Assembly (NCBI GenBank): GCA_046292385.1
Contig: JBKBRF010000012.1
Location: forward strand, 81,039 to 145,038
Length of the DNA: 64,000 nt
Direction of reading: 5' to 3'
Source: Armatimonadota bacterium
Lineage (GTDB): Bacteria; Armatimonadota; SYMT01
Of the stretch, positions 1 through 64,000 are shown piece by piece. The notes under the pieces were generated by a model. That model saw only the letters and a list, made by a program, of their open reading frames with translations, was not told where the DNA came from and did no database searches. The position numbers were made by a program, and so were the translations under genes. Every line of letters begins with the position of its first letter. Positions within the stretch are counted from its first letter, which is position 1.

Positions 1-1
1 C

Positions 2-133
2 GGACACCCCTACGAGGAGCACTGGAACGAGTTCGGCCCCTGCCTCGATCCGGACTGCGAGTGCAGCGGCTTCGAGCGGCCCGGTGACACTCTCGGCGAG
101 GACTACGAGCACCTGACGGAGGATGAGGACTGA
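2..133 (+). CDS. C-terminal end of a small Cys/His-rich phage protein (partial)
   Basis: Frame from base 2 reads GHPYEEHWNEFGPCLDPDCECSGFE...EDED, stop at 131-133. Confidence 0.5.
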   Translation, partial: GHPYEEHWNEFGPCLDPDCECSGFERPGDTLGEDYEHLTEDED

Positions 134-359
134 GGCGCCCCTGAAAAAGTCGCCGAAAGTCGCGATGCATTTCCGCCTCCACGTACGTCATGCCTCCTGA
201 TGCGACAAGAGCCCGCTCTCCCGGTGGGAAAGCAGGCTCTGTCATACCTGGGCAGGGATGCGCCACAGGCGGGCTTCACACTCCAGTTCGGGGTGCCGAC
301 CGGCCTTCCCTGCCCCTTTCGACGCGGTGCCACTGACTGGCACCAGGAAGGGAACGACT

Positions 360-992
360 ATGGTTCAGATCGTCGAACAGAACACCAGGCGAGTCATCCT
401 CGAGGTCGAAGGCGATGACCTTCGGGGGGCCGACCTCCGGGGGCGGTCGCTTCGCAACGCGAGCCTGGAACATAAGGACCTCTCCGAGGCCGATCTCACG
501 GGGGCGGATCTGCGAGGCGCCTATCTCCTGGGCGTCACCATCAACGCCGGCACCCGTCTCCAAGGAGCCGATCTCCGCGGTGCCAACCTGAGCTGTGTGG
601 ATTTGCGACGGCTGGACTTGAGGGGGATCTCCTTTCGCCACGCGGATCTCGACTCCACCGACTTCATTGAGGCGGATCTGAGGGGCGCCGACCTTTCAGG
701 AGCAAATCTCAACGAAGCGAGATTGAACCGAGCAGATCTGGCCGACGCGGATCTCTCCGGAGCTCGGTTGACTAAAGCTGGGATGAGCCGCGTACACCTG
801 CAGGGTGCCGACCTTCGAGGTGCCGACCTCTCGACCGCCCGTATAAGCGAAGCGTATGTAGAGGGGGCAGTCTACGACGCCAAAACGCAGTGGCCGGAGG
901 GTATCGACCCCAGAACCGGGGGGGGCCAGTGTATAAGCGCCCCGTGGGAGTATCCGTTCCCCCTGCGGCAGTTCTTGAACGGTCGAGGTTAG
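360..992 (+). CDS. Pentapeptide repeat protein
   Basis: Long run of A(D/N)LxG pentapeptides (ADLRG, ADLSG, ANLNE); ATG at 360 after GGAAGGGAA. Confidence 0.9.
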   Translation: MVQIVEQNTRRVILEVEGDDLRGADLRGRSLRNASLEHKDLSEADLTGADLRGAYLLGVTINAGTRLQGADLRGANLSCVDLRRLDLRGISFRHADLDSTDFIEADLRGADLSGANLNEARLNRADLADADLSGARLTKAGMSRVHLQGADLRGADLSTARISEAYVEGAVYDAKTQWPEGIDPRTGGGQCISAPWEYPFPLRQFLNGRG

Positions 993-1000
993 GCGGCAGC

Positions 1001-1030
1001 GGCAGGTTATGCCACGTGGCATAACCTGCC
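1001..1030. repeat. Dispersed palindrome copy 1 (30-bp perfect palindrome; core TTATGCCACGTGGCATAA at 1007-1024)
   Basis: GGCAGGTTATGCCACGTGGCATAACCTGCC equals its own reverse complement. Confidence 0.97.
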
Positions 1031-1291
1031 ATACCACCATACCACCCTAGAGACTTCGGGCGGCGGCGTGGCCCAGATGACACGCTCAAGCGCGGGCACG
1101 ATCGGAAATATCTCGCTGGTTGAAGCGAAACACCGGGCAACCGGGGCCAAGAACTCCCGAGGCGGTGGAGACGACCACCTTACGAAAAGAGGGGCGTGGG
1201 AGGGCAGGGCGAGGCGCGCGAGTACTGGACTGTAACAGCAGCCGGAGAATGACCGGCCCGCCCGAAGAAACCGCTCGCTCGGTAGGAGGAA

Positions 1292-1320
1292 TAGACACGC
1301 AGGGCTAACCCACCTATAAT
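1292..1320 (+). promoter_or_regulatory. Sigma70-type promoter
   Basis: TAGACA-17 bp-TATAAT upstream of the 1403-3581 gene run. Confidence 0.7.
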
Positions 1321-1402
1321 CAAACAAACTTTGTTCCTGCTGTGGCCGCATGGGCCCCGTTCCGCGACGCTCTGCGCGTCCGGACGGGGCTTTTGGTGTC
1401 TT

Positions 1403-1786
1403 ATGGCTGCCAACCAACCACCTCTGCCTCCGGGAGCCACCCGGATCTTTGCTGTCCGGGAGCACAACGGACAACCCCGGAACCGCTACGTCGGCTACCG
1501 CGTGCCGGGGGATTCGCGCGTCTGGATGTGGTCGCACCAGGACAAGGACCACCATCCGTGCGAGCGCGCGGACCTGGTCGGCGAAGACCTGATCGAGCCC
1601 GATACGTTGCTCGGCGCTGCGATGGACGCCGACGACGCCCAGTCGCGGCGCGAATTCCTCAAGTGGCTGCGGGCCAACACGCCGAGCCTCTTCACCATTT
1701 TCTTGAGTGGCCGCATGGGCCCGGACCAGTCGGAGTCTGCCGATGAGCGCAGAGACCGCGGCCCGGGCTCACCGCCCGCGGCCTGA
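1403..1786 (+). CDS. Hypothetical phage protein
   Basis: ORF downstream of the promoter; GC-rich third positions. Confidence 0.6.
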   Translation: MAANQPPLPPGATRIFAVREHNGQPRNRYVGYRVPGDSRVWMWSHQDKDHHPCERADLVGEDLIEPDTLLGAAMDADDAQSRREFLKWLRANTPSLFTIFLSGRMGPDQSESADERRDRGPGSPPAA

Positions 1787-2351
1787 GAGCGATCAGCAGC
1801 CGGCGCGCTCGCGGAAGGAGTTCCTGGCCGCGCCCGGCCGGAACCACAATCCGCATACCGGGATGCCGTTGCGCCCCGGCCAGCGTCTCCCCACCGAGGG
1901 CGAGGAGCAGGAGTCGTTTGACGACTGGCTCTACCACCGCCGCTCTGCCCCCTTCCCGGATGATGGCCGGTGGGAGATCACCGAGAGGCATGCCTACCGT
2001 TGGCTCTCCCACCGCTTTGAGGGGCTCCTCGACAATCCCCGTCGCGCTGCGGGGCTGACCCGCCAGGGCGTCGACGCCAATGACCTCCTCCTCCTGATTC
2101 TGGACCTCCACGCCTACGCCGCGCTGCGCGAGCGAGCCTGGCAGGCGGGCCTGCCGACGCCGTGCCTCGTGGAATACCTCCGCGCGGACCGGGAGCGGTG
2201 GGGCTGGTGGGAGAAGGTGTTCCGGCTGGTGCGCGCGATGAACCGGGACGAGGATCCGGCGGTGATCGACGCGCTGCGTGAGGATCTTCGCGCGGCCGGC
2301 GGAAACCCGGATGCGGATGACGAGGGAGAGGGCAATGAAGGGGGGCTATGA
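1743..2351 (+). CDS. Hypothetical phage protein
   Basis: ORF overlapping both neighbours, operon-like; start uncertain. Confidence 0.6.
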   Translation: MSAETAARAHRPRPESDQQPARSRKEFLAAPGRNHNPHTGMPLRPGQRLPTEGEEQESFDDWLYHRRSAPFPDDGRWEITERHAYRWLSHRFEGLLDNPRRAAGLTRQGVDANDLLLLILDLHAYAALRERAWQAGLPTPCLVEYLRADRERWGWWEKVFRLVRAMNRDEDPAVIDALREDLRAAGGNPDADDEGEGNEGGL

Positions 2352-2952
2352 CCCCTCGGCGGCGGCCGCGGCGGCCACCAAGATCAAGTGGTTGAAGCGG
2401 GAGGACTGGGACGGGCTGGTAGACGCGGCGGCGGAAGAGCGGCGGGAGGAGCTGCTCGGGATCCGGGACCAGGCGATCATCGCCCTCGGGCTCTCCTCCG
2501 GGCTTCGCGTCTCGGAGCTGTGCAACCTCAACGTCGAAGACCTCGACCTGAAGGACCGGCGGCTGACTGTCCGGCGTGGGAAGGGCGGCAAGCCGCGGCC
2601 GGGGCGCTTCTCCGAAGACGCGCGCGACCTGATCGAGATCTGGTTGCAGGTGCGGCCGACGCAGCCGGAAGACACCGCCCGGGAACAGCGCGGACCGCTC
2701 TGGATCTCCCGCAAGGGTGGGCGGCTGGCGGCTCGGACGGTCCGGGAGATGATGCAGAAGGCCGGCGAGAAGGCGGCCCTCGGCCACGTCCACCCGCACA
2801 TGCTCCGCCACTCCTGCGCGACGGAGCTCCTCCGGAAGACCAACAACCTCCGCCAGGTGCAGGTGCACTTGGGGCACGCCCGGATCACCACCACCGAGAT
2901 CTACGCGCACGTGATCAACAACGACCTAGAGAAGGCGGTAGAGGACCTGTAG
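2335..2952 (+). CDS. Short tyrosine recombinase (catalytic domain only; XerC/FimB-like)
   Basis: SGLRVSEL (R), KGGK (K), HMLRHSCAT (HxxR), LGHARITTTEIY (H, Y); ~205 aa. Confidence 0.92.
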   Translation: MKGGYDPSAAAAAATKIKWLKREDWDGLVDAAAEERREELLGIRDQAIIALGLSSGLRVSELCNLNVEDLDLKDRRLTVRRGKGGKPRPGRFSEDARDLIEIWLQVRPTQPEDTAREQRGPLWISRKGGRLAARTVREMMQKAGEKAALGHVHPHMLRHSCATELLRKTNNLRQVQVHLGHARITTTEIYAHVINNDLEKAVEDL

Positions 2953-2964
2953 AGAGGGAGACCC

Positions 2965-3210
2965 ATGAACTACGAGATCAATTTGGAGGTAACTGTCACC
3001 GCGGATGAGATCCGAGGAATGGTCGCGGAGAAGGTCAACAACTCCCGGATGCATCGCCTACCGTTTACGGTCAAGCCGGAGGACGTGGACGTTCAGCCGG
3101 ACGGCACAGCCCTCATCCGGTGCCAGCGGCAGGCGGCTGATAACAGGACTTGGTGGGCCGAGAACAACCAGCTCACCGAGGAAGAGAAGCAGAAGCGAGG
3201 GACGCAGTGA
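2965..3210 (+). CDS. Hypothetical phage protein
   Basis: ATG after GAGGGAG; operonic with the recombinase. Confidence 0.65.
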   Translation: MNYEINLEVTVTADEIRGMVAEKVNNSRMHRLPFTVKPEDVDVQPDGTALIRCQRQAADNRTWWAENNQLTEEEKQKRGTQ

Positions 3211-3581
3211 GCACGATCCATCGACAGCACCGCAAACAGCGCACCTTCTTCCGGCTTCTGGCGCGCGAGCAGCGCCGGTGCTTCCAGTCGCTACACGACC
3301 GCGGAGAACTGAAGGTGCCCGACGAGCCCGCCCGACCGGATGAGCAGGACGACTGGGCCGACGAGGAGGATGACGATCCAGGGCAGCAGGGCTGCCTGCG
3401 CTGCGGCGCCCCGAGCTGGTACGTCCGCACAGGCTACTGCTCAGACGAGTGCCTTGGAGCGGATGCCGCCGAGATCGAAGATGAGGGGCGCTGCGGTCAC
3501 TGCGGCCGGCCCGGACCCTACGGAGAGCCTTGCTTCCGACCGCTGGACGGGCAGCTCGAAGAGTGCGGGCAGTTCATCTGA
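3207..3581 (+). CDS. Small acidic Cys-rich (CxxC) protein, possible zinc finger
   Basis: GTGA overlap with upstream stop; CLRC, CSDEC, CGHC motifs. Confidence 0.6.
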   Translation: MSTIHRQHRKQRTFFRLLAREQRRCFQSLHDRGELKVPDEPARPDEQDDWADEEDDDPGQQGCLRCGAPSWYVRTGYCSDECLGADAAEIEDEGRCGHCGRPGPYGEPCFRPLDGQLEECGQFI

Positions 3582-3589
3582 ATTCCGTA

Positions 3590-3627
3590 GCTGAACCGCC
3601 GAATTCCAATGAATTCGGCGGTTCAGC
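3590..3627. terminator. Perfect 17-bp stem hairpin between convergent genes
   Basis: GCTGAACCGCCGAATTC-caat-GAATTCGGCGGTTCAGC. Confidence 0.7.
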
Positions 3628-3702
3628 GGTCACGGTTCGCAGGTTCGGCGCCAGGGAGGCTATTCCGCAAGTTCAATGTGGGGGGGTTAACGCGAGTGCT
3701 CC

Positions 3703-5163
3703 TTACTTCACGATTGTCTGGGAGCTGTTCGGCACGTATCCCCAAACGTCGCGCCGTCCATCTGGAAGTTCTACGGTGAATCGTAACATCCCGCCCTCCC
3801 ATTTAAGAACACCAACCTGAGGGGCGACCACTCGAAGACTCTGCGCCTTGTTCCGCGTCAAACGTGAGAACAAGGCGCGGAAATCATTGATGGCAACCTG
3901 ATTCATCAATCGTCGGTTCACTTCCGGAGAAAGGCGGGAGATCTCTAGACGCGCCCAGGTTGACCCAGCCACTCGCGCTGCATCCTCCAGAACCATGGCA
4001 TGAGTTCTAGCATAGCGCGCTGTCATCAATCCCACGTTACGCTCTTCGACTCGGCATATTAGGTCAAGCGACGGTGGAACGCAGGCTTGCATCTTTCGGT
4101 AGAGATCGACCGGGTCTTTGGCGGGACCAGGCCGTTCACGACCAAGAACCCAGTCACCGCTCCGATCCGGTCGTAGTGTCCAACCGTAGAGCGCACCGAT
4201 CCCGAGCGCCAGATCATCGGCTCTCATGCTCGGAGCCGGAGAAAGGTATACCCGTCGCTTCGACGCATAGTCGGGAGTGCGAACGTCCCGCCCGACCCGG
4301 TTCTTCAACACTGCCGCAATCGCATCCACTCGGATCTCTCCCTGGGGGAGTTTCAACTCCGTGTGAAAAGCCTTCGGCGCCTGCGGAAGATCAGCTAATG
4401 CCTCACCTCGGAATGAGACTGGTCTGACGTCCCACGGTGGAGGTGGAGGGGCTTGGAAGTTCGACTTGGCGTTATCCCGCGGATACGCGATCCAGTAGAC
4501 CATGGGCTCTCGAAGGGTGGGGTCGACTTCGAGTTCCGCGCCTTTCCAACCAACGAAGAGCTTCTCCATCCGCTCGCTATAGGTCTCCTGGCTGGAGAAG
4601 ACCTGCGCGGCATTTACGGTAAGCCAAAGCCGACGTTGCTCATCCGGGAGGGCAGCGAGTGGTAGCCCCTCGGGTCGCCGCATCGCGGCACGCTGCTCCA
4701 CTGTCAGGGAGTCCCAGAACCGATTCTGGTTCTCGGGGTAGAGCGGCGACAGGGGATATGGCGCGAACGGGTGAACCAATCGATGCAGATCTGCTCCTGT
4801 CTGTTGTAACTCCTCCAGCTCTAAACTGAGCGTCTCGCGTTCATCCCCATAACGACGATGAAACAGGAGAACACGACTACCCTGACGTCCGTAAAGGTCG
4901 AAATCGGTGGCCAGTGCGTCGAGTGCGCGCGAGACGGGTACGTCCTCAAGCGCCATTTCCAAGCGGTGTTCGACCTGCGGGATCTCCGCGATGACACTAA
5001 GACCTGTAGCCTGTGCTACGGTGTCCAACACCTCGGCGAGCTTCGCTCCGCGGGAGAGCGTCACCTTCGGTTCCATCGAGGCCTTGGGACCGTCTTGGGC
5101 GGCGGATGCGGCTACCCCGAGGGTGGCTACGAGCGCAAGAATTAACCTAATCTGCATGTTCAC
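3703..5163 (-). CDS. Exported hypothetical protein with N-terminal STN/secretin-N-like segment (moron)
   Basis: Signal peptide ending ASAAQ; LAEVLDTVAQATGLSVI...DVPVSRALDALA resembles STN domains; opposite strand, AT-richer. Confidence 0.65.
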   Translation of the reverse strand: MNMQIRLILALVATLGVAASAAQDGPKASMEPKVTLSRGAKLAEVLDTVAQATGLSVIAEIPQVEHRLEMALEDVPVSRALDALATDFDLYGRQGSRVLLFHRRYGDERETLSLELEELQQTGADLHRLVHPFAPYPLSPLYPENQNRFWDSLTVEQRAAMRRPEGLPLAALPDEQRRLWLTVNAAQVFSSQETYSERMEKLFVGWKGAELEVDPTLREPMVYWIAYPRDNAKSNFQAPPPPPWDVRPVSFRGEALADLPQAPKAFHTELKLPQGEIRVDAIAAVLKNRVGRDVRTPDYASKRRVYLSPAPSMRADDLALGIGALYGWTLRPDRSGDWVLGRERPGPAKDPVDLYRKMQACVPPSLDLICRVEERNVGLMTARYARTHAMVLEDAARVAGSTWARLEISRLSPEVNRRLMNQVAINDFRALFSRLTRNKAQSLRVVAPQVGVLKWEGGMLRFTVELPDGRRDVWGYVPNSSQTIVK

Positions 5164-5219
5164 CCCTGATGACGCGAGCGACGGTCTCCCGTCGCTCGCC
5201 GGAGCAGGTAACTTCGGGA

Positions 5220-5864
5220 CTAGTTGCCGATCTGGATCTGTGCCCAGGCCACGGCTGATCCATGGAATCCCGTACCCATGGAATCAGCAACGGTGAACAC
5301 CATGATCGACCCCTTCACCTCCATCGTCATGTTGATAGAAGCAGACTTCTGATCGCTGCGGAAGTTGGTGTTTGCCGGGCCGGGATCATAGGCCGTCCAT
5401 GTAGGGAATTGTCCTGTTACCGAGTTGTTGGCGACGGCGCTCACGTTCACGGCTACAGTGCCCGCTGAAGCCGTTGCCTCCGCCTCACCTCTCGAGAATG
5501 AGTTTCCGTTCGCAGCGGTAGATCCGGCGGTTGCCTCCGCTCGGCAATCTCCCTTTAACAGCACCGAAAGGGCGGCAGGATTCCCATTCTTGGTGTAAAC
5601 TCTCTTATAGCTAAACTCCTGGTGAGCGTGCGTAAAGCTGTTCTGGCCGTTACTGCTAGCTGAGTTCGCACTAGCTTGGGCGTAATAGCTATTACTAGCA
5701 TCGCTTTTACCGCTACCCTCCGTTGAGTGAGAGATGTGGTCCACATCGGAGTCTAACTCGAGGTTTCCCACGGTCCAGCTATCTGCGAGTGCGGGAGATG
5801 CAGCCATGATCCCGACGCAGATGCAGCCGACCGGGACTGTCCGAGTGCGCCAGTTCCTTCTCAT
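5220..5864 (-). CDS. Secreted Ser/Ala/Asn/Thr-rich protein (moron)
   Basis: Signal peptide ending SPALA; RBS AGGAG; small-residue, beta-prone composition. Confidence 0.65.
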   Translation of the reverse strand: MRRNWRTRTVPVGCICVGIMAASPALADSWTVGNLELDSDVDHISHSTEGSGKSDASNSYYAQASANSASSNGQNSFTHAHQEFSYKRVYTKNGNPAALSVLLKGDCRAEATAGSTAANGNSFSRGEAEATASAGTVAVNVSAVANNSVTGQFPTWTAYDPGPANTNFRSDQKSASINMTMEVKGSIMVFTVADSMGTGFHGSAVAWAQIQIGN

Positions 5865-6250
5865 ACGGATTCTCCTTAGCGAGCAGTGTCGGCCGAGCGA
5901 GCGACGGAACGCCCACAGGCCAGGTAATTGAGGCGAGATAGAATCGAGGGGATCAGGACAGGATAGCTAGGCCCCACGACCCTACCGGATCTAGTTTCTT
6001 CCTAAAACGTAAGGACCCTTTGCTTGAGTAGTAGCGGTATTGTTGAGAAAATCGCAAGAAGGTGTGAGAGCCGCATGAAAGCGGCGGTTGGCGCTCACCC
6101 CCCGTGGTAGTGTGAGATTAGAAGAGTGAGATCCGATCTCACCACAATGCGTGAGAGCTGAATACACCACGAAGGGGCCGGCGACGGCCCCGCAAAGAAG
6201 AGAGGGGGCTCCCGAAAGGGGGTCCCCTCTCGCACTTTCTGGGGGCCGCC

Positions 6251-6502
6251 ATGGACAGAGCCGAGGAGCCGAGGAAGCCGCTGTCCTGGTGGGACATCTC
6301 GATCTCCGGACGGAGGGTTCCGGCTCAGGAGGACGTCACAGTCAATGCCGTCGTTCGCCGCAGCCGCTTCCGCTTCGGGGCGCGCCTGCCCTGGAAATGG
6401 GCGCTCGTTATCGGGCTCCTGATCTTGGGCTCCCATCCGTGGGGCCGATGGGTGCTCGAGCAGGCGCAGTGGTTGGCCCGACAGATGGGGGTGGCGATCT
6501 AA
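6251..6502 (+). CDS. Small single-TM protein, lysis-region (holin candidate)
   Basis: Hydrophobic WALVIGLLILGS stretch; upstream of the endolysin candidate. Confidence 0.5.
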   Translation: MDRAEEPRKPLSWWDISISGRRVPAQEDVTVNAVVRRSRFRFGARLPWKWALVIGLLILGSHPWGRWVLEQAQWLARQMGVAI

Positions 6503-6765
6503 TGGGAGTTTTCGGCGTCTTCAAAGGCAAGCTCTGGGACCTCGTCAAGGGAAACGTCTGGGAGATCCTACGCTCGGTGGTCTCCAAGGCCGCGGCCGAA
6601 GAGGTCGCAGACGGCATCCAGGCACACTTCCAGCGCATCGGTCCGGAAGGCCGCGAGCGACTGGCTGCGAAGCTGGTCAAGATCGCGGACCTGCTCCGGG
6701 CCGACAAGAGCGGCAAAGCGGCGGCGCAGGCCTCCGCGACACTGGTTGGCGAGCTGGAGCTATGA
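6502..6765 (+). CDS. Hypothetical phage protein
   Basis: TAATG stop/start overlap; starts MGVFGVFKG. Confidence 0.6.
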   Translation: MGVFGVFKGKLWDLVKGNVWEILRSVVSKAAAEEVADGIQAHFQRIGPEGRERLAAKLVKIADLLRADKSGKAAAQASATLVGELEL

Positions 6766-7046
6766 CCTGCGCGCTTGACGCGCGCGACCAGACACCAGAT
6801 GAAGTCCGGCTTCGGGGAGCGATCCTCGAGCCGGGCTTTTTCAATGTCGGCCGCGGCGTAACCCTCGACCTTACGGAGTGCACCCTCAGCCTCCGCGCGG
6901 TGGGCGGCCTGGTCCGCCTGGTCCGGGAAGAGCGGCGCGTCCAGATCCGGATGCCCTACACCTGCCAGCCGCAGCAAGCGATCGAGACGGTCTTCGGACC
7001 GCACCACCTCCACTACCTCGGCGGCACTGACTGGGAGCTCTCCTGA
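6762..7046 (+). CDS. Hypothetical protein, weakly STAS-like
   Basis: ATGA overlap; VTLDLTECTLSLRAVGGLV resembles the STAS beta-alpha motif. Confidence 0.5.
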   Translation: MTCALDARDQTPDEVRLRGAILEPGFFNVGRGVTLDLTECTLSLRAVGGLVRLVREERRVQIRMPYTCQPQQAIETVFGPHHLHYLGGTDWELS

Positions 7047-7882
7047 TGTTCAAGCTTCGGGACCTAGACCTCGACCGGATCTGCGAGCTCAACGAGTTCC
7101 TCGTCCCCCAGGACGGCCTGGCCATGGTCGGTATCCGCGGCTGTTTGCCGGCGAAGCCCGGCGCCTGGGGCCGTGAGGTGGAGCTGGAGGCCGCGAAGGT
7201 CGACTACACCCACCCCCGCTGCACCATCATCCTCTGGCAGCCCCGCTTCGGCTCCCTCGCGGCCTTCCCGGGCAGCACCGTCCCGCACATCAGCGAGATC
7301 AAGAAGGCGGCGGCGAACGGCGGCAGAGGCGCCAATTGCCTGATGACGGGCTGCTACAGCTATGTCCGCGGGTGGCACCGCTACGGATCCCGGACCGCGC
7401 ACCAGGCATTTCGGCAGGATGGAGTCCGGCCGCTGCGGCGGACCAGGGATGACCTCACCTATTCCCTGGCCGACCCGGTGGAGATCTCGAACCCGGGCGA
7501 CAACCTCCACGCCGGGTGGTGTGACAGCGTCGATTCCGAATACTACGGCTCGGCCGGCTGCCAAGTAGTGGTAGGCCGCCCCACCCGTGGCCACTGGCGG
7601 ACCTTCTACGCCGAGGCGGTGGCGAAGGGCCAGACCGCTTTCACCTATCTGCTGCTGACCTGCCGGGACATCAAGTTCCCCCAGCCGGTGGTGCGCTTCG
7701 GCAGCCGCGGCCCGCGGACGAAGGCGCTGCAAGAGGCGATGATCCGGGGCGGCCGGCTGAAGGGACCCGCGGACGGCGTTTGCGGGCCCAACACGTTCTT
7801 GTCGCTGGTCCAGGCGCAGGGTGACCGGGACACTGGCGTCTTCGGGGTCGACCTCGCGCGACAGATCGGAGCCCGCTGGTGA
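7046..7882 (+). CDS. Putative endolysin: L,D-transpeptidase-like catalytic motif plus C-terminal peptidoglycan-binding domain
   Basis: NLH-x14-SAGCQV; C-terminal GSRGPRTKALQEAM...ADGVCGPNT matches the PG_binding_1 pattern. Confidence 0.75.
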   Translation: MFKLRDLDLDRICELNEFLVPQDGLAMVGIRGCLPAKPGAWGREVELEAAKVDYTHPRCTIILWQPRFGSLAAFPGSTVPHISEIKKAAANGGRGANCLMTGCYSYVRGWHRYGSRTAHQAFRQDGVRPLRRTRDDLTYSLADPVEISNPGDNLHAGWCDSVDSEYYGSAGCQVVVGRPTRGHWRTFYAEAVAKGQTAFTYLLLTCRDIKFPQPVVRFGSRGPRTKALQEAMIRGGRLKGPADGVCGPNTFLSLVQAQGDRDTGVFGVDLARQIGARW

Positions 7883-8229
7883 CCTGGCTGGATCACTTTT
7901 GGAAGCGGCTGCAGTGGCGGATCCACCGTCGCCGGCCGGGGGCCAAGCCCCACAAGCCCGTGCGGCCCCTGGAGACGGCGCTGGCCTGGAAGGAGCTGTG
8001 CTGATGCGTCTCGGTTGGATTGGAAACGGCATACTCGCCGCACTGGCGATGATCGGCCTGGCCGCGCGGACTCCGCAGGGATCGGCGCGGCCCGAGCGCT
8101 CGCCGTACATCGCCGCCTCTTCCGGGCGTGAGCTGGTCTTCGGCCGGCGTCTCCCGGACCCGCCGCGGCAGGGCCGACCGTTCCGCCGCTGTCACCGGAC
8201 CGGGCTCAAGCTCCGCGCGCTGTAGGGCG

Positions 8230-8253
8230 CGATTATGCCACGTGGCATAATCG
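8230..8253. repeat. Dispersed palindrome copy 2 (24-bp perfect; core 8233-8250)
   Basis: CGATTATGCCACGTGGCATAATCG. Confidence 0.97.
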
Positions 8254-8266
8254 GCGGAGATCTCCG

Positions 8267-8902
8267 ATGGAAGACCTGGCGCGGCCCCAGCCGCCCGTGG
8301 ACCTGCTCGCCGCGGATGAGGAGACGATCCTCTTCGCGCCGGCGCACGAGCTGGCGGAGTGGGTCGAGGCCACGTTCCTGGACGAGAGCGGCCTACTCCA
8401 CAACTGGGAGCACGAGCACCTCCAGGATGCCACCGTCGCCTTCCTCTGGACGAACACGCGAAACGAGAAGGGTGGCCGGCGCATCGTCGGCACCGCGGAA
8501 ATCCCCGCGAGCCAGGGGGCCACGCGCTGGGTGAAGGCGAGGCTCGAGTATCAACTCTGGAACTGGTTCGGCGAGCTGCCGGACTTCCTCATCACCATCG
8601 ACGCGAGCTACTGGGCGGCGATCTCCGACGCGGCCGCGTGTGCCCTGATTGAGCACGAGCTCTACCACTGCTCGTTCAAGGTGGATCGCGACGGCGACCC
8701 CCGCACCGATCCGGATGGTGAGCTGATCTGGTCGCTGAAGGCGCACGACGTCGAGGAATTCATTGGCGTGGTCCGCCGCTACGGCCCTGGGGCTGCTTCG
8801 GGCGGGGTGGCCGCGCTGGTAGAGGCGGCGCAGCACCGGCCGCTTTTCTCCGCGGAGGAGATCGCCGAGGCGTGTAGCGGCTGCGGTGTCTGCGCCCGCT
8901 GA
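8267..8902 (+). CDS. Putative phage metallopeptidase
   Basis: HELYH motif plus downstream HDVEEF; sits before TerS. Confidence 0.85.
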   Translation: MEDLARPQPPVDLLAADEETILFAPAHELAEWVEATFLDESGLLHNWEHEHLQDATVAFLWTNTRNEKGGRRIVGTAEIPASQGATRWVKARLEYQLWNWFGELPDFLITIDASYWAAISDAAACALIEHELYHCSFKVDRDGDPRTDPDGELIWSLKAHDVEEFIGVVRRYGPGAASGGVAALVEAAQHRPLFSAEEIAEACSGCGVCAR

Positions 8903-8920
8903 CTTTGATGGGCTTTGACC

Positions 8921-9475
8921 ATGGCGAATCTCACGCGTAAGCAGAAGGTGGCCGTGGTGGCACGCCTGGCGACCTTCGAGATGCCAGCCGATGTACGGAC
9001 CTGGCTCAAAGAGGAATGCGGCGTGGAGATCAGCCTCCAGGCGGTCTGCTACTACGATCCGACGAACGCCCAGGGCGCCCGGGAACTGTCGCAGGACCTC
9101 AAGGATCTCTTCTTCGAGACGCGGGCCCGCTACCTGGATGCCGTGGCGGACATCCCAATCGCAGACCGGCGTTACCGGCTCCTCCGGCTGCAGCAGCTCC
9201 TCGACCTCAAGAAGTACCGCGAGAACGCCAAGACGGCGCTTGCGATCCTGGAACAGGCGGCGAAAGAGGCGGGGGGCGCCTACACGAACCGGCGAGAGCT
9301 GACTGGTGCCGGCGGCGGGCCGATCGAGGTAGCCAACGTCGACCTGTCGAGGCTCACGGATGAAGAACTCACGGAGCTCGAACAGCTCCTCGCTCGCGCG
9401 GAGGGTTCCGACTCTGGCGGCGGTGAGGGCGGAGCGGGAGCGCCGGCGGGTTCTGACGTTCAAGGAGTTCGTTGA
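8921..9475 (+). CDS. Terminase small subunit (DUF2280-like)
   Basis: YDPT motif, EQAAKEAGG, RRELTGAGGGPI; directly upstream of TerL. Confidence 0.8.
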   Translation: MANLTRKQKVAVVARLATFEMPADVRTWLKEECGVEISLQAVCYYDPTNAQGARELSQDLKDLFFETRARYLDAVADIPIADRRYRLLRLQQLLDLKKYRENAKTALAILEQAAKEAGGAYTNRRELTGAGGGPIEVANVDLSRLTDEELTELEQLLARAEGSDSGGGEGGAGAPAGSDVQGVR

Positions 9476-10829
9476 CCGCGTCCGGCCGCGCTACCGCTGG
9501 TACCGGCACTGCCTGATCCTCGCCGAAGTCCTCCAGCGGGTAGCGGACGGCGAGATCAAGCGGCTGATGGTCTTCATGCCCCCGCGGCATGGAAAGAGCG
9601 AGCTCGTCTCCCGTCTCTTCACGGCCTACTACCTCTACCGCTTTCCGGACCGCTGGGCCGGCCTCTGCAGCTACGGCGCGGAGCTGGCCTACACTCTCTC
9701 CCGCTCCGCGCGCGAGTTCTACACCCGCAGCGGCGGGCCGCTAGCCAGCGACGCCACTGCGGTCAAGCACTGGGAGACCGGCCGGGGTGGCGGCTTCTGG
9801 GCGGCCGGCGTGGGCGGTCCGATCACCGGTAAGGGGTGGCACCTCGGGGTCATCGATGACCCGATCAAGAACGCGCAGGAGGCGAGCTCCAGCACGATCC
9901 GGGAGACCCAGTGGGACTGGTATGGCTCCGCGTTCTACACCCGGGAAGAGCCGAACGAGAACGATGAGGCGGACGGTGCGCTGATCGTCGTGCAGACCCG
10001 CTGGCACGAGGACGACCTCTCCGGGCGCCTGGTGACCGCGGAGAAGGACGAGGAAGAGGCGGAGCGCTGGCACATCGTCTCCTTCGAGGCGGTGAAGGAT
10101 GAGAACCCTGCCACCTTCCCGGCGGCCTGCACGGTGGAGCCGGACTGGCGAGAACCGGGCGAAGCGCTCTGTCCGGAGCGCCGGCCGCTGGAGAAGCTGA
10201 AGCGGATCCGCCGCGCGGTCGGCGAGTACACGTGGAACGCGCTCTACCAGCAGCAGCCGCGGCCCCGGTCCGGCGGCTTCTTCAAGGTCGGCCTGATCGA
10301 CGTGGTCGACCGGGTGCCGGCGGACGCCGTCCGGGTCCGCTTCTGGGACAAGGCGGCCACTGAAGACGATGGCGACTACACGGTCGGCCTGCTGCTGGCG
10401 AAGGGCGCCGACGGGATCTACTACGTGGAAGACGTGGTCCGCGGGCGCTGGGGACCGCTGGTACGCAACCAGAAGATGCGAGAGACCGCGGAGACAGACG
10501 CGGCCCGCTACGGGAAGCAGGTCCGGATCTGGGTCGAGCAGGAGCCGGGCAGCAGCGGCAAGGACAGCGCGATCGCCAGCGTCCGGCTGCTGGAAGGGTT
10601 CCCGTGCCGCTTTGAAAGGCCGACCGGCGACAAGCAGCTCCGCGCCGACCCGTTCGCCGCCGCGGTCGAGGCCGGCCTGGTGAAGCTCGTCAAAGGGAGC
10701 TGGAACCACCAGGCCTACCTGGATGAGCTCGAAGCTTTCCCGCGCGGAACGCATGACGACCAGGTGGACGCCAGCAGCGGCGCGTTCAACAAGCTCGCTC
10801 CGGAGCAGCGGAAGGTAGTTATCGGCTGA
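9360..10829 (+). CDS. terL: Terminase large subunit (start may be GTG 9423)
   Basis: Walker A MPPRHGKS, IDDPIK, QTRWHEDDL, C-terminal nuclease HDDQVDA. Confidence 0.95.
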   Translation: MKNSRSSNSSSLARRVPTLAAVRAERERRRVLTFKEFVDRVRPRYRWYRHCLILAEVLQRVADGEIKRLMVFMPPRHGKSELVSRLFTAYYLYRFPDRWAGLCSYGAELAYTLSRSAREFYTRSGGPLASDATAVKHWETGRGGGFWAAGVGGPITGKGWHLGVIDDPIKNAQEASSSTIRETQWDWYGSAFYTREEPNENDEADGALIVVQTRWHEDDLSGRLVTAEKDEEEAERWHIVSFEAVKDENPATFPAACTVEPDWREPGEALCPERRPLEKLKRIRRAVGEYTWNALYQQQPRPRSGGFFKVGLIDVVDRVPADAVRVRFWDKAATEDDGDYTVGLLLAKGADGIYYVEDVVRGRWGPLVRNQKMRETAETDAARYGKQVRIWVEQEPGSSGKDSAIASVRLLEGFPCRFERPTGDKQLRADPFAAAVEAGLVKLVKGSWNHQAYLDELEAFPRGTHDDQVDASSGAFNKLAPEQRKVVIG

Positions 10830-13279
10830 TGCGCAACCCCCTGGACCGGTTCGCGGACTGGCTGGCCGTGAAGGCCGCGCAGCGCGTGGTCTCCCGGCTC
10901 CCCTACTCCGGCCGGACCGGCGCGGGCTACGGGGCGCGATTCACGGGGAGCGGCTGGGAGTTTGTCGACTACCTGGCGACCGGTGGCCGGCCGCTGCCGA
11001 TCCAGCCCCACGAGGCCGGCGACCTGCGCCTCAACTCGATCGTGGCGGCGTGCCTCCAGTGGATCTCTACCTCGTGGCCCCAGGCGGTGCCGCAGGTCGG
11101 GACCCTGAACGGCGCGGAGTTCGTGCCGGACAAGAAGCCGCACCCGCTCACGGTGCTGCTCCGGCAGCCGTCGCCGCACTGTAACGGCCGCTGGCTGATC
11201 GCGGCGCTGAACGAGGATTTCTGGTTTCGGGGAAACGCCTACGCCCAGATCATCACCGGGCGCGGCGGGCTCCCGGCGGAGCTGAACTACCTGCCGGCGC
11301 GCAGCTTCACTCCCGTGGGGGATGACAAGGGCTACCTGTCTCACTACCGCTATGAAGCGGGCACGGGGACCTACGAGGTCGACCCGGCGGAGATCCTGCA
11401 CTTCCGGTATGGCATCAGCGATGAGAACCCGCTGGAGGGTGTCTCGCCGCTGCGGTCCGGCTTCCGGGAGATCGTGACCGACAACAGCGCCAGCGACTAC
11501 GCGGCGGGGCTCTTCCGGAACGGAGGGATGCCCCCGGCGCTCCTGACGCCGCGGCTGAACAAGGACGACCTGACGGGCCAGGCGCTTCTCTCCGCGGACG
11601 ATGCGGAGGTGCTGACCAAGCAGCTCTCGGAGAAGATCCGCGCGCAGCCGGGACACCTGCGCTTCATCAGCGCCGCGATGGAGCTGCTGCAGCTCTCCTT
11701 CAAACCCGGGGAGATGGGGCTGGAGATCTGCCGCGAGGAGCCGGAGACGCGCATCCCTGCCCTCTTCGGCATCCCGCCGGTGGTAGTGGGGCTGCGGGCC
11801 GGGACCCTCCGGAGCACCTACAACAACGTGGAGACGGCGTTCCGACAGGCCTGGAATGGCTGCCTTAGCCCACTCCAGGATTACTTCGCGGAGGTCTTCA
11901 CCAACCGGCTCCTGCCGCTCTACCCGGGCAGTGAGGGCAAGGTGGTCCGGTACGACCGCTCCAACGTGGGCGAGCTGCAGCCGGACATGAACGCGCTCCG
12001 GGATCAGGCGCGGAAGGATCACCAGGCGGGGATCATCACGCTGGAGGAGGCGCGCGCCGAAGGCGGCCGCCAGACCGACGAGAAGACCCGGCAGCAGCTC
12101 CAGCAAGAGCGGGAAGAGCGGATGCCGCCGGCGCTGGCGGCCGGGGAAGACCCGAAGCCGGAGCCGGACCCCAAGAAGGACCCGAAGAAGGAGAAGGAGG
12201 GCGACGGGCGCAAGTACCGTGATCCCTTTCGTGTGAAGTCGAGCTCCGAGCTCTGGACCACCCTCGACTCCTTCCGGACGGCCCTGCGGGGACACGAGGA
12301 CTCCGCCGTCGAGCAGATGACGGCGGCTTACGAGACCACGCGGGAGAGCATCCAGGGGAAGCTGGACGCCCTCACCGAGCGGATGGAGCAGGCCGAGGCC
12401 GCCGGAGAGACGATCTCCGAGGCCTGGCTCGCGCAGGAGACCCGATACGAGGAGCTGCTCTCCCAGATCGAGGCCTCACTCTCGGAGCTGGCGGCGGACC
12501 AGGCGGAGCCGCTGGCGGAAGCGCAGCGCGGCGCCGTCACCGCGGCGGCCGACTACGCGCAGGATCTGACGCGGGCGGCGCTGGGAGAGGCTCCCGAGGG
12601 GGTCTCCCTCACCTGGAACCGCCTCTCGAAGGAAGCGCTCGAAGCGTTCGTCGGGTTCGCCGGCGACGGTAGCCCGCTCCATCAGCTCCTGGAAGAGCTG
12701 GGGCCCGACGCCCGGGACCAGGTGAAGGACGCCCTCCTCACCGGGATCGCCGAGGGGCGGAACCCCCGCGCCATCGCCGGCGAGATCTCGAAGGCGCTGG
12801 ACGGCAACCGGGCCCGCGCCCTGACGATCGCCCGCACCGAGGTGCACCGGGCGAGCCGGGAAGCGTCCCGCGAGAGCTACGCCGCCAACAGCGACGTGGT
12901 CGAGGGCTGGACCTGGGTCGCCAAGCTCGACACGGAGACGTGCGCCGGCTGCTGGGCGATGCACGGGAGTCACCACGCGCCGACCCAGATCCTGGACGAT
13001 CACCCGAACGGCCGGTGCGTGATGGTGCCCCGCACGAAGAGCTGGGCCGAGATCCTGGGCGACTCATCCATCCCCGACACCCGGCCGGTGATCCCGACCG
13101 GCGAGAGCGAGTTCCTGAAGCTCTCGGAAGAGCAGCAGAAGGAGATCCTCGGGCCGGGGATGTGGAAGCTCTGGAAGGACGGCAAGGTCCAGTTCAGCGA
13201 CCTGGTCCACCAGGAGACGGATGAGCGCTGGGGCACGATGCGCCGGCCGGCGACCCTAGCCGAGGCGCAGGGAGCGTGA
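10829..13279 (+). CDS. Portal protein fused to MuF/SPP1-gp7-like minor head domain
   Basis: N-half HK97 portal motifs (GNAY, EILHFR, GVSPL, FGIPP); C-half IARTE, WTW, TCAGC, HPNGRC. Confidence 0.88.
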   Translation: MRNPLDRFADWLAVKAAQRVVSRLPYSGRTGAGYGARFTGSGWEFVDYLATGGRPLPIQPHEAGDLRLNSIVAACLQWISTSWPQAVPQVGTLNGAEFVPDKKPHPLTVLLRQPSPHCNGRWLIAALNEDFWFRGNAYAQIITGRGGLPAELNYLPARSFTPVGDDKGYLSHYRYEAGTGTYEVDPAEILHFRYGISDENPLEGVSPLRSGFREIVTDNSASDYAAGLFRNGGMPPALLTPRLNKDDLTGQALLSADDAEVLTKQLSEKIRAQPGHLRFISAAMELLQLSFKPGEMGLEICREEPETRIPALFGIPPVVVGLRAGTLRSTYNNVETAFRQAWNGCLSPLQDYFAEVFTNRLLPLYPGSEGKVVRYDRSNVGELQPDMNALRDQARKDHQAGIITLEEARAEGGRQTDEKTRQQLQQEREERMPPALAAGEDPKPEPDPKKDPKKEKEGDGRKYRDPFRVKSSSELWTTLDSFRTALRGHEDSAVEQMTAAYETTRESIQGKLDALTERMEQAEAAGETISEAWLAQETRYEELLSQIEASLSELAADQAEPLAEAQRGAVTAAADYAQDLTRAALGEAPEGVSLTWNRLSKEALEAFVGFAGDGSPLHQLLEELGPDARDQVKDALLTGIAEGRNPRAIAGEISKALDGNRARALTIARTEVHRASREASRESYAANSDVVEGWTWVAKLDTETCAGCWAMHGSHHAPTQILDDHPNGRCVMVPRTKSWAEILGDSSIPDTRPVIPTGESEFLKLSEEQQKEILGPGMWKLWKDGKVQFSDLVHQETDERWGTMRRPATLAEAQGA

Positions 13280-13297
13280 TAGATCGACGCATCTCCC

Positions 13298-14098
13298 TTA
13301 CTGAGGAGAGCGAGTGAGCGGCCCAACGGGCTCGTGGTGAAGTACAACTCGGGCGTTGTCCCCGAGGTGACGGATCAGGATCGCACGGCCGAAGTGTCGC
13401 TTCGAGCGCGCCAAGGGTGCGCACATCATCTTGTCGCTATAGACCCGCAGCACCACTCGCTCCGGATTACCAGGAACGACTAGGTAGGACCGAGTCAACG
13501 CCGCCTCAGCCGCGCCATGGATTAGCCCGTAGCTCGTCGTCAGGGCGAGGATGCTAAATGCTAGCGTGGGGAGTCTCCACCGGTCCCACCGGCGAAGGGC
13601 TGACGAAAGATCCGGGGCACGACTCAGGTAAAGTGGAGGCGCGATCAGCACGGCGATGAGGGCGGCGAGCGAAAGCAGCAAGTGCCATTGGAGAGTTCCC
13701 ATGAAGTAGGCGCCGACGCCGGATAAGACCAGGACGTACACCGCTGTCAATCTGAGCATTCCCATAAACGCTCGCTGCACCTCTCGTCGCCAGTTAACGT
13801 TCAGCTCGCGCGCTTGCTTGATCAGCAGCTCACGTAGGCTCTCCTCCGGGCCCGGGATCACCAGCATCAGCGGCAGGGAGATAAGGCCGAAGAAGAGGAG
13901 CGGAAGCAGCGAGCGAAACACTTCGCCCGGTCCGATGACAATGAACTCTACCGGCACTCCGTATGCCGTGCAGGCGCCGATCTCTCGCGTAAGGGCAACG
14001 AAGTAGGCCGCGACGCTGAGGGCGACCGGCAGCACGGCCGCAACCAGGCTGTCCGGTAGTATCCATTGCCGATCTGGTGTGTGTTGGCTCTGTTCCAT
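13298..14098 (-). CDS. Multi-pass membrane protein (moron inside head module)
   Basis: About five hydrophobic segments; opposite strand between portal and protease. Confidence 0.65.
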   Translation of the reverse strand: MEQSQHTPDRQWILPDSLVAAVLPVALSVAAYFVALTREIGACTAYGVPVEFIVIGPGEVFRSLLPLLFFGLISLPLMLVIPGPEESLRELLIKQARELNVNWRREVQRAFMGMLRLTAVYVLVLSGVGAYFMGTLQWHLLLSLAALIAVLIAPPLYLSRAPDLSSALRRWDRWRLPTLAFSILALTTSYGLIHGAAEAALTRSYLVVPGNPERVVLRVYSDKMMCAPLARSKRHFGRAILIRHLGDNARVVLHHEPVGPLTRSPQ

Positions 14099-14238
14099 CG
14101 TTCGCACAGGTCGCCCCGCGATCAAGATGAGCATTACGGGCTCTCGACGCTAGGCAACCACTTTACTGAACAACGGGCCGGTTCCTCCGGGAACCGGCCT
14201 TTTGCATGGTTGCCGTGTGGCGACCGCCGAGAGGCACG

Positions 14239-14970
14239 ATGCAGCTTCAATACAAATCTTTCGAGTTCAAAGCCGCGGGCGAGGGCTTGGCCGACGGCGA
14301 GTTCGCCGGCTACGGCAGCGTCTTCAAGGTGGTCGACACCTACGGCGACATCATGGGGCCCGGCGCCTTTAGCAAAACGCTGGACTTCTTCCTGGAGAAC
14401 GGGCAGGTCCAGTGGCAGCACCGGATGAGCCAGCCGATCGGGAAGCCGATCGAGGCCCGGGAAGACGCCAAGGGCCTCTGGGTCAAGGGCAAGATCTCCG
14501 ACACCGCGATGGGCCGCGACGCCCTGACGCTGGTGCGGGATGGCGTCGTCCGGAAGCTCTCCATCGGCTTCGTCACCAAGGGCTACGAGGTGCTCTCCGA
14601 GAGCCGGGCCCGGGAGATCCTCGGCGACGCCGGCTACGAAGAGGCGATCAAAGCGCTGCCCTGGTGGGTGGACGAGCTCCGCCTCATCACCGAGGTCAAG
14701 CTCTACGAGGTCTCTCTGGTGAGCTTCCCCGCCAACGAACAGGCGGAGATCGTCTCCGTGAAGGCCGCGCCGGATGGCCGGCTGCCGGAGACGGAGCGAC
14801 AGTTGGAGCGGTTCCTGCGGGATGCAGGGTTCAGCCGCAAAGCCGCGGTGGCGATTGCCAGCCACGGCTTCAAGGGGCTCCAGCGGGATGCTGCGGGCGA
14901 GCGTGAAGACGACACGAACGGAGTTCTGGACGCGCTGAAGCGCGCCGAGCTGGCGCTCCAGGCATCCTGA
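14239..14970 (+). CDS. HK97-family prohead protease
   Basis: FAGYGSVF, WQH, PIG, LSIGF, LYEVSLVSFPAN. Confidence 0.93.
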   Translation: MQLQYKSFEFKAAGEGLADGEFAGYGSVFKVVDTYGDIMGPGAFSKTLDFFLENGQVQWQHRMSQPIGKPIEAREDAKGLWVKGKISDTAMGRDALTLVRDGVVRKLSIGFVTKGYEVLSESRAREILGDAGYEEAIKALPWWVDELRLITEVKLYEVSLVSFPANEQAEIVSVKAAPDGRLPETERQLERFLRDAGFSRKAAVAIASHGFKGLQRDAAGEREDDTNGVLDALKRAELALQAS

Positions 14971-14983
14971 CAAGGAGCAATGC

Positions 14984-16198
14984 ATGAGTGAAGTGATGAC
15001 CGCTATCGAGCGGATCGCCACGGGGTTTGAGGAGTTCAAGCGAACGAACGACGAGCGCCTCAAGCAGATCGAGACCCGCGGCAAGGCGGACCCGCTGCTG
15101 GAAGAGAAGCTCGACCGCATCAACGCCGACCTCGACCGGCTGCAGGAGATGCTCCAGAAGGGCCAGCGCCTCCCCCTCCCCGGCTCCGATGGCCGTGAGC
15201 AGAAGGGCCTCACCGCGGAGCAGCTCGAGCACAAGACCGGCTACCTGAAGTTCCTCCGCAAGGGGAACGAGGACGGCCTGCGCGACCTCGAAGCGAAGGC
15301 GATGAGCGTCGGCAGCGACCCGGACGGCGGTTACCTGGTGCCGGCGGATATGACGGGCCGGATCGTGACGAAGGTCTACGAAACCAGCCCGATGCGCCAG
15401 TACGCGCAGGTGGACACCACCAGCTCGGACACCTACGGCGGCCCCACCGATCTGGATGAGGCCGGCGCGGGCTGGGTGGGCGAAACCGAGGACCGGGACG
15501 AGACCGACACCCCCGAGATCGGGGAGTGGAGCTTCCCGATCCACGAGATCTACGCGGAGCCGCGGCAGACCCAGAAGTTCCTGGACGACGCCGCCTCCAA
15601 CGTGGAGGAGTGGCTCGCCCGGAAGCTGGCGGACAAGTTCGCCCGCACCGAGAACGCTGCGTTCATCAACGGCAACGGCGTCAAGAAGCCGCGCGGCCTC
15701 TTCTCCTATGAGACGCTGGCCACCGGTGACGGCGTCCGCGCCTGGAAGAAGATGGAGCACGTGCTCACCGGCGCCGCGGGCGACTTCGCGGCGGCCGATC
15801 CGGGTGACGTGCTCTTCGACGTGGTCGGCGCCCTCAAGGCAGCCTACCGCCAGGGCGCGGTGTGGGTGTGCAACCGCAGCGTGGTCACCAAGGTCCGGAA
15901 GTTCAAGGACCAGAATGACCAATACTTGTGGCAGCCGTCCCTCCAGGTCGGCCAGCCGCAGACCCTGCTCGGCTTCCCGATCGCGGAGATGGAGGACGTC
16001 CCGGCGCTCGCGAATGGCTCGCTCTCGATGGGCTTCGGCAACATCAAGATCGCCTACCAGATCGCGGACCGGATCGGCATCCGTACCCTGCGCGACCCGT
16101 TCACCAAGAAGGGCTGGGTGAAGTTCTACACCACCAAGCGCGTCGGCGCGGACGTGGTGAACTTCGAGGCGTTCAAGTTCCTGAAGTTCGGCGCCTAA
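14984..16198 (+). CDS. HK97-family major capsid protein
   Basis: DGGYLVP, AFINGNG, YLWQPS, TLLGFPI; N-terminal coiled delta domain; RBS AAGGAG. Confidence 0.95.
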   Translation: MSEVMTAIERIATGFEEFKRTNDERLKQIETRGKADPLLEEKLDRINADLDRLQEMLQKGQRLPLPGSDGREQKGLTAEQLEHKTGYLKFLRKGNEDGLRDLEAKAMSVGSDPDGGYLVPADMTGRIVTKVYETSPMRQYAQVDTTSSDTYGGPTDLDEAGAGWVGETEDRDETDTPEIGEWSFPIHEIYAEPRQTQKFLDDAASNVEEWLARKLADKFARTENAAFINGNGVKKPRGLFSYETLATGDGVRAWKKMEHVLTGAAGDFAAADPGDVLFDVVGALKAAYRQGAVWVCNRSVVTKVRKFKDQNDQYLWQPSLQVGQPQTLLGFPIAEMEDVPALANGSLSMGFGNIKIAYQIADRIGIRTLRDPFTKKGWVKFYTTKRVGADVVNFEAFKFLKFGA

Positions 16199-16225
16199 CC
16201 GCGCGGACAGCCTGACCAGAGCTAC

Positions 16226-16262
16226 GGGGCCGGGTTATGCCACGTGGCATAATTCCGGCCCC
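16226..16262. repeat. Dispersed palindrome copy 3 (core 16235-16252) inside GGGGCCGG/CCGGCCCC arms
   Basis: GGGGCCGGG-TTATGCCACGTGGCATAA-TTCCGGCCCC. Confidence 0.97.
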
Positions 16263-16291
16263 TTCGTCGTTCCGGTCCGGCGGAGACCAAG

Positions 16292-16702
16292 ATGAGAGAT
16301 CTACACAATAACATCGGGGTCCGGCGCGCGCTCAGCCCCGTCTCCGTAGCCGACAACACCCCCCAGGTCTCGGAGATCGTCGATCGGCAGGGCTTCGAGA
16401 GCCTGGAGTTCCTGATCTCGATCGGGGCCGTAGGCGACGCTGATGCGACCTTCACGGTCCTGGTGGAGCACGGCGACGAGGCCAACCTCTCGGACGCGGC
16501 GGCCGTGCCGGATGACCAACTCCTGGGCACCGAGGCCGAGGCCGGCTTCCAGTTCGACGACGATAACGAGGTCCGGAAGATCGGCTACCGCGGCTACAAG
16601 CGGTACGTCCGTCTCACCATCACCCCCGTGAACAACGCGGCGGCTGCCCTGCTCTCTGCGGTGGCGGTACTGAGCCACGCGTCGGTACGTCCGGTCGCCT
16701 AA
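16292..16702 (+). CDS. Capsid-associated (decoration-like) protein
   Basis: Follows the capsid gene; beta-rich, GYKRYVRL. Confidence 0.7.
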   Translation: MRDLHNNIGVRRALSPVSVADNTPQVSEIVDRQGFESLEFLISIGAVGDADATFTVLVEHGDEANLSDAAAVPDDQLLGTEAEAGFQFDDDNEVRKIGYRGYKRYVRLTITPVNNAAAALLSAVAVLSHASVRPVA

Positions 16703-16751
16703 CGGCGGCGCTTTTCCCCTGGGCCGGGGGTAACCGGTCCACCCCTTTTCT

Positions 16752-17237
16752 ATGCTCACCCTCCAGCAGGCCGTCAGCCGGCTCCGGATGCTCGTCTCCG
16801 CGGAGACCGATCCGGAGCTTACGGACGCGGAGCTGCGCGCGATCGTGGCGATGCAGGAGCGCGCCACGGTCTGGACCGCAGAGACGGCCTACCAGGTGGG
16901 CGACCGCGTCATCCCTACCGGGCCGAACGGCCGGGTCTACGTGTGCCGCACCGCCGGCACCAGCGACGCCATCGAGCCGGACTTCGGTGAGGCCGGGGAC
17001 CACTTCCTCGGGCGCCTGGTAGACGACGGCACGGAGCTGGAGTGGCAGGACGGTGGGCCGATGTTCGCGGAGCGCTTCGACCTGCGGGCTGCCTGCCACG
17101 AGGCGTGGATGCTCAAGGCCGCGAAGTGCTCGGACCGCAGCTACTTGGCCAGTGGCGGCCAGATGTTCAGCCGCCAGCAGGTGCACGAGCACTGCCTAAA
17201 GATGGCGGCGCGGTATACGCCGCTCATGATCGCGTGA
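16752..17237 (+). CDS. Head-tail connector-like protein with inserted carbohydrate-binding-like segment
   Basis: RLRMLV...LTDAEL and DLRAACHEAWMLKA flank WTAETAYQVGDRV...VYVC. Confidence 0.65.
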   Translation: MLTLQQAVSRLRMLVSAETDPELTDAELRAIVAMQERATVWTAETAYQVGDRVIPTGPNGRVYVCRTAGTSDAIEPDFGEAGDHFLGRLVDDGTELEWQDGGPMFAERFDLRAACHEAWMLKAAKCSDRSYLASGGQMFSRQQVHEHCLKMAARYTPLMIA

Positions 17238-17246
17238 GAGGAATCT

Positions 17247-17492
17247 ATGCAGCCCGGATTCTCGTTCAAACACCACAGCCGCGAGCAGGCGGAAGAGCTC
17301 TGGAAGGCGATGCTCGCCAACGTGGAGCGACAGGCGATGGAGTGCTACGCCAACGGCGTGATGCACCCCAACGACAAGCAGCTCAAGCAGGCCGCGGAAG
17401 GCGCACAGGCGCAGCTCCGCCGCCTCGAGGCGGAGTATGAGCGCTGGCAGGCGGAGAACCCCGCGCCGGCGCCGCCCGCACCCGAAGCCTGA
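17247..17492 (+). CDS. Hypothetical phage protein
   Basis: Operonic ORF with GAGGA RBS. Confidence 0.6.
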   Translation: MQPGFSFKHHSREQAEELWKAMLANVERQAMECYANGVMHPNDKQLKQAAEGAQAQLRRLEAEYERWQAENPAPAPPAPEA

Positions 17493-17512
17493 TCCCGTAA
17501 ACCGGAGTCGCT

Positions 17513-18598
17513 ATGTTTGGCAAGATCCTGGTCCGTCTGTCCGAGCTACGTGAGTGGGAGATCCCCACCGCGCCGGCCGCGGACGCCACCAAAGCGCGTC
17601 TGCTCCTCGGGGCCGCGCTGGCGGCGGGCAGCGCGCAGGGGACCTGGCTCGGCATCAATGCGGCGGGCGGGTTCAGCGGCAACCTGATCGATTACCAGGT
17701 CGGCGGCTCCCGCCGAATGGTGCTCACTGCCGCGGGCCGGCTGGGTCTCGGAGACACTCCGGACGCGCTGCTTTCGATTGCCGTTGGCAACAACAATACC
17801 GGGCTGTTCCGGTTGCAGCATCCGAGTTCCAACTTCGACTTCGCCCTGTCTGCGTTCCAGAGCGCGACCGAACTGGCGGTGGTCCTCGGGAACAACGCCT
17901 ACATCAATAGCACAGGCACGGCGTTTCCGCAGTTCGACGCCACGCGCACCTCCGCCTTTATTGCGCTCAACAATACCGGGTCGAGTGTCTCCGGCAACCA
18001 GGGCATCTTCTTCGGATGCGTGCCGGTGGCGGCCGGAACAAGCACCTATTTTGGAGTGATGGGCCAGAACGCCAGCAGCCACTTCAAGGGTGTGTTGGGT
18101 GGGTCGGGGATCAACAACATCGCCGCCTGGAACAGCATCCTGCAGATCAAAGGACCGGCCAACGCGATAGTCTCGCTCTACGACACTACCAGCAGCGTTG
18201 GACATGATCTCGCCTGCACGGGCGGTGAGTTCGCGATCTACCGGCAGGACACCACCTCGGGCTACCGGCTGCGGATCGACACTAGCGGGCGCTGGACCTT
18301 TAACAACAACAGCGTCGTTACCACCGACGCGTATCATTTCCGGTGGACCAACATCGCTCTGGCAGGGATAGTGCTGAACGCTCCCAGCGGGCAGACTGCC
18401 GACCTCGCGCAATTGAAGGTGAATGGCACGACCGTGTTCCGGGTTTTCTCCTCTGGAAAGGCTACCGCGACAGGCGGTATTGGCGTGGGAAACTCTGCGG
18501 CGGCGACCACGCTGGGCACCCTAACGAAGAAGATGGAAGTATTTGACGCGGCCGGGAGCAGTCTGGGCTTCGTGCCGATTTACGACGCGATCACTTAA
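17513..18598 (+). CDS. Fibre/spike-like structural protein
   Basis: Gly/Asn/Thr-rich; RMVLTAAGRLGLG and RLRIDTSG resemble beta-helix fibre repeats. Confidence 0.65.
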   Translation: MFGKILVRLSELREWEIPTAPAADATKARLLLGAALAAGSAQGTWLGINAAGGFSGNLIDYQVGGSRRMVLTAAGRLGLGDTPDALLSIAVGNNNTGLFRLQHPSSNFDFALSAFQSATELAVVLGNNAYINSTGTAFPQFDATRTSAFIALNNTGSSVSGNQGIFFGCVPVAAGTSTYFGVMGQNASSHFKGVLGGSGINNIAAWNSILQIKGPANAIVSLYDTTSSVGHDLACTGGEFAIYRQDTTSGYRLRIDTSGRWTFNNNSVVTTDAYHFRWTNIALAGIVLNAPSGQTADLAQLKVNGTTVFRVFSSGKATATGGIGVGNSAAATTLGTLTKKMEVFDAAGSSLGFVPIYDAIT

Positions 18599-18608
18599 GG
18601 GGACCATC

Positions 18609-19004
18609 ATGCCCATCTTGCCTTTCGTCCCGAAAGAGACCGCGCCCGTGCCGGTAGAGGCGCAGATGAAGCTCATGGACGTGCGGCGTAGCACCCCGAA
18701 CGATCCGGGACACTTCGCGATCGTCCTGCAGCCGGTGGACGCGGACGGGAACTGGGACGAGAGCTACCGGGTGCAGAAGCTGATTGCCCGCAACAACCGC
18801 GGCGCGGAGGACCCGAACGCGGCCAGCATCGCGGACGACATTCGCGCCGCCCTGCTGGGGGCGCAGGTGCTGTCGAGCGAGGCGGTCTCCCGCCTGGAGG
18901 CGCTCACCGGACTGACCCTGGTCGGCATGTCCTACCAGGAGTTCGGGGAGACCCTGATGGGAGTGCTGGGGCAGCAGGGTCTGCTGGAAGTGCAGCAGGG
19001 GTAG
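18609..19004 (+). CDS. Hypothetical phage protein
   Basis: RBS AAGGGGA; directly after the fibre-like gene. Confidence 0.65.
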   Translation: MPILPFVPKETAPVPVEAQMKLMDVRRSTPNDPGHFAIVLQPVDADGNWDESYRVQKLIARNNRGAEDPNAASIADDIRAALLGAQVLSSEAVSRLEALTGLTLVGMSYQEFGETLMGVLGQQGLLEVQQG

Positions 19005-19012
19005 GCACGGCG

Positions 19013-19240
19013 ATGGACGGCGATCACAAGCCGGACGTGGCGGGCACCCTGCTCGCTGGCGCGGCGGCGGCGGTCTTCACCGGCTGCGCCGTGCCTCTGG
19101 CGTACGAAGCCTACGCCCTCCACCAGGGCAAGAAGCCGATCACCGAGTTCGTGCGCGAAGAGGCGCGCGAGAGACCCCGCCTCACCCTCGTCTCCGGCAC
19201 GATCATCGGCCTCGTACTCGGTCACTTCTACTGGCACTGA
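19013..19240 (+). CDS. Small two-TM membrane protein (holin-like candidate)
   Basis: Two hydrophobic stretches in 75 aa. Confidence 0.55.
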   Translation: MDGDHKPDVAGTLLAGAAAAVFTGCAVPLAYEAYALHQGKKPITEFVREEARERPRLTLVSGTIIGLVLGHFYWH

Positions 19241-19243
19241 TCC

Positions 19244-20080
19244 ATGGCGAACGAACTCCGCATCCCGCACACTACCGCCAAGACGGTCTACGCGCTCCTG
19301 CTCAACGCCACCGGCCAGGCGTGGAACGGCGCGGCGTTTGAGGCGCTGACCTCCGCCAACTGGGCGACCTACGCCATCGCGCTGACGGAGGTCGCCGGCA
19401 CCGGGATCTACCTGGGCAACATGCCGGCAGTGGCGGCGGGGGTCTACTCGGTCACGCTGTACGAGCGCCAGGGCGGCGCCCCGGCCACGAGCGACTACGT
19501 GATCGGCCTGGGCGCGGTCCAGTGGGACGGCGCCGCGGTGGTCCTGCCCGGCTCGGCGGCGGCGCTGGCCGCGGTGGATGACCTGGTCGATGACCTGGAG
19601 AGCCGTCTCACCGCGGGCCGCGCGGCCGCCCTGGATAACCTGGACGCGACCGTCTCCAGCCGGCTGGCCGCTGCGGCCTACACGGCTCCGGATGACACGG
19701 CCGTCCTGGCCGCGCTCGACGCCCTCCCCACCGCGGCGGAAATCGACGCGCAGCTCTCGGACAGCCACGGGGCCGGCCAGTGGGAGAGCGGCGCCGCCGT
19801 GGATCCGGACTTCTGCCGGGTCTCCGACACCGAAAAGACCGGGCTGGGTAAGCCGGTGGCCGGTCGCACCATCACGGTGGAGCTGGTCGACCCTGATCCG
19901 GATGCTGACGCCGCGATCTACGAGACGGAGCCGCATGAGACCGTCAGCGGAAGTGACGGCTACTGGTACTTCGATCTGATCCGAGGCAAGACGTACCGCG
20001 TCGTGATCGCGGAGGCCGGGATCGATCAGAACGTGCTCGTGCCGGCGGACGCCGCGGCCACCCTCCGGAGCCTGCTCTAA
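19244..20080 (+). CDS. Hypothetical virion structural protein
   Basis: Ala-rich ORF in the neck cluster; Ig/carboxypeptidase-regulatory-like C-terminus. Confidence 0.65.
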   Translation: MANELRIPHTTAKTVYALLLNATGQAWNGAAFEALTSANWATYAIALTEVAGTGIYLGNMPAVAAGVYSVTLYERQGGAPATSDYVIGLGAVQWDGAAVVLPGSAAALAAVDDLVDDLESRLTAGRAAALDNLDATVSSRLAAAAYTAPDDTAVLAALDALPTAAEIDAQLSDSHGAGQWESGAAVDPDFCRVSDTEKTGLGKPVAGRTITVELVDPDPDADAAIYETEPHETVSGSDGYWYFDLIRGKTYRVVIAEAGIDQNVLVPADAAATLRSLL

Positions 20081-20433
20081 TGCTCTCCGCGAAAGAGCTG
20101 GCGAGTATGCGGACGGCGGTGGCGCAGACGTTCGTGACGGCCGCGACCCTGCGCCGACGGACCAGCGTCAGCGATGGCCAGGGCGGCGAGAGCTACACCT
20201 ACGCCGACGCCGGCACGATCCGCGGGCGCCTGCAGCCCCGCAGCGCCAACGAGAAGCAGGAGGGCGGTCAGCTCGCCGGAGTGACCCTCTGGCGCTGGCT
20301 GTGCCCTCACGACACCGAGCTCCGCCTCACGGACCGGCTCCGGATCGACGGCGCCGATTACGAGGTGACCGGCACGAGCGCCGGAATGAGTGACGCGCTG
20401 GAGCTGCGCGCCGACCTGGTGAGGATCGACTGA
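20080..20433 (+). CDS. Head closure / head-tail adaptor (SPP1 gp16-like)
   Basis: DGQGG, TDRLRIDGADYEV; conserved position. Confidence 0.75.
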   Translation: MLSAKELASMRTAVAQTFVTAATLRRRTSVSDGQGGESYTYADAGTIRGRLQPRSANEKQEGGQLAGVTLWRWLCPHDTELRLTDRLRIDGADYEVTGTSAGMSDALELRADLVRID

Positions 20434-20642
20434 TGGTGAACTGCGAGCGGTGCCACGACGCTCCGGCCGAACGTGAGGTCTACTTCCAGGCCCGCAGCCG
20501 GCTGCGATTGCTCCTGTGCCAGCGGTGCATCCGGAGCGAGACGGCCCGCCTCGGCGGCAGCCGCTTCCCGCTGCCGCGCCTGGAACTCGGTCGCCGACTT
20601 CCCCCACCGGATCGGGCTCCCGAGGCGTACGGTGGCGAGTAA
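20433..20642 (+). CDS. Small CxxC...CxxC protein
   Basis: CERC and CQRC; TGATG overlap. Confidence 0.45.
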   Translation: MVNCERCHDAPAEREVYFQARSRLRLLLCQRCIRSETARLGGSRFPLPRLELGRRLPPPDRAPEAYGGE

Positions 20643-21129
20643 GCCCCGCATCCGCCTGGAAAGCCGGATCGGCCGCGTCACGAAGGAGACCCGCCGGAAA
20701 CTGGCAGCCGTGGTCTACAAAACGGCGAGCGACATCGAGGCGCATGCGAAGGTGGCGATCCAGACCGGGCCGAAGACCGGCCGGATCTATCGCGCGGAGC
20801 AGACCGTCAGCTTCAAGAGCGGAGACACCGACGTCAGCTTTACCGCCTACGCCGGCAAGAAGGGCCACCAGGCCTCCGCGCCGGGAGAAGCGCCCGCGAC
20901 CGACACCGGGAACCTGGCGGCGAGCATCACCACGAAGAAAACCGGGCTCCTTCGAGCGCAGGTGACGGTGGGAGCGGAATGCGGGGCGGCGCTGGAGTTC
21001 GGCACGGCGGACGGGAAGATCGCCCCCAGGCCCTTTCTTCAGCCGGCGGTAGACGCGGTCGAGCCTGCCTTTGAGCCGGCGATCCGCGCGGCACTGGTTC
21101 AGGCGGCGCGGGAGGCGGGCGATGGCTAA
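20632..21129 (+). CDS. HK97 gp10-family neck protein
   Basis: HQASAPGEAPATDTGNL, LEFGT, PRPFLQPA. Confidence 0.85.
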   Translation: MASKPRIRLESRIGRVTKETRRKLAAVVYKTASDIEAHAKVAIQTGPKTGRIYRAEQTVSFKSGDTDVSFTAYAGKKGHQASAPGEAPATDTGNLAASITTKKTGLLRAQVTVGAECGAALEFGTADGKIAPRPFLQPAVDAVEPAFEPAIRAALVQAAREAGDG

Positions 21130-21559
21130 CGAAGTGCAGGCCGCGGACCGGGCCCTCTACGAGGCGCTCACGGGAGACGCGGCGGTCTCCGGTCTGGTCG
21201 GCGCGCGAGTCTACGCCAGCGTGGCACCGCAGGGCGCCCAGGTGCCGTACATCCTCTTCCACCGGCAGGGCGGGCTCGACCGCGTGAACGTCGGCGCCGA
21301 CCGGGTGACGGTCTCGCGCCCGGTCTACCAGGTGCGGGCGGTGACGCAGAGCGATGGCTATGCCGCGGCGGATGAGATCGCGGACGTGCTCGACGCGGCG
21401 CTGATGGGGATGCAGCGGTCCGTCACGATCCGGGGCCAGCTCTACCGCGTGACGGCGACCTACCGGCAGGAGCCTGTGCGGCTGGCGGACGTGAGCAACG
21501 GAGTGCAGTGGCGGTCCGTGGGCGGGATCTACCGGGTGGTCGTGCAGCGATTGCCCTGA
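21122..21559 (+). CDS. Tail terminator (DUF3168-like)
   Basis: ALYEALTGDAAVSGLVGARVY...PYI; position before the tail tube. Confidence 0.75.
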   Translation: MANEVQAADRALYEALTGDAAVSGLVGARVYASVAPQGAQVPYILFHRQGGLDRVNVGADRVTVSRPVYQVRAVTQSDGYAAADEIADVLDAALMGMQRSVTIRGQLYRVTATYRQEPVRLADVSNGVQWRSVGGIYRVVVQRLP

Positions 21560-21574
21560 CGGAGGTGAGCGGAG

Positions 21575-22546
21575 ATGGAACGAGTTACCGCGCTGGAGCG
21601 CGTGCAGATCGGCGTGGAGGCCACGCCCGGAACCCTGGTAGATGCGGACCAGCGGCTCCACACGCTGATGATTACCCCGCAGGCGCGGGTCAACTCGCGG
21701 GCGCTGCCCGGACTGGGGAGCAAGAGCCCGGTCGTGCAGGTGGTAGGCCGCGAGCACACCGAGGCGAGCCTGGAAGGGCCGGCCTCGTATGACGAGCTGG
21801 CGTATCTCCTGGCGGCGCACCTCTGCGTGCCGAGCACCTCCGGGGACGCGCTGCTCTTCGAGCCGCAGAGCGAGAGCGAGGACACGATCAAGACGCTCAC
21901 CGTGGAGGTGGGCAACGAGGACATTGCCGAGGCGTTCGGCTACGGCTTCGTGCGCAGCCTCCAGTTCCGCGCCACGGGGGTCGAGGTGGCCGTCTCCGGC
22001 ACGATGATCGGCCAGGCGCTGGCGGTGGGACAGACGCTGACGGCCGCGCCGGACGACGTGCCGGCGGTGGTGATCACCGAGAAGGACTGGGTCGTCAAGA
22101 TCGATGACCTGGCGGGCGGCACGCCCGTCACCCTGGAGCGGGTCGACGAATTCGAGTGGTCCTCACAGGACAAGTGGCGGGAGCGCTTCTACGCCAACCA
22201 GGGTGCGAGCTGGGAGTTGCCCCTCGGCGGGCGCTGGAACCAGACGCTGCGGCTCTCGCTGCAGTATGACACCGAAGCCAACGCCCTGATGGCGGGGATG
22301 CGCAACGGCGAGACCTACCTGGTGGTGTTCGAGGCGGCGGGGCCAGCGATCGACGTGGATACCGACTACGCGCTCAACCTGAAGTTCGCGGCCCGCGTGA
22401 CCTCGATCGAGCGGCAGGAAGTGGACGAGGTGACGAACGCCCAGGCGGAGTTCGTCGTGGTGCATCACCCCGACTTTAACACCACGGGCGGGGCGATGAC
22501 GGCCCTGCTCACTTGCACCGTGACGGGACTGGCGCCGGCGCCGTAG
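21575..22546 (+). CDS. Major tail tube protein
   Basis: QIGVEATPGT, TLTVEVG; position; RBS GGAG. Confidence 0.75.
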   Translation: MERVTALERVQIGVEATPGTLVDADQRLHTLMITPQARVNSRALPGLGSKSPVVQVVGREHTEASLEGPASYDELAYLLAAHLCVPSTSGDALLFEPQSESEDTIKTLTVEVGNEDIAEAFGYGFVRSLQFRATGVEVAVSGTMIGQALAVGQTLTAAPDDVPAVVITEKDWVVKIDDLAGGTPVTLERVDEFEWSSQDKWRERFYANQGASWELPLGGRWNQTLRLSLQYDTEANALMAGMRNGETYLVVFEAAGPAIDVDTDYALNLKFAARVTSIERQEVDEVTNAQAEFVVVHHPDFNTTGGAMTALLTCTVTGLAPAP

Positions 22547-22563
22547 TCCGAATGAGGAGTAGC

Positions 22564-22600
22564 GGCCGGGGGCGGGGTAATCCCTGCTCCCGGCCTTTTC
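22564..22600 (+). terminator. Intrinsic terminator after the tail tube gene
   Basis: GGCCGGGGGCGGG-GTAAT-CCCTGCTCCCGGCC followed by TTTT. Confidence 0.6.
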
Positions 22601-22616
22601 TGTGCATGGAGGCGGG

Positions 22617-22952
22617 ATGTCGGAAGAACGGTTGAGCCTGGCGGCGCTGCAGGCCGCGGCGATTGAGGTGCCGGTCAAGATCGGCGGCGTGCGGTTCCGG
22701 GTGAGCTATCGGCCGGCGGTCTACACCCCGGCGTTCCTGGAGTCGCTGCTCACGGAGAAGACGCTGGACGAGGCGCTCTTGGAGCTGATCTCCGAGTGGA
22801 GTCTAGGGGACGGGCTGGGCGGGCCGCTGCCGGTCACGCGGGAAGCGCTGGAGAGCCTCGGCGTTGTCATCCAGCGGGAGATTATGACGGCGATCGATGG
22901 GGCCGCCTTCCCAAACCCGAAGAGGGCAGGAAGCTCCGCCAGTACCTCGTAA
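22617..22952 (+). CDS. Tail assembly chaperone (gpG-like)
   Basis: Between tail tube and tape measure; contains slippery C CCA AAC. Confidence 0.8.
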   Translation: MSEERLSLAALQAAAIEVPVKIGGVRFRVSYRPAVYTPAFLESLLTEKTLDEALLELISEWSLGDGLGGPLPVTREALESLGVVIQREIMTAIDGAAFPNPKRAGSSASTS

Positions 22953-23134
22953 GCGGGGGACGGCGGGGCGCCTGCCCGCGCTGGTATACGCTCATCCGTG
23001 CCGCGCGCTACCTGGGCGTAGCTCCGTGGGAACTGCTGCAGCAGCCGGCGGTGTGGCGCGAGCTGGCGATCGAGAGTGAGAGCGCCGAGGTGTGGGCGGA
23101 AGCGGAGCAGCGGAAGCGGCTAGCGGGACGCTAG
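22910..23134 (+). CDS. -1 frameshift extension of the tail assembly chaperone (gpGT-like)
   Basis: Heptamer CCCAAAC at 22910-22916 in X XXY YYZ phase; -1 frame open to 23134 (ARYLGVAPWEL). Confidence 0.8.
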   Translation, partial: PKPEEGRKLRQYLVSGGRRGACPRWYTLIRAARYLGVAPWELLQQPAVWRELAIESESAEVWAEAEQRKRLAGR

Positions 23135-23631
23135 CGCTCCTGGATGTCCAGGTCGATGAGTTGGAAATCGTAAGACCCTCGCCGCTTGAGCCGGCAGACG
23201 TAATTGTGCCGGAGCTTCGCCCCGAAGCTGTTCTGGGCGTCCACCTGACTTCTCACGAAGAACGTCACCCCATCGGACGACGTTACCTGCCCTTCCTCGT
23301 AGTCCGCGAAGCTGGCGGTGGCGGGAGCTTTGAGCTGGTCGCGCACGAACTCGCGTGACACGAAGAAGGCTTCGCGTCGGTGGTCCTCGGTCCTTTCCGC
23401 CTGGCGAGCCCACGGGCGGAGGTTCCAGAAGAGGAGCACCACGAGTGCCAGTAGCGGCCAATGCCACCACCGAGACGGCTGCTGCGTATCGGGCTGTCCG
23501 TCGGGCGGCGCAAGGGGCTGCGGCACCAGAGGCGGAGAGGCGGCAACGGCGCAGTAAGCGCAGAGCTTCTGATTGTCGTCAATGACGCGAGTGCATCCGC
23601 GTCCAGGGCAGGGGCGTAGCGAGACTCCCAT
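23131..23631 (-). CDS. Zinc-ribbon plus single-TM protein (moron)
   Basis: CPGRGC...CAYC, TM WWHWPLLALVVLLFW, LKAPATASF, VDAQNSFGA. Confidence 0.7.
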   Translation of the reverse strand: MGVSLRPCPGRGCTRVIDDNQKLCAYCAVAASPPLVPQPLAPPDGQPDTQQPSRWWHWPLLALVVLLFWNLRPWARQAERTEDHRREAFFVSREFVRDQLKAPATASFADYEEGQVTSSDGVTFFVRSQVDAQNSFGAKLRHNYVCRLKRRGSYDFQLIDLDIQER

Positions 23632-23696
23632 TGACCGTCCTCCGATCCCCCTAACGAGTCCTTGCTTGGTCCGGCACCTATTGAGGGTTTTCCTCC

Positions 23697-26675
23697 ATGT
23701 CCATCACCGTGCAGCGTCTTCGGGCCGAGATCGGCCTGGACGACCGCGACTACAACCAGCGGATGGAGCAGGCGGACCGTCGCTTCTCCGAGTTCGGGAA
23801 GTCGGCAGAGCGCCACTCCAGCCGCGCAGCGGAGGCGCTCAAGCGGACATTCTCCGGGGTGGACATGACGCGGCTCGGCGACCGAATGATGGTGGGCGTG
23901 ACGCTGCCACTCCTGGCGGGTGGGGCTGCGGCGCTGAAAGCCGCCTCCGCGGTGGAAGAGGCGGAGAACAAGATCGGGGTGGCCTTCGGCCGGAACGCCC
24001 GCCAGGTCTCCGCCTGGGCCGAGGGGATGGCCGACCGGATGGGTCAAAGCCGTCGATCGGCGCTTCAAGCTGCCGGCGGCTTTGGGATGCTGCTCAAGTC
24101 TCTGCCGCGCAAGGAAGCGGCAGAGATGTCGATGAAGCTCACGGAGCTGGCCTCAGACCTGGCGAGCATCCACGATATCGATCCGGCCGAGGCGCTGGAG
24201 AAGCTGCGGGCCGGCCTGGTCGGCGAAGCGGAACCGCTCCGGACGGTCGGCGTACTCCTGGATGAGAACCGGGTCAAGCAGAAGGCTCTCGAAATGGGGC
24301 TTGCCTCCAGCGGGAAGGAGCTGGACGGCAACGCCAAGATGATGGCCCGCTACGCAATCATCCTGGACGACACCCGGATGGCGCAGGGTGACTTTGGCAA
24401 TACTCAGGACTCCGCCGCGAACGCCAGTCGCCGCCTGAAGGCACAGCTTGAGGATCTTGCCGCATCCGCCGGAAAAGAGCTGCTTCCCGTTGCCAAGGAC
24501 GTGCTCTCGGTCGCCAACGACCTGGCGAAAACCTTCAACGAGTTGCCGGAGGGCATCCGCCGGACCGGGGTTCAGTTCGCGATCTTGGCAGCGATTGCCG
24601 GCCCGTTCATTCGCGGGGCTGCGGGCCTGAAAGGGCTGCTCGGCAAAGGTGGCGGGGCGGTGGCCACCGGCGCGGCTGCCGGCGCAGCGTCGGCTCTCGG
24701 TGCGGGCGGTGCGGGCGCCGTCATTCAAGGCGGCCGCACGGCGGCCACGGCGGCCACGGCGGCTGGACAAACGGTCCCGATGCAGATGCAGGTCGTCAAC
24801 GAAGTGACACCCTGGGTTCCGGTAGCGGCCGGCGCTGTTCTCGCCGGAGGCGGCACCGCTCTCGGAACCGCTCCTGCAGCAGCCGGCACGCGCGCTGCCC
24901 TCTCGGCCGGGTGGAGAGCCGGCGGAGCCCGGGGTCTCGCGGGGGCGGTAGGCGCAGGCGCGCGGAGTGCCGGCGCGTCCGCAGTAGGAGTGGCGGGCGC
25001 GTCAAGACTCCCCGTCCTCCTGGCTGCGCTAGCTGGCTGGGGCATCGGGGAATGGATCAACGACTCTGGTATCCCCGGCATTACGGAGGGAATTGGCTCG
25101 CTGGATCGGGACGCGGAAGCTCGGAACAAAGAGACCGCCGAAGCGATGCAGCGGGACCCGGCTCTCAATCGCATTCAGCGGCTCAAGCGGCTCCTCCGCA
25201 CCCTGCCGGAAGGCTCGGAGCGGGCGGCGGAAGTGCGTGCCCGGATCAACCGAATTCGCAGCAGCGGCGGGGAAGACGGCGTTAAGAACGACGAGCCCGA
25301 AGGGCCGAACCTGGAGCTCCGGGATGCCACTTTCGCCCGAGAGCTGGCCCGCGCCGGCCTCGCCTCGGCAGTCGATCCGAAGGACACTCAGGCCCGGCGC
25401 GAAGCCGATGCGCTCCTGCCAATCCTGAGGCAGCGTCTCCAGGAGCTAACGGGCCGCGCCGAGAAGTCGAGCGGCGTGGAGCTCGAGAAGCTCCGGACGG
25501 AAGGGTTCCGGCTGCAGGAGCAGCTCGTCACGCTGGAAGAGCGGGCCCGCCAGGAAGGCGAGGATGCGGCCCGGGAAGCGCAGGAGAAGCAGCGCCGCGC
25601 CCAGGAAGCCTCCCACGAGCTGGCCCGCGAGCGCGCCGGTATGGTGCTCGCCCTCGCCGCCGAAGACCAGCGCGCCCAGGCCGAAGCCGCCGCGATGCTG
25701 CCCGTCATCCGGCAGGAGCAGGCTCGCCTGATCGAGCAGGGCCGCGCGGCCGCGGAGGGAAGTCGGGAGCGGATCGAAGCGGAGCGCGAGATCACCCGCC
25801 TGGAGACGGAAGCGCTCACGCTGCAGCGCGCCGCCACGGAAGAGCGGCAGCGGAACGCGGAGCAACTCGTGCAGGAGCGGCTGGCAGTCGCTGCCGCGGA
25901 CGCCCAGGCGGAGCGCGCCCGGATTGATGCGGAGCTGGCCGGCGTGGAGCGCGAGCAACAGGCGCGCGCGGAAGCGGCCCGGCTGATCCCGCAGATCCGG
26001 CACGAGATCGAGACGGTGATCCGGCCACAGATAGAGGCAGCGAAGGAAGGCACGGCGGAGTATGCCCGCGCCTATCAGGCGCTGTGGAGCGCGCGCGCCG
26101 ACATCGCCCGCCTGGACCGCGCCGCCGCGGATGAGCAGCGGGACGCCGCCAGGAAGGCGATCGATGAGACCCGCCGCCAGGGCGAAGAGGTGCGAGAGCT
26201 CGCGGCGCTTCGCACGCGGCTGCTGGAAGCGCAACTGGCCGCGATCCCGGGGCTGAGCGATGACCAGCGGAAGCGAGCCCTGGTGCCGGCGATGCTGGAA
26301 CAGTTCCGCACGCAACTCACTGCCGTGGCCGGCGAGACTGAGAAGGACCGCCTCACGCGGCTGATCGAGGCGGCGCAGCTCCGCGGGAGCATCCTGCAGG
26401 CTGTGGCCGGTGACGGCGGGCGGGGCATCCGGCTCGCGGGCGGGGGTTACCTGGGTGGGATGAATGAGCGTGCGCTGCTGCAGGCGAACGCCTACCTCTC
26501 TCAGGTGGAGAGGCAGGCCACGCTGCCTTCTGGACGGGGCGCGCCGCCGCCAGTGGCGGTGCCGATCACCATCCAGGGCCGGCCGGACCTGCGGGACCCG
26601 CGCACCCGGGCGGAGATCCACGCCGCGGTAGATGACCGCCTGGATGAGTATGTGCGCCGGGGGTATGCGCGGTAG
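23697..26675 (+). CDS. Tape measure protein
   Basis: 992 aa, Ala-rich helical; LASDLAS, GLVGEAEPL; follows the chaperone. Confidence 0.9.
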   Translation: MSITVQRLRAEIGLDDRDYNQRMEQADRRFSEFGKSAERHSSRAAEALKRTFSGVDMTRLGDRMMVGVTLPLLAGGAAALKAASAVEEAENKIGVAFGRNARQVSAWAEGMADRMGQSRRSALQAAGGFGMLLKSLPRKEAAEMSMKLTELASDLASIHDIDPAEALEKLRAGLVGEAEPLRTVGVLLDENRVKQKALEMGLASSGKELDGNAKMMARYAIILDDTRMAQGDFGNTQDSAANASRRLKAQLEDLAASAGKELLPVAKDVLSVANDLAKTFNELPEGIRRTGVQFAILAAIAGPFIRGAAGLKGLLGKGGGAVATGAAAGAASALGAGGAGAVIQGGRTAATAATAAGQTVPMQMQVVNEVTPWVPVAAGAVLAGGGTALGTAPAAAGTRAALSAGWRAGGARGLAGAVGAGARSAGASAVGVAGASRLPVLLAALAGWGIGEWINDSGIPGITEGIGSLDRDAEARNKETAEAMQRDPALNRIQRLKRLLRTLPEGSERAAEVRARINRIRSSGGEDGVKNDEPEGPNLELRDATFARELARAGLASAVDPKDTQARREADALLPILRQRLQELTGRAEKSSGVELEKLRTEGFRLQEQLVTLEERARQEGEDAAREAQEKQRRAQEASHELARERAGMVLALAAEDQRAQAEAAAMLPVIRQEQARLIEQGRAAAEGSRERIEAEREITRLETEALTLQRAATEERQRNAEQLVQERLAVAAADAQAERARIDAELAGVEREQQARAEAARLIPQIRHEIETVIRPQIEAAKEGTAEYARAYQALWSARADIARLDRAAADEQRDAARKAIDETRRQGEEVRELAALRTRLLEAQLAAIPGLSDDQRKRALVPAMLEQFRTQLTAVAGETEKDRLTRLIEAAQLRGSILQAVAGDGGRGIRLAGGGYLGGMNERALLQANAYLSQVERQATLPSGRGAPPPVAVPITIQGRPDLRDPRTRAEIHAAVDDRLDEYVRRGYAR

Positions 26676-27728
26676 ATGGCGACCTATCTCAGCCTCCCCA
26701 GCGGCTCCGCCTGGACCTGGGCCACCTTCGTCCGCACGCGCTCCGGCGGACTGGTGACGGCGCAGGCGCATCCGGCTGCGAGCGGGAGCGGCAGCCGGCT
26801 CTCCGTCTCCGTGTGGACGGATGCCGACCCGCCCGAGGCGGGCGCGGAGGTGGAGATCGAGGCGAGCGGCGTGGGGCACGCCAACGATCTCCGCGTGTTC
26901 TCCCTGGGGGAGGCGCGGGACGGCACGCTGGAGCTGTTCTACCTCTACGGCCTGACGACGCTCTACCGGCGCGAGAGCCGGGACGGCGGGGCGACGTGGA
27001 GCAGCCGGGAAGCGGTGCCGGTGACGCTCACCACGCCGGGCCCGGAGTGGAATCCCTACTTCGACCTGGGGCTGGACAGCATCGGCCACAGCTATACGCG
27101 GGACGGGATGACCTGCCTCTCCATCCTGCAGGGGTTCACAAGCTTCGGCAACCGTCTCGGGGTCAACTCCTGGCATGCCGGCGAGCGAGACGCCAGCGGC
27201 ACCTACGCGTGGAGCCCCACGGTGTTTCCGCCGGCGCGGCCGGATCCGCTCGTTGCCACCGGAGTCTATACCGGTGCGCCGCTGCAGCTCCTCCGCACCG
27301 GGGACTTTTCCATTCGGGGGCGCCCTTTCCGAGCGACCCGCTGCAAGGCGGACGGCACGGCGACCTACGTGATCGACAGCGCCGTCACCACTGGGGAACC
27401 CGACTGGTGGACGGACGAGCGGACCGGAATGCGGCTGGTGGTCCGCGTGCAAGTGCAGAGCAGCACGCAGCACTGGCTGCAGTGGCGGACGCGCCGCCTC
27501 GATACCGCCGGCGCCCTCTGGGAGAACGTCGCCACGGCACAGGCGAACGCGAGCGCGCCGACTCCCGTCCCGCTCTCCACCGGGGCTCCCGTCCTGAACG
27601 TACAGCGCCGCGGCGATGGCGTGTGGGAAGTGCTCCACGCCGACAACAACCAGCGGCTCCGCTTCGCCCGCTGCCGTTCCCTTCCGATGGCTTCGACCGC
27701 CGCTAACACGACCTGGCAGGTAGACTGA
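26676..27728 (+). CDS. Putative tail tip protein
   Basis: Directly after tape measure; Asp-box-like SRDGGATW. Confidence 0.6.
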   Translation: MATYLSLPSGSAWTWATFVRTRSGGLVTAQAHPAASGSGSRLSVSVWTDADPPEAGAEVEIEASGVGHANDLRVFSLGEARDGTLELFYLYGLTTLYRRESRDGGATWSSREAVPVTLTTPGPEWNPYFDLGLDSIGHSYTRDGMTCLSILQGFTSFGNRLGVNSWHAGERDASGTYAWSPTVFPPARPDPLVATGVYTGAPLQLLRTGDFSIRGRPFRATRCKADGTATYVIDSAVTTGEPDWWTDERTGMRLVVRVQVQSSTQHWLQWRTRRLDTAGALWENVATAQANASAPTPVPLSTGAPVLNVQRRGDGVWEVLHADNNQRLRFARCRSLPMASTAANTTWQVD

Positions 27729-29824
27729 TGAGCCTCTCCGCCCGCCGCACTCCCCTCCTAGAAATCCGCCTCTTCGACGCGGGCGAAGGCGATCCGGTCA
27801 TCACGTCCCGGGCCTACGGCTGGTACGATGCGCTGCTGCAGTCCGGTCTCTACGGCCGCAGCGACTTCGACGCCTCGGGCCGGCCGAAGCTGGAATTGCT
27901 GCCAGGGATCGGCCTCGCTTGCCGCGCGCAGCTCCAGCTCCAGGACACCCGCCTCAACCACTACTCGACGAGCGGCGGCACCTGGGAAGAGCGCCGGCCC
28001 GGGGTGGGCGCCCCGCGAACCTACCGCATCATCCAGCTCGACACGACGGCGGGCGTCCAGTGGAGCGCGACGTCCACCTGGGACCACCCGAGCGATCCGG
28101 ACTGCGCATTGGAGCTGCTGCTGCCGGACAGCCCCCCGGACTGGGACGCCACCACCTACCCACCGTATGTGCAGGTGGAGCTGGGCGGCGGCGCCTACGC
28201 GGTCCGCTATGACACCGAGGGCGGGTTCCTGCTCCGGAAGGTCGCCGGATCCTGGCAGCGGGTGATGTCTCTCCCGCGGCCGGCCCGGGGCGACGGCTAC
28301 GGCCGGGACCGGGAGACGACGCTGCTCTACCTCCGCTTCCTGCGGGGGATGCTGGGGATCAGCGCGGACGGCGGCGCGTCCTACGCGTGGTATGCGGACC
28401 CGACCGGCGCGGCGGTGACGATTCCCGCCGGCAGGCTGGCGGTCCGCGGCCAGGGCGGCGCGTGCCTCTTCGGACTCCACAAGCTCGGCTACTCCGAGGG
28501 CGTCTACACCAGCCCGGAGCGAAACACCCTGTCGAGCCGCTCGGCGCCGACGCAGAGCTTCGTGGGCCGCTACGCCGCCCCGGGCGCCACCTCGCTGGTC
28601 CTGACGGATGTCTCCACTCCCCTCTCTGCCGTAGCGTGCTACACCGCGACCCTTACCCCAGAGGATCGTGCGGCGCTGTCGTTCACCTTCCAGCGGTCGC
28701 CGGTCCTCTACGCGACGGAATTCATTTACGCGCCGGCCGTCACCGCCGGGGCCGAGACCTACACGACGCCCTGGCCGAAGGCGCACTCGATCCGCGTGAG
28801 CGAGCCGGAGCAGCTCCACGCGGGGCACGCGGAGTGGACGATCGAGATCCCGCCGGGCGAGGAGCCGAACTGGCAGAGCCTGCGCCGCCGGAAGGTGCAG
28901 ATCCGCATGGGCTACACGGAGGATGGGGTCGAGCACTGGTGGACGCTCTTCACCGGCTACATCGACAGCATCCGCCCGCAGTGGAACGACTATGGCGCCT
29001 GCACGGCGACGATCCGCGCAGACAGCGCCACGGCGCGGTTCAAGCGCTCCTGCTGGTCGCCGCTGGAGCAGTTCGCCCTCGGCGGGCGCACCCTCAACGC
29101 CGCAGCAGACCTTATCCTGGCGAGTGAGGGGCTGAACAGCAGCTTCCAGAGCTGGGACGGGCTCGGGGATCTCTTCACCCTGCCGGCGGGCCTGCCGGAA
29201 GACCCTTGCGAGTTATGTCGGCCGCAGGAATGGAAATGGGAGACGCTGACGCGATTGATGGGTTACGCCAACCTGGAGCCCTACGCGGACCGGGACGGCC
29301 ACTACCGCAGCGTCCGGCGCGACTACTACGGCGCCGTCACGGCCGAGCTCCACGTCACCGATCCGAGCGAGATCTCAGAGCTGCCACAGTCGCTCGCGAG
29401 CCAGATCGATTTCAACCAGGCGTATACCGCAGTCCTGGTGACGGGCGTGCTCCCGTGGGGCGAGGCTGGGGCCGGCTACGCGGTGGACGCTCCGGCGGAG
29501 ACCGACACGAGCAGCGACCGCTTCTGCCACTGGCGGGAGCTGGTGATCGAGCAGCTCCCCGGCACCGTCTCCCCGGGGATGCTCCTCGCCCGCACGCAGG
29601 CGCTGGCGTGGGAGCACTTCGGCCGGCGGGAGACGCCCTCGATCTCCGTAGAGCTCAACCCGGACGTGCAGCGCCGGGACCGGATCAGCATCTACGGGGC
29701 GGAGCGCGCGGGGATTCCGGACGGGACGGAGTATGTGGTCCTCTCCCTGGAGCACGCGATCCAGGCGGACCCGGAGAGCGGTGAGGTGACGATGACGACC
29801 ACGGCGGGGCTGCGGCTGAAATGA
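27728..29824 (+). CDS. Putative tail hub/baseplate protein
   Basis: 698 aa; LFTGYID, YADRDG and NPDVQRRDRISI resemble hub proteins; SADGGASY Asp-box. Confidence 0.65.
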   Translation: MSLSARRTPLLEIRLFDAGEGDPVITSRAYGWYDALLQSGLYGRSDFDASGRPKLELLPGIGLACRAQLQLQDTRLNHYSTSGGTWEERRPGVGAPRTYRIIQLDTTAGVQWSATSTWDHPSDPDCALELLLPDSPPDWDATTYPPYVQVELGGGAYAVRYDTEGGFLLRKVAGSWQRVMSLPRPARGDGYGRDRETTLLYLRFLRGMLGISADGGASYAWYADPTGAAVTIPAGRLAVRGQGGACLFGLHKLGYSEGVYTSPERNTLSSRSAPTQSFVGRYAAPGATSLVLTDVSTPLSAVACYTATLTPEDRAALSFTFQRSPVLYATEFIYAPAVTAGAETYTTPWPKAHSIRVSEPEQLHAGHAEWTIEIPPGEEPNWQSLRRRKVQIRMGYTEDGVEHWWTLFTGYIDSIRPQWNDYGACTATIRADSATARFKRSCWSPLEQFALGGRTLNAAADLILASEGLNSSFQSWDGLGDLFTLPAGLPEDPCELCRPQEWKWETLTRLMGYANLEPYADRDGHYRSVRRDYYGAVTAELHVTDPSEISELPQSLASQIDFNQAYTAVLVTGVLPWGEAGAGYAVDAPAETDTSSDRFCHWRELVIEQLPGTVSPGMLLARTQALAWEHFGRRETPSISVELNPDVQRRDRISIYGAERAGIPDGTEYVVLSLEHAIQADPESGEVTMTTTAGLRLK

Positions 29825-30027
29825 GACGGGACCCGGTAGCGGCCCAGGCGCAGGAGACGGCGCGGCAGGCTCGGGTGGCGGTCGGCTCCACGGCGGAGGT
29901 CACGCGCGCGAGCGCCGGCACGGAAGCGCTCGGGGCTGCGGGCGCGAGCGACCCGGTGACGGGTAAATGGCAGGGATACGGGCTGCTGGGAGTGACCGCT
30001 CTCAGCAGTTTCCGGGTGAGGGGATAA
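29821..30027 (+). CDS. Small hypothetical tail-region protein
   Basis: ATGA overlap with the hub gene. Confidence 0.5.
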   Translation: MRRDPVAAQAQETARQARVAVGSTAEVTRASAGTEALGAAGASDPVTGKWQGYGLLGVTALSSFRVRG

Positions 30028-30030
30028 CGA

Positions 30031-30165
30031 ATGCGAACATACGTTGTGACCGGGTTCGATCGCCACACGGGACAGCGCCGAACCATTACCGTGCGTGCAT
30101 CTTCTGCCAGAGAGGCGCGCACGCTGGCGTACGACCAGCTCACCTATCCCGAAGTCCAGGAGTAG
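30031..30165 (+). CDS. 44-aa hypothetical protein (below ORF track cut-off)
   Basis: MRTYVVTGFDRHTGQRRTITVRASSAREARTLAYDQLTYPEVQE fills the gap between neighbours. Confidence 0.5.
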   Translation: MRTYVVTGFDRHTGQRRTITVRASSAREARTLAYDQLTYPEVQE

Positions 30166-30168
30166 GCG

Positions 30169-30855
30169 ATGTCAACCACGATCCTCGCACTGAAGAACGA
30201 CTACGCCGACCTCGATCCGGTGGCGGCCGCGGAGCTGAACGCGCGCGCGGATGCGCTGGAGGCGGTCTTCGCGAGCCGCCTGGTCAAGAGCGTCGCCGGA
30301 GGCGTCGAGGTCACCCTCACGGATGAGGAGGCGGTAGCGTTGGTGCTCGAGCTCTCAGGGCTCCTCACCGCCAGCATCAACGTCGTGCTTCCTCTGTGGG
30401 CCGGCCGGCGCTGGGTGATCCGGAACGACACCACCGGCGCCTTTGAAGTGACGGTCAAGACGCCCGCCGGCAGCGGGATCGTGGTGACCCAGGGCTACCG
30501 GGCCGAGGTGTTCTGCGACGGCACTGACGTGGTGCGGGCCGCGCCAGACGTGAGCAACGCCGCGGCGCTGGTGATCGGGGGCGGGACGCCGATCGCGAAG
30601 TATCTCTCCGCCACGAAGGTCTGGGATCCGCCGTCGATCGCGGACGGCGCTATCACCTCGACCACCGTGACCGTCACCGGCGCCGCGGTGGGAGACCTGG
30701 CCGTCGCCGGCCTCACCACCCTGACGGCCGGACTCGCGCTGCTCTCCGCCCACGTGACCGCCGCCGACACCGTGACCGTCGTGCTGCTCAACAAGACGGG
30801 CGGGGCGCTGGACGTGGCGAGCGGGACCCTGCGCGTCGGGGTGTGGAAGCACTAA
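30169..30855 (+). CDS. Tail fibre / receptor-binding-like protein
   Basis: WVIRNDTTGAFEVTVKT, WDPPSIADG...TVTVTGAAVGD; last tail gene. Confidence 0.7.
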   Translation: MSTTILALKNDYADLDPVAAAELNARADALEAVFASRLVKSVAGGVEVTLTDEEAVALVLELSGLLTASINVVLPLWAGRRWVIRNDTTGAFEVTVKTPAGSGIVVTQGYRAEVFCDGTDVVRAAPDVSNAAALVIGGGTPIAKYLSATKVWDPPSIADGAITSTTVTVTGAAVGDLAVAGLTTLTAGLALLSAHVTAADTVTVVLLNKTGGALDVASGTLRVGVWKH

Positions 30856-30860
30856 CCCGA

Positions 30861-30878
30861 TTATGCCACGTGGCATAA
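30861..30878. repeat. Dispersed palindrome copy 4
   Basis: TTATGCCACGTGGCATAA 5 bp after the last tail gene stop, between convergent genes. Confidence 0.97.
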
Positions 30879-30929
30879 CCGTCGCTGAACCGCTAGCGGA
30901 GAGTCCTGGTTGTACCGTGAGGGCCTGGT

Positions 30930-31718
30930 CTACGGTCGGCGTGTCGACACTGCCTTGAGATTTGGATGGTGCGAGCCGGCTGGCGAGGCGGAAGCGACCA
31001 CCGAGACGCCTTGATCTACCAGCCCCAGGCGCAACCCGCAGAGGAAGAGGTCTCGTTGACCGTCCAAGCGGAGCTTTCGCCGGATTGCAGTGCGATGCGA
31101 CTCCACCGTCCGCGGGCTCAGATAGAGTGTCTCCGCGATTCTGGCGGAAGTCCAACCCTGTAGCGCGAGCGCCATCACCTCCCGCTCCCGAGGGGATAGG
31201 CGCTGATACGCAGCGTGAAGCCACTCGCTGTCAAGTTCTGGGCGAACAGCCGGCGAAACGGCGTGTAGGGAGTCACCGCTCGCGGGCTCGTCGCCAGCCG
31301 CAGTGTCGCTGCGGATGAATCGCAGCAGCTGCGCCGATGCCACATCCATGGGAAGGCGAAGGAGCCGGGACGAGCAACGGGGGTCCGGCAGCACGGTCGC
31401 TGAAAGCGCCGGATCGAGCGCGAGAATCCGCGCGCAGGGCCGGAATTCGTGCAGTCGTCTGACGTAACTCTCTTCGGGCTCCGGCAGTAGCCGGGTGTCC
31501 ACGATAATCCCACTAGCGTTGCGCTCTCGCGCGAGTGACAGCAGAGTGCCCGCATCCTCCGCTTCCCCGGCCAGGAGAAACTCTCGCAAGAGCGAGCGCA
31601 GTCCCAAGCGCAGTAACTCCGACGCACTGGCGAGCAGCACGGATGGCAGCGCAGGTTTCGCAGGACACGGCGGTATGGCCATCGGCTCGCTTCGGGAACG
31701 GAGTTCTCCCGCTCTCAC
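30930..31718 (-). CDS. LuxR/NarL-family regulator with degenerate receiver domain (start uncertain)
   Basis: LSPREREV...IAETLYLSPRTVESHRTAIRRKL HTH; receiver acidic pocket replaced by ASAS. Confidence 0.8.
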   Translation of the reverse strand: MRAGELRSRSEPMAIPPCPAKPALPSVLLASASELLRLGLRSLLREFLLAGEAEDAGTLLSLARERNASGIIVDTRLLPEPEESYVRRLHEFRPCARILALDPALSATVLPDPRCSSRLLRLPMDVASAQLLRFIRSDTAAGDEPASGDSLHAVSPAVRPELDSEWLHAAYQRLSPREREVMALALQGWTSARIAETLYLSPRTVESHRTAIRRKLRLDGQRDLFLCGLRLGLVDQGVSVVASASPAGSHHPNLKAVSTRRP

Positions 31719-31905
31719 CTGCTAAGTGTCAGGCGTGTTAGGAAGCTATCGCCCTCACCCAGAATTACATCCTTCGATTGAGGTCAGTACGCGCCGGTAC
31801 GGATTTTTCATCGCGGCCGATAGTTCAAGCGCCCAGGAGGCACTCAAGGTACTAGAAGCACCTTACTCTGCCACTAGGGATTCACCCGACGGGCGAGGCA
31901 ACCTC

Positions 31906-32508
31906 TTGATTGGCCTCCGGCGAAAACTAGAGCGGTTTCGGGAACCTGACCCTACGCCCGCACCTCGCGAACCGCTGGGTGAAGAGGTCGCGGCACGCCT
32001 TCTGGATCTCGTCTATCGGTACGTGTCTCGGCGCGTCGTCAATCGAGAGGACGTGGCGGACCTCACGGGGGAGATCCTGCTCCACGTGACAGCCCAGTTC
32101 CCGAACTTCCGGGGTGAAGGCAGAATGGAAAGCTGGCTCTTTCGCATTGCCGAACGGAGGCTGTCACGGAGCCGGCGACGGATGCAGCGATGGGCATCCG
32201 TCGCGGTGGAGGCGCTCCTGCCGGAACACGAGGATACGGTGGCCGATCCGGCGGGCGAGGATCCGGCCGCGATAGTGCAGCGCCGAGAGCGGATCTGTCA
32301 TACCATCAGGGTGGTACAATCATTACCGCCCGACCAACGGGAAGCACTGTTGCTGATGTATGCAGAAGGTCTGTCGCAGGAGGAGATCGGCCAGGTGATG
32401 GGCCGCTCCACTGAGGCCGTCAACAGCCTGCTGCAGCGGGCGAGGAAGGCGGCTCGGAAGCTGGGTGGGAGTTACTACCTAACGGGGGAACCCGGAGGGC
32501 CTCGATGA
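31906..32508 (+). CDS. ECF sigma-70 factor (start uncertain)
   Basis: DVADLTGE, SWLFRIA, LPPDQREAL, LSQEEIG, VNSLLQRAR. Confidence 0.85.
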   Translation: MIGLRRKLERFREPDPTPAPREPLGEEVAARLLDLVYRYVSRRVVNREDVADLTGEILLHVTAQFPNFRGEGRMESWLFRIAERRLSRSRRRMQRWASVAVEALLPEHEDTVADPAGEDPAAIVQRRERICHTIRVVQSLPPDQREALLLMYAEGLSQEEIGQVMGRSTEAVNSLLQRARKAARKLGGSYYLTGEPGGPR

Positions 32509-33353
32509 AGCACGAGGAGTCTCAACCCAGCGAGCGGCCGGACCGGGGAGCCCCCGGGGACCCGTGGGAGGCAGCGTTCGGCAATGCAGTCCGCGAAGCC
32601 TTTCCGGGTCGTTCCCCAGCCCCCGAAGAGAAGGCGCGGATTCTTCAGCGCGTGAGACAACGCGCCGCGCGTCGGTCCCAGCGCCGTGCCACCTGGCTCC
32701 CTCCGCTTCGCTTCCGGCTGTCCTTCGCTGCCGTCACCGCGCTGCTACTCATCCTCGCGTTCGTGGTGCTGCAGCCACGAGAAGTAGACGCTGGCTTGCT
32801 GGATCGCGTTGTAGCAGCGATGGCACAGTTCCGCTCCGGCCACCTGGTGTTTCTGCGGCTCAACGACCAGGGCCAATGGGAGTACGAACGCCAGTTGTGG
32901 TACCGCGAAGGCTCCTGGCGGACAGAGATGGACGGGGATACCTGGATCTACACGCCCCGAGCGACCTGGCGACAGAAGCTGCCGGACCCACGCTGGGTGC
33001 GTCGTCCCGAGAAATCGAACTTCGGTCGTGACCTGAGTGGGTTAGCTCCCACCGTCCTGGGAGGCGACTTCGAGAAGTGGGGCCGGGAAACGCAAATCCG
33101 GTACCTAGAAGCTCCGGATGGTCCGCCCGGCTCCTTCCAGGTAGTCGTCGAGCCGGAAGGTGAGAAGGAGCGGATCCTGCTCGCCATCGATCAGGCCACG
33201 AGCGTCCCGCGCTACTTCGAATTCCACAGCCTGCGCGGAGGCCGGTGGCACATCACGCACCGCGTGCAGATCGAGCTCGGGCTGCCCTTGTCTCCCGCCC
33301 TATTCGCCCCGGGAGCTCCCGCTCCGGAGCAGTCCCCCGCACGCTTGGACTGA
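32505..33353 (+). CDS. Putative membrane anti-sigma factor with periplasmic LolA-like domain
   Basis: ATGA overlap with the ECF; one TM then a beta-rich domain (IDQATSVP). Confidence 0.7.
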   Translation: MKHEESQPSERPDRGAPGDPWEAAFGNAVREAFPGRSPAPEEKARILQRVRQRAARRSQRRATWLPPLRFRLSFAAVTALLLILAFVVLQPREVDAGLLDRVVAAMAQFRSGHLVFLRLNDQGQWEYERQLWYREGSWRTEMDGDTWIYTPRATWRQKLPDPRWVRRPEKSNFGRDLSGLAPTVLGGDFEKWGRETQIRYLEAPDGPPGSFQVVVEPEGEKERILLAIDQATSVPRYFEFHSLRGGRWHITHRVQIELGLPLSPALFAPGAPAPEQSPARLD

Positions 33354-33556
33354 TACCAGAAACCAGGTCCCCTACCGCTCCTGCGGATCCCAGCCGGTCT
33401 TCGCCTCTACGGTGGCCGAGAACACGCCTACGATAGGTGTGCTCTCGGCCATCGTTGCTCATGTCGGTGCCGAGCCGAGCGCCGCCAAGCTCGCACCAGC
33501 CCACTCCACTCCGCCTCCGGGTGGCCTACCTCACGGCCACCCGGAGGAGGAAACCG

Positions 33557-34132
33557 ATGGTTGTGGGTTCACCTGAGTGGCAGGTGGCACTGAGAGCTGC
33601 AAAGGATGGTTGTCGATACGGCGCCGAGCGTCTGGCGGCAGTTCTCCTGGTGTGGGCGTACCGAGAGCTTCGGAAAGGAAGCTGGCGGGAGCCTGAGGAC
33701 ATTGTGGGTGAGTTCGTGGCGAGGATGCTCCGCGAGCAGGCCCGGGATCTGCCGGATGGAGATTGTCGACGCACGGAGGCCTACCTACGACGCGCGCTAC
33801 GCAGGTTGCTCGTCGATCGCTGGCGAGAGCAGCGACGCTGGCGCGCGAATGAGTTGCTCCTCTCCGAGCTGTCGGCGGATGACGACTCGTCCTACCAACC
33901 CTGGACGATTGCCGAGGCCGATCCGCTCGACCAGGTTCTCCGCGCAGAGGAGCGTCAAACCCTCCAGCGAGCGCTGGAGCACCTGGCTGACCAGAACCGG
34001 ATGCTGATCCGCTTGACCCTCGACGGCTGGACGCCGACGGAACTTGCCGGGCGGACCCGGTTGACGCCGAACACGGTCCGGCAGCGGCTCTGGTCGATCC
34101 GCCGCCAACTCCGACGTCTGCTCCAGGAGTAG
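33557..34132 (+). CDS. Second ECF sigma-70 factor
   Basis: EPEDIV, AYLRRALRRLLVD, region 4 GWTPTELA...TVRQRL; RBS GGAGGAGG. Confidence 0.8.
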   Translation: MVVGSPEWQVALRAAKDGCRYGAERLAAVLLVWAYRELRKGSWREPEDIVGEFVARMLREQARDLPDGDCRRTEAYLRRALRRLLVDRWREQRRWRANELLLSELSADDDSSYQPWTIAEADPLDQVLRAEERQTLQRALEHLADQNRMLIRLTLDGWTPTELAGRTRLTPNTVRQRLWSIRRQLRRLLQE

Positions 34133-34272
34133 CGGCCGCGAGAGCTCGCGCCGGGGTAGCCGGAAAGGGCTCTCGGACAGAGCCTAACGCGGCCCCCTAA
34201 GGCTCCGTCTCTTCCCCCTGACGGTAGCCGCTTGGGAAACCTCCCGAGCGTTAGCTGACTGCCAGGGGGAAG

Positions 34273-35850
34273 ATGATGCAGACCGCGCGGAAGCGCAACA
34301 CGACCAGGGCCCGATGGATCGGAGTGGAAGATGCGGTCCGCGTCGCCCTCGCCGGCGTGCTCCTCACCGCCGTCGTCGGGAAGCTCCTCGACTTCGACGG
34401 CTTTGTCCCGGTGGTGAACCGCCTGGAGCTGGTGCCCGCCACCTGGAGCGCGGCCGCCGCGGCACTCCTACTGGTCCTGGAAACCGTGGCCGCCACCCTG
34501 CTGCTGACCCGCAGCGCCGCGCTGGCGGGACCTCTACTCACCTTGCTCTTAGCTGGAGGCTTCACGCAGGTCACGCTTCGATTCCTGCTCGAAGGGCGGC
34601 CGAACACCTGTGGCTGCTTCGGGCTACTCCTGCAATTACCACCGCTCGCCGTGCTCCTGCTTGATCTCACTCTGGGGCTGGGGGCCTTCTTTCTGCTGCG
34701 AAAAGGGTGGCGCGCCCGCCGTGTGGCTCTCACTGCGCAGCCGGAGATCGGGAGTTCAGCAGGAGTCCCGTCGGGAGCTCCACTGAGTTCTTTCCGCTCC
34801 GGGACTCTTTGGTGCGGCTGCTATCTCCTGGTGATGGTCGCCGGGTTGCAGGCGGGCTTTCACGCGCAGTGGCAGCATGCTGATGACGGCGAGACCCGGG
34901 AGATCAATCTCCGACTCGGCGATCGGGCGCCGCTGTTCCGTCTCCGAACGCTCGGCGGTCGAGTGATCACCCCGGCCTCTCTCGCCGGAGAACCGGCGCT
35001 CGTGGTGTTCGTCCAGGACGGCTGCACCCCCTGCGAAAGCGAGCTGCGGGAGTTGGCGACCCTCGCCTCCGAGTTGCGCGGCCACGTGCGCCCGCTGGTC
35101 GTGCTCACCGGTCGACCACTCTGGGGCAGTGCCGAAGCCGCGGCGCGCCGTTTCGCTCGCCGCCTCGCCCTTCCCTTCCCTGTGGCCTTGGATCCGGACC
35201 GCACGGCCCTAGGGCGTTACGCCGACCGCCCCGCGCGCACTCCCTTCAGTGTGCTGCTGAACTCCGCGGGCCGCGTGAGCTATGTCCAGGATGGCCGTGA
35301 GAGCGGCGAGATGAGCCTGAAGCGGGATCTCCAGGCCCTCCTCGCTGATGAGCCGTATGGGGCGCCGGTTCTCGCCTCTCGTTCTCCGCACGTTGGCCGG
35401 CCCGCACCAGACGGGGTGCTCTCCGGCCCCGCCGGACCGGTGCGGCTCTCCACGCTCTGGCAGCAAGGCCCCCTGCTACTGACCTTCCTGCTCCCCGACT
35501 GCCCGGGTTGCCGAGAGCGGGTCGCGCTGCTAGAGCGTGCCGCCGGTGCCAACCAGGGTTTGCGGTCAATCTACGTCTACCCGAGTGCCGCGGCGGCGGC
35601 CGCCGCGCGAAGGAGGCTGCGGACTCAGGCAGTTGTGGCGAGCGATCCGAGCCGGGAGGTCCACACTCGGTTCGCGGTGTGGAATGCCCCAACCTCCGTC
35701 CTAATCGAGCGCGGACGGATCCAGCTGGTCACCGGTGAGCGCGCCGGTGACCGGGAACTGCTGCGAGCTCTGCGCTCTGTGCCCTCGGCCGTGATCGGCC
35801 TTTCGACCACGGACCTCTCTGCCCGAAGGGCGAACGCGAAAGCCAGGTAA
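34273..35850 (+). CDS. MauE/DoxX membrane domain fused to two thioredoxin-like (redoxin) domains
   Basis: TM region with CGCFG; GDRAPLF...CTPC; GRPAPD...CPGC; cis-Pro motifs TP/APT. Confidence 0.85.
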   Translation: MMQTARKRNTTRARWIGVEDAVRVALAGVLLTAVVGKLLDFDGFVPVVNRLELVPATWSAAAAALLLVLETVAATLLLTRSAALAGPLLTLLLAGGFTQVTLRFLLEGRPNTCGCFGLLLQLPPLAVLLLDLTLGLGAFFLLRKGWRARRVALTAQPEIGSSAGVPSGAPLSSFRSGTLWCGCYLLVMVAGLQAGFHAQWQHADDGETREINLRLGDRAPLFRLRTLGGRVITPASLAGEPALVVFVQDGCTPCESELRELATLASELRGHVRPLVVLTGRPLWGSAEAAARRFARRLALPFPVALDPDRTALGRYADRPARTPFSVLLNSAGRVSYVQDGRESGEMSLKRDLQALLADEPYGAPVLASRSPHVGRPAPDGVLSGPAGPVRLSTLWQQGPLLLTFLLPDCPGCRERVALLERAAGANQGLRSIYVYPSAAAAAAARRRLRTQAVVASDPSREVHTRFAVWNAPTSVLIERGRIQLVTGERAGDRELLRALRSVPSAVIGLSTTDLSARRANAKAR

Positions 35851-35854
35851 CTGA

Positions 35855-36244
35855 ATGCGAAATCAATCCACTCTCCACTCCCGAGGCGAGCGCACGAGCC
35901 GTCCGTTACTGTGGCTCGTTCTCTCTCTCTTTCTCGCTGCCACCGGCCCCGGGACACTCGAGCTCGCCTGGGGGGATTCAGAAAACTACTGCCCGGGCTC
36001 TCCATGGAACTGCTATCCGCAGACCACCTGCGGAGAGCTGACGTGGTGCGAGACGACCGGCGGCGACTGGTGCAATACGACGTACGCCCACTACGCCAAG
36101 AAGAAGTACCTGATGGTGAAACGCTGCACGAATCTTTCCGGCGGAGAGCTCACCTGCACCTCTTGCGGCCCGAAGCAAGACAATGGCTGCTGTAAGGATC
36201 TGTCCGCAGAGCCGTCGTGCCCGAACGGGACACAGTGCCCGTAG
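35855..36244 (+). CDS. Secreted cysteine-rich small protein (12 Cys in predicted mature part)
   Basis: Hydrophobic signal LLWLVLSLFLAAT; 12 Cys counted after LAWG. Confidence 0.75.
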   Translation: MRNQSTLHSRGERTSRPLLWLVLSLFLAATGPGTLELAWGDSENYCPGSPWNCYPQTTCGELTWCETTGGDWCNTTYAHYAKKKYLMVKRCTNLSGGELTCTSCGPKQDNGCCKDLSAEPSCPNGTQCP

Positions 36245-36272
36245 CGGGAGACAGGCTGCACGGAGGCTTCTC

Positions 36273-36968
36273 ATGGTGTTCAAGTCGACTCTTCGTTGGA
36301 TGTGTTCTCGGGAAACCCGGAGCGCCGCCCGGTCACGGCCCGGTTTTACCCTGCTGGAGGTGCTGGTCGTGTCGGGAGTCCTCCTGATTCTGTTGGGCCT
36401 ATTGGTTCCCGTCGCCGCCAGCGCCCGCGCTCGCGCACAGGAAGGCGCATGCGCCGGGCAACTTCGACAGATCGGAAAGGCTATGCGGCTCTATCTGGAT
36501 GACCACGATGGGCTGCGGCCACCGCGGCTGACCGATCTGATCCCGAACCACTTGGCCGAGCGGCGCCTCCTGCAGTGCCCGCGAGATCCTTGGCTGGGCC
36601 GTGGCGGCTGGGCCTGGTCCGCCTGGGGACGCCTGACCACCCCACCCCAGCGGTGGCCGGCCCCTGTTTCTTACGGCTACTTCTGGAGCCCGCTCCCGCA
36701 CGACCGCCTCTGGCGCGAGGCGCAACAGGCCCCGGGGCGACCCGGCTACCTCGTCTGCGTGCTGCATGGAGAGTCGGGCGAGAGCTCTCCTGACGGGGAC
36801 GGAGAGGCGCCGTACTATCGCGGGCGCGTGCTGCGGCTCTGCTTCGACGGCAGTGTCGTCACCCGCGAGTTCCCCGGCCGGGGCTTTAACGCCTGGCGGC
36901 TGATGACCGACCAGGCAGTTCCAGCGGCGCCACGTGCGGCCGGGACCAGGAGTGAGGGGATCAGATGA
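36273..36968 (+). CDS. Prepilin-type N-terminal cleavage/methylation (pseudopilin) protein
   Basis: GFTLLEVLVV, ARARAQ..C..QLRQIG, C-terminal CFDGSV. Confidence 0.85.
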   Translation: MVFKSTLRWMCSRETRSAARSRPGFTLLEVLVVSGVLLILLGLLVPVAASARARAQEGACAGQLRQIGKAMRLYLDDHDGLRPPRLTDLIPNHLAERRLLQCPRDPWLGRGGWAWSAWGRLTTPPQRWPAPVSYGYFWSPLPHDRLWREAQQAPGRPGYLVCVLHGESGESSPDGDGEAPYYRGRVLRLCFDGSVVTREFPGRGFNAWRLMTDQAVPAAPRAAGTRSEGIR

Positions 36969-37390
36969 CGACCGTACTACGAGTCGGGATGGGCTGCCTG
37001 CTGGGAGCGCTAGTGGGGATGGTGGGATTCGTGAGTGTGTCCGTGGTGTTCTTCGCGCTCGGGGTCTACTCCCATCACCAACTCACACTCGGCGCCGGCC
37101 TGGGTCTCATCTGGGGAGCGTTGGCAGGGCCCTGGAGTGTTTGGCGACGCCGCCCGCTTGCTCGGGGCGTGCTCGGGCCGGCGCTGGTGTCTGTCGGCGT
37201 CTTCACCGGGTATCTGCTTTGGCTGGGCTCGCAGCGCAGTGTCTTTACGTCCTGGGAGCAGTTCCGCAGCGGGCTTCTCGCGGGGAGCGCGTTCGTGCTC
37301 CTTGCGAGTGGGCTATCAGCGATGGCCTGCCTCCGGATCTGGGACTTACTCCCCTCGGACCTGGCGAACTCTTGGGAACCGCGAGGCTGA
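36965..37390 (+). CDS. Four-TM membrane protein
   Basis: ATGA overlap; four hydrophobic segments. Confidence 0.65.
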   Translation: MTTVLRVGMGCLLGALVGMVGFVSVSVVFFALGVYSHHQLTLGAGLGLIWGALAGPWSVWRRRPLARGVLGPALVSVGVFTGYLLWLGSQRSVFTSWEQFRSGLLAGSAFVLLASGLSAMACLRIWDLLPSDLANSWEPRG

Positions 37391-37644
37391 TCGTGACTCG
37401 AGGCCAGTCCAATACCTGGCGATGAGATCTCGGGCGGCGGGGACTGCTCCCCCGACTGGGCGCCGGCCACCGCTGATGTGCGGGCCGTACTCGAGGTGAC
37501 GCTGTAATCGTGCGCCCGGACCGCTGAATCGTGCACCTGCCGCGCGATTCGGTGCACGATCCGCCGTACGAATGGCAGCGGCCCCGGCGGACACCCGGGG
37601 CCGCGATCGCGCCTCGTCACAAGCGCGGACAATACCCACGGCGA

Positions 37645-37662
37645 TTATGCCACGTGGCATAA
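37645..37662. repeat. Dispersed palindrome copy 5
   Basis: TTATGCCACGTGGCATAA 7 bp past the stop of the minus-strand XRE-peptidase gene, between convergent genes. Confidence 0.97.
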
Positions 37663-37669
37663 CCACCAG

Positions 37670-38764
37670 CTACAGCGCGTACCCTTGGCGAAGGAATGGC
37701 GAGACGTTCACCGGCGGCTGCTTTTCTGCCACTCTGATCTGCGGCGCAAGCTCCGCCAGATCAGAGTGGCGCATGTGCACCTGATCGGCGATCTCGCGAG
37801 GGCTCATTCCACGATCCGAAAGACGCGAGAAGATTTGCTCGTGAAGTCGGGACTCCTCCGCTGAAAAGGCATCATCCTCGGGCTCTTTGGTGCGCCAACC
37901 TCTGCGCGAGATCTCGATGCACGCGCTCTTATACTGCCACTCGGAGATGATCTCGAGATCAAAGGCTCGTCGGACGAGCGCTTGCACCGAAACGCCCCAT
38001 CGCTTCTTCAGTTCCAAGAATTGTGAGAACACCACGTGTGATGCACACTCTTGTCGGAACTGATCCGCCGGAAGCAGGAAGGCAGAGGCGAAACGATGGG
38101 CTTCCTGCTCAATCTCCCGGGACTGCAGCACTGGCGAGCTCCGATGGAGTACAAGGTGCCCCAGCTCGTGCGCTGCGTCAAATCGACCCCTGACTCCACA
38201 GGCCTTCGCGGCGTTCATCAGGACGTAAGGCTGACCGTCTCTCCAGAAGGACAGCGCATCCAGTGCGTCGCTTTGCTCCCGGGTCCAGTAAACATCCACC
38301 CCCTTCAACTCAAGAAGGTGCACCATATTCGGGATCGGTCCGAATCCTTGCTTCCAGTGACGGCGGAGGACTTCCGCCGCGAGTTCTGGCCCTTCATGGG
38401 AGAGGTCGGGTACGTCTGGAGACGGCAGGCGAAAGCAGTGGCGGAAGTGGGGGGAGAGAACGCCGCTGGCAATCTTTCCGCAAGCGAGCATTCTCTCCCT
38501 TACTGTGGCAGTGATACTTCGCGCAGATCGAAAGCTCACGGCCTTCTGGGGTATGGCATCAATCTCTGCCTTATAGAAAAAGCTCGGCAGAAACTGCAGC
38601 CGAAACACCAGGCTGTTGATCACCTCTTCCGGAGGCTCGATGGCTCCCGACTCGTAATGGGTGATCATGGGGGCAGAGACCCCAACGAGGGATGCTAGGT
38701 CCCGTTTCGTCAGGCGACGGAACTGCCTCGCAATCGTCAGTCGCGATGCAGAGAATCCGCTCAA
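37670..38764 (-). CDS. XRE HTH plus ImmA/IrrE (M78) zinc metallopeptidase
   Basis: N-terminal HTH (RLTIAR...ITHYESG), RFDAAHELGHLVLH, EQEAHRFASAFLLP; TTG start with AGGAG. Confidence 0.9.
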   Translation of the reverse strand: MSGFSASRLTIARQFRRLTKRDLASLVGVSAPMITHYESGAIEPPEEVINSLVFRLQFLPSFFYKAEIDAIPQKAVSFRSARSITATVRERMLACGKIASGVLSPHFRHCFRLPSPDVPDLSHEGPELAAEVLRRHWKQGFGPIPNMVHLLELKGVDVYWTREQSDALDALSFWRDGQPYVLMNAAKACGVRGRFDAAHELGHLVLHRSSPVLQSREIEQEAHRFASAFLLPADQFRQECASHVVFSQFLELKKRWGVSVQALVRRAFDLEIISEWQYKSACIEISRRGWRTKEPEDDAFSAEESRLHEQIFSRLSDRGMSPREIADQVHMRHSDLAELAPQIRVAEKQPPVNVSPFLRQGYAL

Positions 38765-38779
38765 GTGAAACTCCTGGTT

Positions 38780-39424
38780 CTATTGAAGCCCCGGACCATC
38801 CTCGATAGAAGGTTCCGATGCAACTCCCTGGGGAAGGTTGTTCCCAATAGTGGGCGAGGGAAGTAACGATCCGGTGTAGATTGTTTCGATGTCTTGGGCA
38901 ATCATAGCTGTGCCGTCCTTCTGGATCTCCTCCGGCACTACCAGATGAAGGGACAGTTGCTCCGCATCGTTCCGATCAGCGATCGCCCAAACCGTAAGTG
39001 GCCCTAATGAAGCCCGCTCTTCCGGAGTTTTGAAAAGTGAGAGCTGGCCAATGAGGCGCAGGTTCTTACGAACCAAGCCCTGCGAGACCGCACCCTTCTT
39101 GTTCATCGTGACTACGTTGCCGATGCGCTTTCCGTGGGCAAAGACGATTTGAACGGGGTTTGGGCCTGGGGTAGTTATCCGAGGCTGACCCTTAATCTCT
39201 TTGTAGCTGCAGCCATAACTAACGAGATGAAGCGCAGCCAAGTGCACCATCTCCGCATACGCCTGCGTGCCACGGTAGTTCGACGGGTGGTAGGTCTCGC
39301 GCTCTTCGAGCGCTGTCGTCTCACCGACGATCATGGCATCGCGAAGCATCGACACAATCGGCTCCGCGAGGACTACAGCTAAAGGACGATCCGGTTCCGG
39401 GCAGGGTTTGATGATACTCTTCAT
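38780..39424 (-). CDS. Hypothetical protein, putative toxin partner of the XRE-peptidase
   Basis: RBS GGAGG; co-oriented 15 bp upstream; AT-richer. Confidence 0.65.
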   Translation of the reverse strand: MKSIIKPCPEPDRPLAVVLAEPIVSMLRDAMIVGETTALEERETYHPSNYRGTQAYAEMVHLAALHLVSYGCSYKEIKGQPRITTPGPNPVQIVFAHGKRIGNVVTMNKKGAVSQGLVRKNLRLIGQLSLFKTPEERASLGPLTVWAIADRNDAEQLSLHLVVPEEIQKDGTAMIAQDIETIYTGSLLPSPTIGNNLPQGVASEPSIEDGPGLQ

Positions 39425-39584
39425 TGAAACCTCCGGCCTTGCGGCCTAACGCTTACTCACCACCCAAGCGTAGCACTCAGGGCCGGAGACCGCCTACTTT
39501 TTCTGCAGAAAAATTAAATGGGCGGTCGTCCAGGCACGGATTCCCTCAATCCGGGGCGGGAGTGACCCCGCCCCGCCATCGTCG

Positions 39585-40088
39585 TCAGTCCCACAGCTCC
39601 CGGTCGCGGAGCGCCTGTGCCCGCCGCTCGTTCACCGCCGGCACCGTCGGGAACCCGGTGACCGTCCCGCGGCCGAGGTGCGCCTCGACCACCGCGTGAT
39701 GCTTGCAGAGGCACCCCGCCGGCCGGCAGCGGTAGACGTGATCCGGGCACGTGCAATCGTGGTGGAGCGCCACCTCATAGACCTCCCCACTCCCCAGGTT
39801 GCACACCCAGTGGAACCTGCCGCTGGGATCCGCCGCCACGAGGTAGCTGTCCGCCTGCTCCGCGCCGCGCGCGTCCCGCAGCGCCTGCTGCCGGGCGAGG
39901 ATGCGCTCCCCGCTCGGATCGCTGGCGCTGGTGAACGTCACGAACGCCTGGCCGGCGCTCTTGCTCGGGTTGACCATCACCCCGTGGAAGCGCTCGTTCG
40001 CGCGCAGGCATCGAGCGAAGCGGAAGGCCGCGCTCTCGTCCATCGTCTTGCTGCGGAACTGGCCACCGTTGCGGGATAGAATGTCCAC
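39585..40088 (-). CDS. SWIM zinc-finger protein
   Basis: CTCPD...CLCKH (CxC-xn-CxH). Confidence 0.75.
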   Translation of the reverse strand: MDILSRNGGQFRSKTMDESAAFRFARCLRANERFHGVMVNPSKSAGQAFVTFTSASDPSGERILARQQALRDARGAEQADSYLVAADPSGRFHWVCNLGSGEVYEVALHHDCTCPDHVYRCRPAGCLCKHHAVVEAHLGRGTVTGFPTVPAVNERRAQALRDRELWD

Positions 40089-40241
40089 TGTGATCTCCTC
40101 GGAGGTCGGGGAAGGGCCGGTTTCTTCTTGGCGGGAGGGCCGGCCCTTCGTTGTCGCTATTCTGTGCTAGTATTTTACTACCATATAACCTCCGCGTCAG
40201 GTGATGGCGTGAAAATAATTTGGTGGTAAGATACTGGCACC

Positions 40242-40433
40242 ATGACCGAAACAGAGAAGCGCAAAGGGGGACGGCCGGCGACGGGCCGCGCCTACCCGAT
40301 CAAGGTGTTCAGCTACGTCGATGACGAGCTGCTGCGGCTCCTGCAGGAGCTGGCGAAGCGGGGCAACCGCGGGCAGGCGGAGGTGCTCCGCCAGGGCATT
40401 CGCGCGCTGGCGGAGCGGGAGGGCGTGGAATGA
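40242..40433 (+). CDS. Ribbon-helix-helix (CopG-like) DNA-binding protein
   Basis: GRPATG then a beta strand and two helices; 63 aa; divergent from SWIM across an AT-rich spacer. Confidence 0.7.
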   Translation: MTETEKRKGGRPATGRAYPIKVFSYVDDELLRLLQELAKRGNRGQAEVLRQGIRALAEREGVE

Positions 40434-40657
40434 GGAACCTGGTTCCTGAGACGCGTTTGGCGGCCATCGAGACTCAGGCACAGCGCACCCGCGCGAGCAT
40501 TGAGCGAGGTGAACCCGACGGGAAGGAGCTGGCTGTCACGCTAGCCGCGCGGGATGTCCCCGACCTGGTAGCCGAGATTCGCCGGCTGCGAGGTGCACTA
40601 GATGCGCTGGCTGGTCTCTGCACGACCCTCAAGCACGAAGAAGAAACCCCGGTCTAA
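40430..40657 (+). CDS. Hypothetical phage protein
   Basis: ATGA overlap; ARDVPDLVAEIRRLR. Confidence 0.6.
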   Translation: MRNLVPETRLAAIETQAQRTRASIERGEPDGKELAVTLAARDVPDLVAEIRRLRGALDALAGLCTTLKHEEETPV

Positions 40658-40913
40658 CCGGAGTCTCCGGACCTCCCCCACTTCGGCGCCCCCGCCCGCT
40701 CCAACTCGGCGAAGAGATCCCGTGTCCCAGCGCGGCGGAAAGGCCGCCGCTCCCCCATCGACTCCGCGTGGCAGTTTGTCGCCGGGATGTCGCCGCAGTT
40801 CTTGCCGGAACTTGCCGGAAGTGGCTTCCGCACCTATACTCCGAACTAGCAATCAGGGCTGAAACCGCGATCCGTGCCGGGATTTGCCGAAGCTTGCCAG
40901 GCCGGGCGGCGCA

Positions 40914-40965
40914 CTCAAAAACCGATTCTCGAAAGAGAGTGCGGGTTCGATCCCCGCCTTCGGCA
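40914..40965 (+). tRNA. 3' fragment of tRNA-Leu(CAA), prophage attR core (not a complete tRNA)
   Basis: Anticodon loop CTCAAAA, variable arm TCTC-GAAA-GAGA, T arm GCGGG-TTCGATC-CCCGC, acceptor strand CTTCGGC-A; no pairing 5' anticodon stem or D arm. Confidence 0.88.
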
Positions 40966-40984
40966 AGCACAACTTGTAGTCCCC

Positions 40985-41020
40985 AAGAGGGAGGGTACGT
41001 CCAGTGACGTGCCCTCTCTT
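40985..41020 (+). terminator. Hairpin after the tRNA fragment (likely original host tRNA terminator)
   Basis: GAGGGTACGTC-cagt-GACGTGCCCTC-TCTT. Confidence 0.55.
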
Positions 41021-41113
41021 CGTGTTCGCGGAACGGGCGAATGGAACCCTGCGGTTTTAAGACGGCAGCGCGCATTTCGGGGCCACACCGCGGTTCCGGA
41101 GGGGTATAATACG

Positions 41114-41351
41114 CCGGTTTCGCGCAGTTGGCGCGTGCCGTAGGCTTCCTCGGTTTGCGAGGCGGATCGATCAGCCCGGCCCAGCCGGGAGGGTCTGGAG
41201 CCGCGCCGCAGATCGATCCGGAAGCATGGCGGCGGCTCTGCGATCCGGTTCGTTTGAGTGATGGCAGACGGACGGGGGGTCCCACAAGGATCAACCGCCT
41301 GGTAGGTCATTCTGAGTAGGGATGCTATCCCCTGGCTCGGGATGGCCTTTT
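41114..41351 (+). ncRNA. Candidate structured RNA (6S-like or leader) with terminator
   Basis: TATAAT at 41105-41110; nested pairings GCTTCC/GGAAGC and CGGATCGATC/GATCGATCCG; terminator at 41304-41351. Confidence 0.35.
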
Positions 41352-41396
41352 CTGCGTACCGGGCGCGCTTCGGTGCCTCCGGTGGGGTCACTTGCC

Positions 41397-43562
41397 ATGG
41401 CGAACGTGCTTCGCCGCCTGGTATTCGGGCGGCCTTTCGAAACGGCGCAGGCGCACCACACGCGCCTGCCGAACACCCTCGCTCTCCCGGTCTTCGCCTC
41501 GGACGCGCTCTCGTCCGTGAGTTACGCCACCGAGGAGATCCTGCTGGTGCTGGTGCTCGCCGGCGCCTCCGCAGCATCCCTGGGTAAGGCGTGGCCCCTG
41601 GCGCTGGCGATCGCCTTGCTGCTGGCGATCGTGGCGACTTCCTACCGGCAGACGATCCACGCGTACCCCCAGGGCGGCGGTGCCTACCGGGTCGCTCGCG
41701 AGAACCTGGGGGTCTTCTGGGGCGTGCTGGCCGGCGCCTCGCTGTTGATCGACTACGTACTGACGGTGGCGGTGAGTATCTCGGCCGGCGTGGCCGCCAT
41801 CACCTCCGCGTGGCCGGCGCTCGCTCCCCACGCCGTGGCGCTCGCGGTCGGCTTCGTCATCTTCGTGGGGCTGGCGAACTTGCGCGGGGCGAAGGAGTCG
41901 GGGCTGCTTTTCGCGGTGCCGACCTACCTCTTCATCGCGTCGATCTTCACCTTGCTCGCGGTCGGGTTCTTCAAGCTGCTGGCCAACCAGCCGATGACCC
42001 CGCCGTCGCCGCCGGCCGCCACCTGGGCCAACACGACGGAGAGCCTGACGCTCTTCCTGATCCTGCGCGCCTTCTCGTCCGGCTGCACCGCGCTGACCGG
42101 GATCGAGGCGGTCACCGACGGCGTGCCCGCCTTTCGACCGCCGGAGGCGAAGAATGCCGCCCGGGTGCTGGCTGCGCTGGGGGTGATTCTGATCTCCATG
42201 TTCGTGGGGATCACCTACCTGGCGCACCGGCTGGAGGTAGTGCCGTTCCCCGCGGAGTTCGAGGGGCCGCATCACGAGCACCGGCATACGGTCGTCTCGC
42301 AGATCGCGTATGCCGTCTTCGGGCCGACGCCGCTCTACTACGTGATCCAGGTCGCGACCGCGGTAATTCTGATCCTGGCGGCCAACACGGCGTTCGTCGA
42401 CTTCCCGCGCCTGAGCATGTTCCTGGCACAGGATAGACTCCTGCCGCGGCAGCTGGCGAACGTAGGGGATCGGCTGGTCTATTCCAACGGCATCATCGGC
42501 CTGTCGGTCCTCTCCATCCTGACGGTGGTCGCCTTCAACGCCAGCACCCACCACCTGATCCCGCTCTACGCGCTGGGCGTCTTCCTTTCGTTCACCCTCA
42601 GCCAGTCCGGCATGGTGGTGCGCTGGCTGCGGCTGCGACCACGCGGGTGGCAAATGGGCGCGGCAGTCAGCGGGGTCGGGGCGGCGGCCACCTTCGTGGT
42701 GCTGATCATCATCGGGGTGACCAAGTTCATGGCGGGCGACCCGGTCAGCCTCTGGCCGGTCACCACCCCGCTCGGGCTCTGGTTGGTGCTCACGCTCGCC
42801 GGCTTCGTGCTGATCTCCATGTGGCACCGCTGGATGGGTCGCTGGCTGCTGGCGCTCTCCACGCTCGGCTTCGCCGCCTGGGCGCTCGTCGCGCAGCCGG
42901 ACCTCGTGCGGCCGTTCGAGGTGCGGCTCGGCGCGTGGCTGGTGATGGTGGCGATTCCCACCGTCGTCTGGATGTGCTTCCGGATCAACGCGCACTACAG
43001 CGAGGTGGCCGGCAAGCTGACGATGGAGCGCTACCAGCCGCCGCGGAAGTTCCGGCACACCGTGCTGGTCTCGGTGCCGGGGGTCCACCGCGGCATCATG
43101 CCGGCACTGGAGTACGCCCGCTCGATCGGGGGCGACGTCCGCGGGGTCTACGTGGAGATCGATCCCGCCCGGACGCCGGATGCGCTGGAACGCTGGCGTA
43201 AGTGGGTGCCCGACATCCCACTGGTGGTGCTCGAATCCCCCTACCGCGCGCTGACCACGCCGCTGCTGGAGTATATCGACCAGGTGGAGCGGGAGCGGGA
43301 TGACGACGTGGTGACGGTGGTCCTGCCGGAGTTCGTGCCGGAAAAGTGGTGGACCGTGCTGCTTCACAACCAGTCCGGATTGCTGCTCAAGTGGGCGCTG
43401 CTCTTTAAGAAGGGCGTGGTCGTCACCAACATCCGCTACCACCTCCAGGACTGGGAAGAAGAAGCCCTGGGAGCGCACCCGCTGCTCTGCGACAACCTCG
43501 CACTGGAAGCAGCCGAGTGCGCTCCAAGGGAGGGCTCCCGCCGGGTTGACGCGCGGCACTGA
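41397..43562 (+). CDS. APC-family permease, KimA/YdaO-like K+ transporter
   Basis: SDALSSVSY, SYRQTIHAYPQGGG, GCTALTGIEA, C-terminal ESPYR and LLHNQ. Confidence 0.88.
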   Translation: MANVLRRLVFGRPFETAQAHHTRLPNTLALPVFASDALSSVSYATEEILLVLVLAGASAASLGKAWPLALAIALLLAIVATSYRQTIHAYPQGGGAYRVARENLGVFWGVLAGASLLIDYVLTVAVSISAGVAAITSAWPALAPHAVALAVGFVIFVGLANLRGAKESGLLFAVPTYLFIASIFTLLAVGFFKLLANQPMTPPSPPAATWANTTESLTLFLILRAFSSGCTALTGIEAVTDGVPAFRPPEAKNAARVLAALGVILISMFVGITYLAHRLEVVPFPAEFEGPHHEHRHTVVSQIAYAVFGPTPLYYVIQVATAVILILAANTAFVDFPRLSMFLAQDRLLPRQLANVGDRLVYSNGIIGLSVLSILTVVAFNASTHHLIPLYALGVFLSFTLSQSGMVVRWLRLRPRGWQMGAAVSGVGAAATFVVLIIIGVTKFMAGDPVSLWPVTTPLGLWLVLTLAGFVLISMWHRWMGRWLLALSTLGFAAWALVAQPDLVRPFEVRLGAWLVMVAIPTVVWMCFRINAHYSEVAGKLTMERYQPPRKFRHTVLVSVPGVHRGIMPALEYARSIGGDVRGVYVEIDPARTPDALERWRKWVPDIPLVVLESPYRALTTPLLEYIDQVERERDDDVVTVVLPEFVPEKWWTVLLHNQSGLLLKWALLFKKGVVVTNIRYHLQDWEEEALGAHPLLCDNLALEAAECAPREGSRRVDARH

Positions 43563-43718
43563 CCCCTCTCCCCGGCCGCTGCGGGGCGAGTTGAGGCCGC
43601 GGCTCACGGTTGTAGAGAACCCCACGGAACCGGCTCCGCAAATGCAGGTTGAACTCCGGTTTCGTGGGGTGCGTCTGCTCTCTGAGCAGGAGCTCCATTC
43701 TGAGTTCAGGAGGCGACC

Positions 43719-44213
43719 ATGGATCGACGGCACTGTTTGCACCTGGCGGCCGCGGCGGCGGGCCTGGCGGCGCTCAACGCCGAGGCTCGAGCGGAGGACG
43801 AGTTGCCGCTGCCGCTCGGAGAGGCGGTGGAGGCGTTCAACCGGCGGGCTGCCGCCGATCCCGTGGGACGAACGCAGCCGCCGCTGACCGAGGATGAGGT
43901 GGTGGCAGCGATCCGCGGGTGGATGCGCGAGCGAGTAGAGGTTACCGACAACGTCTTCGCGCGCTTCCAGCGCGTCGCCGAAACCGGCCGCTTGCCCGAG
44001 GGCGCCGAATTCCGGTTCATCACGGGCTGGGGTGGCTTCCGCGGCTTTGACTTCGAGGTGTGGTGGGTCGATCTGGTGCTCCGCACCGGGCCGGATAAGG
44101 TCTTTGCTTACCGCATTCGGGATCAGAAGCTCCGCTCGCGCCCCAGTCCGCCGCCGGCCGAGCCGGACCCGAGGTTCCCGATCCGGCTCCCTCGTGCCGT
44201 CCTCAAGCCGTAA
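43719..44213 (+). CDS. Exported hypothetical protein (twin-arginine-like signal)
   Basis: MDRRHCL plus Ala-rich h-region; RBS AGGAGG. Confidence 0.65.
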   Translation: MDRRHCLHLAAAAAGLAALNAEARAEDELPLPLGEAVEAFNRRAAADPVGRTQPPLTEDEVVAAIRGWMRERVEVTDNVFARFQRVAETGRLPEGAEFRFITGWGGFRGFDFEVWWVDLVLRTGPDKVFAYRIRDQKLRSRPSPPPAEPDPRFPIRLPRAVLKP

Positions 44214-44284
44214 CCGGCGGGCGGCCGGGCGCATCCTATCGACGGGCGATCCTGCGCCCGCCCATCACCTCGAGAGGAATGCCG

Positions 44285-44779
44285 ATGCGACTCCCGAACC
44301 GATTGCGACCACTCCTCGTCCTTGCCGCCGCGTCTGCCCTCCTCCTCGGGGTGCAAGCGCGGGCACTCGCCATCGTGCTGATCAAGGACGTCTCCGCCGC
44401 GGAAGCGAAGGAGCTGGGGATTACGGTGAAGGTGGGCCCGTCCGCCAACGACGATCTGCGAGTCATGGTGGAGTTCAAAGAAGTGGGCCGGCTGAGCAGC
44501 TTCCGGTACGCAGATCTCCGCCTGGAGCAAAACGGCAAGCGGGTGGTCAGCGCATCGCTGCAGGCGCGGAAGCCGGCGGTCGACAGTCCCCCGGAACGCA
44601 AGCTGCTGGAGTTCTACATCGATCCGGATCAGCTCGCTAACGCCAGCGTAACCATCGTTTCGTACAACGAGCCGCACAGCGGCACCGGCTACCGGCTCAA
44701 GATGAAAGACTACGTGTCCCGGGAGAAGGGACGCGAATCCGGCAGCACCTACCTCGCCTCCGTTAGCGCGCCGCGGTGA
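44285..44779 (+). CDS. Exported hypothetical protein
   Basis: Signal peptide ending ALA. Confidence 0.6.
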   Translation: MRLPNRLRPLLVLAAASALLLGVQARALAIVLIKDVSAAEAKELGITVKVGPSANDDLRVMVEFKEVGRLSSFRYADLRLEQNGKRVVSASLQARKPAVDSPPERKLLEFYIDPDQLANASVTIVSYNEPHSGTGYRLKMKDYVSREKGRESGSTYLASVSAPR

Positions 44780-45119
44780 ACGAACCGGCTCCCCAGTTAA
44801 GGAGGACCACCAGCGCCACGACGAGGCTGAACAGGGCCAGCCATCCGAGACACAGGTAGATCGCGAGGTGCTGCCGGCTAGCGGGCGGCGCCACCTCGGG
44901 AGCGCCGATGCGAAGGAGGCCGCGGTAACAGAGGAACGCGCCGAGGGCCCCTGCGATGCCGATCACCAGAAAGGCCAGGACGCCCGGAGGATCGGTGCGG
45001 GTCTGCGACCCACCGCCGGCCAGGTCGAGCCCAACCAGGCAGGCGCCGGTGCCGACGTAGAGCGCAGCTATCGCCAGCACGACAAAACTCACGGTGAGCA
45101 CGACGCGGCGCACCCTCAC
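44763..45119 (-). CDS. Small three-TM membrane protein
   Basis: GTG start just after the DUF362 stop; three hydrophobic segments. Confidence 0.5.
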   Translation of the reverse strand: MRVRRVVLTVSFVVLAIAALYVGTGACLVGLDLAGGGSQTRTDPPGVLAFLVIGIAGALGAFLCYRGLLRIGAPEVAPPASRQHLAIYLCLGWLALFSLVVALVVLLNWGAGSFTAAR

Positions 45120-45130
45120 CGCTAGCCGGC

Positions 45131-46258
45131 TCACAGCTTGATCGACCGGAGATCGATCTTTTCCCGGTCCCATTCGCCCAGGCCCAGCGCGCCGGCGATC
45201 TCCACGTGCTCCGGCTGCCGGTGAATGAAGGTGCTGAACTGGTCCGGCTTGTCCTCCACCAGCTTCGGCTTCCCGACTTCCACCCGCTTGGCGTCGATCA
45301 CTTCCCAGCCGATTCGATCGAGCGCTACCGGATCGGTAGCGAAGTAGAGCGACTGGTGCTCCCACACGAACTGCGGGTTGGCGCTCGGACCGCCGTGATA
45401 GAGGCCCTTCACCCCATCCATGATGTGGAGCACCGTCTTGTTCCGGATGATCGGCATGGAGACCACGGCCGGGATGAAGAAGTTGCACGCGTTCAGGCTG
45501 CGAGTGCCGTGGCTGCGCGCGACGTTGTTCACCAGTCCGTGGGAGAGGTTCTTCAGCGCCATCGTGATCCCGGCCGACTGGTGGTCTTTCAGCAGCGGCA
45601 GGTTGATCAGCTTGTCGACCTCCTGCGTGATGAACTTCGCGGCGTAGGAGCGGCGCGCCGTCTCGTTCTCCAGGGGGTAACCGGGCAGCGTGAGCGGCAG
45701 GTCGAGGTAGTGCTCCGGATCGTAGCCGGTGATGTCGTGCTGGACGTCGTCGTACTTCTCGGCCGCGTGGGAGATCCGGACCCCCTCCGGCAGCCACTTG
45801 TCGAACCCCGCCTGGAAGAACTGGTCCTTGTAGCGGTCGTAAACGACGATATCCTTGCGCTTGATCCCCGCTGCTTCGAGCCCGGCGATCACCTCCCGCA
45901 CGACGGAGGCGTCCGAGATCACGTGCGGCATTCCCACCGGGTTGAGCTTCAGGCCGATCACCTCGCCCGGCTGGACGAACTGCTTCCACGCTTCCGCCCA
46001 GTCCGAGGCGCCGGTCAGCTCCGTCATCCCGCGGCGGAGCATCGCCCGGATTGTCTCCGGGTGGTAGACCCCACCGGTGATCGACCGCTCGCTCTGCACC
46101 TTCACGACCCGGCCGCGGTGCGGGCCGGGGATGGCAAGCTTCGACTTCGGCGCGTTCGACCGTGTCTCCGCCGAAGCGCCGGTCTGCGTCAGTCCCGCGG
46201 CGGCCAGCGCGGCCACTCCCCCACCCAGCGACTTCAAGCACTCGCGACGATCGAGCAT
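45131..46258 (-). CDS. DUF362-family protein with Tat signal
   Basis: DRRECL, LKLNP, INLPLLKDH, MALKNL, DPVALD. Confidence 0.85.
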   Translation of the reverse strand: MLDRRECLKSLGGGVAALAAAGLTQTGASAETRSNAPKSKLAIPGPHRGRVVKVQSERSITGGVYHPETIRAMLRRGMTELTGASDWAEAWKQFVQPGEVIGLKLNPVGMPHVISDASVVREVIAGLEAAGIKRKDIVVYDRYKDQFFQAGFDKWLPEGVRISHAAEKYDDVQHDITGYDPEHYLDLPLTLPGYPLENETARRSYAAKFITQEVDKLINLPLLKDHQSAGITMALKNLSHGLVNNVARSHGTRSLNACNFFIPAVVSMPIIRNKTVLHIMDGVKGLYHGGPSANPQFVWEHQSLYFATDPVALDRIGWEVIDAKRVEVGKPKLVEDKPDQFSTFIHRQPEHVEIAGALGLGEWDREKIDLRSIKL

Positions 46259-46384
46259 GGCGAAACCCTCCTCGACACTCCCCTACCAGAGATTTCACCG
46301 CGGGAGGCCGGGTCCCTCTGCCGACGCGCGGAGTGCACTCGAACTCGGCCGGAGCCCCGGACGTCTATTGTGCCGGAGGAGCCG

Positions 46385-46726
46385 ATGAAGCCCCCCTCGC
46401 TCGCCCGCCCCAGCACTCAGAGAGTGAGTCGAACTCGCCTGACCCGGATTGCGGCGGTCGCAGTCAGCCTCGCTCTCGGGGTACCAGTCGCACTCTTCGC
46501 AGTTTCGCTCTCGGCACCGCTTCACGTGGTCGTGGGCGGCCACGGGATCTTCGCGGGAGTCCGGGTAAATCCGTTCGTTCCGACGCATACTCCGCCGGGA
46601 GCTCCGAAGGTCTTCTCCGGACCGATCTCGTACTCGTCGAGCTCAACCCCTGGCGCTCGGGGCAATCGGATGCAGCAGTGGACCTGGACAAGAGGCGACT
46701 ACAGCTATACGATCGTCCTGTGGTGA
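46385..46726 (+). CDS. Hypothetical membrane protein
   Basis: RBS GGAGGAG; one TM. Confidence 0.45.
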   Translation: MKPPSLARPSTQRVSRTRLTRIAAVAVSLALGVPVALFAVSLSAPLHVVVGGHGIFAGVRVNPFVPTHTPPGAPKVFSGPISYSSSSTPGARGNRMQQWTWTRGDYSYTIVLW

Positions 46727-46872
46727 CGAGGAGCACCTGCGGAGAGCGCGGCGCTCGCGCTCGGCCTATTCGTAAGCGCAGCCGGCTTCAGCCGGCTTAC
46801 TAAGGAGACAGGGTGCTCCTTTAGGGGCACCCGTCCGAGCGCTGCCAAGCCTACCGATCGGGCCAGCCCGCC

Positions 46873-47184
46873 CTACTTATGCGGGCCGTGGGCTTTGCGG
46901 TAGAGGCGGTTGCTGAGCGGCTTGCCGGCGGTGAGGTGCTGATCGACCACCTGCTCCGCCTCTTCCGCGGGGAGCCCGGCGTACCAGACGGCGTCCGGGT
47001 AGACGATGGCAATCGGGCCGTGGCCGCACTGCTGGAGGCAGTCGACCTCCACCACGCGCGCTTCCCGCTTCATCTTCCGGTCCCCCAGCGCTTCCTTCAG
47101 CGCCTTGCAGAGCTTCTTGCCGCCCTGCTTCTTGCAATCGGAACCGGTGCAGACCAGGATGTGCCGCTCGGGGATGATCGCCAT
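46873..47184 (-). CDS. Thioredoxin-like [2Fe-2S] ferredoxin
   Basis: VCTGSDC, CLQQCGHGP, VYPDAVWY. Confidence 0.88.
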   Translation of the reverse strand: MAIIPERHILVCTGSDCKKQGGKKLCKALKEALGDRKMKREARVVEVDCLQQCGHGPIAIVYPDAVWYAGLPAEEAEQVVDQHLTAGKPLSNRLYRKAHGPHK

Positions 47185-47363
47185 ACTACGCTCCGGCCGG
47201 GCCGGCCCCGGGGAGAGGCTTCTCCCAGGAGCGCGGGTACTACTGCGGCACATGTATCACACGCTCCGGTTGGCAGCAACCCAGGCGAAAGAAATCTTTA
47301 GGGCCGGCTAAAATCATCCGGGAGAATGGGTGAGGAGGGAGCCAGAGGGGCCCAGTCTGGCCC

Positions 47364-47572
47364 GGGATTCACCGCAGAGGACGCCGAGGGCGCAGAGGGA
47401 ACCAGCCTTTACCGCCAAGAGCGCCAAGCTCGCCAAGAGGAATGGGCCTGCTGCGTGTCTCGAGTCCCGTACAGCGGCCCCGGAGTTTCTCCTTCTGGTT
47501 CCCCTCTCTGCGTCCTTTGCGCTCTCCGCGGTGAATCCCGTTCCGGTTCCTCTCTGTGCCCTCTGTGGTGGA
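47364..47572. repeat. Intergenic REP-like inverted repeat cluster
   Basis: GGGATTCACCGCAGAGG...CGCAGAGG-GAACCAG pairs imperfectly with CTGGTTC...CTCTGCG...CCGCGGTGAATCCC; extra partial units. Confidence 0.65.
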
Positions 47573-47584
47573 CCAGGTCCGGTG

Positions 47585-48445
47585 TTAGTGGACCACCAGC
47601 ACGGAGCAGGGGGCGTTCGCCAGGAGGCGGTCCGCCACGCTGCCGACCAGCAGCCGCTCGATCAGGGAGGCGCCCCGCGCGCCGGCGATGATCAGGTCGG
47701 CCTGCTTCTCCTCCACCAGGCTAAGGAGCTGCGCGGCGGGGCTGCCGGCGAGGACGAGCGCCTCCGCCTCGCGCCCGGCGTCGCGGAAGAGCGCGGCAGC
47801 CGCCTCGGCGTACTGCCGCGCTTCCGCCTCAGACTCTCGCCGGAGCTCCTCCAGCGTCTCCGCGAACATGTCGGCGGCCAGGGCGACCGCGGGCAGGACC
47901 GGCGGCTCGCTGCGCGCAACGCTGGCAGTCGTCACGCGGCTCCTTGCCGGCAGCGGGAAGCGCGCGGCGAGCCCGGCTGCCTTCTCGGCATTTTCCGACC
48001 CATCAGTGGCCATGACTACCTGCTGCAGCCCGTTCCGCAGCGGTCGCGCCACCAGCACCGCGCAGCGGGCGTGGGTGGCGACGTTGCGGGCGACGCTGCC
48101 GAGCAGGATCCCTTCCAGCCCCGTGTGGCCTTTGGAGCCGACCACGATGAGGTCCGCCTCGAAGTCCGCCGCCGCTTCCAGGATGCCGCCCGCGGCGTCG
48201 CCGGGGCGGATCTCGGTCGAAATCTCCACATCCGGACGCTGCTGCTCCTGCGCCGCGCGCTGGACCACCACCTGCGACCAGGCCGCTTCCCCCGGCCGCA
48301 CCTTCTCCAGCAGGCCCTCGATGAATGGATCGGCTACACACAGTACGCGAATCGAGGACCCGGGCGGCAAAGGGAGTGCCTGGAGGATCGCCCCCGCGGC
48401 CGCCGCATTCTCCGATCCATCCGTAGCCAGCACCACGCGCCACAT
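47585..48445 (-). CDS. Universal stress protein (tandem USP domains)
   Basis: Two ATDGSENA and DLI..G..G...LLGSVA motifs. Confidence 0.92.
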   Translation of the reverse strand: MWRVVLATDGSENAAAAGAILQALPLPPGSSIRVLCVADPFIEGLLEKVRPGEAAWSQVVVQRAAQEQQRPDVEISTEIRPGDAAGGILEAAADFEADLIVVGSKGHTGLEGILLGSVARNVATHARCAVLVARPLRNGLQQVVMATDGSENAEKAAGLAARFPLPARSRVTTASVARSEPPVLPAVALAADMFAETLEELRRESEAEARQYAEAAAALFRDAGREAEALVLAGSPAAQLLSLVEEKQADLIIAGARGASLIERLLVGSVADRLLANAPCSVLVVH

Positions 48446-48500
48446 GTCCCCGCCTCTCTCCCGCTTCGCCTGGTCCCGGCCGTCCGCCGGAGCCACGTCA

Positions 48501-49259
48501 TTAGTTTACGGCAAACTCGCTGCGAAGCTGCTCCAGAGCGCGGTGCTCCATCCGGCTGACCTGCATCTGCGAGAGACCGAGCTGGCGAGCGGTCTCCCGC
48601 TGGCTCATCGCGCGGAGGTAGCGGAGGTCGATCACGTTGCGCAGCGGCTCGCTCAGGTGGCGCACGGCCTGCTGCACTCCGAGCCGGTCTTCCGCATGGC
48701 TCAGGCCGGCGTCCTCTGCGCCCAGGCACTGTTCCAGCACGCGGGAACGGTCGTCGTCGCCGGATTCGAACTCGCCGTCCAGGGAGAGCGGCCGGGTCAC
48801 CTCTTCTAGCGCCAGCGCCTGCTCCACCCGCTCCTCCGGCAGCTCCAGCCGGGCGGCGATCTCCGCCGCCGTCGGCGCGCGGCCCAGGCGCTCCGTCATC
48901 TCACCGGCGGCGCGGGTCACCTGCTGCGCCAGCTCCTGCATCCCGCGGGGCACGTGGACGCTCCAGCCGTGGTCGCGGAAGTAGCGCCGCAGCTCGCCCA
49001 GGATGGTGGGAGTCGCGAAGGTGCTGAACCGGTTGCGGGTGGTCGGGTCGAAGCGGTCCACCGCCTTCACCAGGCCCATCATCGCGACCTGGAACAGGTC
49101 CTCGTTCTCCGTGCCGCGGCGGGCGAAGCGATTGGCGATCGAATAGGCGAGGCGCTCGAACTGGTGCACGATGGCGTCCCGGGTGCGCGGGTCGCGGGTC
49201 CGGGCATACTCTTCCCACAGGCGGTTGGCAGTCAGGGTATCGAGCTCGCGGACGGTCAT
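48501..49259 (-). CDS. SigB/SigF/SigG-family sigma factor
   Basis: DLFQVAMMGLVKAVDRFDP, TILGELRRYFRD, SQMQVSR. Confidence 0.92.
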   Translation of the reverse strand: MTVRELDTLTANRLWEEYARTRDPRTRDAIVHQFERLAYSIANRFARRGTENEDLFQVAMMGLVKAVDRFDPTTRNRFSTFATPTILGELRRYFRDHGWSVHVPRGMQELAQQVTRAAGEMTERLGRAPTAAEIAARLELPEERVEQALALEEVTRPLSLDGEFESGDDDRSRVLEQCLGAEDAGLSHAEDRLGVQQAVRHLSEPLRNVIDLRYLRAMSQRETARQLGLSQMQVSRMEHRALEQLRSEFAVN

Positions 49260-49294
49260 CGTAGGCTCCTTCGTTCGTTGGTGACGGTGGGTTC

Positions 49295-49387
49295 AAAAAG
49301 ACAAAAGCCCCCGCTCCTCTCGCTTGGAGAGGAACGAGGGCTAAACTGGGCCCTGGCCCCACACGACGGCGCACGGGGCCGTCGGGG
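49295..49387 (-). promoter_or_regulatory. Leader paired hairpins plus terminator upstream of the SigB-like gene
   Basis: Minus strand: GACGGC[CCCGTGC]GCCGTC, then GGGC[CCAGTTTA]GCCC overlapping terminator AGCCCTCGTTCCTCTC...GAGAGGAGCGGGGGCT-TTTG. Confidence 0.6.
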
Positions 49388-49589
49388 CTCGTTCTGGCGT
49401 TCTCATATCCAGGGACGCAGCCGGCACCCGGAAATGTCGCACCCGATCTGAAACTTTTTTTCTCGAGCGCGGGTCTCTTTCCAAAGGTCAAGCGTCGCGG
49501 CACCGCTCCCCCACCGTCCTCTTCTTAGATCGCGGTCCCTTGCTTGGCCGCTTTCCGGCCTCCCCCGGCCAGGTTACCCGGACTTCCCG

Positions 49590-52100
49590 ATGCCTCCAGA
49601 GATTGAGTCTCGTCCCACCCTGTACGGCTCGCGTGCTGTTGAAGCGCTCTACCGGCTCACCACCCTGATCGGCGAGGCGCGGGAGCTAGACCAGATCCTG
49701 CGTCCCGGTTTGGAAGAGGTGGTGCGGCTCTTCGGGGCGGAGGCGGGAGTGGTGCGGTTGCTGGAGCCGGAGAGCGGGTTACTCCGCCTTCACGCCGGCG
49801 TGGGCCTGACCCCCACGCTGCAGGCCGCGCTGGCACCGGCGGTGCGTCCCGGCGAGACCCCCAGCGGCGTGGCCGGCCGGCGGCGTTCCGTAGTGGTGCT
49901 CGACGAGAAGGAGCCGGAGGCGACCGGCTCTCCCTGGATCGCAGAGGGCTACCGCAGCTTCATCACGGCGCCGATGCAGCATCGGAAGATGCTGTTGGGA
50001 ACCCTGACGCTGGCGAGCCGAGATCCGGGACAGTATGAGGACGCCGATCGGGAGCTCTTCACGGTGCTGGCCCAGCAGTTGGCGATGGCGGTGGCGAACG
50101 CGGAGCTGCATACGGCGGCGCAGCGCAAGATCGCCGATCTCTCCGCGCTGCACCAGTGCGGGCGCGACCTCGGGCCTGCGCCGGACCTGCCCGCTACGTT
50201 CACCCTCGTCGCGGAGCGGACGGCGCTCCTGCTCGGGCTTCGCCGGAGCGCGGTTTTCAGCATGGACGCAGCTGCCGGGGAGCTGCATCTGGAAGCGGTG
50301 CACGGTGATTCGGGCGCGCACTCGTGGCCGCTTCGCTTCTCGCCTTCGGAGGCGCTCACGGGAGCCCTGCGGGAGCCGCATCCGATCCTTACGGACGATC
50401 CGGTGCGGGATCAGCTCCTGCCGCCGGCGCCGGCAGCTCGCCCGGGCGCGTCCCTGTTCATTCCGTTAAGGCTGCGGTCGGAGTGGGTCGGGCTGCTAAT
50501 GGGCGACTGCGCCGGAGAGCCGTTTCACCTGACCGCCGACCAGATGGAGCTCGCTACGATCTTCGCCAACCAGGCGTCGGTGTGGATTGCGAACGCGCGC
50601 CTCTTCACCGCGGCCGAGGAAGCACGGAAAGCGGCGCAGCGCGCGCGGCGCGACTTCGAACGGCTGCTCGAGTCGGCGGGCGACGGGATCCTGGTCGTCG
50701 ACGGCGACGGGCGCATTACCCTGGCGAACCGCGAGGCGCAGCGGCTCTTCGGATATGCCGCGGACGAGCTGCTGGGGCGGCCGGTGGAGATGCTGCTGCC
50801 GCCGCGGCTGCGCGGCGGGCACGAAGTCGACCGGGGGCGTTATCTCGAAGCGCCCCAGCTGCGGCCGATGGGGACCGGGCGGGAGCTGCTGGCGGCGCGG
50901 CGAGACGGGACGGAGTTTCCGGTCGAGATCAGTCTCAGCCCGATTCCGACCGAAGAAGGGACCCGGGTGATCAGCATCGTCCGCGACATCACGGAGCACC
51001 GGAAGGCGGAGGAGCGCTTCCGCGCGCTGCTGGAGGCGGCTCCGGACGCGATGATCGTGGTGGACCGCTCCGGCCGCATCTCGCTGGTCAACTCCCAGGT
51101 AGAGCAGCTCTTCGGGTACACCCGGGAGGAGCTGCTGGGAGAAGCGATCGAGATCCTGATTCCGGAGCGGTACCGCGCCGCGCATCCTTCCCGGCGGGAA
51201 GAGTACCACCGGGAGCCGCGCCTCCGCCCGATGGGCAGCGGCCTGGAGCTCTTCGCCCGGCGCAAAGACGGGACCGAGTTTCCGGTGGAGATCAGCCTGA
51301 GCCCGATCCAGTCGGAGGAGGGCACCTCCGTGATCAGCACCATCCGCGACGTGACCGCACAGAAGGAGGCGCAGCGCGCTCTCGCCCGGCAGGCCTCCGA
51401 CCTCCGACGGTCCAACGCGGAGCTGGAGCAGTTCGCCTACGTCGCCTCGCACGATCTTCAGGAGCCGCTGCGGATGGTCGCCAGCTATACGCAGCTCCTG
51501 GCTCGCCGGTACCGGGGCAAGCTGGACCAGGACGCGGACGAGTTCATCGAGTTCACGGTCGACGGCGTCAAGCGGATGCAGGAGCTGATCAACGACCTGC
51601 TCGCCTACTCCCGGGTCGGCACGCACGGCCGGGAGTTCGCGCCGGTCGACTGCAACCGGATCCTGGAGCGGGTGCTCGACAACCTGCAGGTGGCGATCGA
51701 GGAGCGAGAGGCGGAGATCTCCGTCCAGCCGCTGCCGGAAGTCCGCGGAGACGCCTCCCAGCTCCTCCAGCTCTTCCAGAACCTGGTCGGGAACGCGATC
51801 AAGTTCCAGAAGCCGGGAGAGCGGCCGCGGGTGGAGGTCGCCGCGGCTAGCGAGGAGGAGGGCTGGCACTTCACCGTGCGCGACAACGGCATCGGCATCG
51901 AGCCGGAGTACGCGGAGCGCATCTTCCTGATCTTCCAGCGCCTGCACAGCCGGAGCGACTTCCCCGGCACTGGCATCGGGCTCGCCATCTGTAAGAAGAT
52001 TGTAGAGCGGCATGGTGGGGGCATCTGGGTGGAGAGCTCCGGAAGCGGCTCCGCCTTCCACTTCACCATCCCTGCGCACCCCGAGGCGGAAGCAACATGA
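49590..52100 (+). CDS. GAF-GAF-PAS-PAS sensor histidine kinase
   Basis: [29 protein letters not shown]; two [15 protein letters not shown] motifs. Confidence 0.93.
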
Positions 52101-52543
52101 GCCCGATAGGCGACCCGATCGAGATCTTGCTGGTGGAAGACAACCCGGGCGACGTGCGCCTCACCCGAGAGGCGCTGCGGGACGCGAAGGTGCGCAACGC
52201 GCTGCACGTAGCGCAGGACGGCGTGGAGGCGCTGCGCTTCCTGCGGCGAGAGGGGGAGCACGCCACCGCGCCGCGGCCGGACGTGATCCTGCTCGACCTC
52301 AACCTCCCGAAGAAGAACGGGCGCGAAGTCCTCCAGGAGATCAAGGCGGACCCTTCCCTGAAGACGATTCCGGTGGTGGTGCTCACCACCTCCAGCGCGG
52401 AGCAGGATATCGCGCGCACCTACGAGCTTCACGCCAACTGCTACATCACCAAGCCGGTCGACCTGGACCAATTCATCGAGGTGATCCGCTCGATCCAGGA
52501 TTTCTGGCTCACCGTTGTCAAGCTTCCTCCCCACGGGACCTGA
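52097..52543 (+). CDS. Single-domain response regulator (Rcp1-like)
   Basis: [25 protein letters not shown]. Confidence 0.93.
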
Positions 52544-54840
52544 TGAGCACGAAGCCCACGAAGATCCTGCTGGTGGAGGACAATCCCGGCGATGCCCGGC
52601 TGCTGCGGGAGGAGCTTCGGGACGGGTTCTTCACCCCCTACGCGCTCTGCCACGTGGAACGGCTTGGGGACGCGCGCCGTACGCTGACGGACGAGGCGTA
52701 CGACGTGGTGCTGCTGGATCTCTCTCTGCCCGACAGCCACGGGATCGAGACCTTCTCGCAGCTCTTCCGGGAGCATCCGGAGGTGCCGGTGGTGGTGCTC
52801 ACCGGGCTGGCCGACCAGGAGATGGCGGCGCGGACGGTACACGCTGGCGCGCAGGACTACCTGGTTAAGGGCGAGCTGGACGGGAGGATCCTGGCCCGCG
52901 CGATTCGCTACGCGATCGAGCGCCACTCCGCGGAAAAGGCACTGCTCTCCAGCGAGCGACAGCTCCGCGCGATGTTCGAGGGCTCGCTCGACGCGATCGT
53001 GATCGCGGATGACGACGCGCGCTTGCTGGAGGCGAACCCGGCCGCCTGTGAGCTGTTCGGCATGCCAAAGGAAGAGCTGCTCGGCTGCCGGGTCTCCGAC
53101 TTCGCCGAGCAGGGGTTCGACTTCCAGAGCGCCTGGAGCGCGTTCCTGGCACGGGGTGCCGAGCGGGGAGTATTCGCCCTGCGGCGTCCGGACGGCACGG
53201 TCCGGTACGCGGAGTACTCCGCCTCGGCCTCGATTCAGCCGGGACGGCATCTCTCCGAGCTCCACGACATCACCGAGCGGCTGCGCGCCGAGGAGGCGCT
53301 GCGCCAGCGGGAGCAGCAGCTCCGCACGGTGCTGGAGGCGCTGCCGGTCGGCGTCTGGCTCACCGACGCCCGGGGGAAGGTGCTGCTGGAGAACCCGGCC
53401 GGACAGCGCATCTGGGGCGGCCAGCCGTTCCCAACCCTGGACGGCTCCTCGGAGCGACGCGCCTGGTGGCCCGACTCCAACGAGCCCCTCACCCCCGAGG
53501 ACTGGGGTATCGCCCGCGCGCTCTCCGGGGGCGGCACCACCCTGAACGAGATGGTGGAGATCGAGACGCCGGACGGAGAACGGAAGACGATCTTCCACTC
53601 CGCGGTGCCGATTCGGGACGAGGACGGCAGGATCAGCGGTGCCGTCGCCGTAGACGAAGACGTGACGGAGCGGCGGCGTGCCGAGGAGCAACTGCGCGCC
53701 CGGGCGCGCCAGCAGGCCGAGGTGGCGGCGTTCGGACAGCGGGCGCTGGAAGGCGGGGAGCTCGGCGCGCTGCTCGCCGACGCGACCGACCTGGTAGCGC
53801 GAGTGCTGGATACTCCGCGGTCGAGCGTGCTGGAGCTTCAGGCCGGCGGCACCGAGCTCTGCCTGCGTGCGGGCCGCGGCTGGCCTCCGAAGAGTATCGG
53901 AGCGGAGCAGGTCTCCGCGGTGCCGGACTACGAACCGGGTCACGTGCTGCAGTCGTCTGAACCGGTGGTGGTAGAGAATGCCGCCGGCGAGCAGCGCTTC
54001 CGCCAGCCGGAGCTCTATCGGGCGCACGGGCTGGTCAGCGGCATCTCGGCCGTGATCTCCGCGCGCGGGCGGGCGTTCGGAATCCTCTGCGTGCACGACA
54101 CGCGCCCGCGGAGGTTTACCTCGGACGACGTGTACTTTGTTCAGTCGATCGCCAACGTGCTGGCTGCTTCGATCCAGCGGCGTCTGGCGGACGAGGAACG
54201 GGCGCGCCTCCTGGCGAGCGAGCGGGCGAAAGCGGAGCAGCTCAAGCTGGCGGTTCGGGAGGCACATCACCGGATCAAGAATAACCTTCAAGCAATCTCG
54301 GACCTTCTCTACCTGGAGCTCGCCTCTCGGCAGGCGGAGCCGGAGCAGGAGGTGCTGCGAGAGAGCATGGACCGGGTGCAGGCGATCGCGCTCGTACACG
54401 ATCTCCTGTCCCAGGATGAGGACGTCCGTACCGTCAACACGCAGGCGGTGCTGGAGCGACTGGTTCCGATGGTGCTCCGGTCCGCGGGCCTGAACGAGGA
54501 GTCGATCCGGCTCACTCTCGACGTCCCGCCGCTGCGGTTGTCGTCCAAGCGGGTCACGTCCCTGGCGCTGATCGTGAACGAGCTGGTGACCAACTCCGCC
54601 AAGCACGCGCTCCGCGGCAAGCCGGGCGGGTCGCTCACCATCTCGCTGGTTGAAGACTGTGAAGACCTGGTGCTGCGGGTGAAGGATGACGGGCCGGGCT
54701 TACCGGCCGGGTTCAACCTGGAGCGCAACTCATCCGTAGGGCTGGACGTGGTGCGGATCCTCGCCCAGCGCGACCTGGGAGGTCGGTTCTCGCTTACCGG
54801 CGATGGCGGAGTCTGCGCCGAGGTCCGGTTTCCCTGGTAA
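52543..54840 (+). CDS. REC-PAS-PAS-GAF histidine kinase (HisKA_2/HWE type)
   Basis: N-terminal receiver; EAHHRIKNNLQ, NELVTNSAKHA, DDGPG. Confidence 0.9.
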   Translation: MSTKPTKILLVEDNPGDARLLREELRDGFFTPYALCHVERLGDARRTLTDEAYDVVLLDLSLPDSHGIETFSQLFREHPEVPVVVLTGLADQEMAARTVHAGAQDYLVKGELDGRILARAIRYAIERHSAEKALLSSERQLRAMFEGSLDAIVIADDDARLLEANPAACELFGMPKEELLGCRVSDFAEQGFDFQSAWSAFLARGAERGVFALRRPDGTVRYAEYSASASIQPGRHLSELHDITERLRAEEALRQREQQLRTVLEALPVGVWLTDARGKVLLENPAGQRIWGGQPFPTLDGSSERRAWWPDSNEPLTPEDWGIARALSGGGTTLNEMVEIETPDGERKTIFHSAVPIRDEDGRISGAVAVDEDVTERRRAEEQLRARARQQAEVAAFGQRALEGGELGALLADATDLVARVLDTPRSSVLELQAGGTELCLRAGRGWPPKSIGAEQVSAVPDYEPGHVLQSSEPVVVENAAGEQRFRQPELYRAHGLVSGISAVISARGRAFGILCVHDTRPRRFTSDDVYFVQSIANVLAASIQRRLADEERARLLASERAKAEQLKLAVREAHHRIKNNLQAISDLLYLELASRQAEPEQEVLRESMDRVQAIALVHDLLSQDEDVRTVNTQAVLERLVPMVLRSAGLNEESIRLTLDVPPLRLSSKRVTSLALIVNELVTNSAKHALRGKPGGSLTISLVEDCEDLVLRVKDDGPGLPAGFNLERNSSVGLDVVRILAQRDLGGRFSLTGDGGVCAEVRFPW

Positions 54841-54889
54841 CCGGAGCCGCCGGCGCACGAGGAGTGGGAGCAGGGAGGCTCTCACGCGC

Positions 54890-56200
54890 ATGCGACCACC
54901 GTCTGAAGACTATTGGGCCGTCTACCATCCCGAGGCCACGGCGCTGATGGGCGCCGACCCGGCGCCGCGGGTATTGATCTGCGAGGACGAGGGTCTCACC
55001 GCCCTCCGGCTTCGCCGCGCCCTGACCGCCCTCGGCTACCACGTAGTCGGAGAGGCGAACAACGGCGTGGATGCGGTGGAGGCGACCGAGCGGCTGAAGC
55101 CCGACCTGGTGATGATGGACGTGCAAATGCCCCGGATGAGCGGCATCGAGGCGACGGCCCGGATCATGCAGAGCACGCCGGTGGCGGTCCTGATGCTCAC
55201 CGCTTACAGTCAACAGGAACTGGTGGCCCGGGCGCTGCAGTCCGGCGCGTCCGGCTACCTGGTGAAGCCGATCGACGAGGTCCAACTCGTCCCCGCGATC
55301 TCGCTCGCGCTGAGCCGGTTCCGGGAGAAACAGCACCACCAGCGGGCCACGACCGACCTCGTTACCCAGCAGCAGCGCCTCAGCCAGGCCGACGAGCGGA
55401 TCCGGGTGCTGCATCAGGAGCTGGAGGGGCACCGGGAAGTCGCGCGCGTCCTGACGCAGAACTTGCTCGGCGAGCCGCAGGCGATTCCCGGCTTCCAGGT
55501 AGCCGCGCGCTACGAAGCGGCCTCGGACATGGCGGGAATCGGCGGTGACTTCTACGATTTCTTCCCGCTGGACGCTCATCGTACGGTGATCGTCCTCGGC
55601 GACGTGTGCGGACACGGCCTGGAAGCGGCCTCCTACCTCGCTCGCGCCAAGTATATGCTGCGCGCCTACGCCGTAGAAGATCCCTCCCCTTCCTCGGTCC
55701 TTGCCCGGCTCAACCAGGGCCTGCTGAGCAGCCCGGTAGAAGACCATCGCTTCCTGACGCTGATCTACGGCGTGCTCGACCGGCGCCGCGGCACCTTCCT
55801 CTTCGGAAACGGCGGGCATCCCCCCGCCTATCTCTGCCACACCGGCACCCTCAAGTGCGAGGAGCTCGCGAACACCGGCGGGCTGATTGGCGGCGTCGCC
55901 GATTTGAAGTACGGTGAGCAGGAAGTGACGCTGCGCCCGGGCTCGCTCCTCGTGGCGGTGACCGACGGCGTCACCGAGGCGCGGACTCACAGCGACATGT
56001 TCGGCTTCGACCGCTTGAGGGCGCTGGTACGCAGCGAGATGGGGCGAACGGCAGATGAAGTGGCGGACGCGGTGCTCCGCGCCGCCCGCGCGCACGGGGG
56101 AGGTGAGCTCCGGGACGACGCCGCGGTCGTCGTGCTTCGCTATCCCGAGCCCGACCGAGAGACCACCGCGGCGAGCGCCGCGGGCAGTATGCCATCATGA
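54890..56200 (+). CDS. REC plus PP2C/SpoIIE (RsbU-like) phosphatase (start uncertain)
   Basis: Receiver then GGDFYD, GDVCGHG, TDGVTEA, DDAAVV. Confidence 0.9.
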   Translation: MRPPSEDYWAVYHPEATALMGADPAPRVLICEDEGLTALRLRRALTALGYHVVGEANNGVDAVEATERLKPDLVMMDVQMPRMSGIEATARIMQSTPVAVLMLTAYSQQELVARALQSGASGYLVKPIDEVQLVPAISLALSRFREKQHHQRATTDLVTQQQRLSQADERIRVLHQELEGHREVARVLTQNLLGEPQAIPGFQVAARYEAASDMAGIGGDFYDFFPLDAHRTVIVLGDVCGHGLEAASYLARAKYMLRAYAVEDPSPSSVLARLNQGLLSSPVEDHRFLTLIYGVLDRRRGTFLFGNGGHPPAYLCHTGTLKCEELANTGGLIGGVADLKYGEQEVTLRPGSLLVAVTDGVTEARTHSDMFGFDRLRALVRSEMGRTADEVADAVLRAARAHGGGELRDDAAVVVLRYPEPDRETTAASAAGSMPS

Positions 56201-56814
56201 GTAAGGTGAGCCAAGAGTGCAGCCCCGGCGGGGGAAAGCGCGCGCGCGTGCTGGTCTGCGAGGACGAGGGCCTGACGGCGCTGCGTCTCCAGACCAGCCT
56301 GAAGAAGCTGGGGTACGAGGTGGTGGGAGAGGCACGGGACGGCGAAGAGGCGGTCGCCGCCGCGGCGCGGCTGCAGCCGGACGCGATCCTGATGGACATC
56401 CGCATGCCGAAGCTGGACGGCGTCGGCGCCACCGAGCAGATCATGGCGAGCCGCCCCACGGCGATCGTGATGATCACCGCGTACAGCGAGCGGGAGCTCG
56501 TGGAGTCGGCGCTCCGGGCCGGCGCCTCCGGCTACCTGGTCAAACCGGTGAGCGACGAGCAGATCGAGCCGGCGCTGCGCGTGGCGCTGAGCCGCTTCTC
56601 CGAGCTCAACGACCTCCGCGAGGAAGTCTCCGACCTGAAGGGCGCGCTGGAAGCTCGCAAGCAGATGGAGCGGGCCAAGGGAATTCTGATGCGCCGCTAC
56701 CAGATTACCGAGGAGGAAGCGTACAAGCGCCTGCAGAAGGTGAGTAGAGACCGTCGGCAGTCACTCAAGGAGACTGCCGAGAAAGTGATCGCCGCCGCGG
56801 AGTTGCTCGGTTGA
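56197..56814 (+). CDS. REC plus ANTAR RNA-binding response regulator
   Basis: Receiver; ERAKGILM...EEEAYKRLQK.S ANTAR motif. Confidence 0.93.
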   Translation: MSKVSQECSPGGGKRARVLVCEDEGLTALRLQTSLKKLGYEVVGEARDGEEAVAAAARLQPDAILMDIRMPKLDGVGATEQIMASRPTAIVMITAYSERELVESALRAGASGYLVKPVSDEQIEPALRVALSRFSELNDLREEVSDLKGALEARKQMERAKGILMRRYQITEEEAYKRLQKVSRDRRQSLKETAEKVIAAAELLG

Positions 56815-56871
56815 TTCCGGCATGATATAGTCTTCGCGAGGCATCGCCTCCCAGAATTGCATATCCGCCCA

Positions 56872-56959
56872 GGAGCGCCCCTGTTTGCCGCTCTCGGGTT
56901 TGGGCCCTGTTTGCCCGGGGACCGTTCTGACACACTGTCGGAGCGGGCCCCGGGCTTTT
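56872..56959 (+). promoter_or_regulatory. Leader paired hairpins plus terminator upstream of the ECF sigma
   Basis: Two CCCTGTTTGCC copies; second overlaps terminator GCCCGGGG...CCCCGGGC-TTTT. Confidence 0.6.
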
Positions 56960-56982
56960 CGTCTTAGCGGGACACTGGTACG

Positions 56983-57576
56983 ATGCGCACTCTCACATCG
57001 CGATTGGGCTGCGAGCACGGCCACGAGGTAGAACGGCTTCTCCGGCGCTGCGGAGCCGGGGACCGGCGAGCCTGGGACCTGCTGCTTCGCGAGGTTCGAC
57101 GCCTGGCACTGGAGCTCGGCCGCTGGCGCTACCGCCTGGGCCAGGACGAAGCGGAAGACATGGCGCAGGTGGTGCAGCTCCGGGTAACGCAGCGGCTGGG
57201 CCAGCTCCGAGAGCCGGAGGCGTTCCCGCTCTGGGTCCGCCGGCTGGTGCATCACGCGGCGGTCGACATGATGCGCGGTCGCAAGCAGGGAGAAGTCTCG
57301 CTGGATGATCCGCAGGCCCCGGCGCTGGAGGCGCAGGTGGAGAACCGCACCGCGGAAGACTACGACCGGGTGCTGCTGCGCGCCGACCTGGACCGCGCGC
57401 TCCATCGCCTGCCCGATCTCTACCGGGAGCCGATCTGCCTGCATCTCTTCGACGGGCTGCAGCAGGACGAGATCGGCCGGCTGCTCGGCCGGCCGCGGAG
57501 CACCGTAGCCAGCCAGATCGAGCGGGGACTCAAGCGACTGGAGCGCTCCCTTTCCGGATTCGCCGGCACAAATTGA
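56983..57576 (+). CDS. ECF sigma-70 factor
   Basis: GDRRAW, EAEDMAQ, LREPEAF, LPDLYRE, STVASQIERG. Confidence 0.88.
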   Translation: MRTLTSRLGCEHGHEVERLLRRCGAGDRRAWDLLLREVRRLALELGRWRYRLGQDEAEDMAQVVQLRVTQRLGQLREPEAFPLWVRRLVHHAAVDMMRGRKQGEVSLDDPQAPALEAQVENRTAEDYDRVLLRADLDRALHRLPDLYREPICLHLFDGLQQDEIGRLLGRPRSTVASQIERGLKRLERSLSGFAGTN

Positions 57577-57619
57577 TGCGACAGACGGGGGCGGTGCCTC
57601 CGTCTCTGTAGATGACTGG

Positions 57620-57716
57620 GGAACGGCACGCCTTGCAGCGGTGCCGTTCCGGGGCCCTGTTCGCCTCGTTCGGCCTTCGCACTGACACGGAGGTCGAGCG
57701 GGGCGAATTTTTTTTT
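57620..57716 (+). promoter_or_regulatory. Leader paired hairpins plus terminator upstream of the STAS gene
   Basis: GGAACGGCACGC[CTTGCA]GCGGTGCCGTTCC, then GGGGC[CCTGTTC]GCCTC overlapping a terminator ending in a T run. Confidence 0.6.
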
Positions 57717-57726
57717 GACCACCCTC

Positions 57727-58521
57727 ATGCGACCCACGCCTCTCGACTCCACAGGGCCCCGGCCCCTTCAGATTTTGCGGATCCCCGGCGAGCACGGCCC
57801 CGTGCTCCGGCTGCGCGGTGAGCTTTGCGAGGAGACGGTGGAGGCGCTCCGGCGAGAGCTGGACCTGCTCATTCCGATGCAGCACCCGGGGCTGCTCGTC
57901 TCCCTCGCCGGCTGCACCCGCGTCGACGTCGACGGCATCATCGCCCTCCTCGACCTCGCCCGGGAGCTCTACCTCCGCGGCAGATCGCTGACGCTCGTCA
58001 CCGGCGGCCCGCAGGTGGCGCAGCTCCTGCACGCGGTCGGGATCGATCAGCTCCTCCCCACCTTCCCCACCGAAGCGACCGCACAGCGGGCACTCCGCGG
58101 CGGGGGAGAGCGGGAGCCGTCCGCCCCGACGTGGCAGGACGCCCGGTCCGAGACGGTGGCCCGCTGGGAGGCGATCCGCCGGCACCTGGGCGAGAGCGGC
58201 TCCGAGGATGCCGCTACCGCGCTGGCCGAGATGCACTCTCTCTGCCACCGCGCCGAAACCCTTCACGTCGCCGCCGGACATTCCGAGGGCGGGCCGCGCT
58301 GCGAGGGCTGCCCGCTGTTCCACGCGCTGGGGGGACGTGCCGAAGATGTCGGCTGCCGGGGCCTGCTCGACCCGATCTACGAGGCGCTGCGAGCTCACGA
58401 CCGTCCGGCGGCGGTCTCCTTGCTCGACCGCGCGCTCGAAACCGTCCGCACGATGCCGGTCCCGAACGGGCACGCCGGCACCCCAGGAGATGCTCTCCAT
58501 TCTCGTGACACCGACCTATAG
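57727..58521 (+). CDS. STAS (anti-anti-sigma) protein with Cys/His-rich C-terminal domain (start uncertain)
   Basis: LRLRGEL, SLAGCTRVDVDGI; C-terminal HSLCH...CEGCPLF...C. Confidence 0.8.
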   Translation: MRPTPLDSTGPRPLQILRIPGEHGPVLRLRGELCEETVEALRRELDLLIPMQHPGLLVSLAGCTRVDVDGIIALLDLARELYLRGRSLTLVTGGPQVAQLLHAVGIDQLLPTFPTEATAQRALRGGGEREPSAPTWQDARSETVARWEAIRRHLGESGSEDAATALAEMHSLCHRAETLHVAAGHSEGGPRCEGCPLFHALGGRAEDVGCRGLLDPIYEALRAHDRPAAVSLLDRALETVRTMPVPNGHAGTPGDALHSRDTDL

Positions 58522-58534
58522 GGAGAACCAACCA

Positions 58535-58954
58535 ATGACTATGCTGAGAAGCCGCGAGGAACGCGAAGCGCGGATCGCGCCGACCACCGTCCACACGTTC
58601 AATCCGACCGCGATCATCCAGAGGCTGCGATCGGAGCCGGAATACCAGTCGAACGGTCGGAACGGCATGACCCTGGCCAAGACCTCGGACCTGCGCGTAC
58701 TCCTGGAAGTGCTGTCCGAAGGCGCCGCCCTGGCAGAGCACACCGCGCCCGGCCCGATCACGCTGCAGGTGCTGGAAGGCGAGCTGCGGTTCCAGGCGGG
58801 CGAAGATGTGATCTACGTCCGCGCCGGCGAGCTGATCTCCCTCCCCATCCGGGAGCGTCACTCGGTAGAAGCACTCCGGGAGAGCGCCTTCCTGCTCACC
58901 ATCGCCCCGGAAGAAGGCCGGAAAGCCGGCTGCGGCGGCGGGTGTAAGCATTAG
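58535..58954 (+). CDS. Cupin-domain protein
   Basis: EHTAPGPITLQVLEG, RHSVEA, AFLLTI. Confidence 0.85.
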   Translation: MTMLRSREEREARIAPTTVHTFNPTAIIQRLRSEPEYQSNGRNGMTLAKTSDLRVLLEVLSEGAALAEHTAPGPITLQVLEGELRFQAGEDVIYVRAGELISLPIRERHSVEALRESAFLLTIAPEEGRKAGCGGGCKH

Positions 58955-59059
58955 GTGCCGATGGGGGTCCGGGGCCGGGTTTCAGGGGTCAGGCAGGTCG
59001 GCAGGCGGAAGGGTTCACCACTTCCAGCCGAGCCTCCGCTGGTTCCTGACCCCTGATCC

Positions 59060-60340
59060 CTAGCTCGCCGGCACCAGCCGCAGGATGAAGTCGGATCCGG
59101 GATACCGCCGGCGCGCGCGGCCATCCCGATTGCTGGTGCTCAGGTAGATGGCGCCGTCCGGGCCCTGAACCACGGCACGCAGCCGCCCGAGCTCTCCCGG
59201 CCACCAGCGCTCGATCGCCTCGATGCGGTTGGAGCTTCCCACGTCCACCCGCTGCAGGTGGGTCGTGCCGAGGCTCGTCAGGAAGAAATCGCCCCGGAGC
59301 TGCGGGAAGAGCGCTCCGTCGTAGAACATCGCCCCGCCCGGCGGCACCGCCTCGTCCGGGTAGTAGAGCACCGGCGACACCACGCCACTCCGCTGGGTGG
59401 TACCAACGACTCCCGGCCAGCCGTGATTGGCGCCCTTTCGCACGACGTAGACCGAGTCCTTCGCCTGCAGCCCGTACTCGCCGGAGGGACCGTGGCTCGC
59501 CGCCCACAGCTCCCGCGTTCCCGGGTGCCAGGCCAGCCCGGTCACGTTCCGGAACCCGTAGGCGTAGACCGGAGAGCCGGGGAACGGATTGTCCGGCGGA
59601 ACCCGCCCCTCCGGCGTGAGCCGCAGGATCTTGCCGGCCAGGCTTTCCACGTCCTGACTCAGCGCCGGCTCCCGCGCGTCGCCCGTGCCGGCGTAGAGGA
59701 GCCCGTCCGGACCGAACCCCAGCGCGCCGCCGTCGTGGAACTGCGCCGCGGGGATGTTGTCGAGGAGGATCTGCTCCTCACCGGCCTGTCCGCCCCGGTC
59801 CCGGAAGCGGGAGATCCGGTTCACGATCTTCCCGCCGGAGCGGGTCGTATACATGACGTAGACGTACGGCTGCTCGCCGAAGCGGGGATGGATGGCGATC
59901 CCCATCAGGCCCCCTTCGCCGCGGTGGACCACCGCCTCCATGTTCAGGTAGGTCTCCGGCGTGCCGTCGCCGCGCAGCACCCGGATGCGGCCCGGGCGCT
60001 CCGTGAAGAACATGCGACCGTCCGGCGCGAAGTCGAGGTCCCAGGGAATCTCCAGGTCGCGGGCGACCGTCTCGACGCGCACCGCGGGCACGCGGGAAAG
60101 CACCGTCGGCCTCGGCATCGGCGGCACTCCGCCCCGCTCCGGCGGCGCCGATAGCCGCACCGGTTCTCTCCCCGCTGCCGCCGGCTCGCCTGCCGCGGGA
60201 GCCGCATCGGCATTCACCCGCGGGGGCGGATTGCCTCCGCACCCGGCCGCCAGGAGCAGCACGGCGGCCGCCGCGCTCCAGAGCGCCGCCGCCTCCCGGC
60301 GGGAGCTGGAGTGAGATCGGGAGACTTCCGGTAACGGCAT
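59060..60340 (-). CDS. PQQ-dependent sugar dehydrogenase (GSDH family) lipoprotein
   Basis: Lipobox LAAGC; PWDLDFAPDG, HDGG, FGPDG, GKILR, YGFRN, GRLRAV. Confidence 0.9.
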   Translation of the reverse strand: MPLPEVSRSHSSSRREAAALWSAAAAVLLLAAGCGGNPPPRVNADAAPAAGEPAAAGREPVRLSAPPERGGVPPMPRPTVLSRVPAVRVETVARDLEIPWDLDFAPDGRMFFTERPGRIRVLRGDGTPETYLNMEAVVHRGEGGLMGIAIHPRFGEQPYVYVMYTTRSGGKIVNRISRFRDRGGQAGEEQILLDNIPAAQFHDGGALGFGPDGLLYAGTGDAREPALSQDVESLAGKILRLTPEGRVPPDNPFPGSPVYAYGFRNVTGLAWHPGTRELWAASHGPSGEYGLQAKDSVYVVRKGANHGWPGVVGTTQRSGVVSPVLYYPDEAVPPGGAMFYDGALFPQLRGDFFLTSLGTTHLQRVDVGSSNRIEAIERWWPGELGRLRAVVQGPDGAIYLSTSNRDGRARRRYPGSDFILRLVPAS

Positions 60341-60417
60341 GGCTCGTCCTGGGCGGGGTGAGGGACTCGGGCTCCACCCGACTCTTACCCGCCGGCACCA
60401 GGACCGAACCGGCGCGG

Positions 60418-61035
60418 TTAGTCCTCCGGCTCCGCAGGGCGCGGCACGAACGAAAGCTCCCTCGGCTCCGGGCGAAGTCTTCCCTTCCGCCGCTCGTCGC
60501 GGCCCTTCCGGGGCAGGAGCTCGGCCGGGTCCCAGTAGGCGTCGGCCAGGCCGTACTGCAGGATCTCGTCGCCGAAGAGGTAGTAGTCGGTCGAGAGGTC
60601 GCGGTCGAGCTCCTCCCGGCTGCGCCCCGTCCGGGCGCAGAGGCCGTCCGCAAGCTGCGCGTTCAGCCGCTCCAGGAACCGGGCGTTCTGCAGGAAGTTG
60701 GCGGCGAACTCCCGGCCCATCTCCCAGGAGACCTGGTGGAGCATCGCGATCGCCCCACGGACGATATACCGCCGCCGTCCCGCCGCCAGGCAGTCCGCCG
60801 CGCCGGAGAGCGCCACACCGGTGCAGAGCGTGTCGATCCGCCCGTGCTCCCGCATCAGGTTGACCAGGCTCAGCGCGTTGAAGCTGGAGCCTCCGTCCGA
60901 GCTGATCACCAGCAAGAACTCGCGGTCCCAGTGCTGGAGGATTCGCCGCACGATCTCCTCCGTCTGCTCGTCCGTAATCTCCCCGGTCAGGAACAGGAAC
61001 CGGTCTTCCGGCTTCCACTCATCCTCACGCGCCAC
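60418..61035 (-). CDS. clpP: ClpP-like protease subunit
   Basis: FLTGEI, SSDGGS, GVALSGA, MLHQ, DYYL...YGLAD. Confidence 0.8.
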   Translation of the reverse strand: MAREDEWKPEDRFLFLTGEITDEQTEEIVRRILQHWDREFLLVISSDGGSSFNALSLVNLMREHGRIDTLCTGVALSGAADCLAAGRRRYIVRGAIAMLHQVSWEMGREFAANFLQNARFLERLNAQLADGLCARTGRSREELDRDLSTDYYLFGDEILQYGLADAYWDPAELLPRKGRDERRKGRLRPEPRELSFVPRPAEPED

Positions 61036-61134
61036 GCTGTACTCTCACTTCCACCAGTTACTCCATCACCCGAGCAGTGCCTCTCCGGCAAGCGACCCGG
61101 CCTCACTCTCCGAACCCTGGACCCTATACCCTGC

Positions 61135-61977
61135 CTATCCGGCATGGTCCCGCCGTGCCGGCCGGGTGGCGACCATGCTGGTCCCGATGATCACCAGGAA
61201 CACGCCGAACAGCATCCGGAGCGCCGTGTCTTCCAGGCGGAAGACCGGGCCGATGGTGATCAGCGCCCCCAGGACCGCGCCGACGGCCATCGGCGGCACG
61301 AGGCTCCACACCACGTTCCCGCGCCGCGTGTGCGCCGACATCGCGGAGATCGAGACGGGAATGATCACCGCCAGCGAGGTCCCCTGCGCCAGGTGCTGGT
61401 CGTACCCCAGCAGCAGCGAGAGCGCCGGGACCATGACCAGCCCGCCGCCGACCCCCAGCAGCCCCGCGACCACCCCCACCAGCACGCCCACGCCGACCAA
61501 TTGAAGCGAGCGGACCAGATCGATGGCCGTCTGGGGCCCGCCGGATAGCGGCACGGTCGCGCGGAGCACCATCACGACACCGGTCGCGACGACGAATACG
61601 CCGAAGATTCGCCGGAGCTGCTTCGCACCGATCGCGTTGGCGATCATCGCACCCAGAACCCCGCCGACCACCCCCCCCACCGCCAGCCAGACCACCACCC
61701 AGAGCTGCAGGCCGGGGTCGTGCCGCCGCAGCGCCTCCGCGTGGTAGAGCCAGGCGGCGGCCAGCGCTGTGGGCAGGATGACCGCCAGCGAGGTACCGAC
61801 CGCGCGGTGCTGGCGCAGGCGGAACTGCCAGACCATCGCGGGCACCATCACGAGTCCACCGCCGATTCCCAGCAGCGCGCTCCCGACCCCGGCTACCAGC
61901 CCGATGAAGAAGGCGGTAACGGGCGAGTGAGTGATTTCAGGGCGCTCCTGCGCCGGCGTAGGGTTTGTCTCAGACAC
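61135..61977 (-). CDS. TauE/SafE-family sulfite exporter
   Basis: Duplicated LLG(I/V)GGGLVMVP and A.GTSLAVI. Confidence 0.9.
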   Translation of the reverse strand: MSETNPTPAQERPEITHSPVTAFFIGLVAGVGSALLGIGGGLVMVPAMVWQFRLRQHRAVGTSLAVILPTALAAAWLYHAEALRRHDPGLQLWVVVWLAVGGVVGGVLGAMIANAIGAKQLRRIFGVFVVATGVVMVLRATVPLSGGPQTAIDLVRSLQLVGVGVLVGVVAGLLGVGGGLVMVPALSLLLGYDQHLAQGTSLAVIIPVSISAMSAHTRRGNVVWSLVPPMAVGAVLGALITIGPVFRLEDTALRMLFGVFLVIIGTSMVATRPARRDHAG

Positions 61978-62096
61978 GGTGCTTACTTACCCGCCCCAGG
62001 GCTATCGCCCTCCCGCGCAAGCGCACCGCGCGGAAACAACAGGATTGTTGTTATCATCGTCTGGACGATAGTCGTCTGAACATGTAAATCTATCGT

Positions 62097-62588
62097 GTGA
62101 CGCCCCCCAAGGAACCGAACAGCCCCCGACCCCCTCGCTTCGACTCGCCGGAGCAGGAGGCGTACCTCAGCCTGTGGCGGACGTACGACCGCTTGCGCCA
62201 GCTGGAAGACGAGCTGTTCGGCCGCTTCGAGCTGACCGCCCAACAGTACAACGCCCTGCGCCTCCTGGGCGCCGTCCATCCGGAGCGACTCCCCACCCTC
62301 GTGATTGCCGGCAAGCTGATCTCTCGCGCTCCGGACATCACGCGGCTGCTCGACCGGCTCGAGCAGCGGGAGCTGGTGCGGCGGGAACGGCTGCCGGAAG
62401 ACCGCCGGACGGTGATCGTCGGCATCACGGAGCAGGGATTGGGGCTGCTGGAAGAGCTGCAGGGAGCCGTGCGGGACTGCCACTGTCGCCAGCTCGGGCA
62501 CCTCACCGCGGAAGAGCTCCACATGTTGACCAGGCTGCTGCGGCGAGCGCGCTCGCCCCACGAATCCTCCGAGAGTAGCTGGCGGTGA
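62097..62588 (+). CDS. MarR-family regulator
   Basis: QYNALRLL, PDITRLLDRLE, DRR...ITEQG. Confidence 0.9.
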   Translation: MTPPKEPNSPRPPRFDSPEQEAYLSLWRTYDRLRQLEDELFGRFELTAQQYNALRLLGAVHPERLPTLVIAGKLISRAPDITRLLDRLEQRELVRRERLPEDRRTVIVGITEQGLGLLEELQGAVRDCHCRQLGHLTAEELHMLTRLLRRARSPHESSESSWR

Positions 62589-62620
62589 TCCCGCCGATCT
62601 CTGTTCCCAAGGAAGGTCCG

Positions 62621-63919
62621 ATGAACTCTACCGACAACCTCCCCACCAGCCACACCGACGTCGTGGTGATCGGCGGCGGCCCGGCCGGGGCCACCACCTC
62701 CACCCTTATCGCGCAGCAGGGATTCCAGGTCCGGCTCTTCGAGCGGGATCACTTTCCCCGGTTCCACATCGGAGAGTCGCTCATCCCGGAGACCTACTGG
62801 GTGCTCAAGCGGCTCAACATGCTCGACAAGATGAAGCAGAGCCACTTCGTGAAGAAGTGCTCGGTCCAGTTCGTCAACTCGCGGGGGCGGATCTCGGAGC
62901 CGTTCTACTTCACCGACCACCGCCCGCACGAGTGCTCCGAGACCTGGCAGGTGCGCCGCAGCGAGTTCGACACGATGATGCTGGAGAACGCGGCGGAGCA
63001 CGGCGTGGAGGTGAACCAGGGGGTGCGCATCCGCGAGGTGCTCTTCGACGGCGACCGCGCGCTCGGCGTGATCATCCAGCGCGAGGACGGAAGCCAGGAA
63101 AGGGTGCTGGCTAAGGTGGTGGTCGACGCGAGCGGCCAGAGCCACCTGATCGGCAGCAAGTTCCAGCTTCTGGAGAGGGATCCGAAGCTGAAGAAGGGCG
63201 CGGTTTGGACCTACTGGAAGGGCGCCTACCGCGACGAGGGTCGGGACGAGGGCGCCACGATCGTCCTCCAGACCGAAGACAAGCGGGGCTGGTTCTGGTA
63301 CATCCCGCTCCACGACGACATCGTCAGCGTGGGGATCGTCCGTCCCTTCGACGAGCTGTTCACCGGCAACCGGGACCACGAGACGATCTACCAGGACGAG
63401 CTGGAGAAGTGCCCCGAGGTGAAGCGGCGCGTCCTGATGGGCGAGCGCTGCGACCAGTACCGCGCCATCAAGGACTACACCTACAAAGCTGCCCGCTGCG
63501 CCGGTGACAACTGGGTGCTGGTTGGCGACGCGCACGGCTTCCTCGACCCGCTCTACTCCTCCGGCGTGCTCCTGGCGCTGAAGAGCGGCCAGCTCGCCGC
63601 GGATGCGGTGGTGGAGGGGCTGCGGAAGGGCGATACCTCCCAGGCCCAGCTCGGCAAGTGGGGGCCGGACTTCAACCGCGGCATGGCCTACATGCGGGAG
63701 TTGGTGGTCGCCTACTACGAAGGCTTCAGCTTCGGCCGCTTCGTGCGGAAGTACCCGCACTTCAAGGGGCACCTCACCGACCTGCTGATCGGCAATCTCT
63801 GGCTGGAAGGGATCGAGGAGGTCTTCCCTCCGCTGCGGGAGATGCTGGAGGAGTTCCGCGCGGAGAAGGCGGCTCGGGAATCGGAAGCCGCCGCGGCCCC
63901 GGCGACCGCCACGGCCTAG
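62621..63919 (+). CDS. FAD-dependent oxidoreductase, flavin-dependent halogenase family
   Basis: GGGPAG, FPRFHIGESL, WFWYIP (WxWxIP), GDAHGFLDPLYSSG. Confidence 0.88.
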   Translation: MNSTDNLPTSHTDVVVIGGGPAGATTSTLIAQQGFQVRLFERDHFPRFHIGESLIPETYWVLKRLNMLDKMKQSHFVKKCSVQFVNSRGRISEPFYFTDHRPHECSETWQVRRSEFDTMMLENAAEHGVEVNQGVRIREVLFDGDRALGVIIQREDGSQERVLAKVVVDASGQSHLIGSKFQLLERDPKLKKGAVWTYWKGAYRDEGRDEGATIVLQTEDKRGWFWYIPLHDDIVSVGIVRPFDELFTGNRDHETIYQDELEKCPEVKRRVLMGERCDQYRAIKDYTYKAARCAGDNWVLVGDAHGFLDPLYSSGVLLALKSGQLAADAVVEGLRKGDTSQAQLGKWGPDFNRGMAYMRELVVAYYEGFSFGRFVRKYPHFKGHLTDLLIGNLWLEGIEEVFPPLREMLEEFRAEKAARESEAAAAPATATA

Positions 63920-64000
63920 ACTCACCTCCCCGGGGGAGGAGCGATCCGCCCCCAGGCCTTATGGTGACGGAAGTGTTGCAGGCAATTAACCCGCAAGTCC

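Follow-up and report, generated by a model that had tools for sequence, protein, structure and literature searches.

ParB-CTP clamps take part in the partition of chromosomes and plasmids; KorB, a plasmid regulator, and BisD, an activator of an ICE, are further known examples. In ParABS partition systems the sites are clustered near the origin, and a parS site can lie within the parB gene, as in Bacillus spo0J. The array on the IncP-1 plasmid RK2 consists of one palindromic site type (OB) that is private to the element and dispersed over the whole of it; KorB, described as a ParB-family CTP-dependent clamp, loads at OB and acts on distant promoters (PMC11790492). The partners of KorB are a ParA (IncC) and the clamp-locking KorA and TrbA, and KorB doubles as the plasmid partition protein. 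BisD of ICEclc is described as an orphan ParB-like CTP clamp that spreads over ~50 kb and activates element promoters on waking (PMC12409273); it has its own activator domain and a partner, BisC, and its two bisS sites lie 2 kb apart. The PRTRC system, a ParB-related and ThiF-related cassette (NCBIfam TIGR03734-TIGR03742), is a further relative for which the titles and abstracts listed suggested no functional study. According to a 2025 survey about 1% of parB homologues are prophage-encoded, mostly orphan and with no function assigned (PMC12704722), and plasmid-style genome marking by ParB has hardly been described for integrated phages.

Here we compare these systems with phi1, a prophage of a soil bacterium. 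As for KorB with its many dispersed operators, phi1 carries one element-private site type in seven exact copies over 59.8 kb. It differs in being a ParA-less, integrated tailed prophage in whose ParB no KorB or KorB_C domain was detected, in its 16-18-bp parS-type palindrome and in that no KorA-like partner was identified. With ICEclc, as described, it shares an orphan ParB-like protein, integration in the chromosome and parS-like palindromes within or beside element genes, but its seven sites are evenly spaced. With ParABS it shares the domain core and nucleotide motifs, and the length, symmetry and CACGTG centre of its site are those of a 16-bp parS, whereas the arms are ATGCC rather than GTTTC, the recognition helix is altered (Gln173 and Arg178 equivalents), the sites spread along the whole element, and the scans given below detected no ParA, ParA-contact motif or ParB_C domain. 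As in the PRTRC system, PRTRC_B and PRTRC_ThiF equivalogs adjoin a ParB-family gene. We consider it probable that the palindromes are phage-private parS-type loading sites, and that their putative binder is the phage's own orphan ParB, a KorB/BisD-like clamp.

Distribution of the palindrome along phi1

The window is the 64-kb stretch of contig C12 that was analysed. The prophage (C12:62194-122006, 59.8 kb) is integrated in tRNA-Leu, and a direct repeat from the 3' part of tRNA-Leu(CAA), at least 55 bp long, flanks it. The 18-bp palindrome TTATGCCACGTGGCATAA starts at window positions 1007, 8233, 16235, 30861 and 37645; all five copies are exact, in agreement with the preliminary description. 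No further match was found in the window with up to three mismatches allowed, and none of 100 dinucleotide-preserving shuffles of the window contained any match. The count of five had to be revised, as the assembly (91 contigs, 7,043,135 bases) holds seven exact copies, all on C12, two of them upstream of the window (C12:64128 and C12:74374). Since attL and attR bound phi1, all seven are internal to the prophage. The absence of copies from the window's 23 kb of host DNA was borne out and extends to the rest of the 7.04-Mb assembly, which holds none, nor was the 18-mer found in any of six other genomes of the host's family. The features are as follows, with window positions unless C12 is given.

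C12:62194-62248, attL
C12:64128, copy 1 of 7, left arm, off the window
C12:74374, copy 2 of 7, within parB, off the window
1..40968, right two thirds of phi1
1007..1024 (C12:82045), copy 3 of 7, 15 nt downstream of the stop codon of the pentapeptide-repeat gene (258-992), where the rightward early operon ends
8233..8250 (C12:89271), copy 4 of 7, 8 nt downstream of the stop codon of ORF 7821-8225
9360..16198, + strand, packaging and head genes, bracketed by copies 4 and 5
9360-10829, + strand, large terminase
10829-13279, + strand, portal-MuF
14206-14970, + strand, prohead protease
14984-16198, + strand, capsid
16235..16252 (C12:97273), copy 5 of 7, 37 nt downstream of the major capsid gene (14984-16198)
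30861..30878 (C12:111899), copy 6 of 7, 6 nt downstream of the final gene of the tail module (30169-30855)
37645..37662 (C12:118683), copy 7 of 7, separated by 8 nt from the stop codon of the XRE-HTH/M78 peptidase gene on the - strand (37670-38764)
40914-40968, + strand, attR

The 16-bp core of the palindrome is present in eight copies in the assembly, and the only commoner 16-bp perfect palindrome made of real bases is a contig-end repeat (27 copies). A purine precedes the site and a pyrimidine follows it in 7/7 copies, which makes the symmetric site ~20 bp long. The five window copies are intergenic, as the preliminary description had it; the copy at C12:74374 lies within the parB reading frame. 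The first four window copies follow the + strand stops 992, 8225, 16198 and 30855 at 15, 8, 37 and 6 nt, and a phage metallopeptidase gene, the first of the packaging module, starts 17 nt on from copy 4. Copies 6 and 7 (30861 and 37645) indeed lie between convergent genes, the former facing a LuxR-type gene (30930-31718, - strand) and the latter at the end of the cargo block. The seven sites are about 5-15 kb apart across the 59.8 kb and, taken in circular form, more even than random (CV 0.33, P about 0.006, in a test that ignores the scarcity of intergenic space).

Five of the seven sites lie just past stop codons, as RNA hairpins punctuating operons (terminators, processing sites or antiterminator targets) might, and unrelated flanks extend three of them into strong hairpins (z -4.3 to -5.4). 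The flanks of copy 3 lengthen its stem by 6 bp, and copy 5 is the tip of a longer hairpin with an RNA fold of -40.1 kcal/mol (z -5.4). A site of the same family at C37:49638 is extended likewise. We nevertheless regard a role as RNA as very improbable. For four of the seven the fold is no stronger than shuffled sequence would lead one to expect (z -1.3 to -2.7), none was called an intrinsic terminator in a scan of window 1-40000 and L005, and none has a U-tract after it, which also weakens the roadblock-terminator option raised before; ordinary terminators with a GC stem and U-tract occur elsewhere in the phage, e.g. at 22564-22595 and 16720-16741. A hairpin requires neither 18 invariant bases nor a self-complementary loop, and would leave unexplained the parB-internal copies in different frames and the sites beside plasmid par operons described below.

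The position of the sites, in short gaps between genes where operons end and in two cases between convergent genes, would also suit the binding of some other phage protein, e.g. the cI-like repressor, at stoperator-like roadblocks that silence the prophage. Such roadblocks are known from mycobacteriophage L5, and phi1 has several HTH, RHH and LuxR-type genes. Yet the divergent cI/HTH_17 control region (L005:5587-5977) contains no copy at up to four mismatches, the linkage to parB recurs in unrelated elements without the other regulators, and it is the recognition helix of ParB that covaries with the site. Binding by another regulator thus seems very unlikely, and the binders put forward earlier (RHH 40242, XRE-peptidase 37670 and recombinase 2335) found no support.

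The ParB of phi1 and the missing ParA

The left arm of phi1, off the window, encodes tRNA-Leu, an integrase, a cI-like HTH protein, RecT, DUF5131, parB and the PRTRC F-like, B and ThiF genes. Inspection of this arm for ParB/KorB, as the preliminary description had proposed, uncovered a ParB with ParB_N (PF02195, 61.5 bits) and HTH_ParB (PF17762, 53.8 bits) domains, scoring 111.3 bits on TIGR00180 against a cut-off of 58.45. The gene sits in the rightward early operon. Its ParB_N nucleotide-binding fold has both the GxxR (GERRxRA) and ENxxRxxLxPxEE motifs, as GERRYRA (residue 277 of the 602-aa frame) and ENALRQDLNPLEEA, and both align to 7bnk, 1vz0 and 6sdk. Among solved structures it matches ParB-CTP clamps and Noc best; the ParBs concerned are from Myxococcus, Thermus, Bacillus and Caulobacter. 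Additional to this core are a small N-terminal domain and a C-terminus that is conserved within the protein's own clade, and copy 2 of the palindrome falls in the linker that joins the N-terminal domain to ParB_N. The clade is rare, with 12 representatives of 1.84 billion at E <= 1e-30; its DNA context covers three members, namely phi1, the paralogous element on contig C45 (phi2) and the IMG/VR provirus G410.

Might the array serve as a genuine partition centromere? An excised, plasmid-like or replicating phage genome would then be segregated by ParB and the dispersed sites, via a host ParA or an unrecognised partner. The linear plasmid-prophage N15 has dispersed centromere sites, the ParB of phi1 is of the canonical CTPase type, and the identical 18-mer is used in classical parA-parB operons (L332 and L340). 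Against this, the element is integrated in tRNA-Leu and carries an integrase. No ParA-type Pfam match was found among the 81 phi1 ORFs scanned, phi2 encodes no ParA, and the nine genome-wide matches to PF13614 (AAA_31/ParA) all lie elsewhere than on C12, C45 or C37. The ParA-contact motif, defined in the survey as N-terminal LG(K/R)GL (PMC12704722), was absent from the four ParBs checked (P0002, P0122, P0123 and P0272; regular expression [LFIVM]G[KR]G[LFIVM]). The ParB_C dimerisation domain (PF23552) was not detected in the ParB of phi1 or phi2; the plasmid-type ParBs of L332 and L340 do have it. We therefore hold partition to be unlikely. Nor does the phi1 protein match the KorB domain (PF08535) or the KorB C-terminal domain at E <= 0.001; the sole ParB with even a weak match to PF08535 is that of L339 (20.4 bits, below the cut-off).

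Linkage of the site to parB and covariation of the recognition helix

The palindrome lies within parB in phi1, phi2, G410, G401, G403 and L339, and beside parB in L332 and L340. The phi2 gene is 47% identical to that of phi1 and carries at the equivalent place the centre-variant palindrome TTATGCCGCGCGGCATAA, which is read in another frame (D-YAARH-N vs V-MPRGI-I), so that it is the DNA and not the peptide that is conserved. In G410 the ParB architecture is that of phi1, and the linker again holds a core, with a GCGC centre; two further copies are present. Two unrelated uncultured low-GC phages (G401 and G403) hold the exact 18-mer or its 16-bp core within parB, G403 with three dispersed copies in 32 kb. 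In the parA-parB operons L332 and L340, from species genomes of other phyla, the exact 18-mer follows parB at a distance of 7 and 79 nt. L330 has it twice, upstream of a parA/parB-like pair, L339 has it within a parB, and L329 beside a Rep3 initiator, 6.4 kb from L332. By our own estimate about nine chance matches are expected in the 596 billion bases concerned, and for that reason the 8/13 genome matches outside a par or rep context are probably noise. Together with the left-arm ParB and the palindrome within its gene, this linkage in unrelated DNA supports, at the level of sequence, the earlier proposal of a phage-specific parS-type protein-binding site.

The site family is common to three different prophage-like elements of the assembly, the third being a Mu-like prophage fragment on C37 with four family sites of mixed centres and no parB on its assembled part. 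Such sharing might point to recombination or module-exchange points, or to a small mobile palindromic element spreading between co-resident phages; both phi1 and phi2 encode RecT, and the right end of the protein homology between phi1 and a control prophage on C40 (C12:111893) is 6 nt from copy 6. That end is, however, the only one of four homology boundaries at a site, the other three being 1.8-4.7 kb off, which leaves the module-exchange option of the preliminary description weak. The C40 prophage, which has a related structural module and a large terminase 73% identical to that of phi1, has no parB and no repeated palindrome. The copies lack a conserved flank or target duplication, and neither the linkage to parB nor the covariation of the helix would be explained. 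We judge an origin by recombination or mobility to be highly improbable.

The site and the ParB recognition helix covary. All eight site-linked ParBs, representing about four independent lineages, have Gln at the Caulobacter-173 position and Arg, His or Lys in place of the otherwise conserved Asn178. The host ParB, encoded 1.2 kb from a canonical parS-like site, has Arg and Asn at these positions. Among generic ParB loci ATGCC-N4-GGCAT was found in 0/160, and Asn was present in 51 of 59 helix matches. Gln173 is described as reading adenine at a position where the TTATGCCACGTGGCATAA site also has A (Jalal et al., PMC7383237). We could identify no residue among the site-linked ParBs that tracks the site centre (ACGT vs GCGC).

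A putative clamp and its possible partners

The palindrome is thus associated with parB, covaries with its recognition helix, is confined to the phage and is evenly spaced along it. From this we infer binding by ParB, CTP-dependent sliding, the timing of expression and a downstream effect that may be repression, activation or DNA organisation; whether the clamp would serve regulation, organisation or partition is judged here by analogy with the described systems. We propose that ParB dimers would recognise each palindrome via the HTH, and that site-bound ParB would bind CTP and form a closed clamp that slides away from the site. With seven sites, clamps would then be loaded over the full length of the 59.8-kb phage genome, and on no other DNA of the cell. 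As parB belongs to the rightward early operon, the clamp would presumably be produced after induction or infection. It may regulate or organise phage DNA genome-wide, in a way comparable to KorB on RK2 and BisD on ICEclc, and the palindrome copy within parB may provide autoregulation.

Directly after parB, phi1 encodes PRTRC_B (TIGR03737, 138.9 bits vs 131.45) and PRTRC_ThiF (TIGR03736, 290.4 vs 144.75). The F-like protein scores below its cut-off (43.4 vs 58.4), and the phi1 ParB itself fails the PRTRC_parB model TIGR03734 (66.4 bits vs a cut-off of 278.6). G410 has an equal ParB-site module without the E2/ThiF genes. It is tempting, if quite unlikely, to speculate that the ParB array could be the DNA-targeting arm of the PRTRC cassette, in which clamps would recruit PRTRC_B (E2-like) and ThiF (E1-like) to the phage chromosome, so that conjugation or modification would reach the proteins on phage DNA but spare those on host DNA. 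If this were true, it would amount to a ubiquitin-like "chromatin mark" that separates self from host DNA during induction or superinfection, and the uncharacterised PRTRC system would gain both a function and a DNA address.

Our analysis gives a prophage ParB a candidate DNA target and a full genomic map, and the signature in its recognition helix predicts the type of site. One centromere sequence is common to classical plasmid parABS loci and to ParA-less phages, in different phyla. The neighbourhood of the ParB-site module and the uncharacterised PRTRC E1/E2-like cassette offers a direct link that is testable. If the clamp does cover the whole phage genome, a virus would thereby have a simple means of marking its entire DNA, and no other, inside the host cell.

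Copies of the palindrome and the prophage that holds them

The palindrome TTATGCCACGTGGCATAA, which the preliminary description had placed at window positions 1007, 8233, 16235, 30861 and 37645, was confirmed as an exact match at all five. A window scan allowing up to three mismatches gave no match beyond these copies, and none of 100 dinucleotide-preserving shuffles of the window gave one. Across the whole assembly (7.04 Mb, 91 contigs), where the window spans C12:81039-145038, the 18-mer has seven exact copies, all on this contig, with the two outside the window at C12:64128 and C12:74374. Its 16-bp core TATGCCACGTGGCATA occurs eight times genome-wide, and when the genome's perfect 16-bp palindromes are ranked it is outnumbered only by a contig-end repeat. 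That repeat, TGCGCCCCGGGGCGCA, has 27 copies, mostly less than about 100 bp from contig ends (e.g. C2:47, C12:41, C22:62 and C37:54), and probably belongs to a repeat at which the assembly breaks. The 18-mer was found in none of six other genomes of the same family. All seven copies have a purine directly before the site and a pyrimidine directly after it, and apart from these bordering bases their flanks are unrelated.

At the left end of the prophage, here called phi1, a tRNA-Leu(CAA) adjoins a tyrosine integrase, and a repeat of the 3' part of this tRNA, at least 55 bp long, lies at window positions 40914-40968. The presence of the repeat at both ends thus delimits phi1 to C12:62194-122006 (59.8 kb), and the genome-wide count that had been proposed as a check places every copy of the 18-mer inside it.

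Gene blocks of phi1, from left to right
Integrase (leftmost gene)
Leftward operon with a cI-like HTH gene
Rightward early operon: HTH_17, RecT, DUF5131, ParB, PRTRC F-like, PRTRC_B (E2-like), PRTRC_ThiF (E1-like), pentapeptide-repeat protein
Short XerC-like recombinase
Possible lysis block
Packaging, head and tail genes
Cargo block: LuxR and ECF-sigma-type regulators, MauE-redoxin protein
Leftward XRE-HTH/M78 peptidase operon (right end)

Numbering the copies from left to right, copy 1 falls towards the end of the leftward operon and precedes the integrase start by 550 nt, copy 2 lies within parB, and the other five are found 6-37 nt past stop codons at the ends of gene blocks. In the circular form neighbouring sites are separated by 5.2-14.6 kb (seven gaps, coefficient of variation 0.33), an evenness reached by 0.6% of 200,000 random placements under a null model that ignores coding constraints. 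Promoter scans detected a strong sigma-70-like match (TAGACA-17-TATAAT, window 1292-1320) 268 nt past copy 3 and none near the other sites. The cargo block (window 30930-37390) encodes four regulators, of which three are sigma-70/ECF-like and one is of LuxR type, together with a MauE-AhpC/redoxin fusion and a protein carrying a prepilin-type N-methylation motif, and its third-position GC is below that of the phage core.

Several other functions could be imagined for sites in such positions. Termination was rejected as the main function, and a role as RNA hairpins is unlikely: none of the seven sites has a U-tract or a terminator-scan match, the flanks extend three sites into strong hairpins and do not do so at the other four, and ordinary terminators are present elsewhere in phi1. 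The sites were likewise rejected as cI operators, no copy lying in the divergent cI/HTH_17 switch region. The preliminary description had also raised module exchange, with synteny breakpoints expected to fall on the motif; only one of four homology boundaries coincides with a site, and a relative lacking the site argues against this reading as well. This relative is a control prophage at C40:17662-34971, with a structural module related to that of phi1 (73% identity in the large terminase, 35-60% in tail proteins) and lacking both parB and any repeated palindrome.

The ParB of phi1 and its neighbouring genes

ParB_N and HTH_ParB domains were detected in a 602-codon frame at L005:12717-14525, L005 being the locus that holds the left arm of phi1. 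The protein passes TIGR00180 and aligns across both nucleotide motifs with Noc and the solved ParB-CTP clamps; a ParB_C domain was not detected. The palindrome forms codons 207-212 of this frame and, as the small N-terminal domain of the ParB relatives aligns to residues 139-193, it falls in the interdomain linker. A true partition centromere is a less likely reading of the sites. Against it, no ParA-type gene was found on the contigs of phi1 (C12) or of the two further elements described below (C45 and C37), the phi1 ParB has no ParA-contact motif, and phi1 is integrated.

Downstream of parB the tailed prophage carries a cassette of the PRTRC (ParB-related, ThiF-related) type at L005:14717-17669 (C12:75755-78707), of which PRTRC_B and PRTRC_ThiF pass their NCBIfam cut-offs and the F-like protein scores below its own. 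Upstream lies a DUF5131 (phage Gp37/Gp68) gene (L005:11662-12720) whose last codons overlap the start of the parB frame; no DUF5131 match was obtained among the scanned ORFs of phi2, the element on C45, or of the provirus G410.

Relatives of this ParB are rare, with only 12 representatives at E <= 1e-30 among 1.84 billion. A search of the phylum (401 genomes) gave two matches at this threshold, the genome itself and one at 36% identity, and with the phi1 ParB as sole query the species genomes (genome_contigs) yielded no relative. An alignment of the two paralogues retrieved one weak relative among viral contigs (27% identity) and one 1.9-kb metagenome contig (38% identity). An alignment of ten clade members gave generic patterns, and the 160 loci it returned (2.5 Mb) are ordinary ParBs of 29-45% identity which served solely as a control set. 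Among cultured phages and PLSDB plasmids we found no relative above about 45% identity, and no annotated model system, for the ParBs of phi1 type or for those of the types of G401 and L332, two site-bearing loci described below.

Sites and parB genes in other elements

The same genome carries a second phage-like element, phi2, which makes up the whole of C45:1-57346 (L007-L009, L011). Its gene order is serine recombinase, HTH_3 repressor, RecT, primase-helicase, SNF2 helicase, ParB, PRTRC-like genes and a leftward structural module. The early module is homologous to that of phi1 (RecT, ParB at 47% identity, F-like protein, E2 and ThiF), and its parB carries the palindrome TTATGCCGCGCGGCATAA 36 nt past the start codon, at a location equivalent to that of the phi1 copy. 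The two parB-internal palindromes are read in different frames, which indicates that the DNA and not the peptide is conserved. A third prophage fragment with Mu-like head genes (C37:46666-66665, L006) extends past its contig end and has family sites after the endolysin gene, before the small terminase gene and before the tail tube gene. Its assembled part has no parB; this element may rely on the ParB of phi1 or on that of phi2, or it may have a parB that is missing from the assembly.

Palindromes of the co-resident elements
C45:18760, GCGC centre, exact
C45:56723, GCGC centre, exact
C45:42151, GCGC centre, one mismatch
C45:30756, GCGC centre, two mismatches, in a tail gene
C37:46749, 49638, 50194 and 64224, family sites of mixed centre

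Both phi1 (window 2278-2952) and phi2 (C45:55141-56103) have a short XerC/invertase-like tyrosine recombinase, distinct from the integration recombinase, slightly downstream of a palindrome copy and between early and packaging/structural genes.

Outside this genome, the IMG/VR provirus G410 (GC 0.68) encodes a 571-aa ParB of the same build as that of phi1, with a GCGC-centre core in the parB linker and two copies elsewhere. G410 has no E2 or ThiF gene, which shows that the ParB-site module can occur apart from PRTRC. The exact 18-mer has two matches in IMG/VR, one within the parB of contig G401 (GC 0.50) directly after the HTH and one on a 4.5-kb fragment, where it is intergenic and flanked by capsid-family genes. 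The 16-bp core gave nine matches on seven contigs, and contig G403 (32 kb, GC 0.48) holds three dispersed copies, one of them within parB. Single-copy core matches in terminase/arginase genes (L315, L319, L320) and on fragments G404-G407 were treated as chance. Gaps between sites are 12.0, 11.4 and 14.6 kb in phi2, 14.4, 9.7 and 8.1 kb in G403, and 6.1, 5.1 and 5.1 kb in the viral contig L231; by eye, this spacing looks similarly regular. L231 (IMG/VR, 19.4 kb of sequence) has an unrelated ParB and a palindrome of its own, likewise of the 16-bp type but with TTTC arms around a CGCG centre; its four copies are evenly spaced, 5.1-6.1 kb apart, and one precedes parB by 67 nt.

In genome_contigs (one genome per species) the 18-mer was found at 13 loci against a roughly estimated chance expectation of about 9 in 596 billion bases. 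Five of the 13 have a partition or replication context.

Species-genome loci with a partition or replication context
L332 and L340: parA-parB operons, 18-mer 7 and 79 nt past parB
L330: two copies upstream of a parA/parB-like pair
L339: one copy within parB
L329 (contig shared with L332): one copy next to a Rep3 initiator

A degenerate pattern, TTATGCC-N4-GGCATAA, proved too loose in the same collection, the matches listed being scattered singles in unrelated genomes. In four genes of three ParB lineages, and in two different protein regions, the parB-internal site is translated M-P-R-G-I-I (L135:10001-10018, L311:5350-5367, L339:2501-2518 and L005:13336-13353), a recurrence that may be chance because only two of the three frames escape a stop codon.

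Site recognition and a predicted array of clamp-loading sites

In every one of the eight ParBs linked to TATGCC-type sites, the residue equivalent to Caulobacter R173 is Gln and that equivalent to N178 is Arg, His or Lys. According to Jalal et al. (PMC7383237), N178 is conserved across ParB and Noc, and an adenine at the variable outer position of the site is read by Gln173; the phi1-type site has A there. Asn is found in 51 of 59 helix matches from the 160 generic loci, which hold no ATGCC-N4-GGCAT. The helix of L231 combines Gln with Asn, and that of the host's own ParB reads GKSRSAVSNTLRLL, with a canonical parS-like site 1.2 kb away. At the equivalent of Caulobacter 201-204 no residue is common to the two GCGC-centre ParBs (phi2, G410) while differing from those with an ACGT centre.

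The phage-encoded ParB and the association of sites with parB support the parS/ParB-type reading of the preliminary description, and the palindromes are very likely the sites of the phage ParB. The fuller proposal, in which these sites also load clamps with a role like that of KorB or BisD, is likely too, with somewhat less assurance. Each palindrome would be a loading point for ParB dimers, which would then bind CTP and slide, and clamps would come to occupy the phage along its whole length and phage DNA only. Loading would follow induction or infection, a timing suggested by gene order since parB belongs to the rightward early operon. Candidate outputs are repression, activation, DNA organisation or recruitment of the PRTRC enzymes. 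The closest working models for the phi1 array are KorB on plasmid RK2 and BisD on ICEclc. KorB is described as a sliding clamp that becomes a repressor aided by a locking partner (PMC11790492), and BisD as a clamp that, once loaded at its two bisS sites, covers about 50 kb by spreading and switches on promoters of the element (PMC12409273).

The 16-bp core was absent from the article texts searched, though site lists could also stand in supplements. Those portions of the literature on ParB/parS/prophage/CTP, orphan phage ParB and ParB-like proteins that were available describe no such array, and 20 of the 45 papers that name PRTRC suggest, by title and abstract, no functional study of it. In a 2025 survey of the ParB fold, prophages encode about 1% of parB homologues, and these are mostly orphan (PMC12704722); a 2026 report presents ParB-like activators of phage thymidine dioxygenases that lack a DNA-binding domain (PMC13229309). 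What is new here is an integrated, att-bounded tailed prophage as the carrier of a ParB-site array, a phi1 site exactly identical to the centromere that classical parABS loci use in other phyla, the ParB helix signature, the PRTRC linkage, and the residence in one genome of two to three elements with centre-variant sites.

Follow-up and report, generated by a model that had tools for sequence, protein, structure and literature searches.

What is a phage doing with a gene for a predicted membrane-bound disulfide-bond enzyme, placed directly in front of a gene for a small exported protein with 12 cysteines? The locus that raises this question lies in the window, the whole 64,000-nucleotide stretch of DNA from an uncultured Armatimonadota bacterium that was analyzed, where four tightly packed open reading frames fill positions 34273-37390, as an earlier note made from the sequence alone had described:

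34273..35850, + strand: MauE-Trx-Trx membrane oxidoreductase, 525 aa (Pfam/NCBIfam, motifs, hydrophobic segments)
35855..36244, + strand: 12-Cys protein with a Sec signal, member of a small conserved family, 129 aa (signal and Cys pattern, family profile)
36273..36968 (ORF open from 36183), + strand: type IV pilin-like protein with prepilin signal G|FTLLE, Glu5 and a family-specific head (N_methyl/TIGR02532, AF2, VIA)
36965..37390, + strand: small 4-TM membrane protein, its start overlapping the pilin stop (ATGA), 141 aa (hydrophobicity)

The genes are separated by 4 nt, then 28 nt, and then overlap by 4 nt. Their products are probably a disulfide-forming enzyme, the small secreted protein in which it makes six such bonds, the predicted pilus-type binding partner of that protein, and a small protein of the membrane. 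The arrangement is more than chance, since the same gene order is seen again in other Armatimonadota genomes. All of the cassette genes are single-copy in the host genome (7.04 Mb, 98.45% complete). The earlier note knew of no description of such an arrangement, and the literature on MauE/MauD disulfide proteins, MauE-thioredoxin fusions, DUF1559 pilins, and pseudopilin/cysteine-rich operons likewise yielded none. A search of sequencing runs found no RNA run containing the cassette; the sole match was one DNA run, which may be the source sample. Promoter and terminator scans of positions 30500-38000 returned nothing exceeding shuffled sequence, inspection of 34133-34272 by eye gave no convincing ECF-type promoter, and Rfam had no matches in the whole window.

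The first protein was assigned to the MauE family on two grounds. Its residues 21-140 match PF07291 at 63.2 bits against a Pfam cut-off of 27, and the CXC motif, as defined in a recent preprint (10.64898/2026.03.05.709764), lies in the loop between TM3 and TM4 (residues 76-94 and 124-142) of its five hydrophobic segments. AhpC-TSA (63.4 bits) and Redoxin (60.7 bits, above its Pfam cut-off) each match two stretches, and both corresponding domains have the CxxC and conserved cis-Pro position of the thioredoxin fold. The cysteine motifs are C113-G-C115, C251-T-P-C254, and C410-P-G-C413, with C113, C115, C251, C254, and P324 invariant in an alignment of eight fusions. The fifth transmembrane segment places the Trx domains outside the membrane, such that both of them (CTPC and CPGC) are predicted to be periplasmic. 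According to the preprint, MauE acts as a general oxidase of the DsbB type, uses a CXC active site, and complements DsbB, and for stand-alone MauE the active site and topology were shown experimentally; the CXC position and topology of the fusion agree with them (10.64898/2026.03.05.709764). Thioredoxin-fold fusions make up 8.2% of InterPro MauE entries in the same source (10.64898/2026.03.05.709764). Because MauE appears there as a general oxidase (10.64898/2026.03.05.709764), the suggestion in the earlier note that a methylamine dehydrogenase maturation module had been repurposed probably has the direction wrong. The direction of electron flow is not fixed by the sequence, as the Trx domains score best against reductase models of the ResA/TlpA type (ResA and StoA in NCBIfam, far below cut-offs). 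The host also encodes a VKOR homologue able in principle to oxidize exported proteins, which counts against the reading favored below. A word-based search for near-length relatives of the fusion returned only the fusion itself.

The cysteine-rich protein has a single N-terminal hydrophobic segment (residues 17-35), and all 12 cysteines fall beyond residue 45 in a mature part of about 85-90 aa. It contains no RR motif, in keeping with the reported lack of a twin-arginine signal, and has no match in Pfam or NCBIfam. The reading frame is clearly conserved: a family profile gave 21 matches at E<=1e-3 among 1.84 billion representatives, two of them spurious repeat proteins and one a truncated form, leaving a family of about 20 relatives with nearly invariant cysteines. 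In the alignment of 18 sequences, nine cysteines are invariant and two more nearly so. An AF2 model (mean pLDDT 84; mature-part blocks 87-97) depicts a confident six-strand all-beta protein of about 85 residues and lends no support to the defensin- or knottin-like fold that had been proposed. Foldseek returned no PDB row at E<=0.001 for this model, the best Z in a wide VIA search was 3.3, and the ESM Atlas gave no usable match. The modeled fold offers no hint as to function. A dehydrogenase light chain was not among the Foldseek or VIA rows, a missing match that does not exclude the fold. A sequence-profile search of the PDB gave only two chance-level rows and no dehydrogenase chain, and the only MauA (PF02975) match genome-wide was a sub-threshold one on another contig, so the protein is not a detectable MauA homologue. 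MauB (PF06433) had no match at E<=0.1 in the 98.45%-complete genome, which extends the absence of a visible MauB gene in the earlier note to the genome as a whole.

The third gene likely starts at the ATG at 36273, downstream of a GGAGG. Its product carries a class III signal (N_methyl, 22.2 bits against 21.2; TIGR02532, 20.6 against 16.3), and its AF2 model (mean pLDDT 88) has a helix at residues 27-77 followed by strands, corresponding to a long N-terminal helix packed on a beta-sheet head. Type IV pilins and pseudopilins account for 21 of the 22 best VIA rows for the model, the best with a modest Z of 6.5 (rmsd 3.2 over 117 aligned residues); no Foldseek row reached E<=0.001. The head defines a distinct small family with 13 further proteins in 5.8 billion clusters. 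A pattern search for it found one 1151-bp metagenome contig and five loci on Fimbriimonadaceae MAG records and nothing in viral contigs. A pattern search built on the closest relatives of the cysteine-rich protein returned nothing in genome, viral, and metagenome contigs; because the patterns were strict, these blanks are weak evidence. For filament assembly the host has one prepilin peptidase (peptidase A24) gene and 15 T2SSE matches. Of the hydrophobic segments in the fourth protein, three are strong and a further one is weaker; in the ESM Atlas this protein matched only clusters without names, at 0.89. In cassettes of several genomes, the pilin gene is followed by a small multi-TM gene or, in L018 and L020, has one fused ahead of it.

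Conservation of the gene order was assessed in relatives, where the cassette is chromosomal. Matches to the peptide profile were found in 12 of 401 Armatimonadota genomes, with 3 to 11 candidates scored per genome. An ORF matching the cognate pilin profile lies directly downstream of the peptide in all nine newly found loci, and a pilin adjoins it in 15 of the 16 loci with a peptide match, L021 being the exception. Family pilins also occur without the peptide (L020, L048, L052). Ten MauE-Trx fusions were examined: seven precede a family peptide, one precedes a 4-TM-pilin fusion, and two precede neither (for G004:C700 and G088:C118, no Cys-rich or pilin neighbor lies in the sequence examined). 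By comparison, none of 20 stand-alone MauE loci has a peptide match. Cys-rich secreted proteins are indeed neighbors of most of the MauE-redoxin fusions examined. The proposal of a dedicated folding machine thus stands as far as the fusion is specifically linked to the cysteine-rich protein, but the enzyme is not obligatory: a Trx-only protein replaces the fusion in L043, L078, and L088, and the cassettes L039, L041, and L045 have no adjoining MauE or Trx gene at all.

The constancy of the peptide-pilin pair raises the possibility that the two proteins interact. A model of the complex reached a median score of 0.71 (runs of 0.85, 0.71, and 0.00), compared with 0.33 for the best of three controls; 116 of 157 solved complexes attained that mark, as did 2 of 215 mismatched pairs. 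The partners were modeled with pLDDT of at least 75, the two alignments were unpaired, and contact agreement between runs was low (at least 2%). The run that scored 0 counts against binding. On balance the modeling supports binding of the cysteine-rich protein to the pilin head, and the link between peptide and pilin drawn in the earlier note is strongly supported by conserved adjacency together with a model that passed its controls. Peptide and pilin identities are also correlated across 11 cassettes (Mantel r 0.85, reached by 1 of 5000 permutations). This was not counted as evidence of binding because three near-identical cassettes and co-inheritance drive it.

The cassette is indeed prophage-borne, as had been claimed. 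Two identical 55-bp copies of the 3' part of tRNA-Leu(CAA), in direct orientation, occur at C12:62194-62248 and at window positions 40914-40968 and bound a prophage of 59.8 kb. The left copy includes the intact tRNA and lies 59.8 kb left of attR, outside the window, with an integrase gene adjoining it; the interval between the two copies contains genes for terminase, portal, capsid, tape measure, and tail fibre proteins. ARAGORN found no tRNA in the window, and the repeat emerged only when the whole contig was scanned. Within the prophage, the cassette shares a cargo block with regulatory genes:

30859..30880, no strand: 22-bp palindrome, left edge of the cargo block
30930..31718, - strand: LuxR/GerE-type regulator (Pfam GerE, 1e-14)
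31726..32508, + strand: ECF-type sigma factor (Pfam Sigma70_r2 and r4_2; TIGR02937, 1.3e-22)
32505..33353, + strand: putative single-pass anti-sigma factor (TM at residues 72-90; weak NCBIfam anti-sigma match, E 0.0055)
33437..34132, + strand: second ECF-type sigma factor (TIGR02937, 2.1e-16)
37643..37664, no strand: 22-bp palindrome, right edge of the cargo block
40914..40968, + strand: attR, 55-bp copy of the 3' part of tRNA-Leu(CAA) (repeat search of the whole contig)

The palindrome has seven copies in the 7.04-Mb genome, all within the prophage. The putative anti-sigma gene overlaps the preceding sigma gene by 4 nt, and 140 nt separate the second sigma gene from the cassette downstream. 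The cassettes L021 and L046 likewise have ECF sigma genes next to them. A defense system is a further neighbor of the cassette in this cargo arm.

The reading we favor, at a probability of roughly 0.55, is that an oxidase resembling DsbB provides the disulfides of an accessory protein associated with a pilus, and that the phage carries the whole as a self-contained envelope cassette. In this scheme, the MauE domain would act as a quinone-linked, DsbB-like membrane oxidase that uses its CXC to reoxidize the two fused periplasmic thioredoxin-fold domains. These would introduce, and probably shuffle, up to six disulfides in the Sec-exported 12-Cys protein, and perhaps also oxidize the conserved cysteine pair of the pilin head. 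Once folded, the cysteine-rich protein would bind the head of its cognate pilin. Host prepilin peptidase would cleave the pilin at G|F, and its handling would fall to one of the numerous type IV filament machines that the host encodes. Because its partner would pass through this machinery, the cysteine-rich protein may be displayed on a pilus or pseudopilus, or be released by way of one. The 4-TM protein would work alongside the prepilin in the membrane, and control of the cassette probably lies with the neighboring ECF sigma and anti-sigma genes. By carrying the genes as cargo, the temperate phage would give its lysogen an envelope function that it otherwise lacks.

One alternative is a bacteriocin or toxin with its immunity protein, in which the cysteine-rich protein is antimicrobial, the 4-TM protein protects the producer, and the pilin does no more than drive export as the piston of a pseudopilus. 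Several features fit: the candidate toxin is a small secreted protein rich in disulfides, a small protein with several TM segments is typical of immunity functions, and the cassette sits in a prophage cargo arm adjoining a defense system. Moreover, paralogous cassettes within one genome encode very diverged peptides (14-29% identity), beyond the divergence of their pilins (25-40%). A laterosporulin row for the peptide model (Z 3.0, rmsd 2.8, 49 residues aligned) points the same way, at a level not above noise. On the other hand, two related cassettes have the 4-TM protein fused to the N-terminal side of the prepilin and not to the peptide, which ties it to the pilin and leaves the idea of an immunity protein or receptor unsupported. 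In addition, the complex model puts the peptide on the pilin head where controls fail, the cassette has no dedicated exporter, protease, or relay, and neither the peptide nor the 4-TM protein has a PADLOC, PHROG, or Pfam match. We therefore regard a toxin as unlikely. It is likewise quite doubtful that the oxidoreductase is general or directed at the pilin, with the cysteine-rich protein an independent neighbor that forms no complex with it. DsbA-type proteins do serve some type IV pilins, C60 and C102 of the pilin head are nearly invariant, the fusion in L020 directly precedes a 4-TM-pilin gene with no peptide, and some cassettes lack any oxidase. However, a two-Trx machine exceeds the need of one disulfide, a protein with 10 to 15 cysteines directly follows seven of the ten examined fusions, the 48 other pilin-like ORFs of the host have no such partner, and the peptide-pilin model passed its controls. 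Finally, the idea that the cysteine-rich protein binds metal or is redox-active, acting in the periplasm as a cofactor carrier or thiolate protein that the ResA/TlpA-like domains keep in the reduced state, and is not knotted by disulfides, draws on the best NCBIfam rows of those domains and on the 12 mostly invariant or nearly invariant cysteines, but is highly improbable given that MauE with the same CXC motif complements DsbB, an oxidase (10.64898/2026.03.05.709764), that the confident all-beta model fits a disulfide-stabilized fold, and that no metal-binding family was matched in Pfam or NCBIfam.

A bolder version of the pilus-accessory reading, which we consider speculative and rather unlikely, is that a temperate phage took over a pilus accessory cassette of the host type, together with the oxidase and sigma factors that belong to it, for lysogenic conversion, and that the diverged cassettes are polymorphic, matched pairs of pilin and tip protein. 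If so, a pilin-bound, disulfide-knotted protein would cap or remodel the type IV filaments of the lysogen, which could block competing pilus-dependent phages or alter adhesion, and the diverged cassettes of single Armatimonadota genomes would be a surface-specificity system of a kind not yet described. In any case, the cassette is a compact natural test case for whether MauE-thioredoxin fusions are folding machines dedicated to one client, a timely question given that the role of MauE as a DsbB-like oxidase was shown only recently (10.64898/2026.03.05.709764). It also introduces a new family of secreted proteins, predicted to hold six disulfides, that matches no known fold and for which a pilin partner is predicted, and it offers a way to study why pilin-like proteins have expanded in Armatimonadota and their neighbors. 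The locus further indicates that a phage can carry such an envelope cassette from one host to another.

How does the cassette compare with known systems? It shares with the mau cluster a MauE family member and the order MauE, CxxC thioredoxin-fold protein, and small exported 12-Cys protein. It differs in lacking MauA homology, a MauB gene in the genome, and a Tat-type signal; moreover, MauE and two MauD-like domains are fused here, and a pilin and a 4-TM gene replace the dehydrogenase genes. For its proposed working, the comparable cases are secreted proteins of type IVb pilus systems that attach to a pilin, namely CofJ on CofB in ETEC and TcpF on TcpB in Vibrio cholerae. Here too the gene next to that of a pilin encodes a small secreted protein that is not itself a pilin and is predicted to bind the head. 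No sequence or fold relation was found, however, the cysteine-rich protein is predicted to be disulfide-knotted and brings its own oxidase, and genes for pilus assembly are absent from the cassette. The pilin itself can be compared with the DUF1559/H-X9-DG pseudopilins of Planctomycetota, Verrucomicrobiota, and Armatimonadota, in that a 58%-identical homologue, P0024, carries a precomputed PF07596 match; the window pilin has no PF07596, TIGR04294, or other head-domain family row in Pfam or NCBIfam, and it has its prepilin signal and first 55-87 head positions in common with 48 other pilin-like ORFs of the genome. With the MauE proteins of the preprint, the fusion shares the CXC in the periplasmic TM3-TM4 loop and the joining to thioredoxin-fold domains seen in VKOR-Trx or MauE-Trx fusions (10.64898/2026.03.05.709764). 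The text of that source mentions neither Armatimonadota nor phages (10.64898/2026.03.05.709764). Whereas the MauE described there is a generalist (10.64898/2026.03.05.709764), the fused form at this locus is phage-borne and tied to one putative client family, which it precedes in 7 of 10 cases as against 0 of 20 for stand-alone MauE.

When the ORFs of the window were read again, four co-directional genes were found between 34273 and 37390, and what the earlier note observed of this cassette was right in every item:

34273-35850: MauE-Trx-Trx fusion, 525 aa, matching Pfam MauE, AhpC-TSA and Redoxin
35855-36244: Cys-rich peptide, 129 aa, beginning 4 nt past the end of the fusion
36183-36968: pilin-like gene (frame open from 36183, ATG at 36273), matching N_methyl and TIGR02532
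36965-37390: 4-TM gene, 141 aa, with a 4-nt overlap with the pilin stop

The fusion matches MauE over residues 21-140 (63.2 bits against a cut-off of 27) and both AhpC-TSA and Redoxin over two stretches apiece. Among its eight cysteines are C113-G-C115, C251-T-P-C254 and C410-P-G-C413, with the CGC located between the third and fourth of five hydrophobic segments. The positively charged N-terminus and the loop at 143-177 are compatible with an N-in topology, in which case the fifth helix would put both thioredoxin-fold domains outside the membrane. The peptide has a single N-terminal hydrophobic segment, and each of its 12 cysteines lies beyond residue 45; its sequence contains no twin-arginine motif and has no Pfam or NCBIfam match. 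The pilin start codon is preceded by GGAGG and gives a leader of about 24 residues ahead of G/FTLLE, and both pilin family matches exceed their cut-offs. The protein-collection entry for this gene (P0023) is only 161 aa long; such a gene call would start 3' of the prepilin signal and helix, hiding the pilin nature of the gene. Of the four hydrophobic segments in the 4-TM protein, three are strong and one is weaker.

A 2026 preprint reports that MauE proteins of the stand-alone type, taken from two phyla, can substitute for DsbB in E. coli and need their CXC motif, located between TM3 and TM4, to do so; that thioredoxin-fold domain fusions make up 8.2% of InterPro MauE entries; and that MauE is distributed unlike the other mau genes (10.64898/2026.03.05.709764). 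The window fusion has the CXC motif in the same place as the MauE described in that preprint. The host genome encodes one VKOR, no DsbB and no MauE other than the fusion, and neither the MauA nor the MauB family has a match in it that reaches threshold. The peptide was also considered as a MauA relative, and no homology was detectable by Pfam, by PDB sequence profile or in a genome-wide MauA family search.

When 61 related genomes were searched in all six frames, full-length fusion homologues (28-31% identity) turned up in three other genomes, each followed by a small signal-peptide protein with 10-15 cysteines and then a pilin-like gene. A fusion profile was also run over 401 genomes of the phylum, with three candidates scored per genome. 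Including one more from the 61-genome search, 11 matches covering both the MauE and Trx parts were found and 10 were examined: seven lie directly 5' of a family peptide, one lies directly 5' of a 4-TM-pilin fusion, and two (G004:C700 and G088:C118) have neither a peptide nor a pilin neighbor in the sequence available around them. Among 20 stand-alone MauE loci fetched, none had a peptide match, and two had only a weak generic pilin-like ORF. The check proposed in the earlier note, that Cys-rich secreted ORFs should be consistent neighbors of MauE-redoxin fusions, came out in its favor (7/10 versus 0/20). The oxidase is nevertheless an optional part of the cassette. In three cassettes of other Armatimonadota genomes (L043, L078 and L088) MauE is absent and the protein present is of Trx or Trx-Trx type, the cassette of L046 has a Redoxin protein downstream, and L039, L041 and L045 have neither oxidase nor Trx protein at the cassette; in L078 and L088 the Cys-rich ORFs were identified by visual inspection of the cysteine framework at their C-termini and not through the profile.

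A full HMMER search of 1.84 billion representative proteins with the peptide returned 21 matches at E<=1e-3, of which two are repeat proteins whose match is compositional and a third is truncated. An alignment of 18 sequences showed nine invariant cysteines, two further nearly invariant ones, and conserved W64 and K84. Remoter Cys-rich neighbors of fusions in other genomes share a common C-terminal cysteine framework with the peptide. Of the 401 genomes drawn from across the phylum, 12 were matched by a profile of 24 peptides, and four of these 12 had themselves supplied profile sequences. At all nine newly found loci a pilin-profile ORF lies directly 3' on the same strand, four of these matches being weaker with a head-only profile, and overall the pilin adjoins the peptide in 15 of 16 peptide-match loci (the exception is L021). 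Downstream of the pilin, a small multi-TM gene was detected by profile in the window, L017, L039, L042, L043, L053 and L078, and by hydropathy alone in L015 and L019. In two loci (L018:8119-9285 and L020:7146-8198) a 4-TM domain is fused ahead of a complete prepilin signal and pilin. The topology of these fusions agrees with an even number of helices preceding a cleavage site in the cytoplasm, and the 4-TM part would then be a very long membrane-spanning "leader" freed by prepilin peptidase. At L039 the Cys-rich gene (6612-6994, minus strand) is broken into two overlapping frames, with pilin and 4-TM genes intact and no adjacent oxidase; the break probably means that a frameshift has made it a pseudogene or that the assembly is wrong here, and a closely similar intact protein is present in the protein library (P0010). 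Seven cassette copies (L016, L017, L040, L042, L044, L045 and L047) are no more than a few hundred bases away from the end of a contig, which may reflect paralogous cassettes breaking MAG assemblies.

The AF2 model of the peptide is confident, with six strands and a mean pLDDT of 84 (87-97 in blocks of the mature part). Foldseek against the PDB was empty at E<=0.001, and the best VIA structure comparison (Z 3.3, rmsd 4.6, 64 residues aligned) did not amount to a PDB match. The pilin model (mean pLDDT 88) consists of a long helix and a sheet, and type IV pilins or pseudopilins account for 21 of its 22 best VIA rows (top row Z 6.5, rmsd 3.2, 117 aligned). Its head belongs to a small separate family, with 13 further proteins at 48-58% identity among 5.8 billion clusters, two nearly invariant cysteines, and conserved HG and LRL-x-x-DGSV motifs. 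When the pilin head (55-231) and the mature peptide (41-129) were modeled as a complex, the runs scored 0.85, 0.71 and 0.00 (median 0.71), compared with 0.33 for the highest of three controls. The mark used lets through 116 of the 157 solved complexes and 2 of the 215 mismatched pairs, counts that hold only roughly here because the alignments were custom and unpaired. Partner pLDDT is 75 or higher, and at least 2% of contacts are common to the runs. The modeled interface involves loops 118-124, 137-146, 170-176 and 203-209 of the pilin and residues 46-61, 85-98 and 105-108 of the peptide, regions that appear to include parts varying between cassettes. The model thus supports a predicted binding of the peptide to the pilin.

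We propose that the fusion is a dedicated oxidative-folding enzyme that would supply a pilin-bound, disulfide-knotted accessory protein, that this protein would ride the host type IV filament machinery, and that the 4-TM protein may act on the prepilin within the membrane. The type IV filament repertoire of the host is very large: besides one prepilin peptidase, there are 15 T2SSE matches and 48 more pilin-like ORFs whose match to the pilin head profile is confined to its first 55-87 positions. If the peptide were instead a bacteriocin and the 4-TM protein its immunity protein, this would account less well for the fusions, for how often the genes are adjacent and for the complex model. The same three observations sit less comfortably with an oxidase that actually serves the pilin, and a reduced metal-binding peptide likewise fits them more poorly.

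The earlier note placed the cassette in a prophage, and the borders of the element bear this out. Although the window contains no tRNA, a scan of the whole contig (C12) found tRNA-Leu(CAA) at C12:62162-62245, and its 3' part is present in a perfect 55-bp direct repeat, at C12:62194-62248 and window 40914-40968. A 402-aa ORF, named integrase-like by eye from sequence and position, adjoins the left repeat. Between the repeats are genes for a phage metallopeptidase, DUF2280, terminase, a portal protein with a Mu F domain, capsid, tail tube, tape measure, tail completion protein and tail fiber. The element is about 59.8 kb long, and the cassette lies past the tail fiber gene, 3.5 kb from the right border (attR). 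A second integrase-like ORF (2278-2952, plus strand; PHROG integrase 1e-35), distinct from the one at the left border, lies mid-element and might represent another recombinase or be a remnant of a composite element. The 22-bp palindrome GGTTATGCCACGTGGCATAACC (at most 2 mismatches) has seven copies in the genome (7.04 Mb), every one of them within the prophage (window 1005, 8231, 16233, 30859 and 37643; C12:64126 and C12:74372). The copies are perfect or near-perfect palindromes with a CACGTG core, intergenic at operon ends and with no T-run after them, and are probably a phage-regulator operator or a phage-specific terminator. Two of them flank a block (30859-37664) containing a LuxR-type regulator, two ECF sigma genes, a putative anti-sigma gene and the cassette.

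The host has one copy of each of the four cassette genes. The flanks of related cassettes are ordinary chromosomal genes (glycoside hydrolases, sulfatases, MgtE, CTP synthase, seryl-tRNA synthetase, GroEL, RuvA and HisG), no phage structural gene was found among 65 flanking proteins scanned, and two strict search patterns found no relative in the viral collection. The simplest reading is a host-type cassette picked up by a phage. Five chromosomal cassettes (L015, L016, L017, L020 and L046) adjoin glycoside hydrolase, carbohydrate-binding or sulfatase genes, which may simply reflect genomes generally rich in them. Immediately next to the window cassette, the minus strand carries an HTH and M78-peptidase gene at 37670-38764 (PADLOC RmrA, 5e-110; labeled a transcriptional regulator by PHROG) and a second gene at 38780-39424 (PADLOC RmrT, 8e-10). 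The region 37670-39424 looks like a Rosmer-like anti-phage defense pair in the cargo arm of the prophage. Because the cassette adjoins this pair, superinfection exclusion or surface conversion is a candidate role worth testing.

Secreted proteins dock on type IVb pilins, and the cassette is similar to such systems, yet without detectable relationship. It resembles mauE-mauD-mauA in gene logic, although tests of membership place it outside the methylamine dehydrogenase system. We found no description of this cassette in the literature; what is new here is the conserved partnership of pilin and 4-TM protein, the peptide family with its fold, and the carriage of the cassette by a phage.
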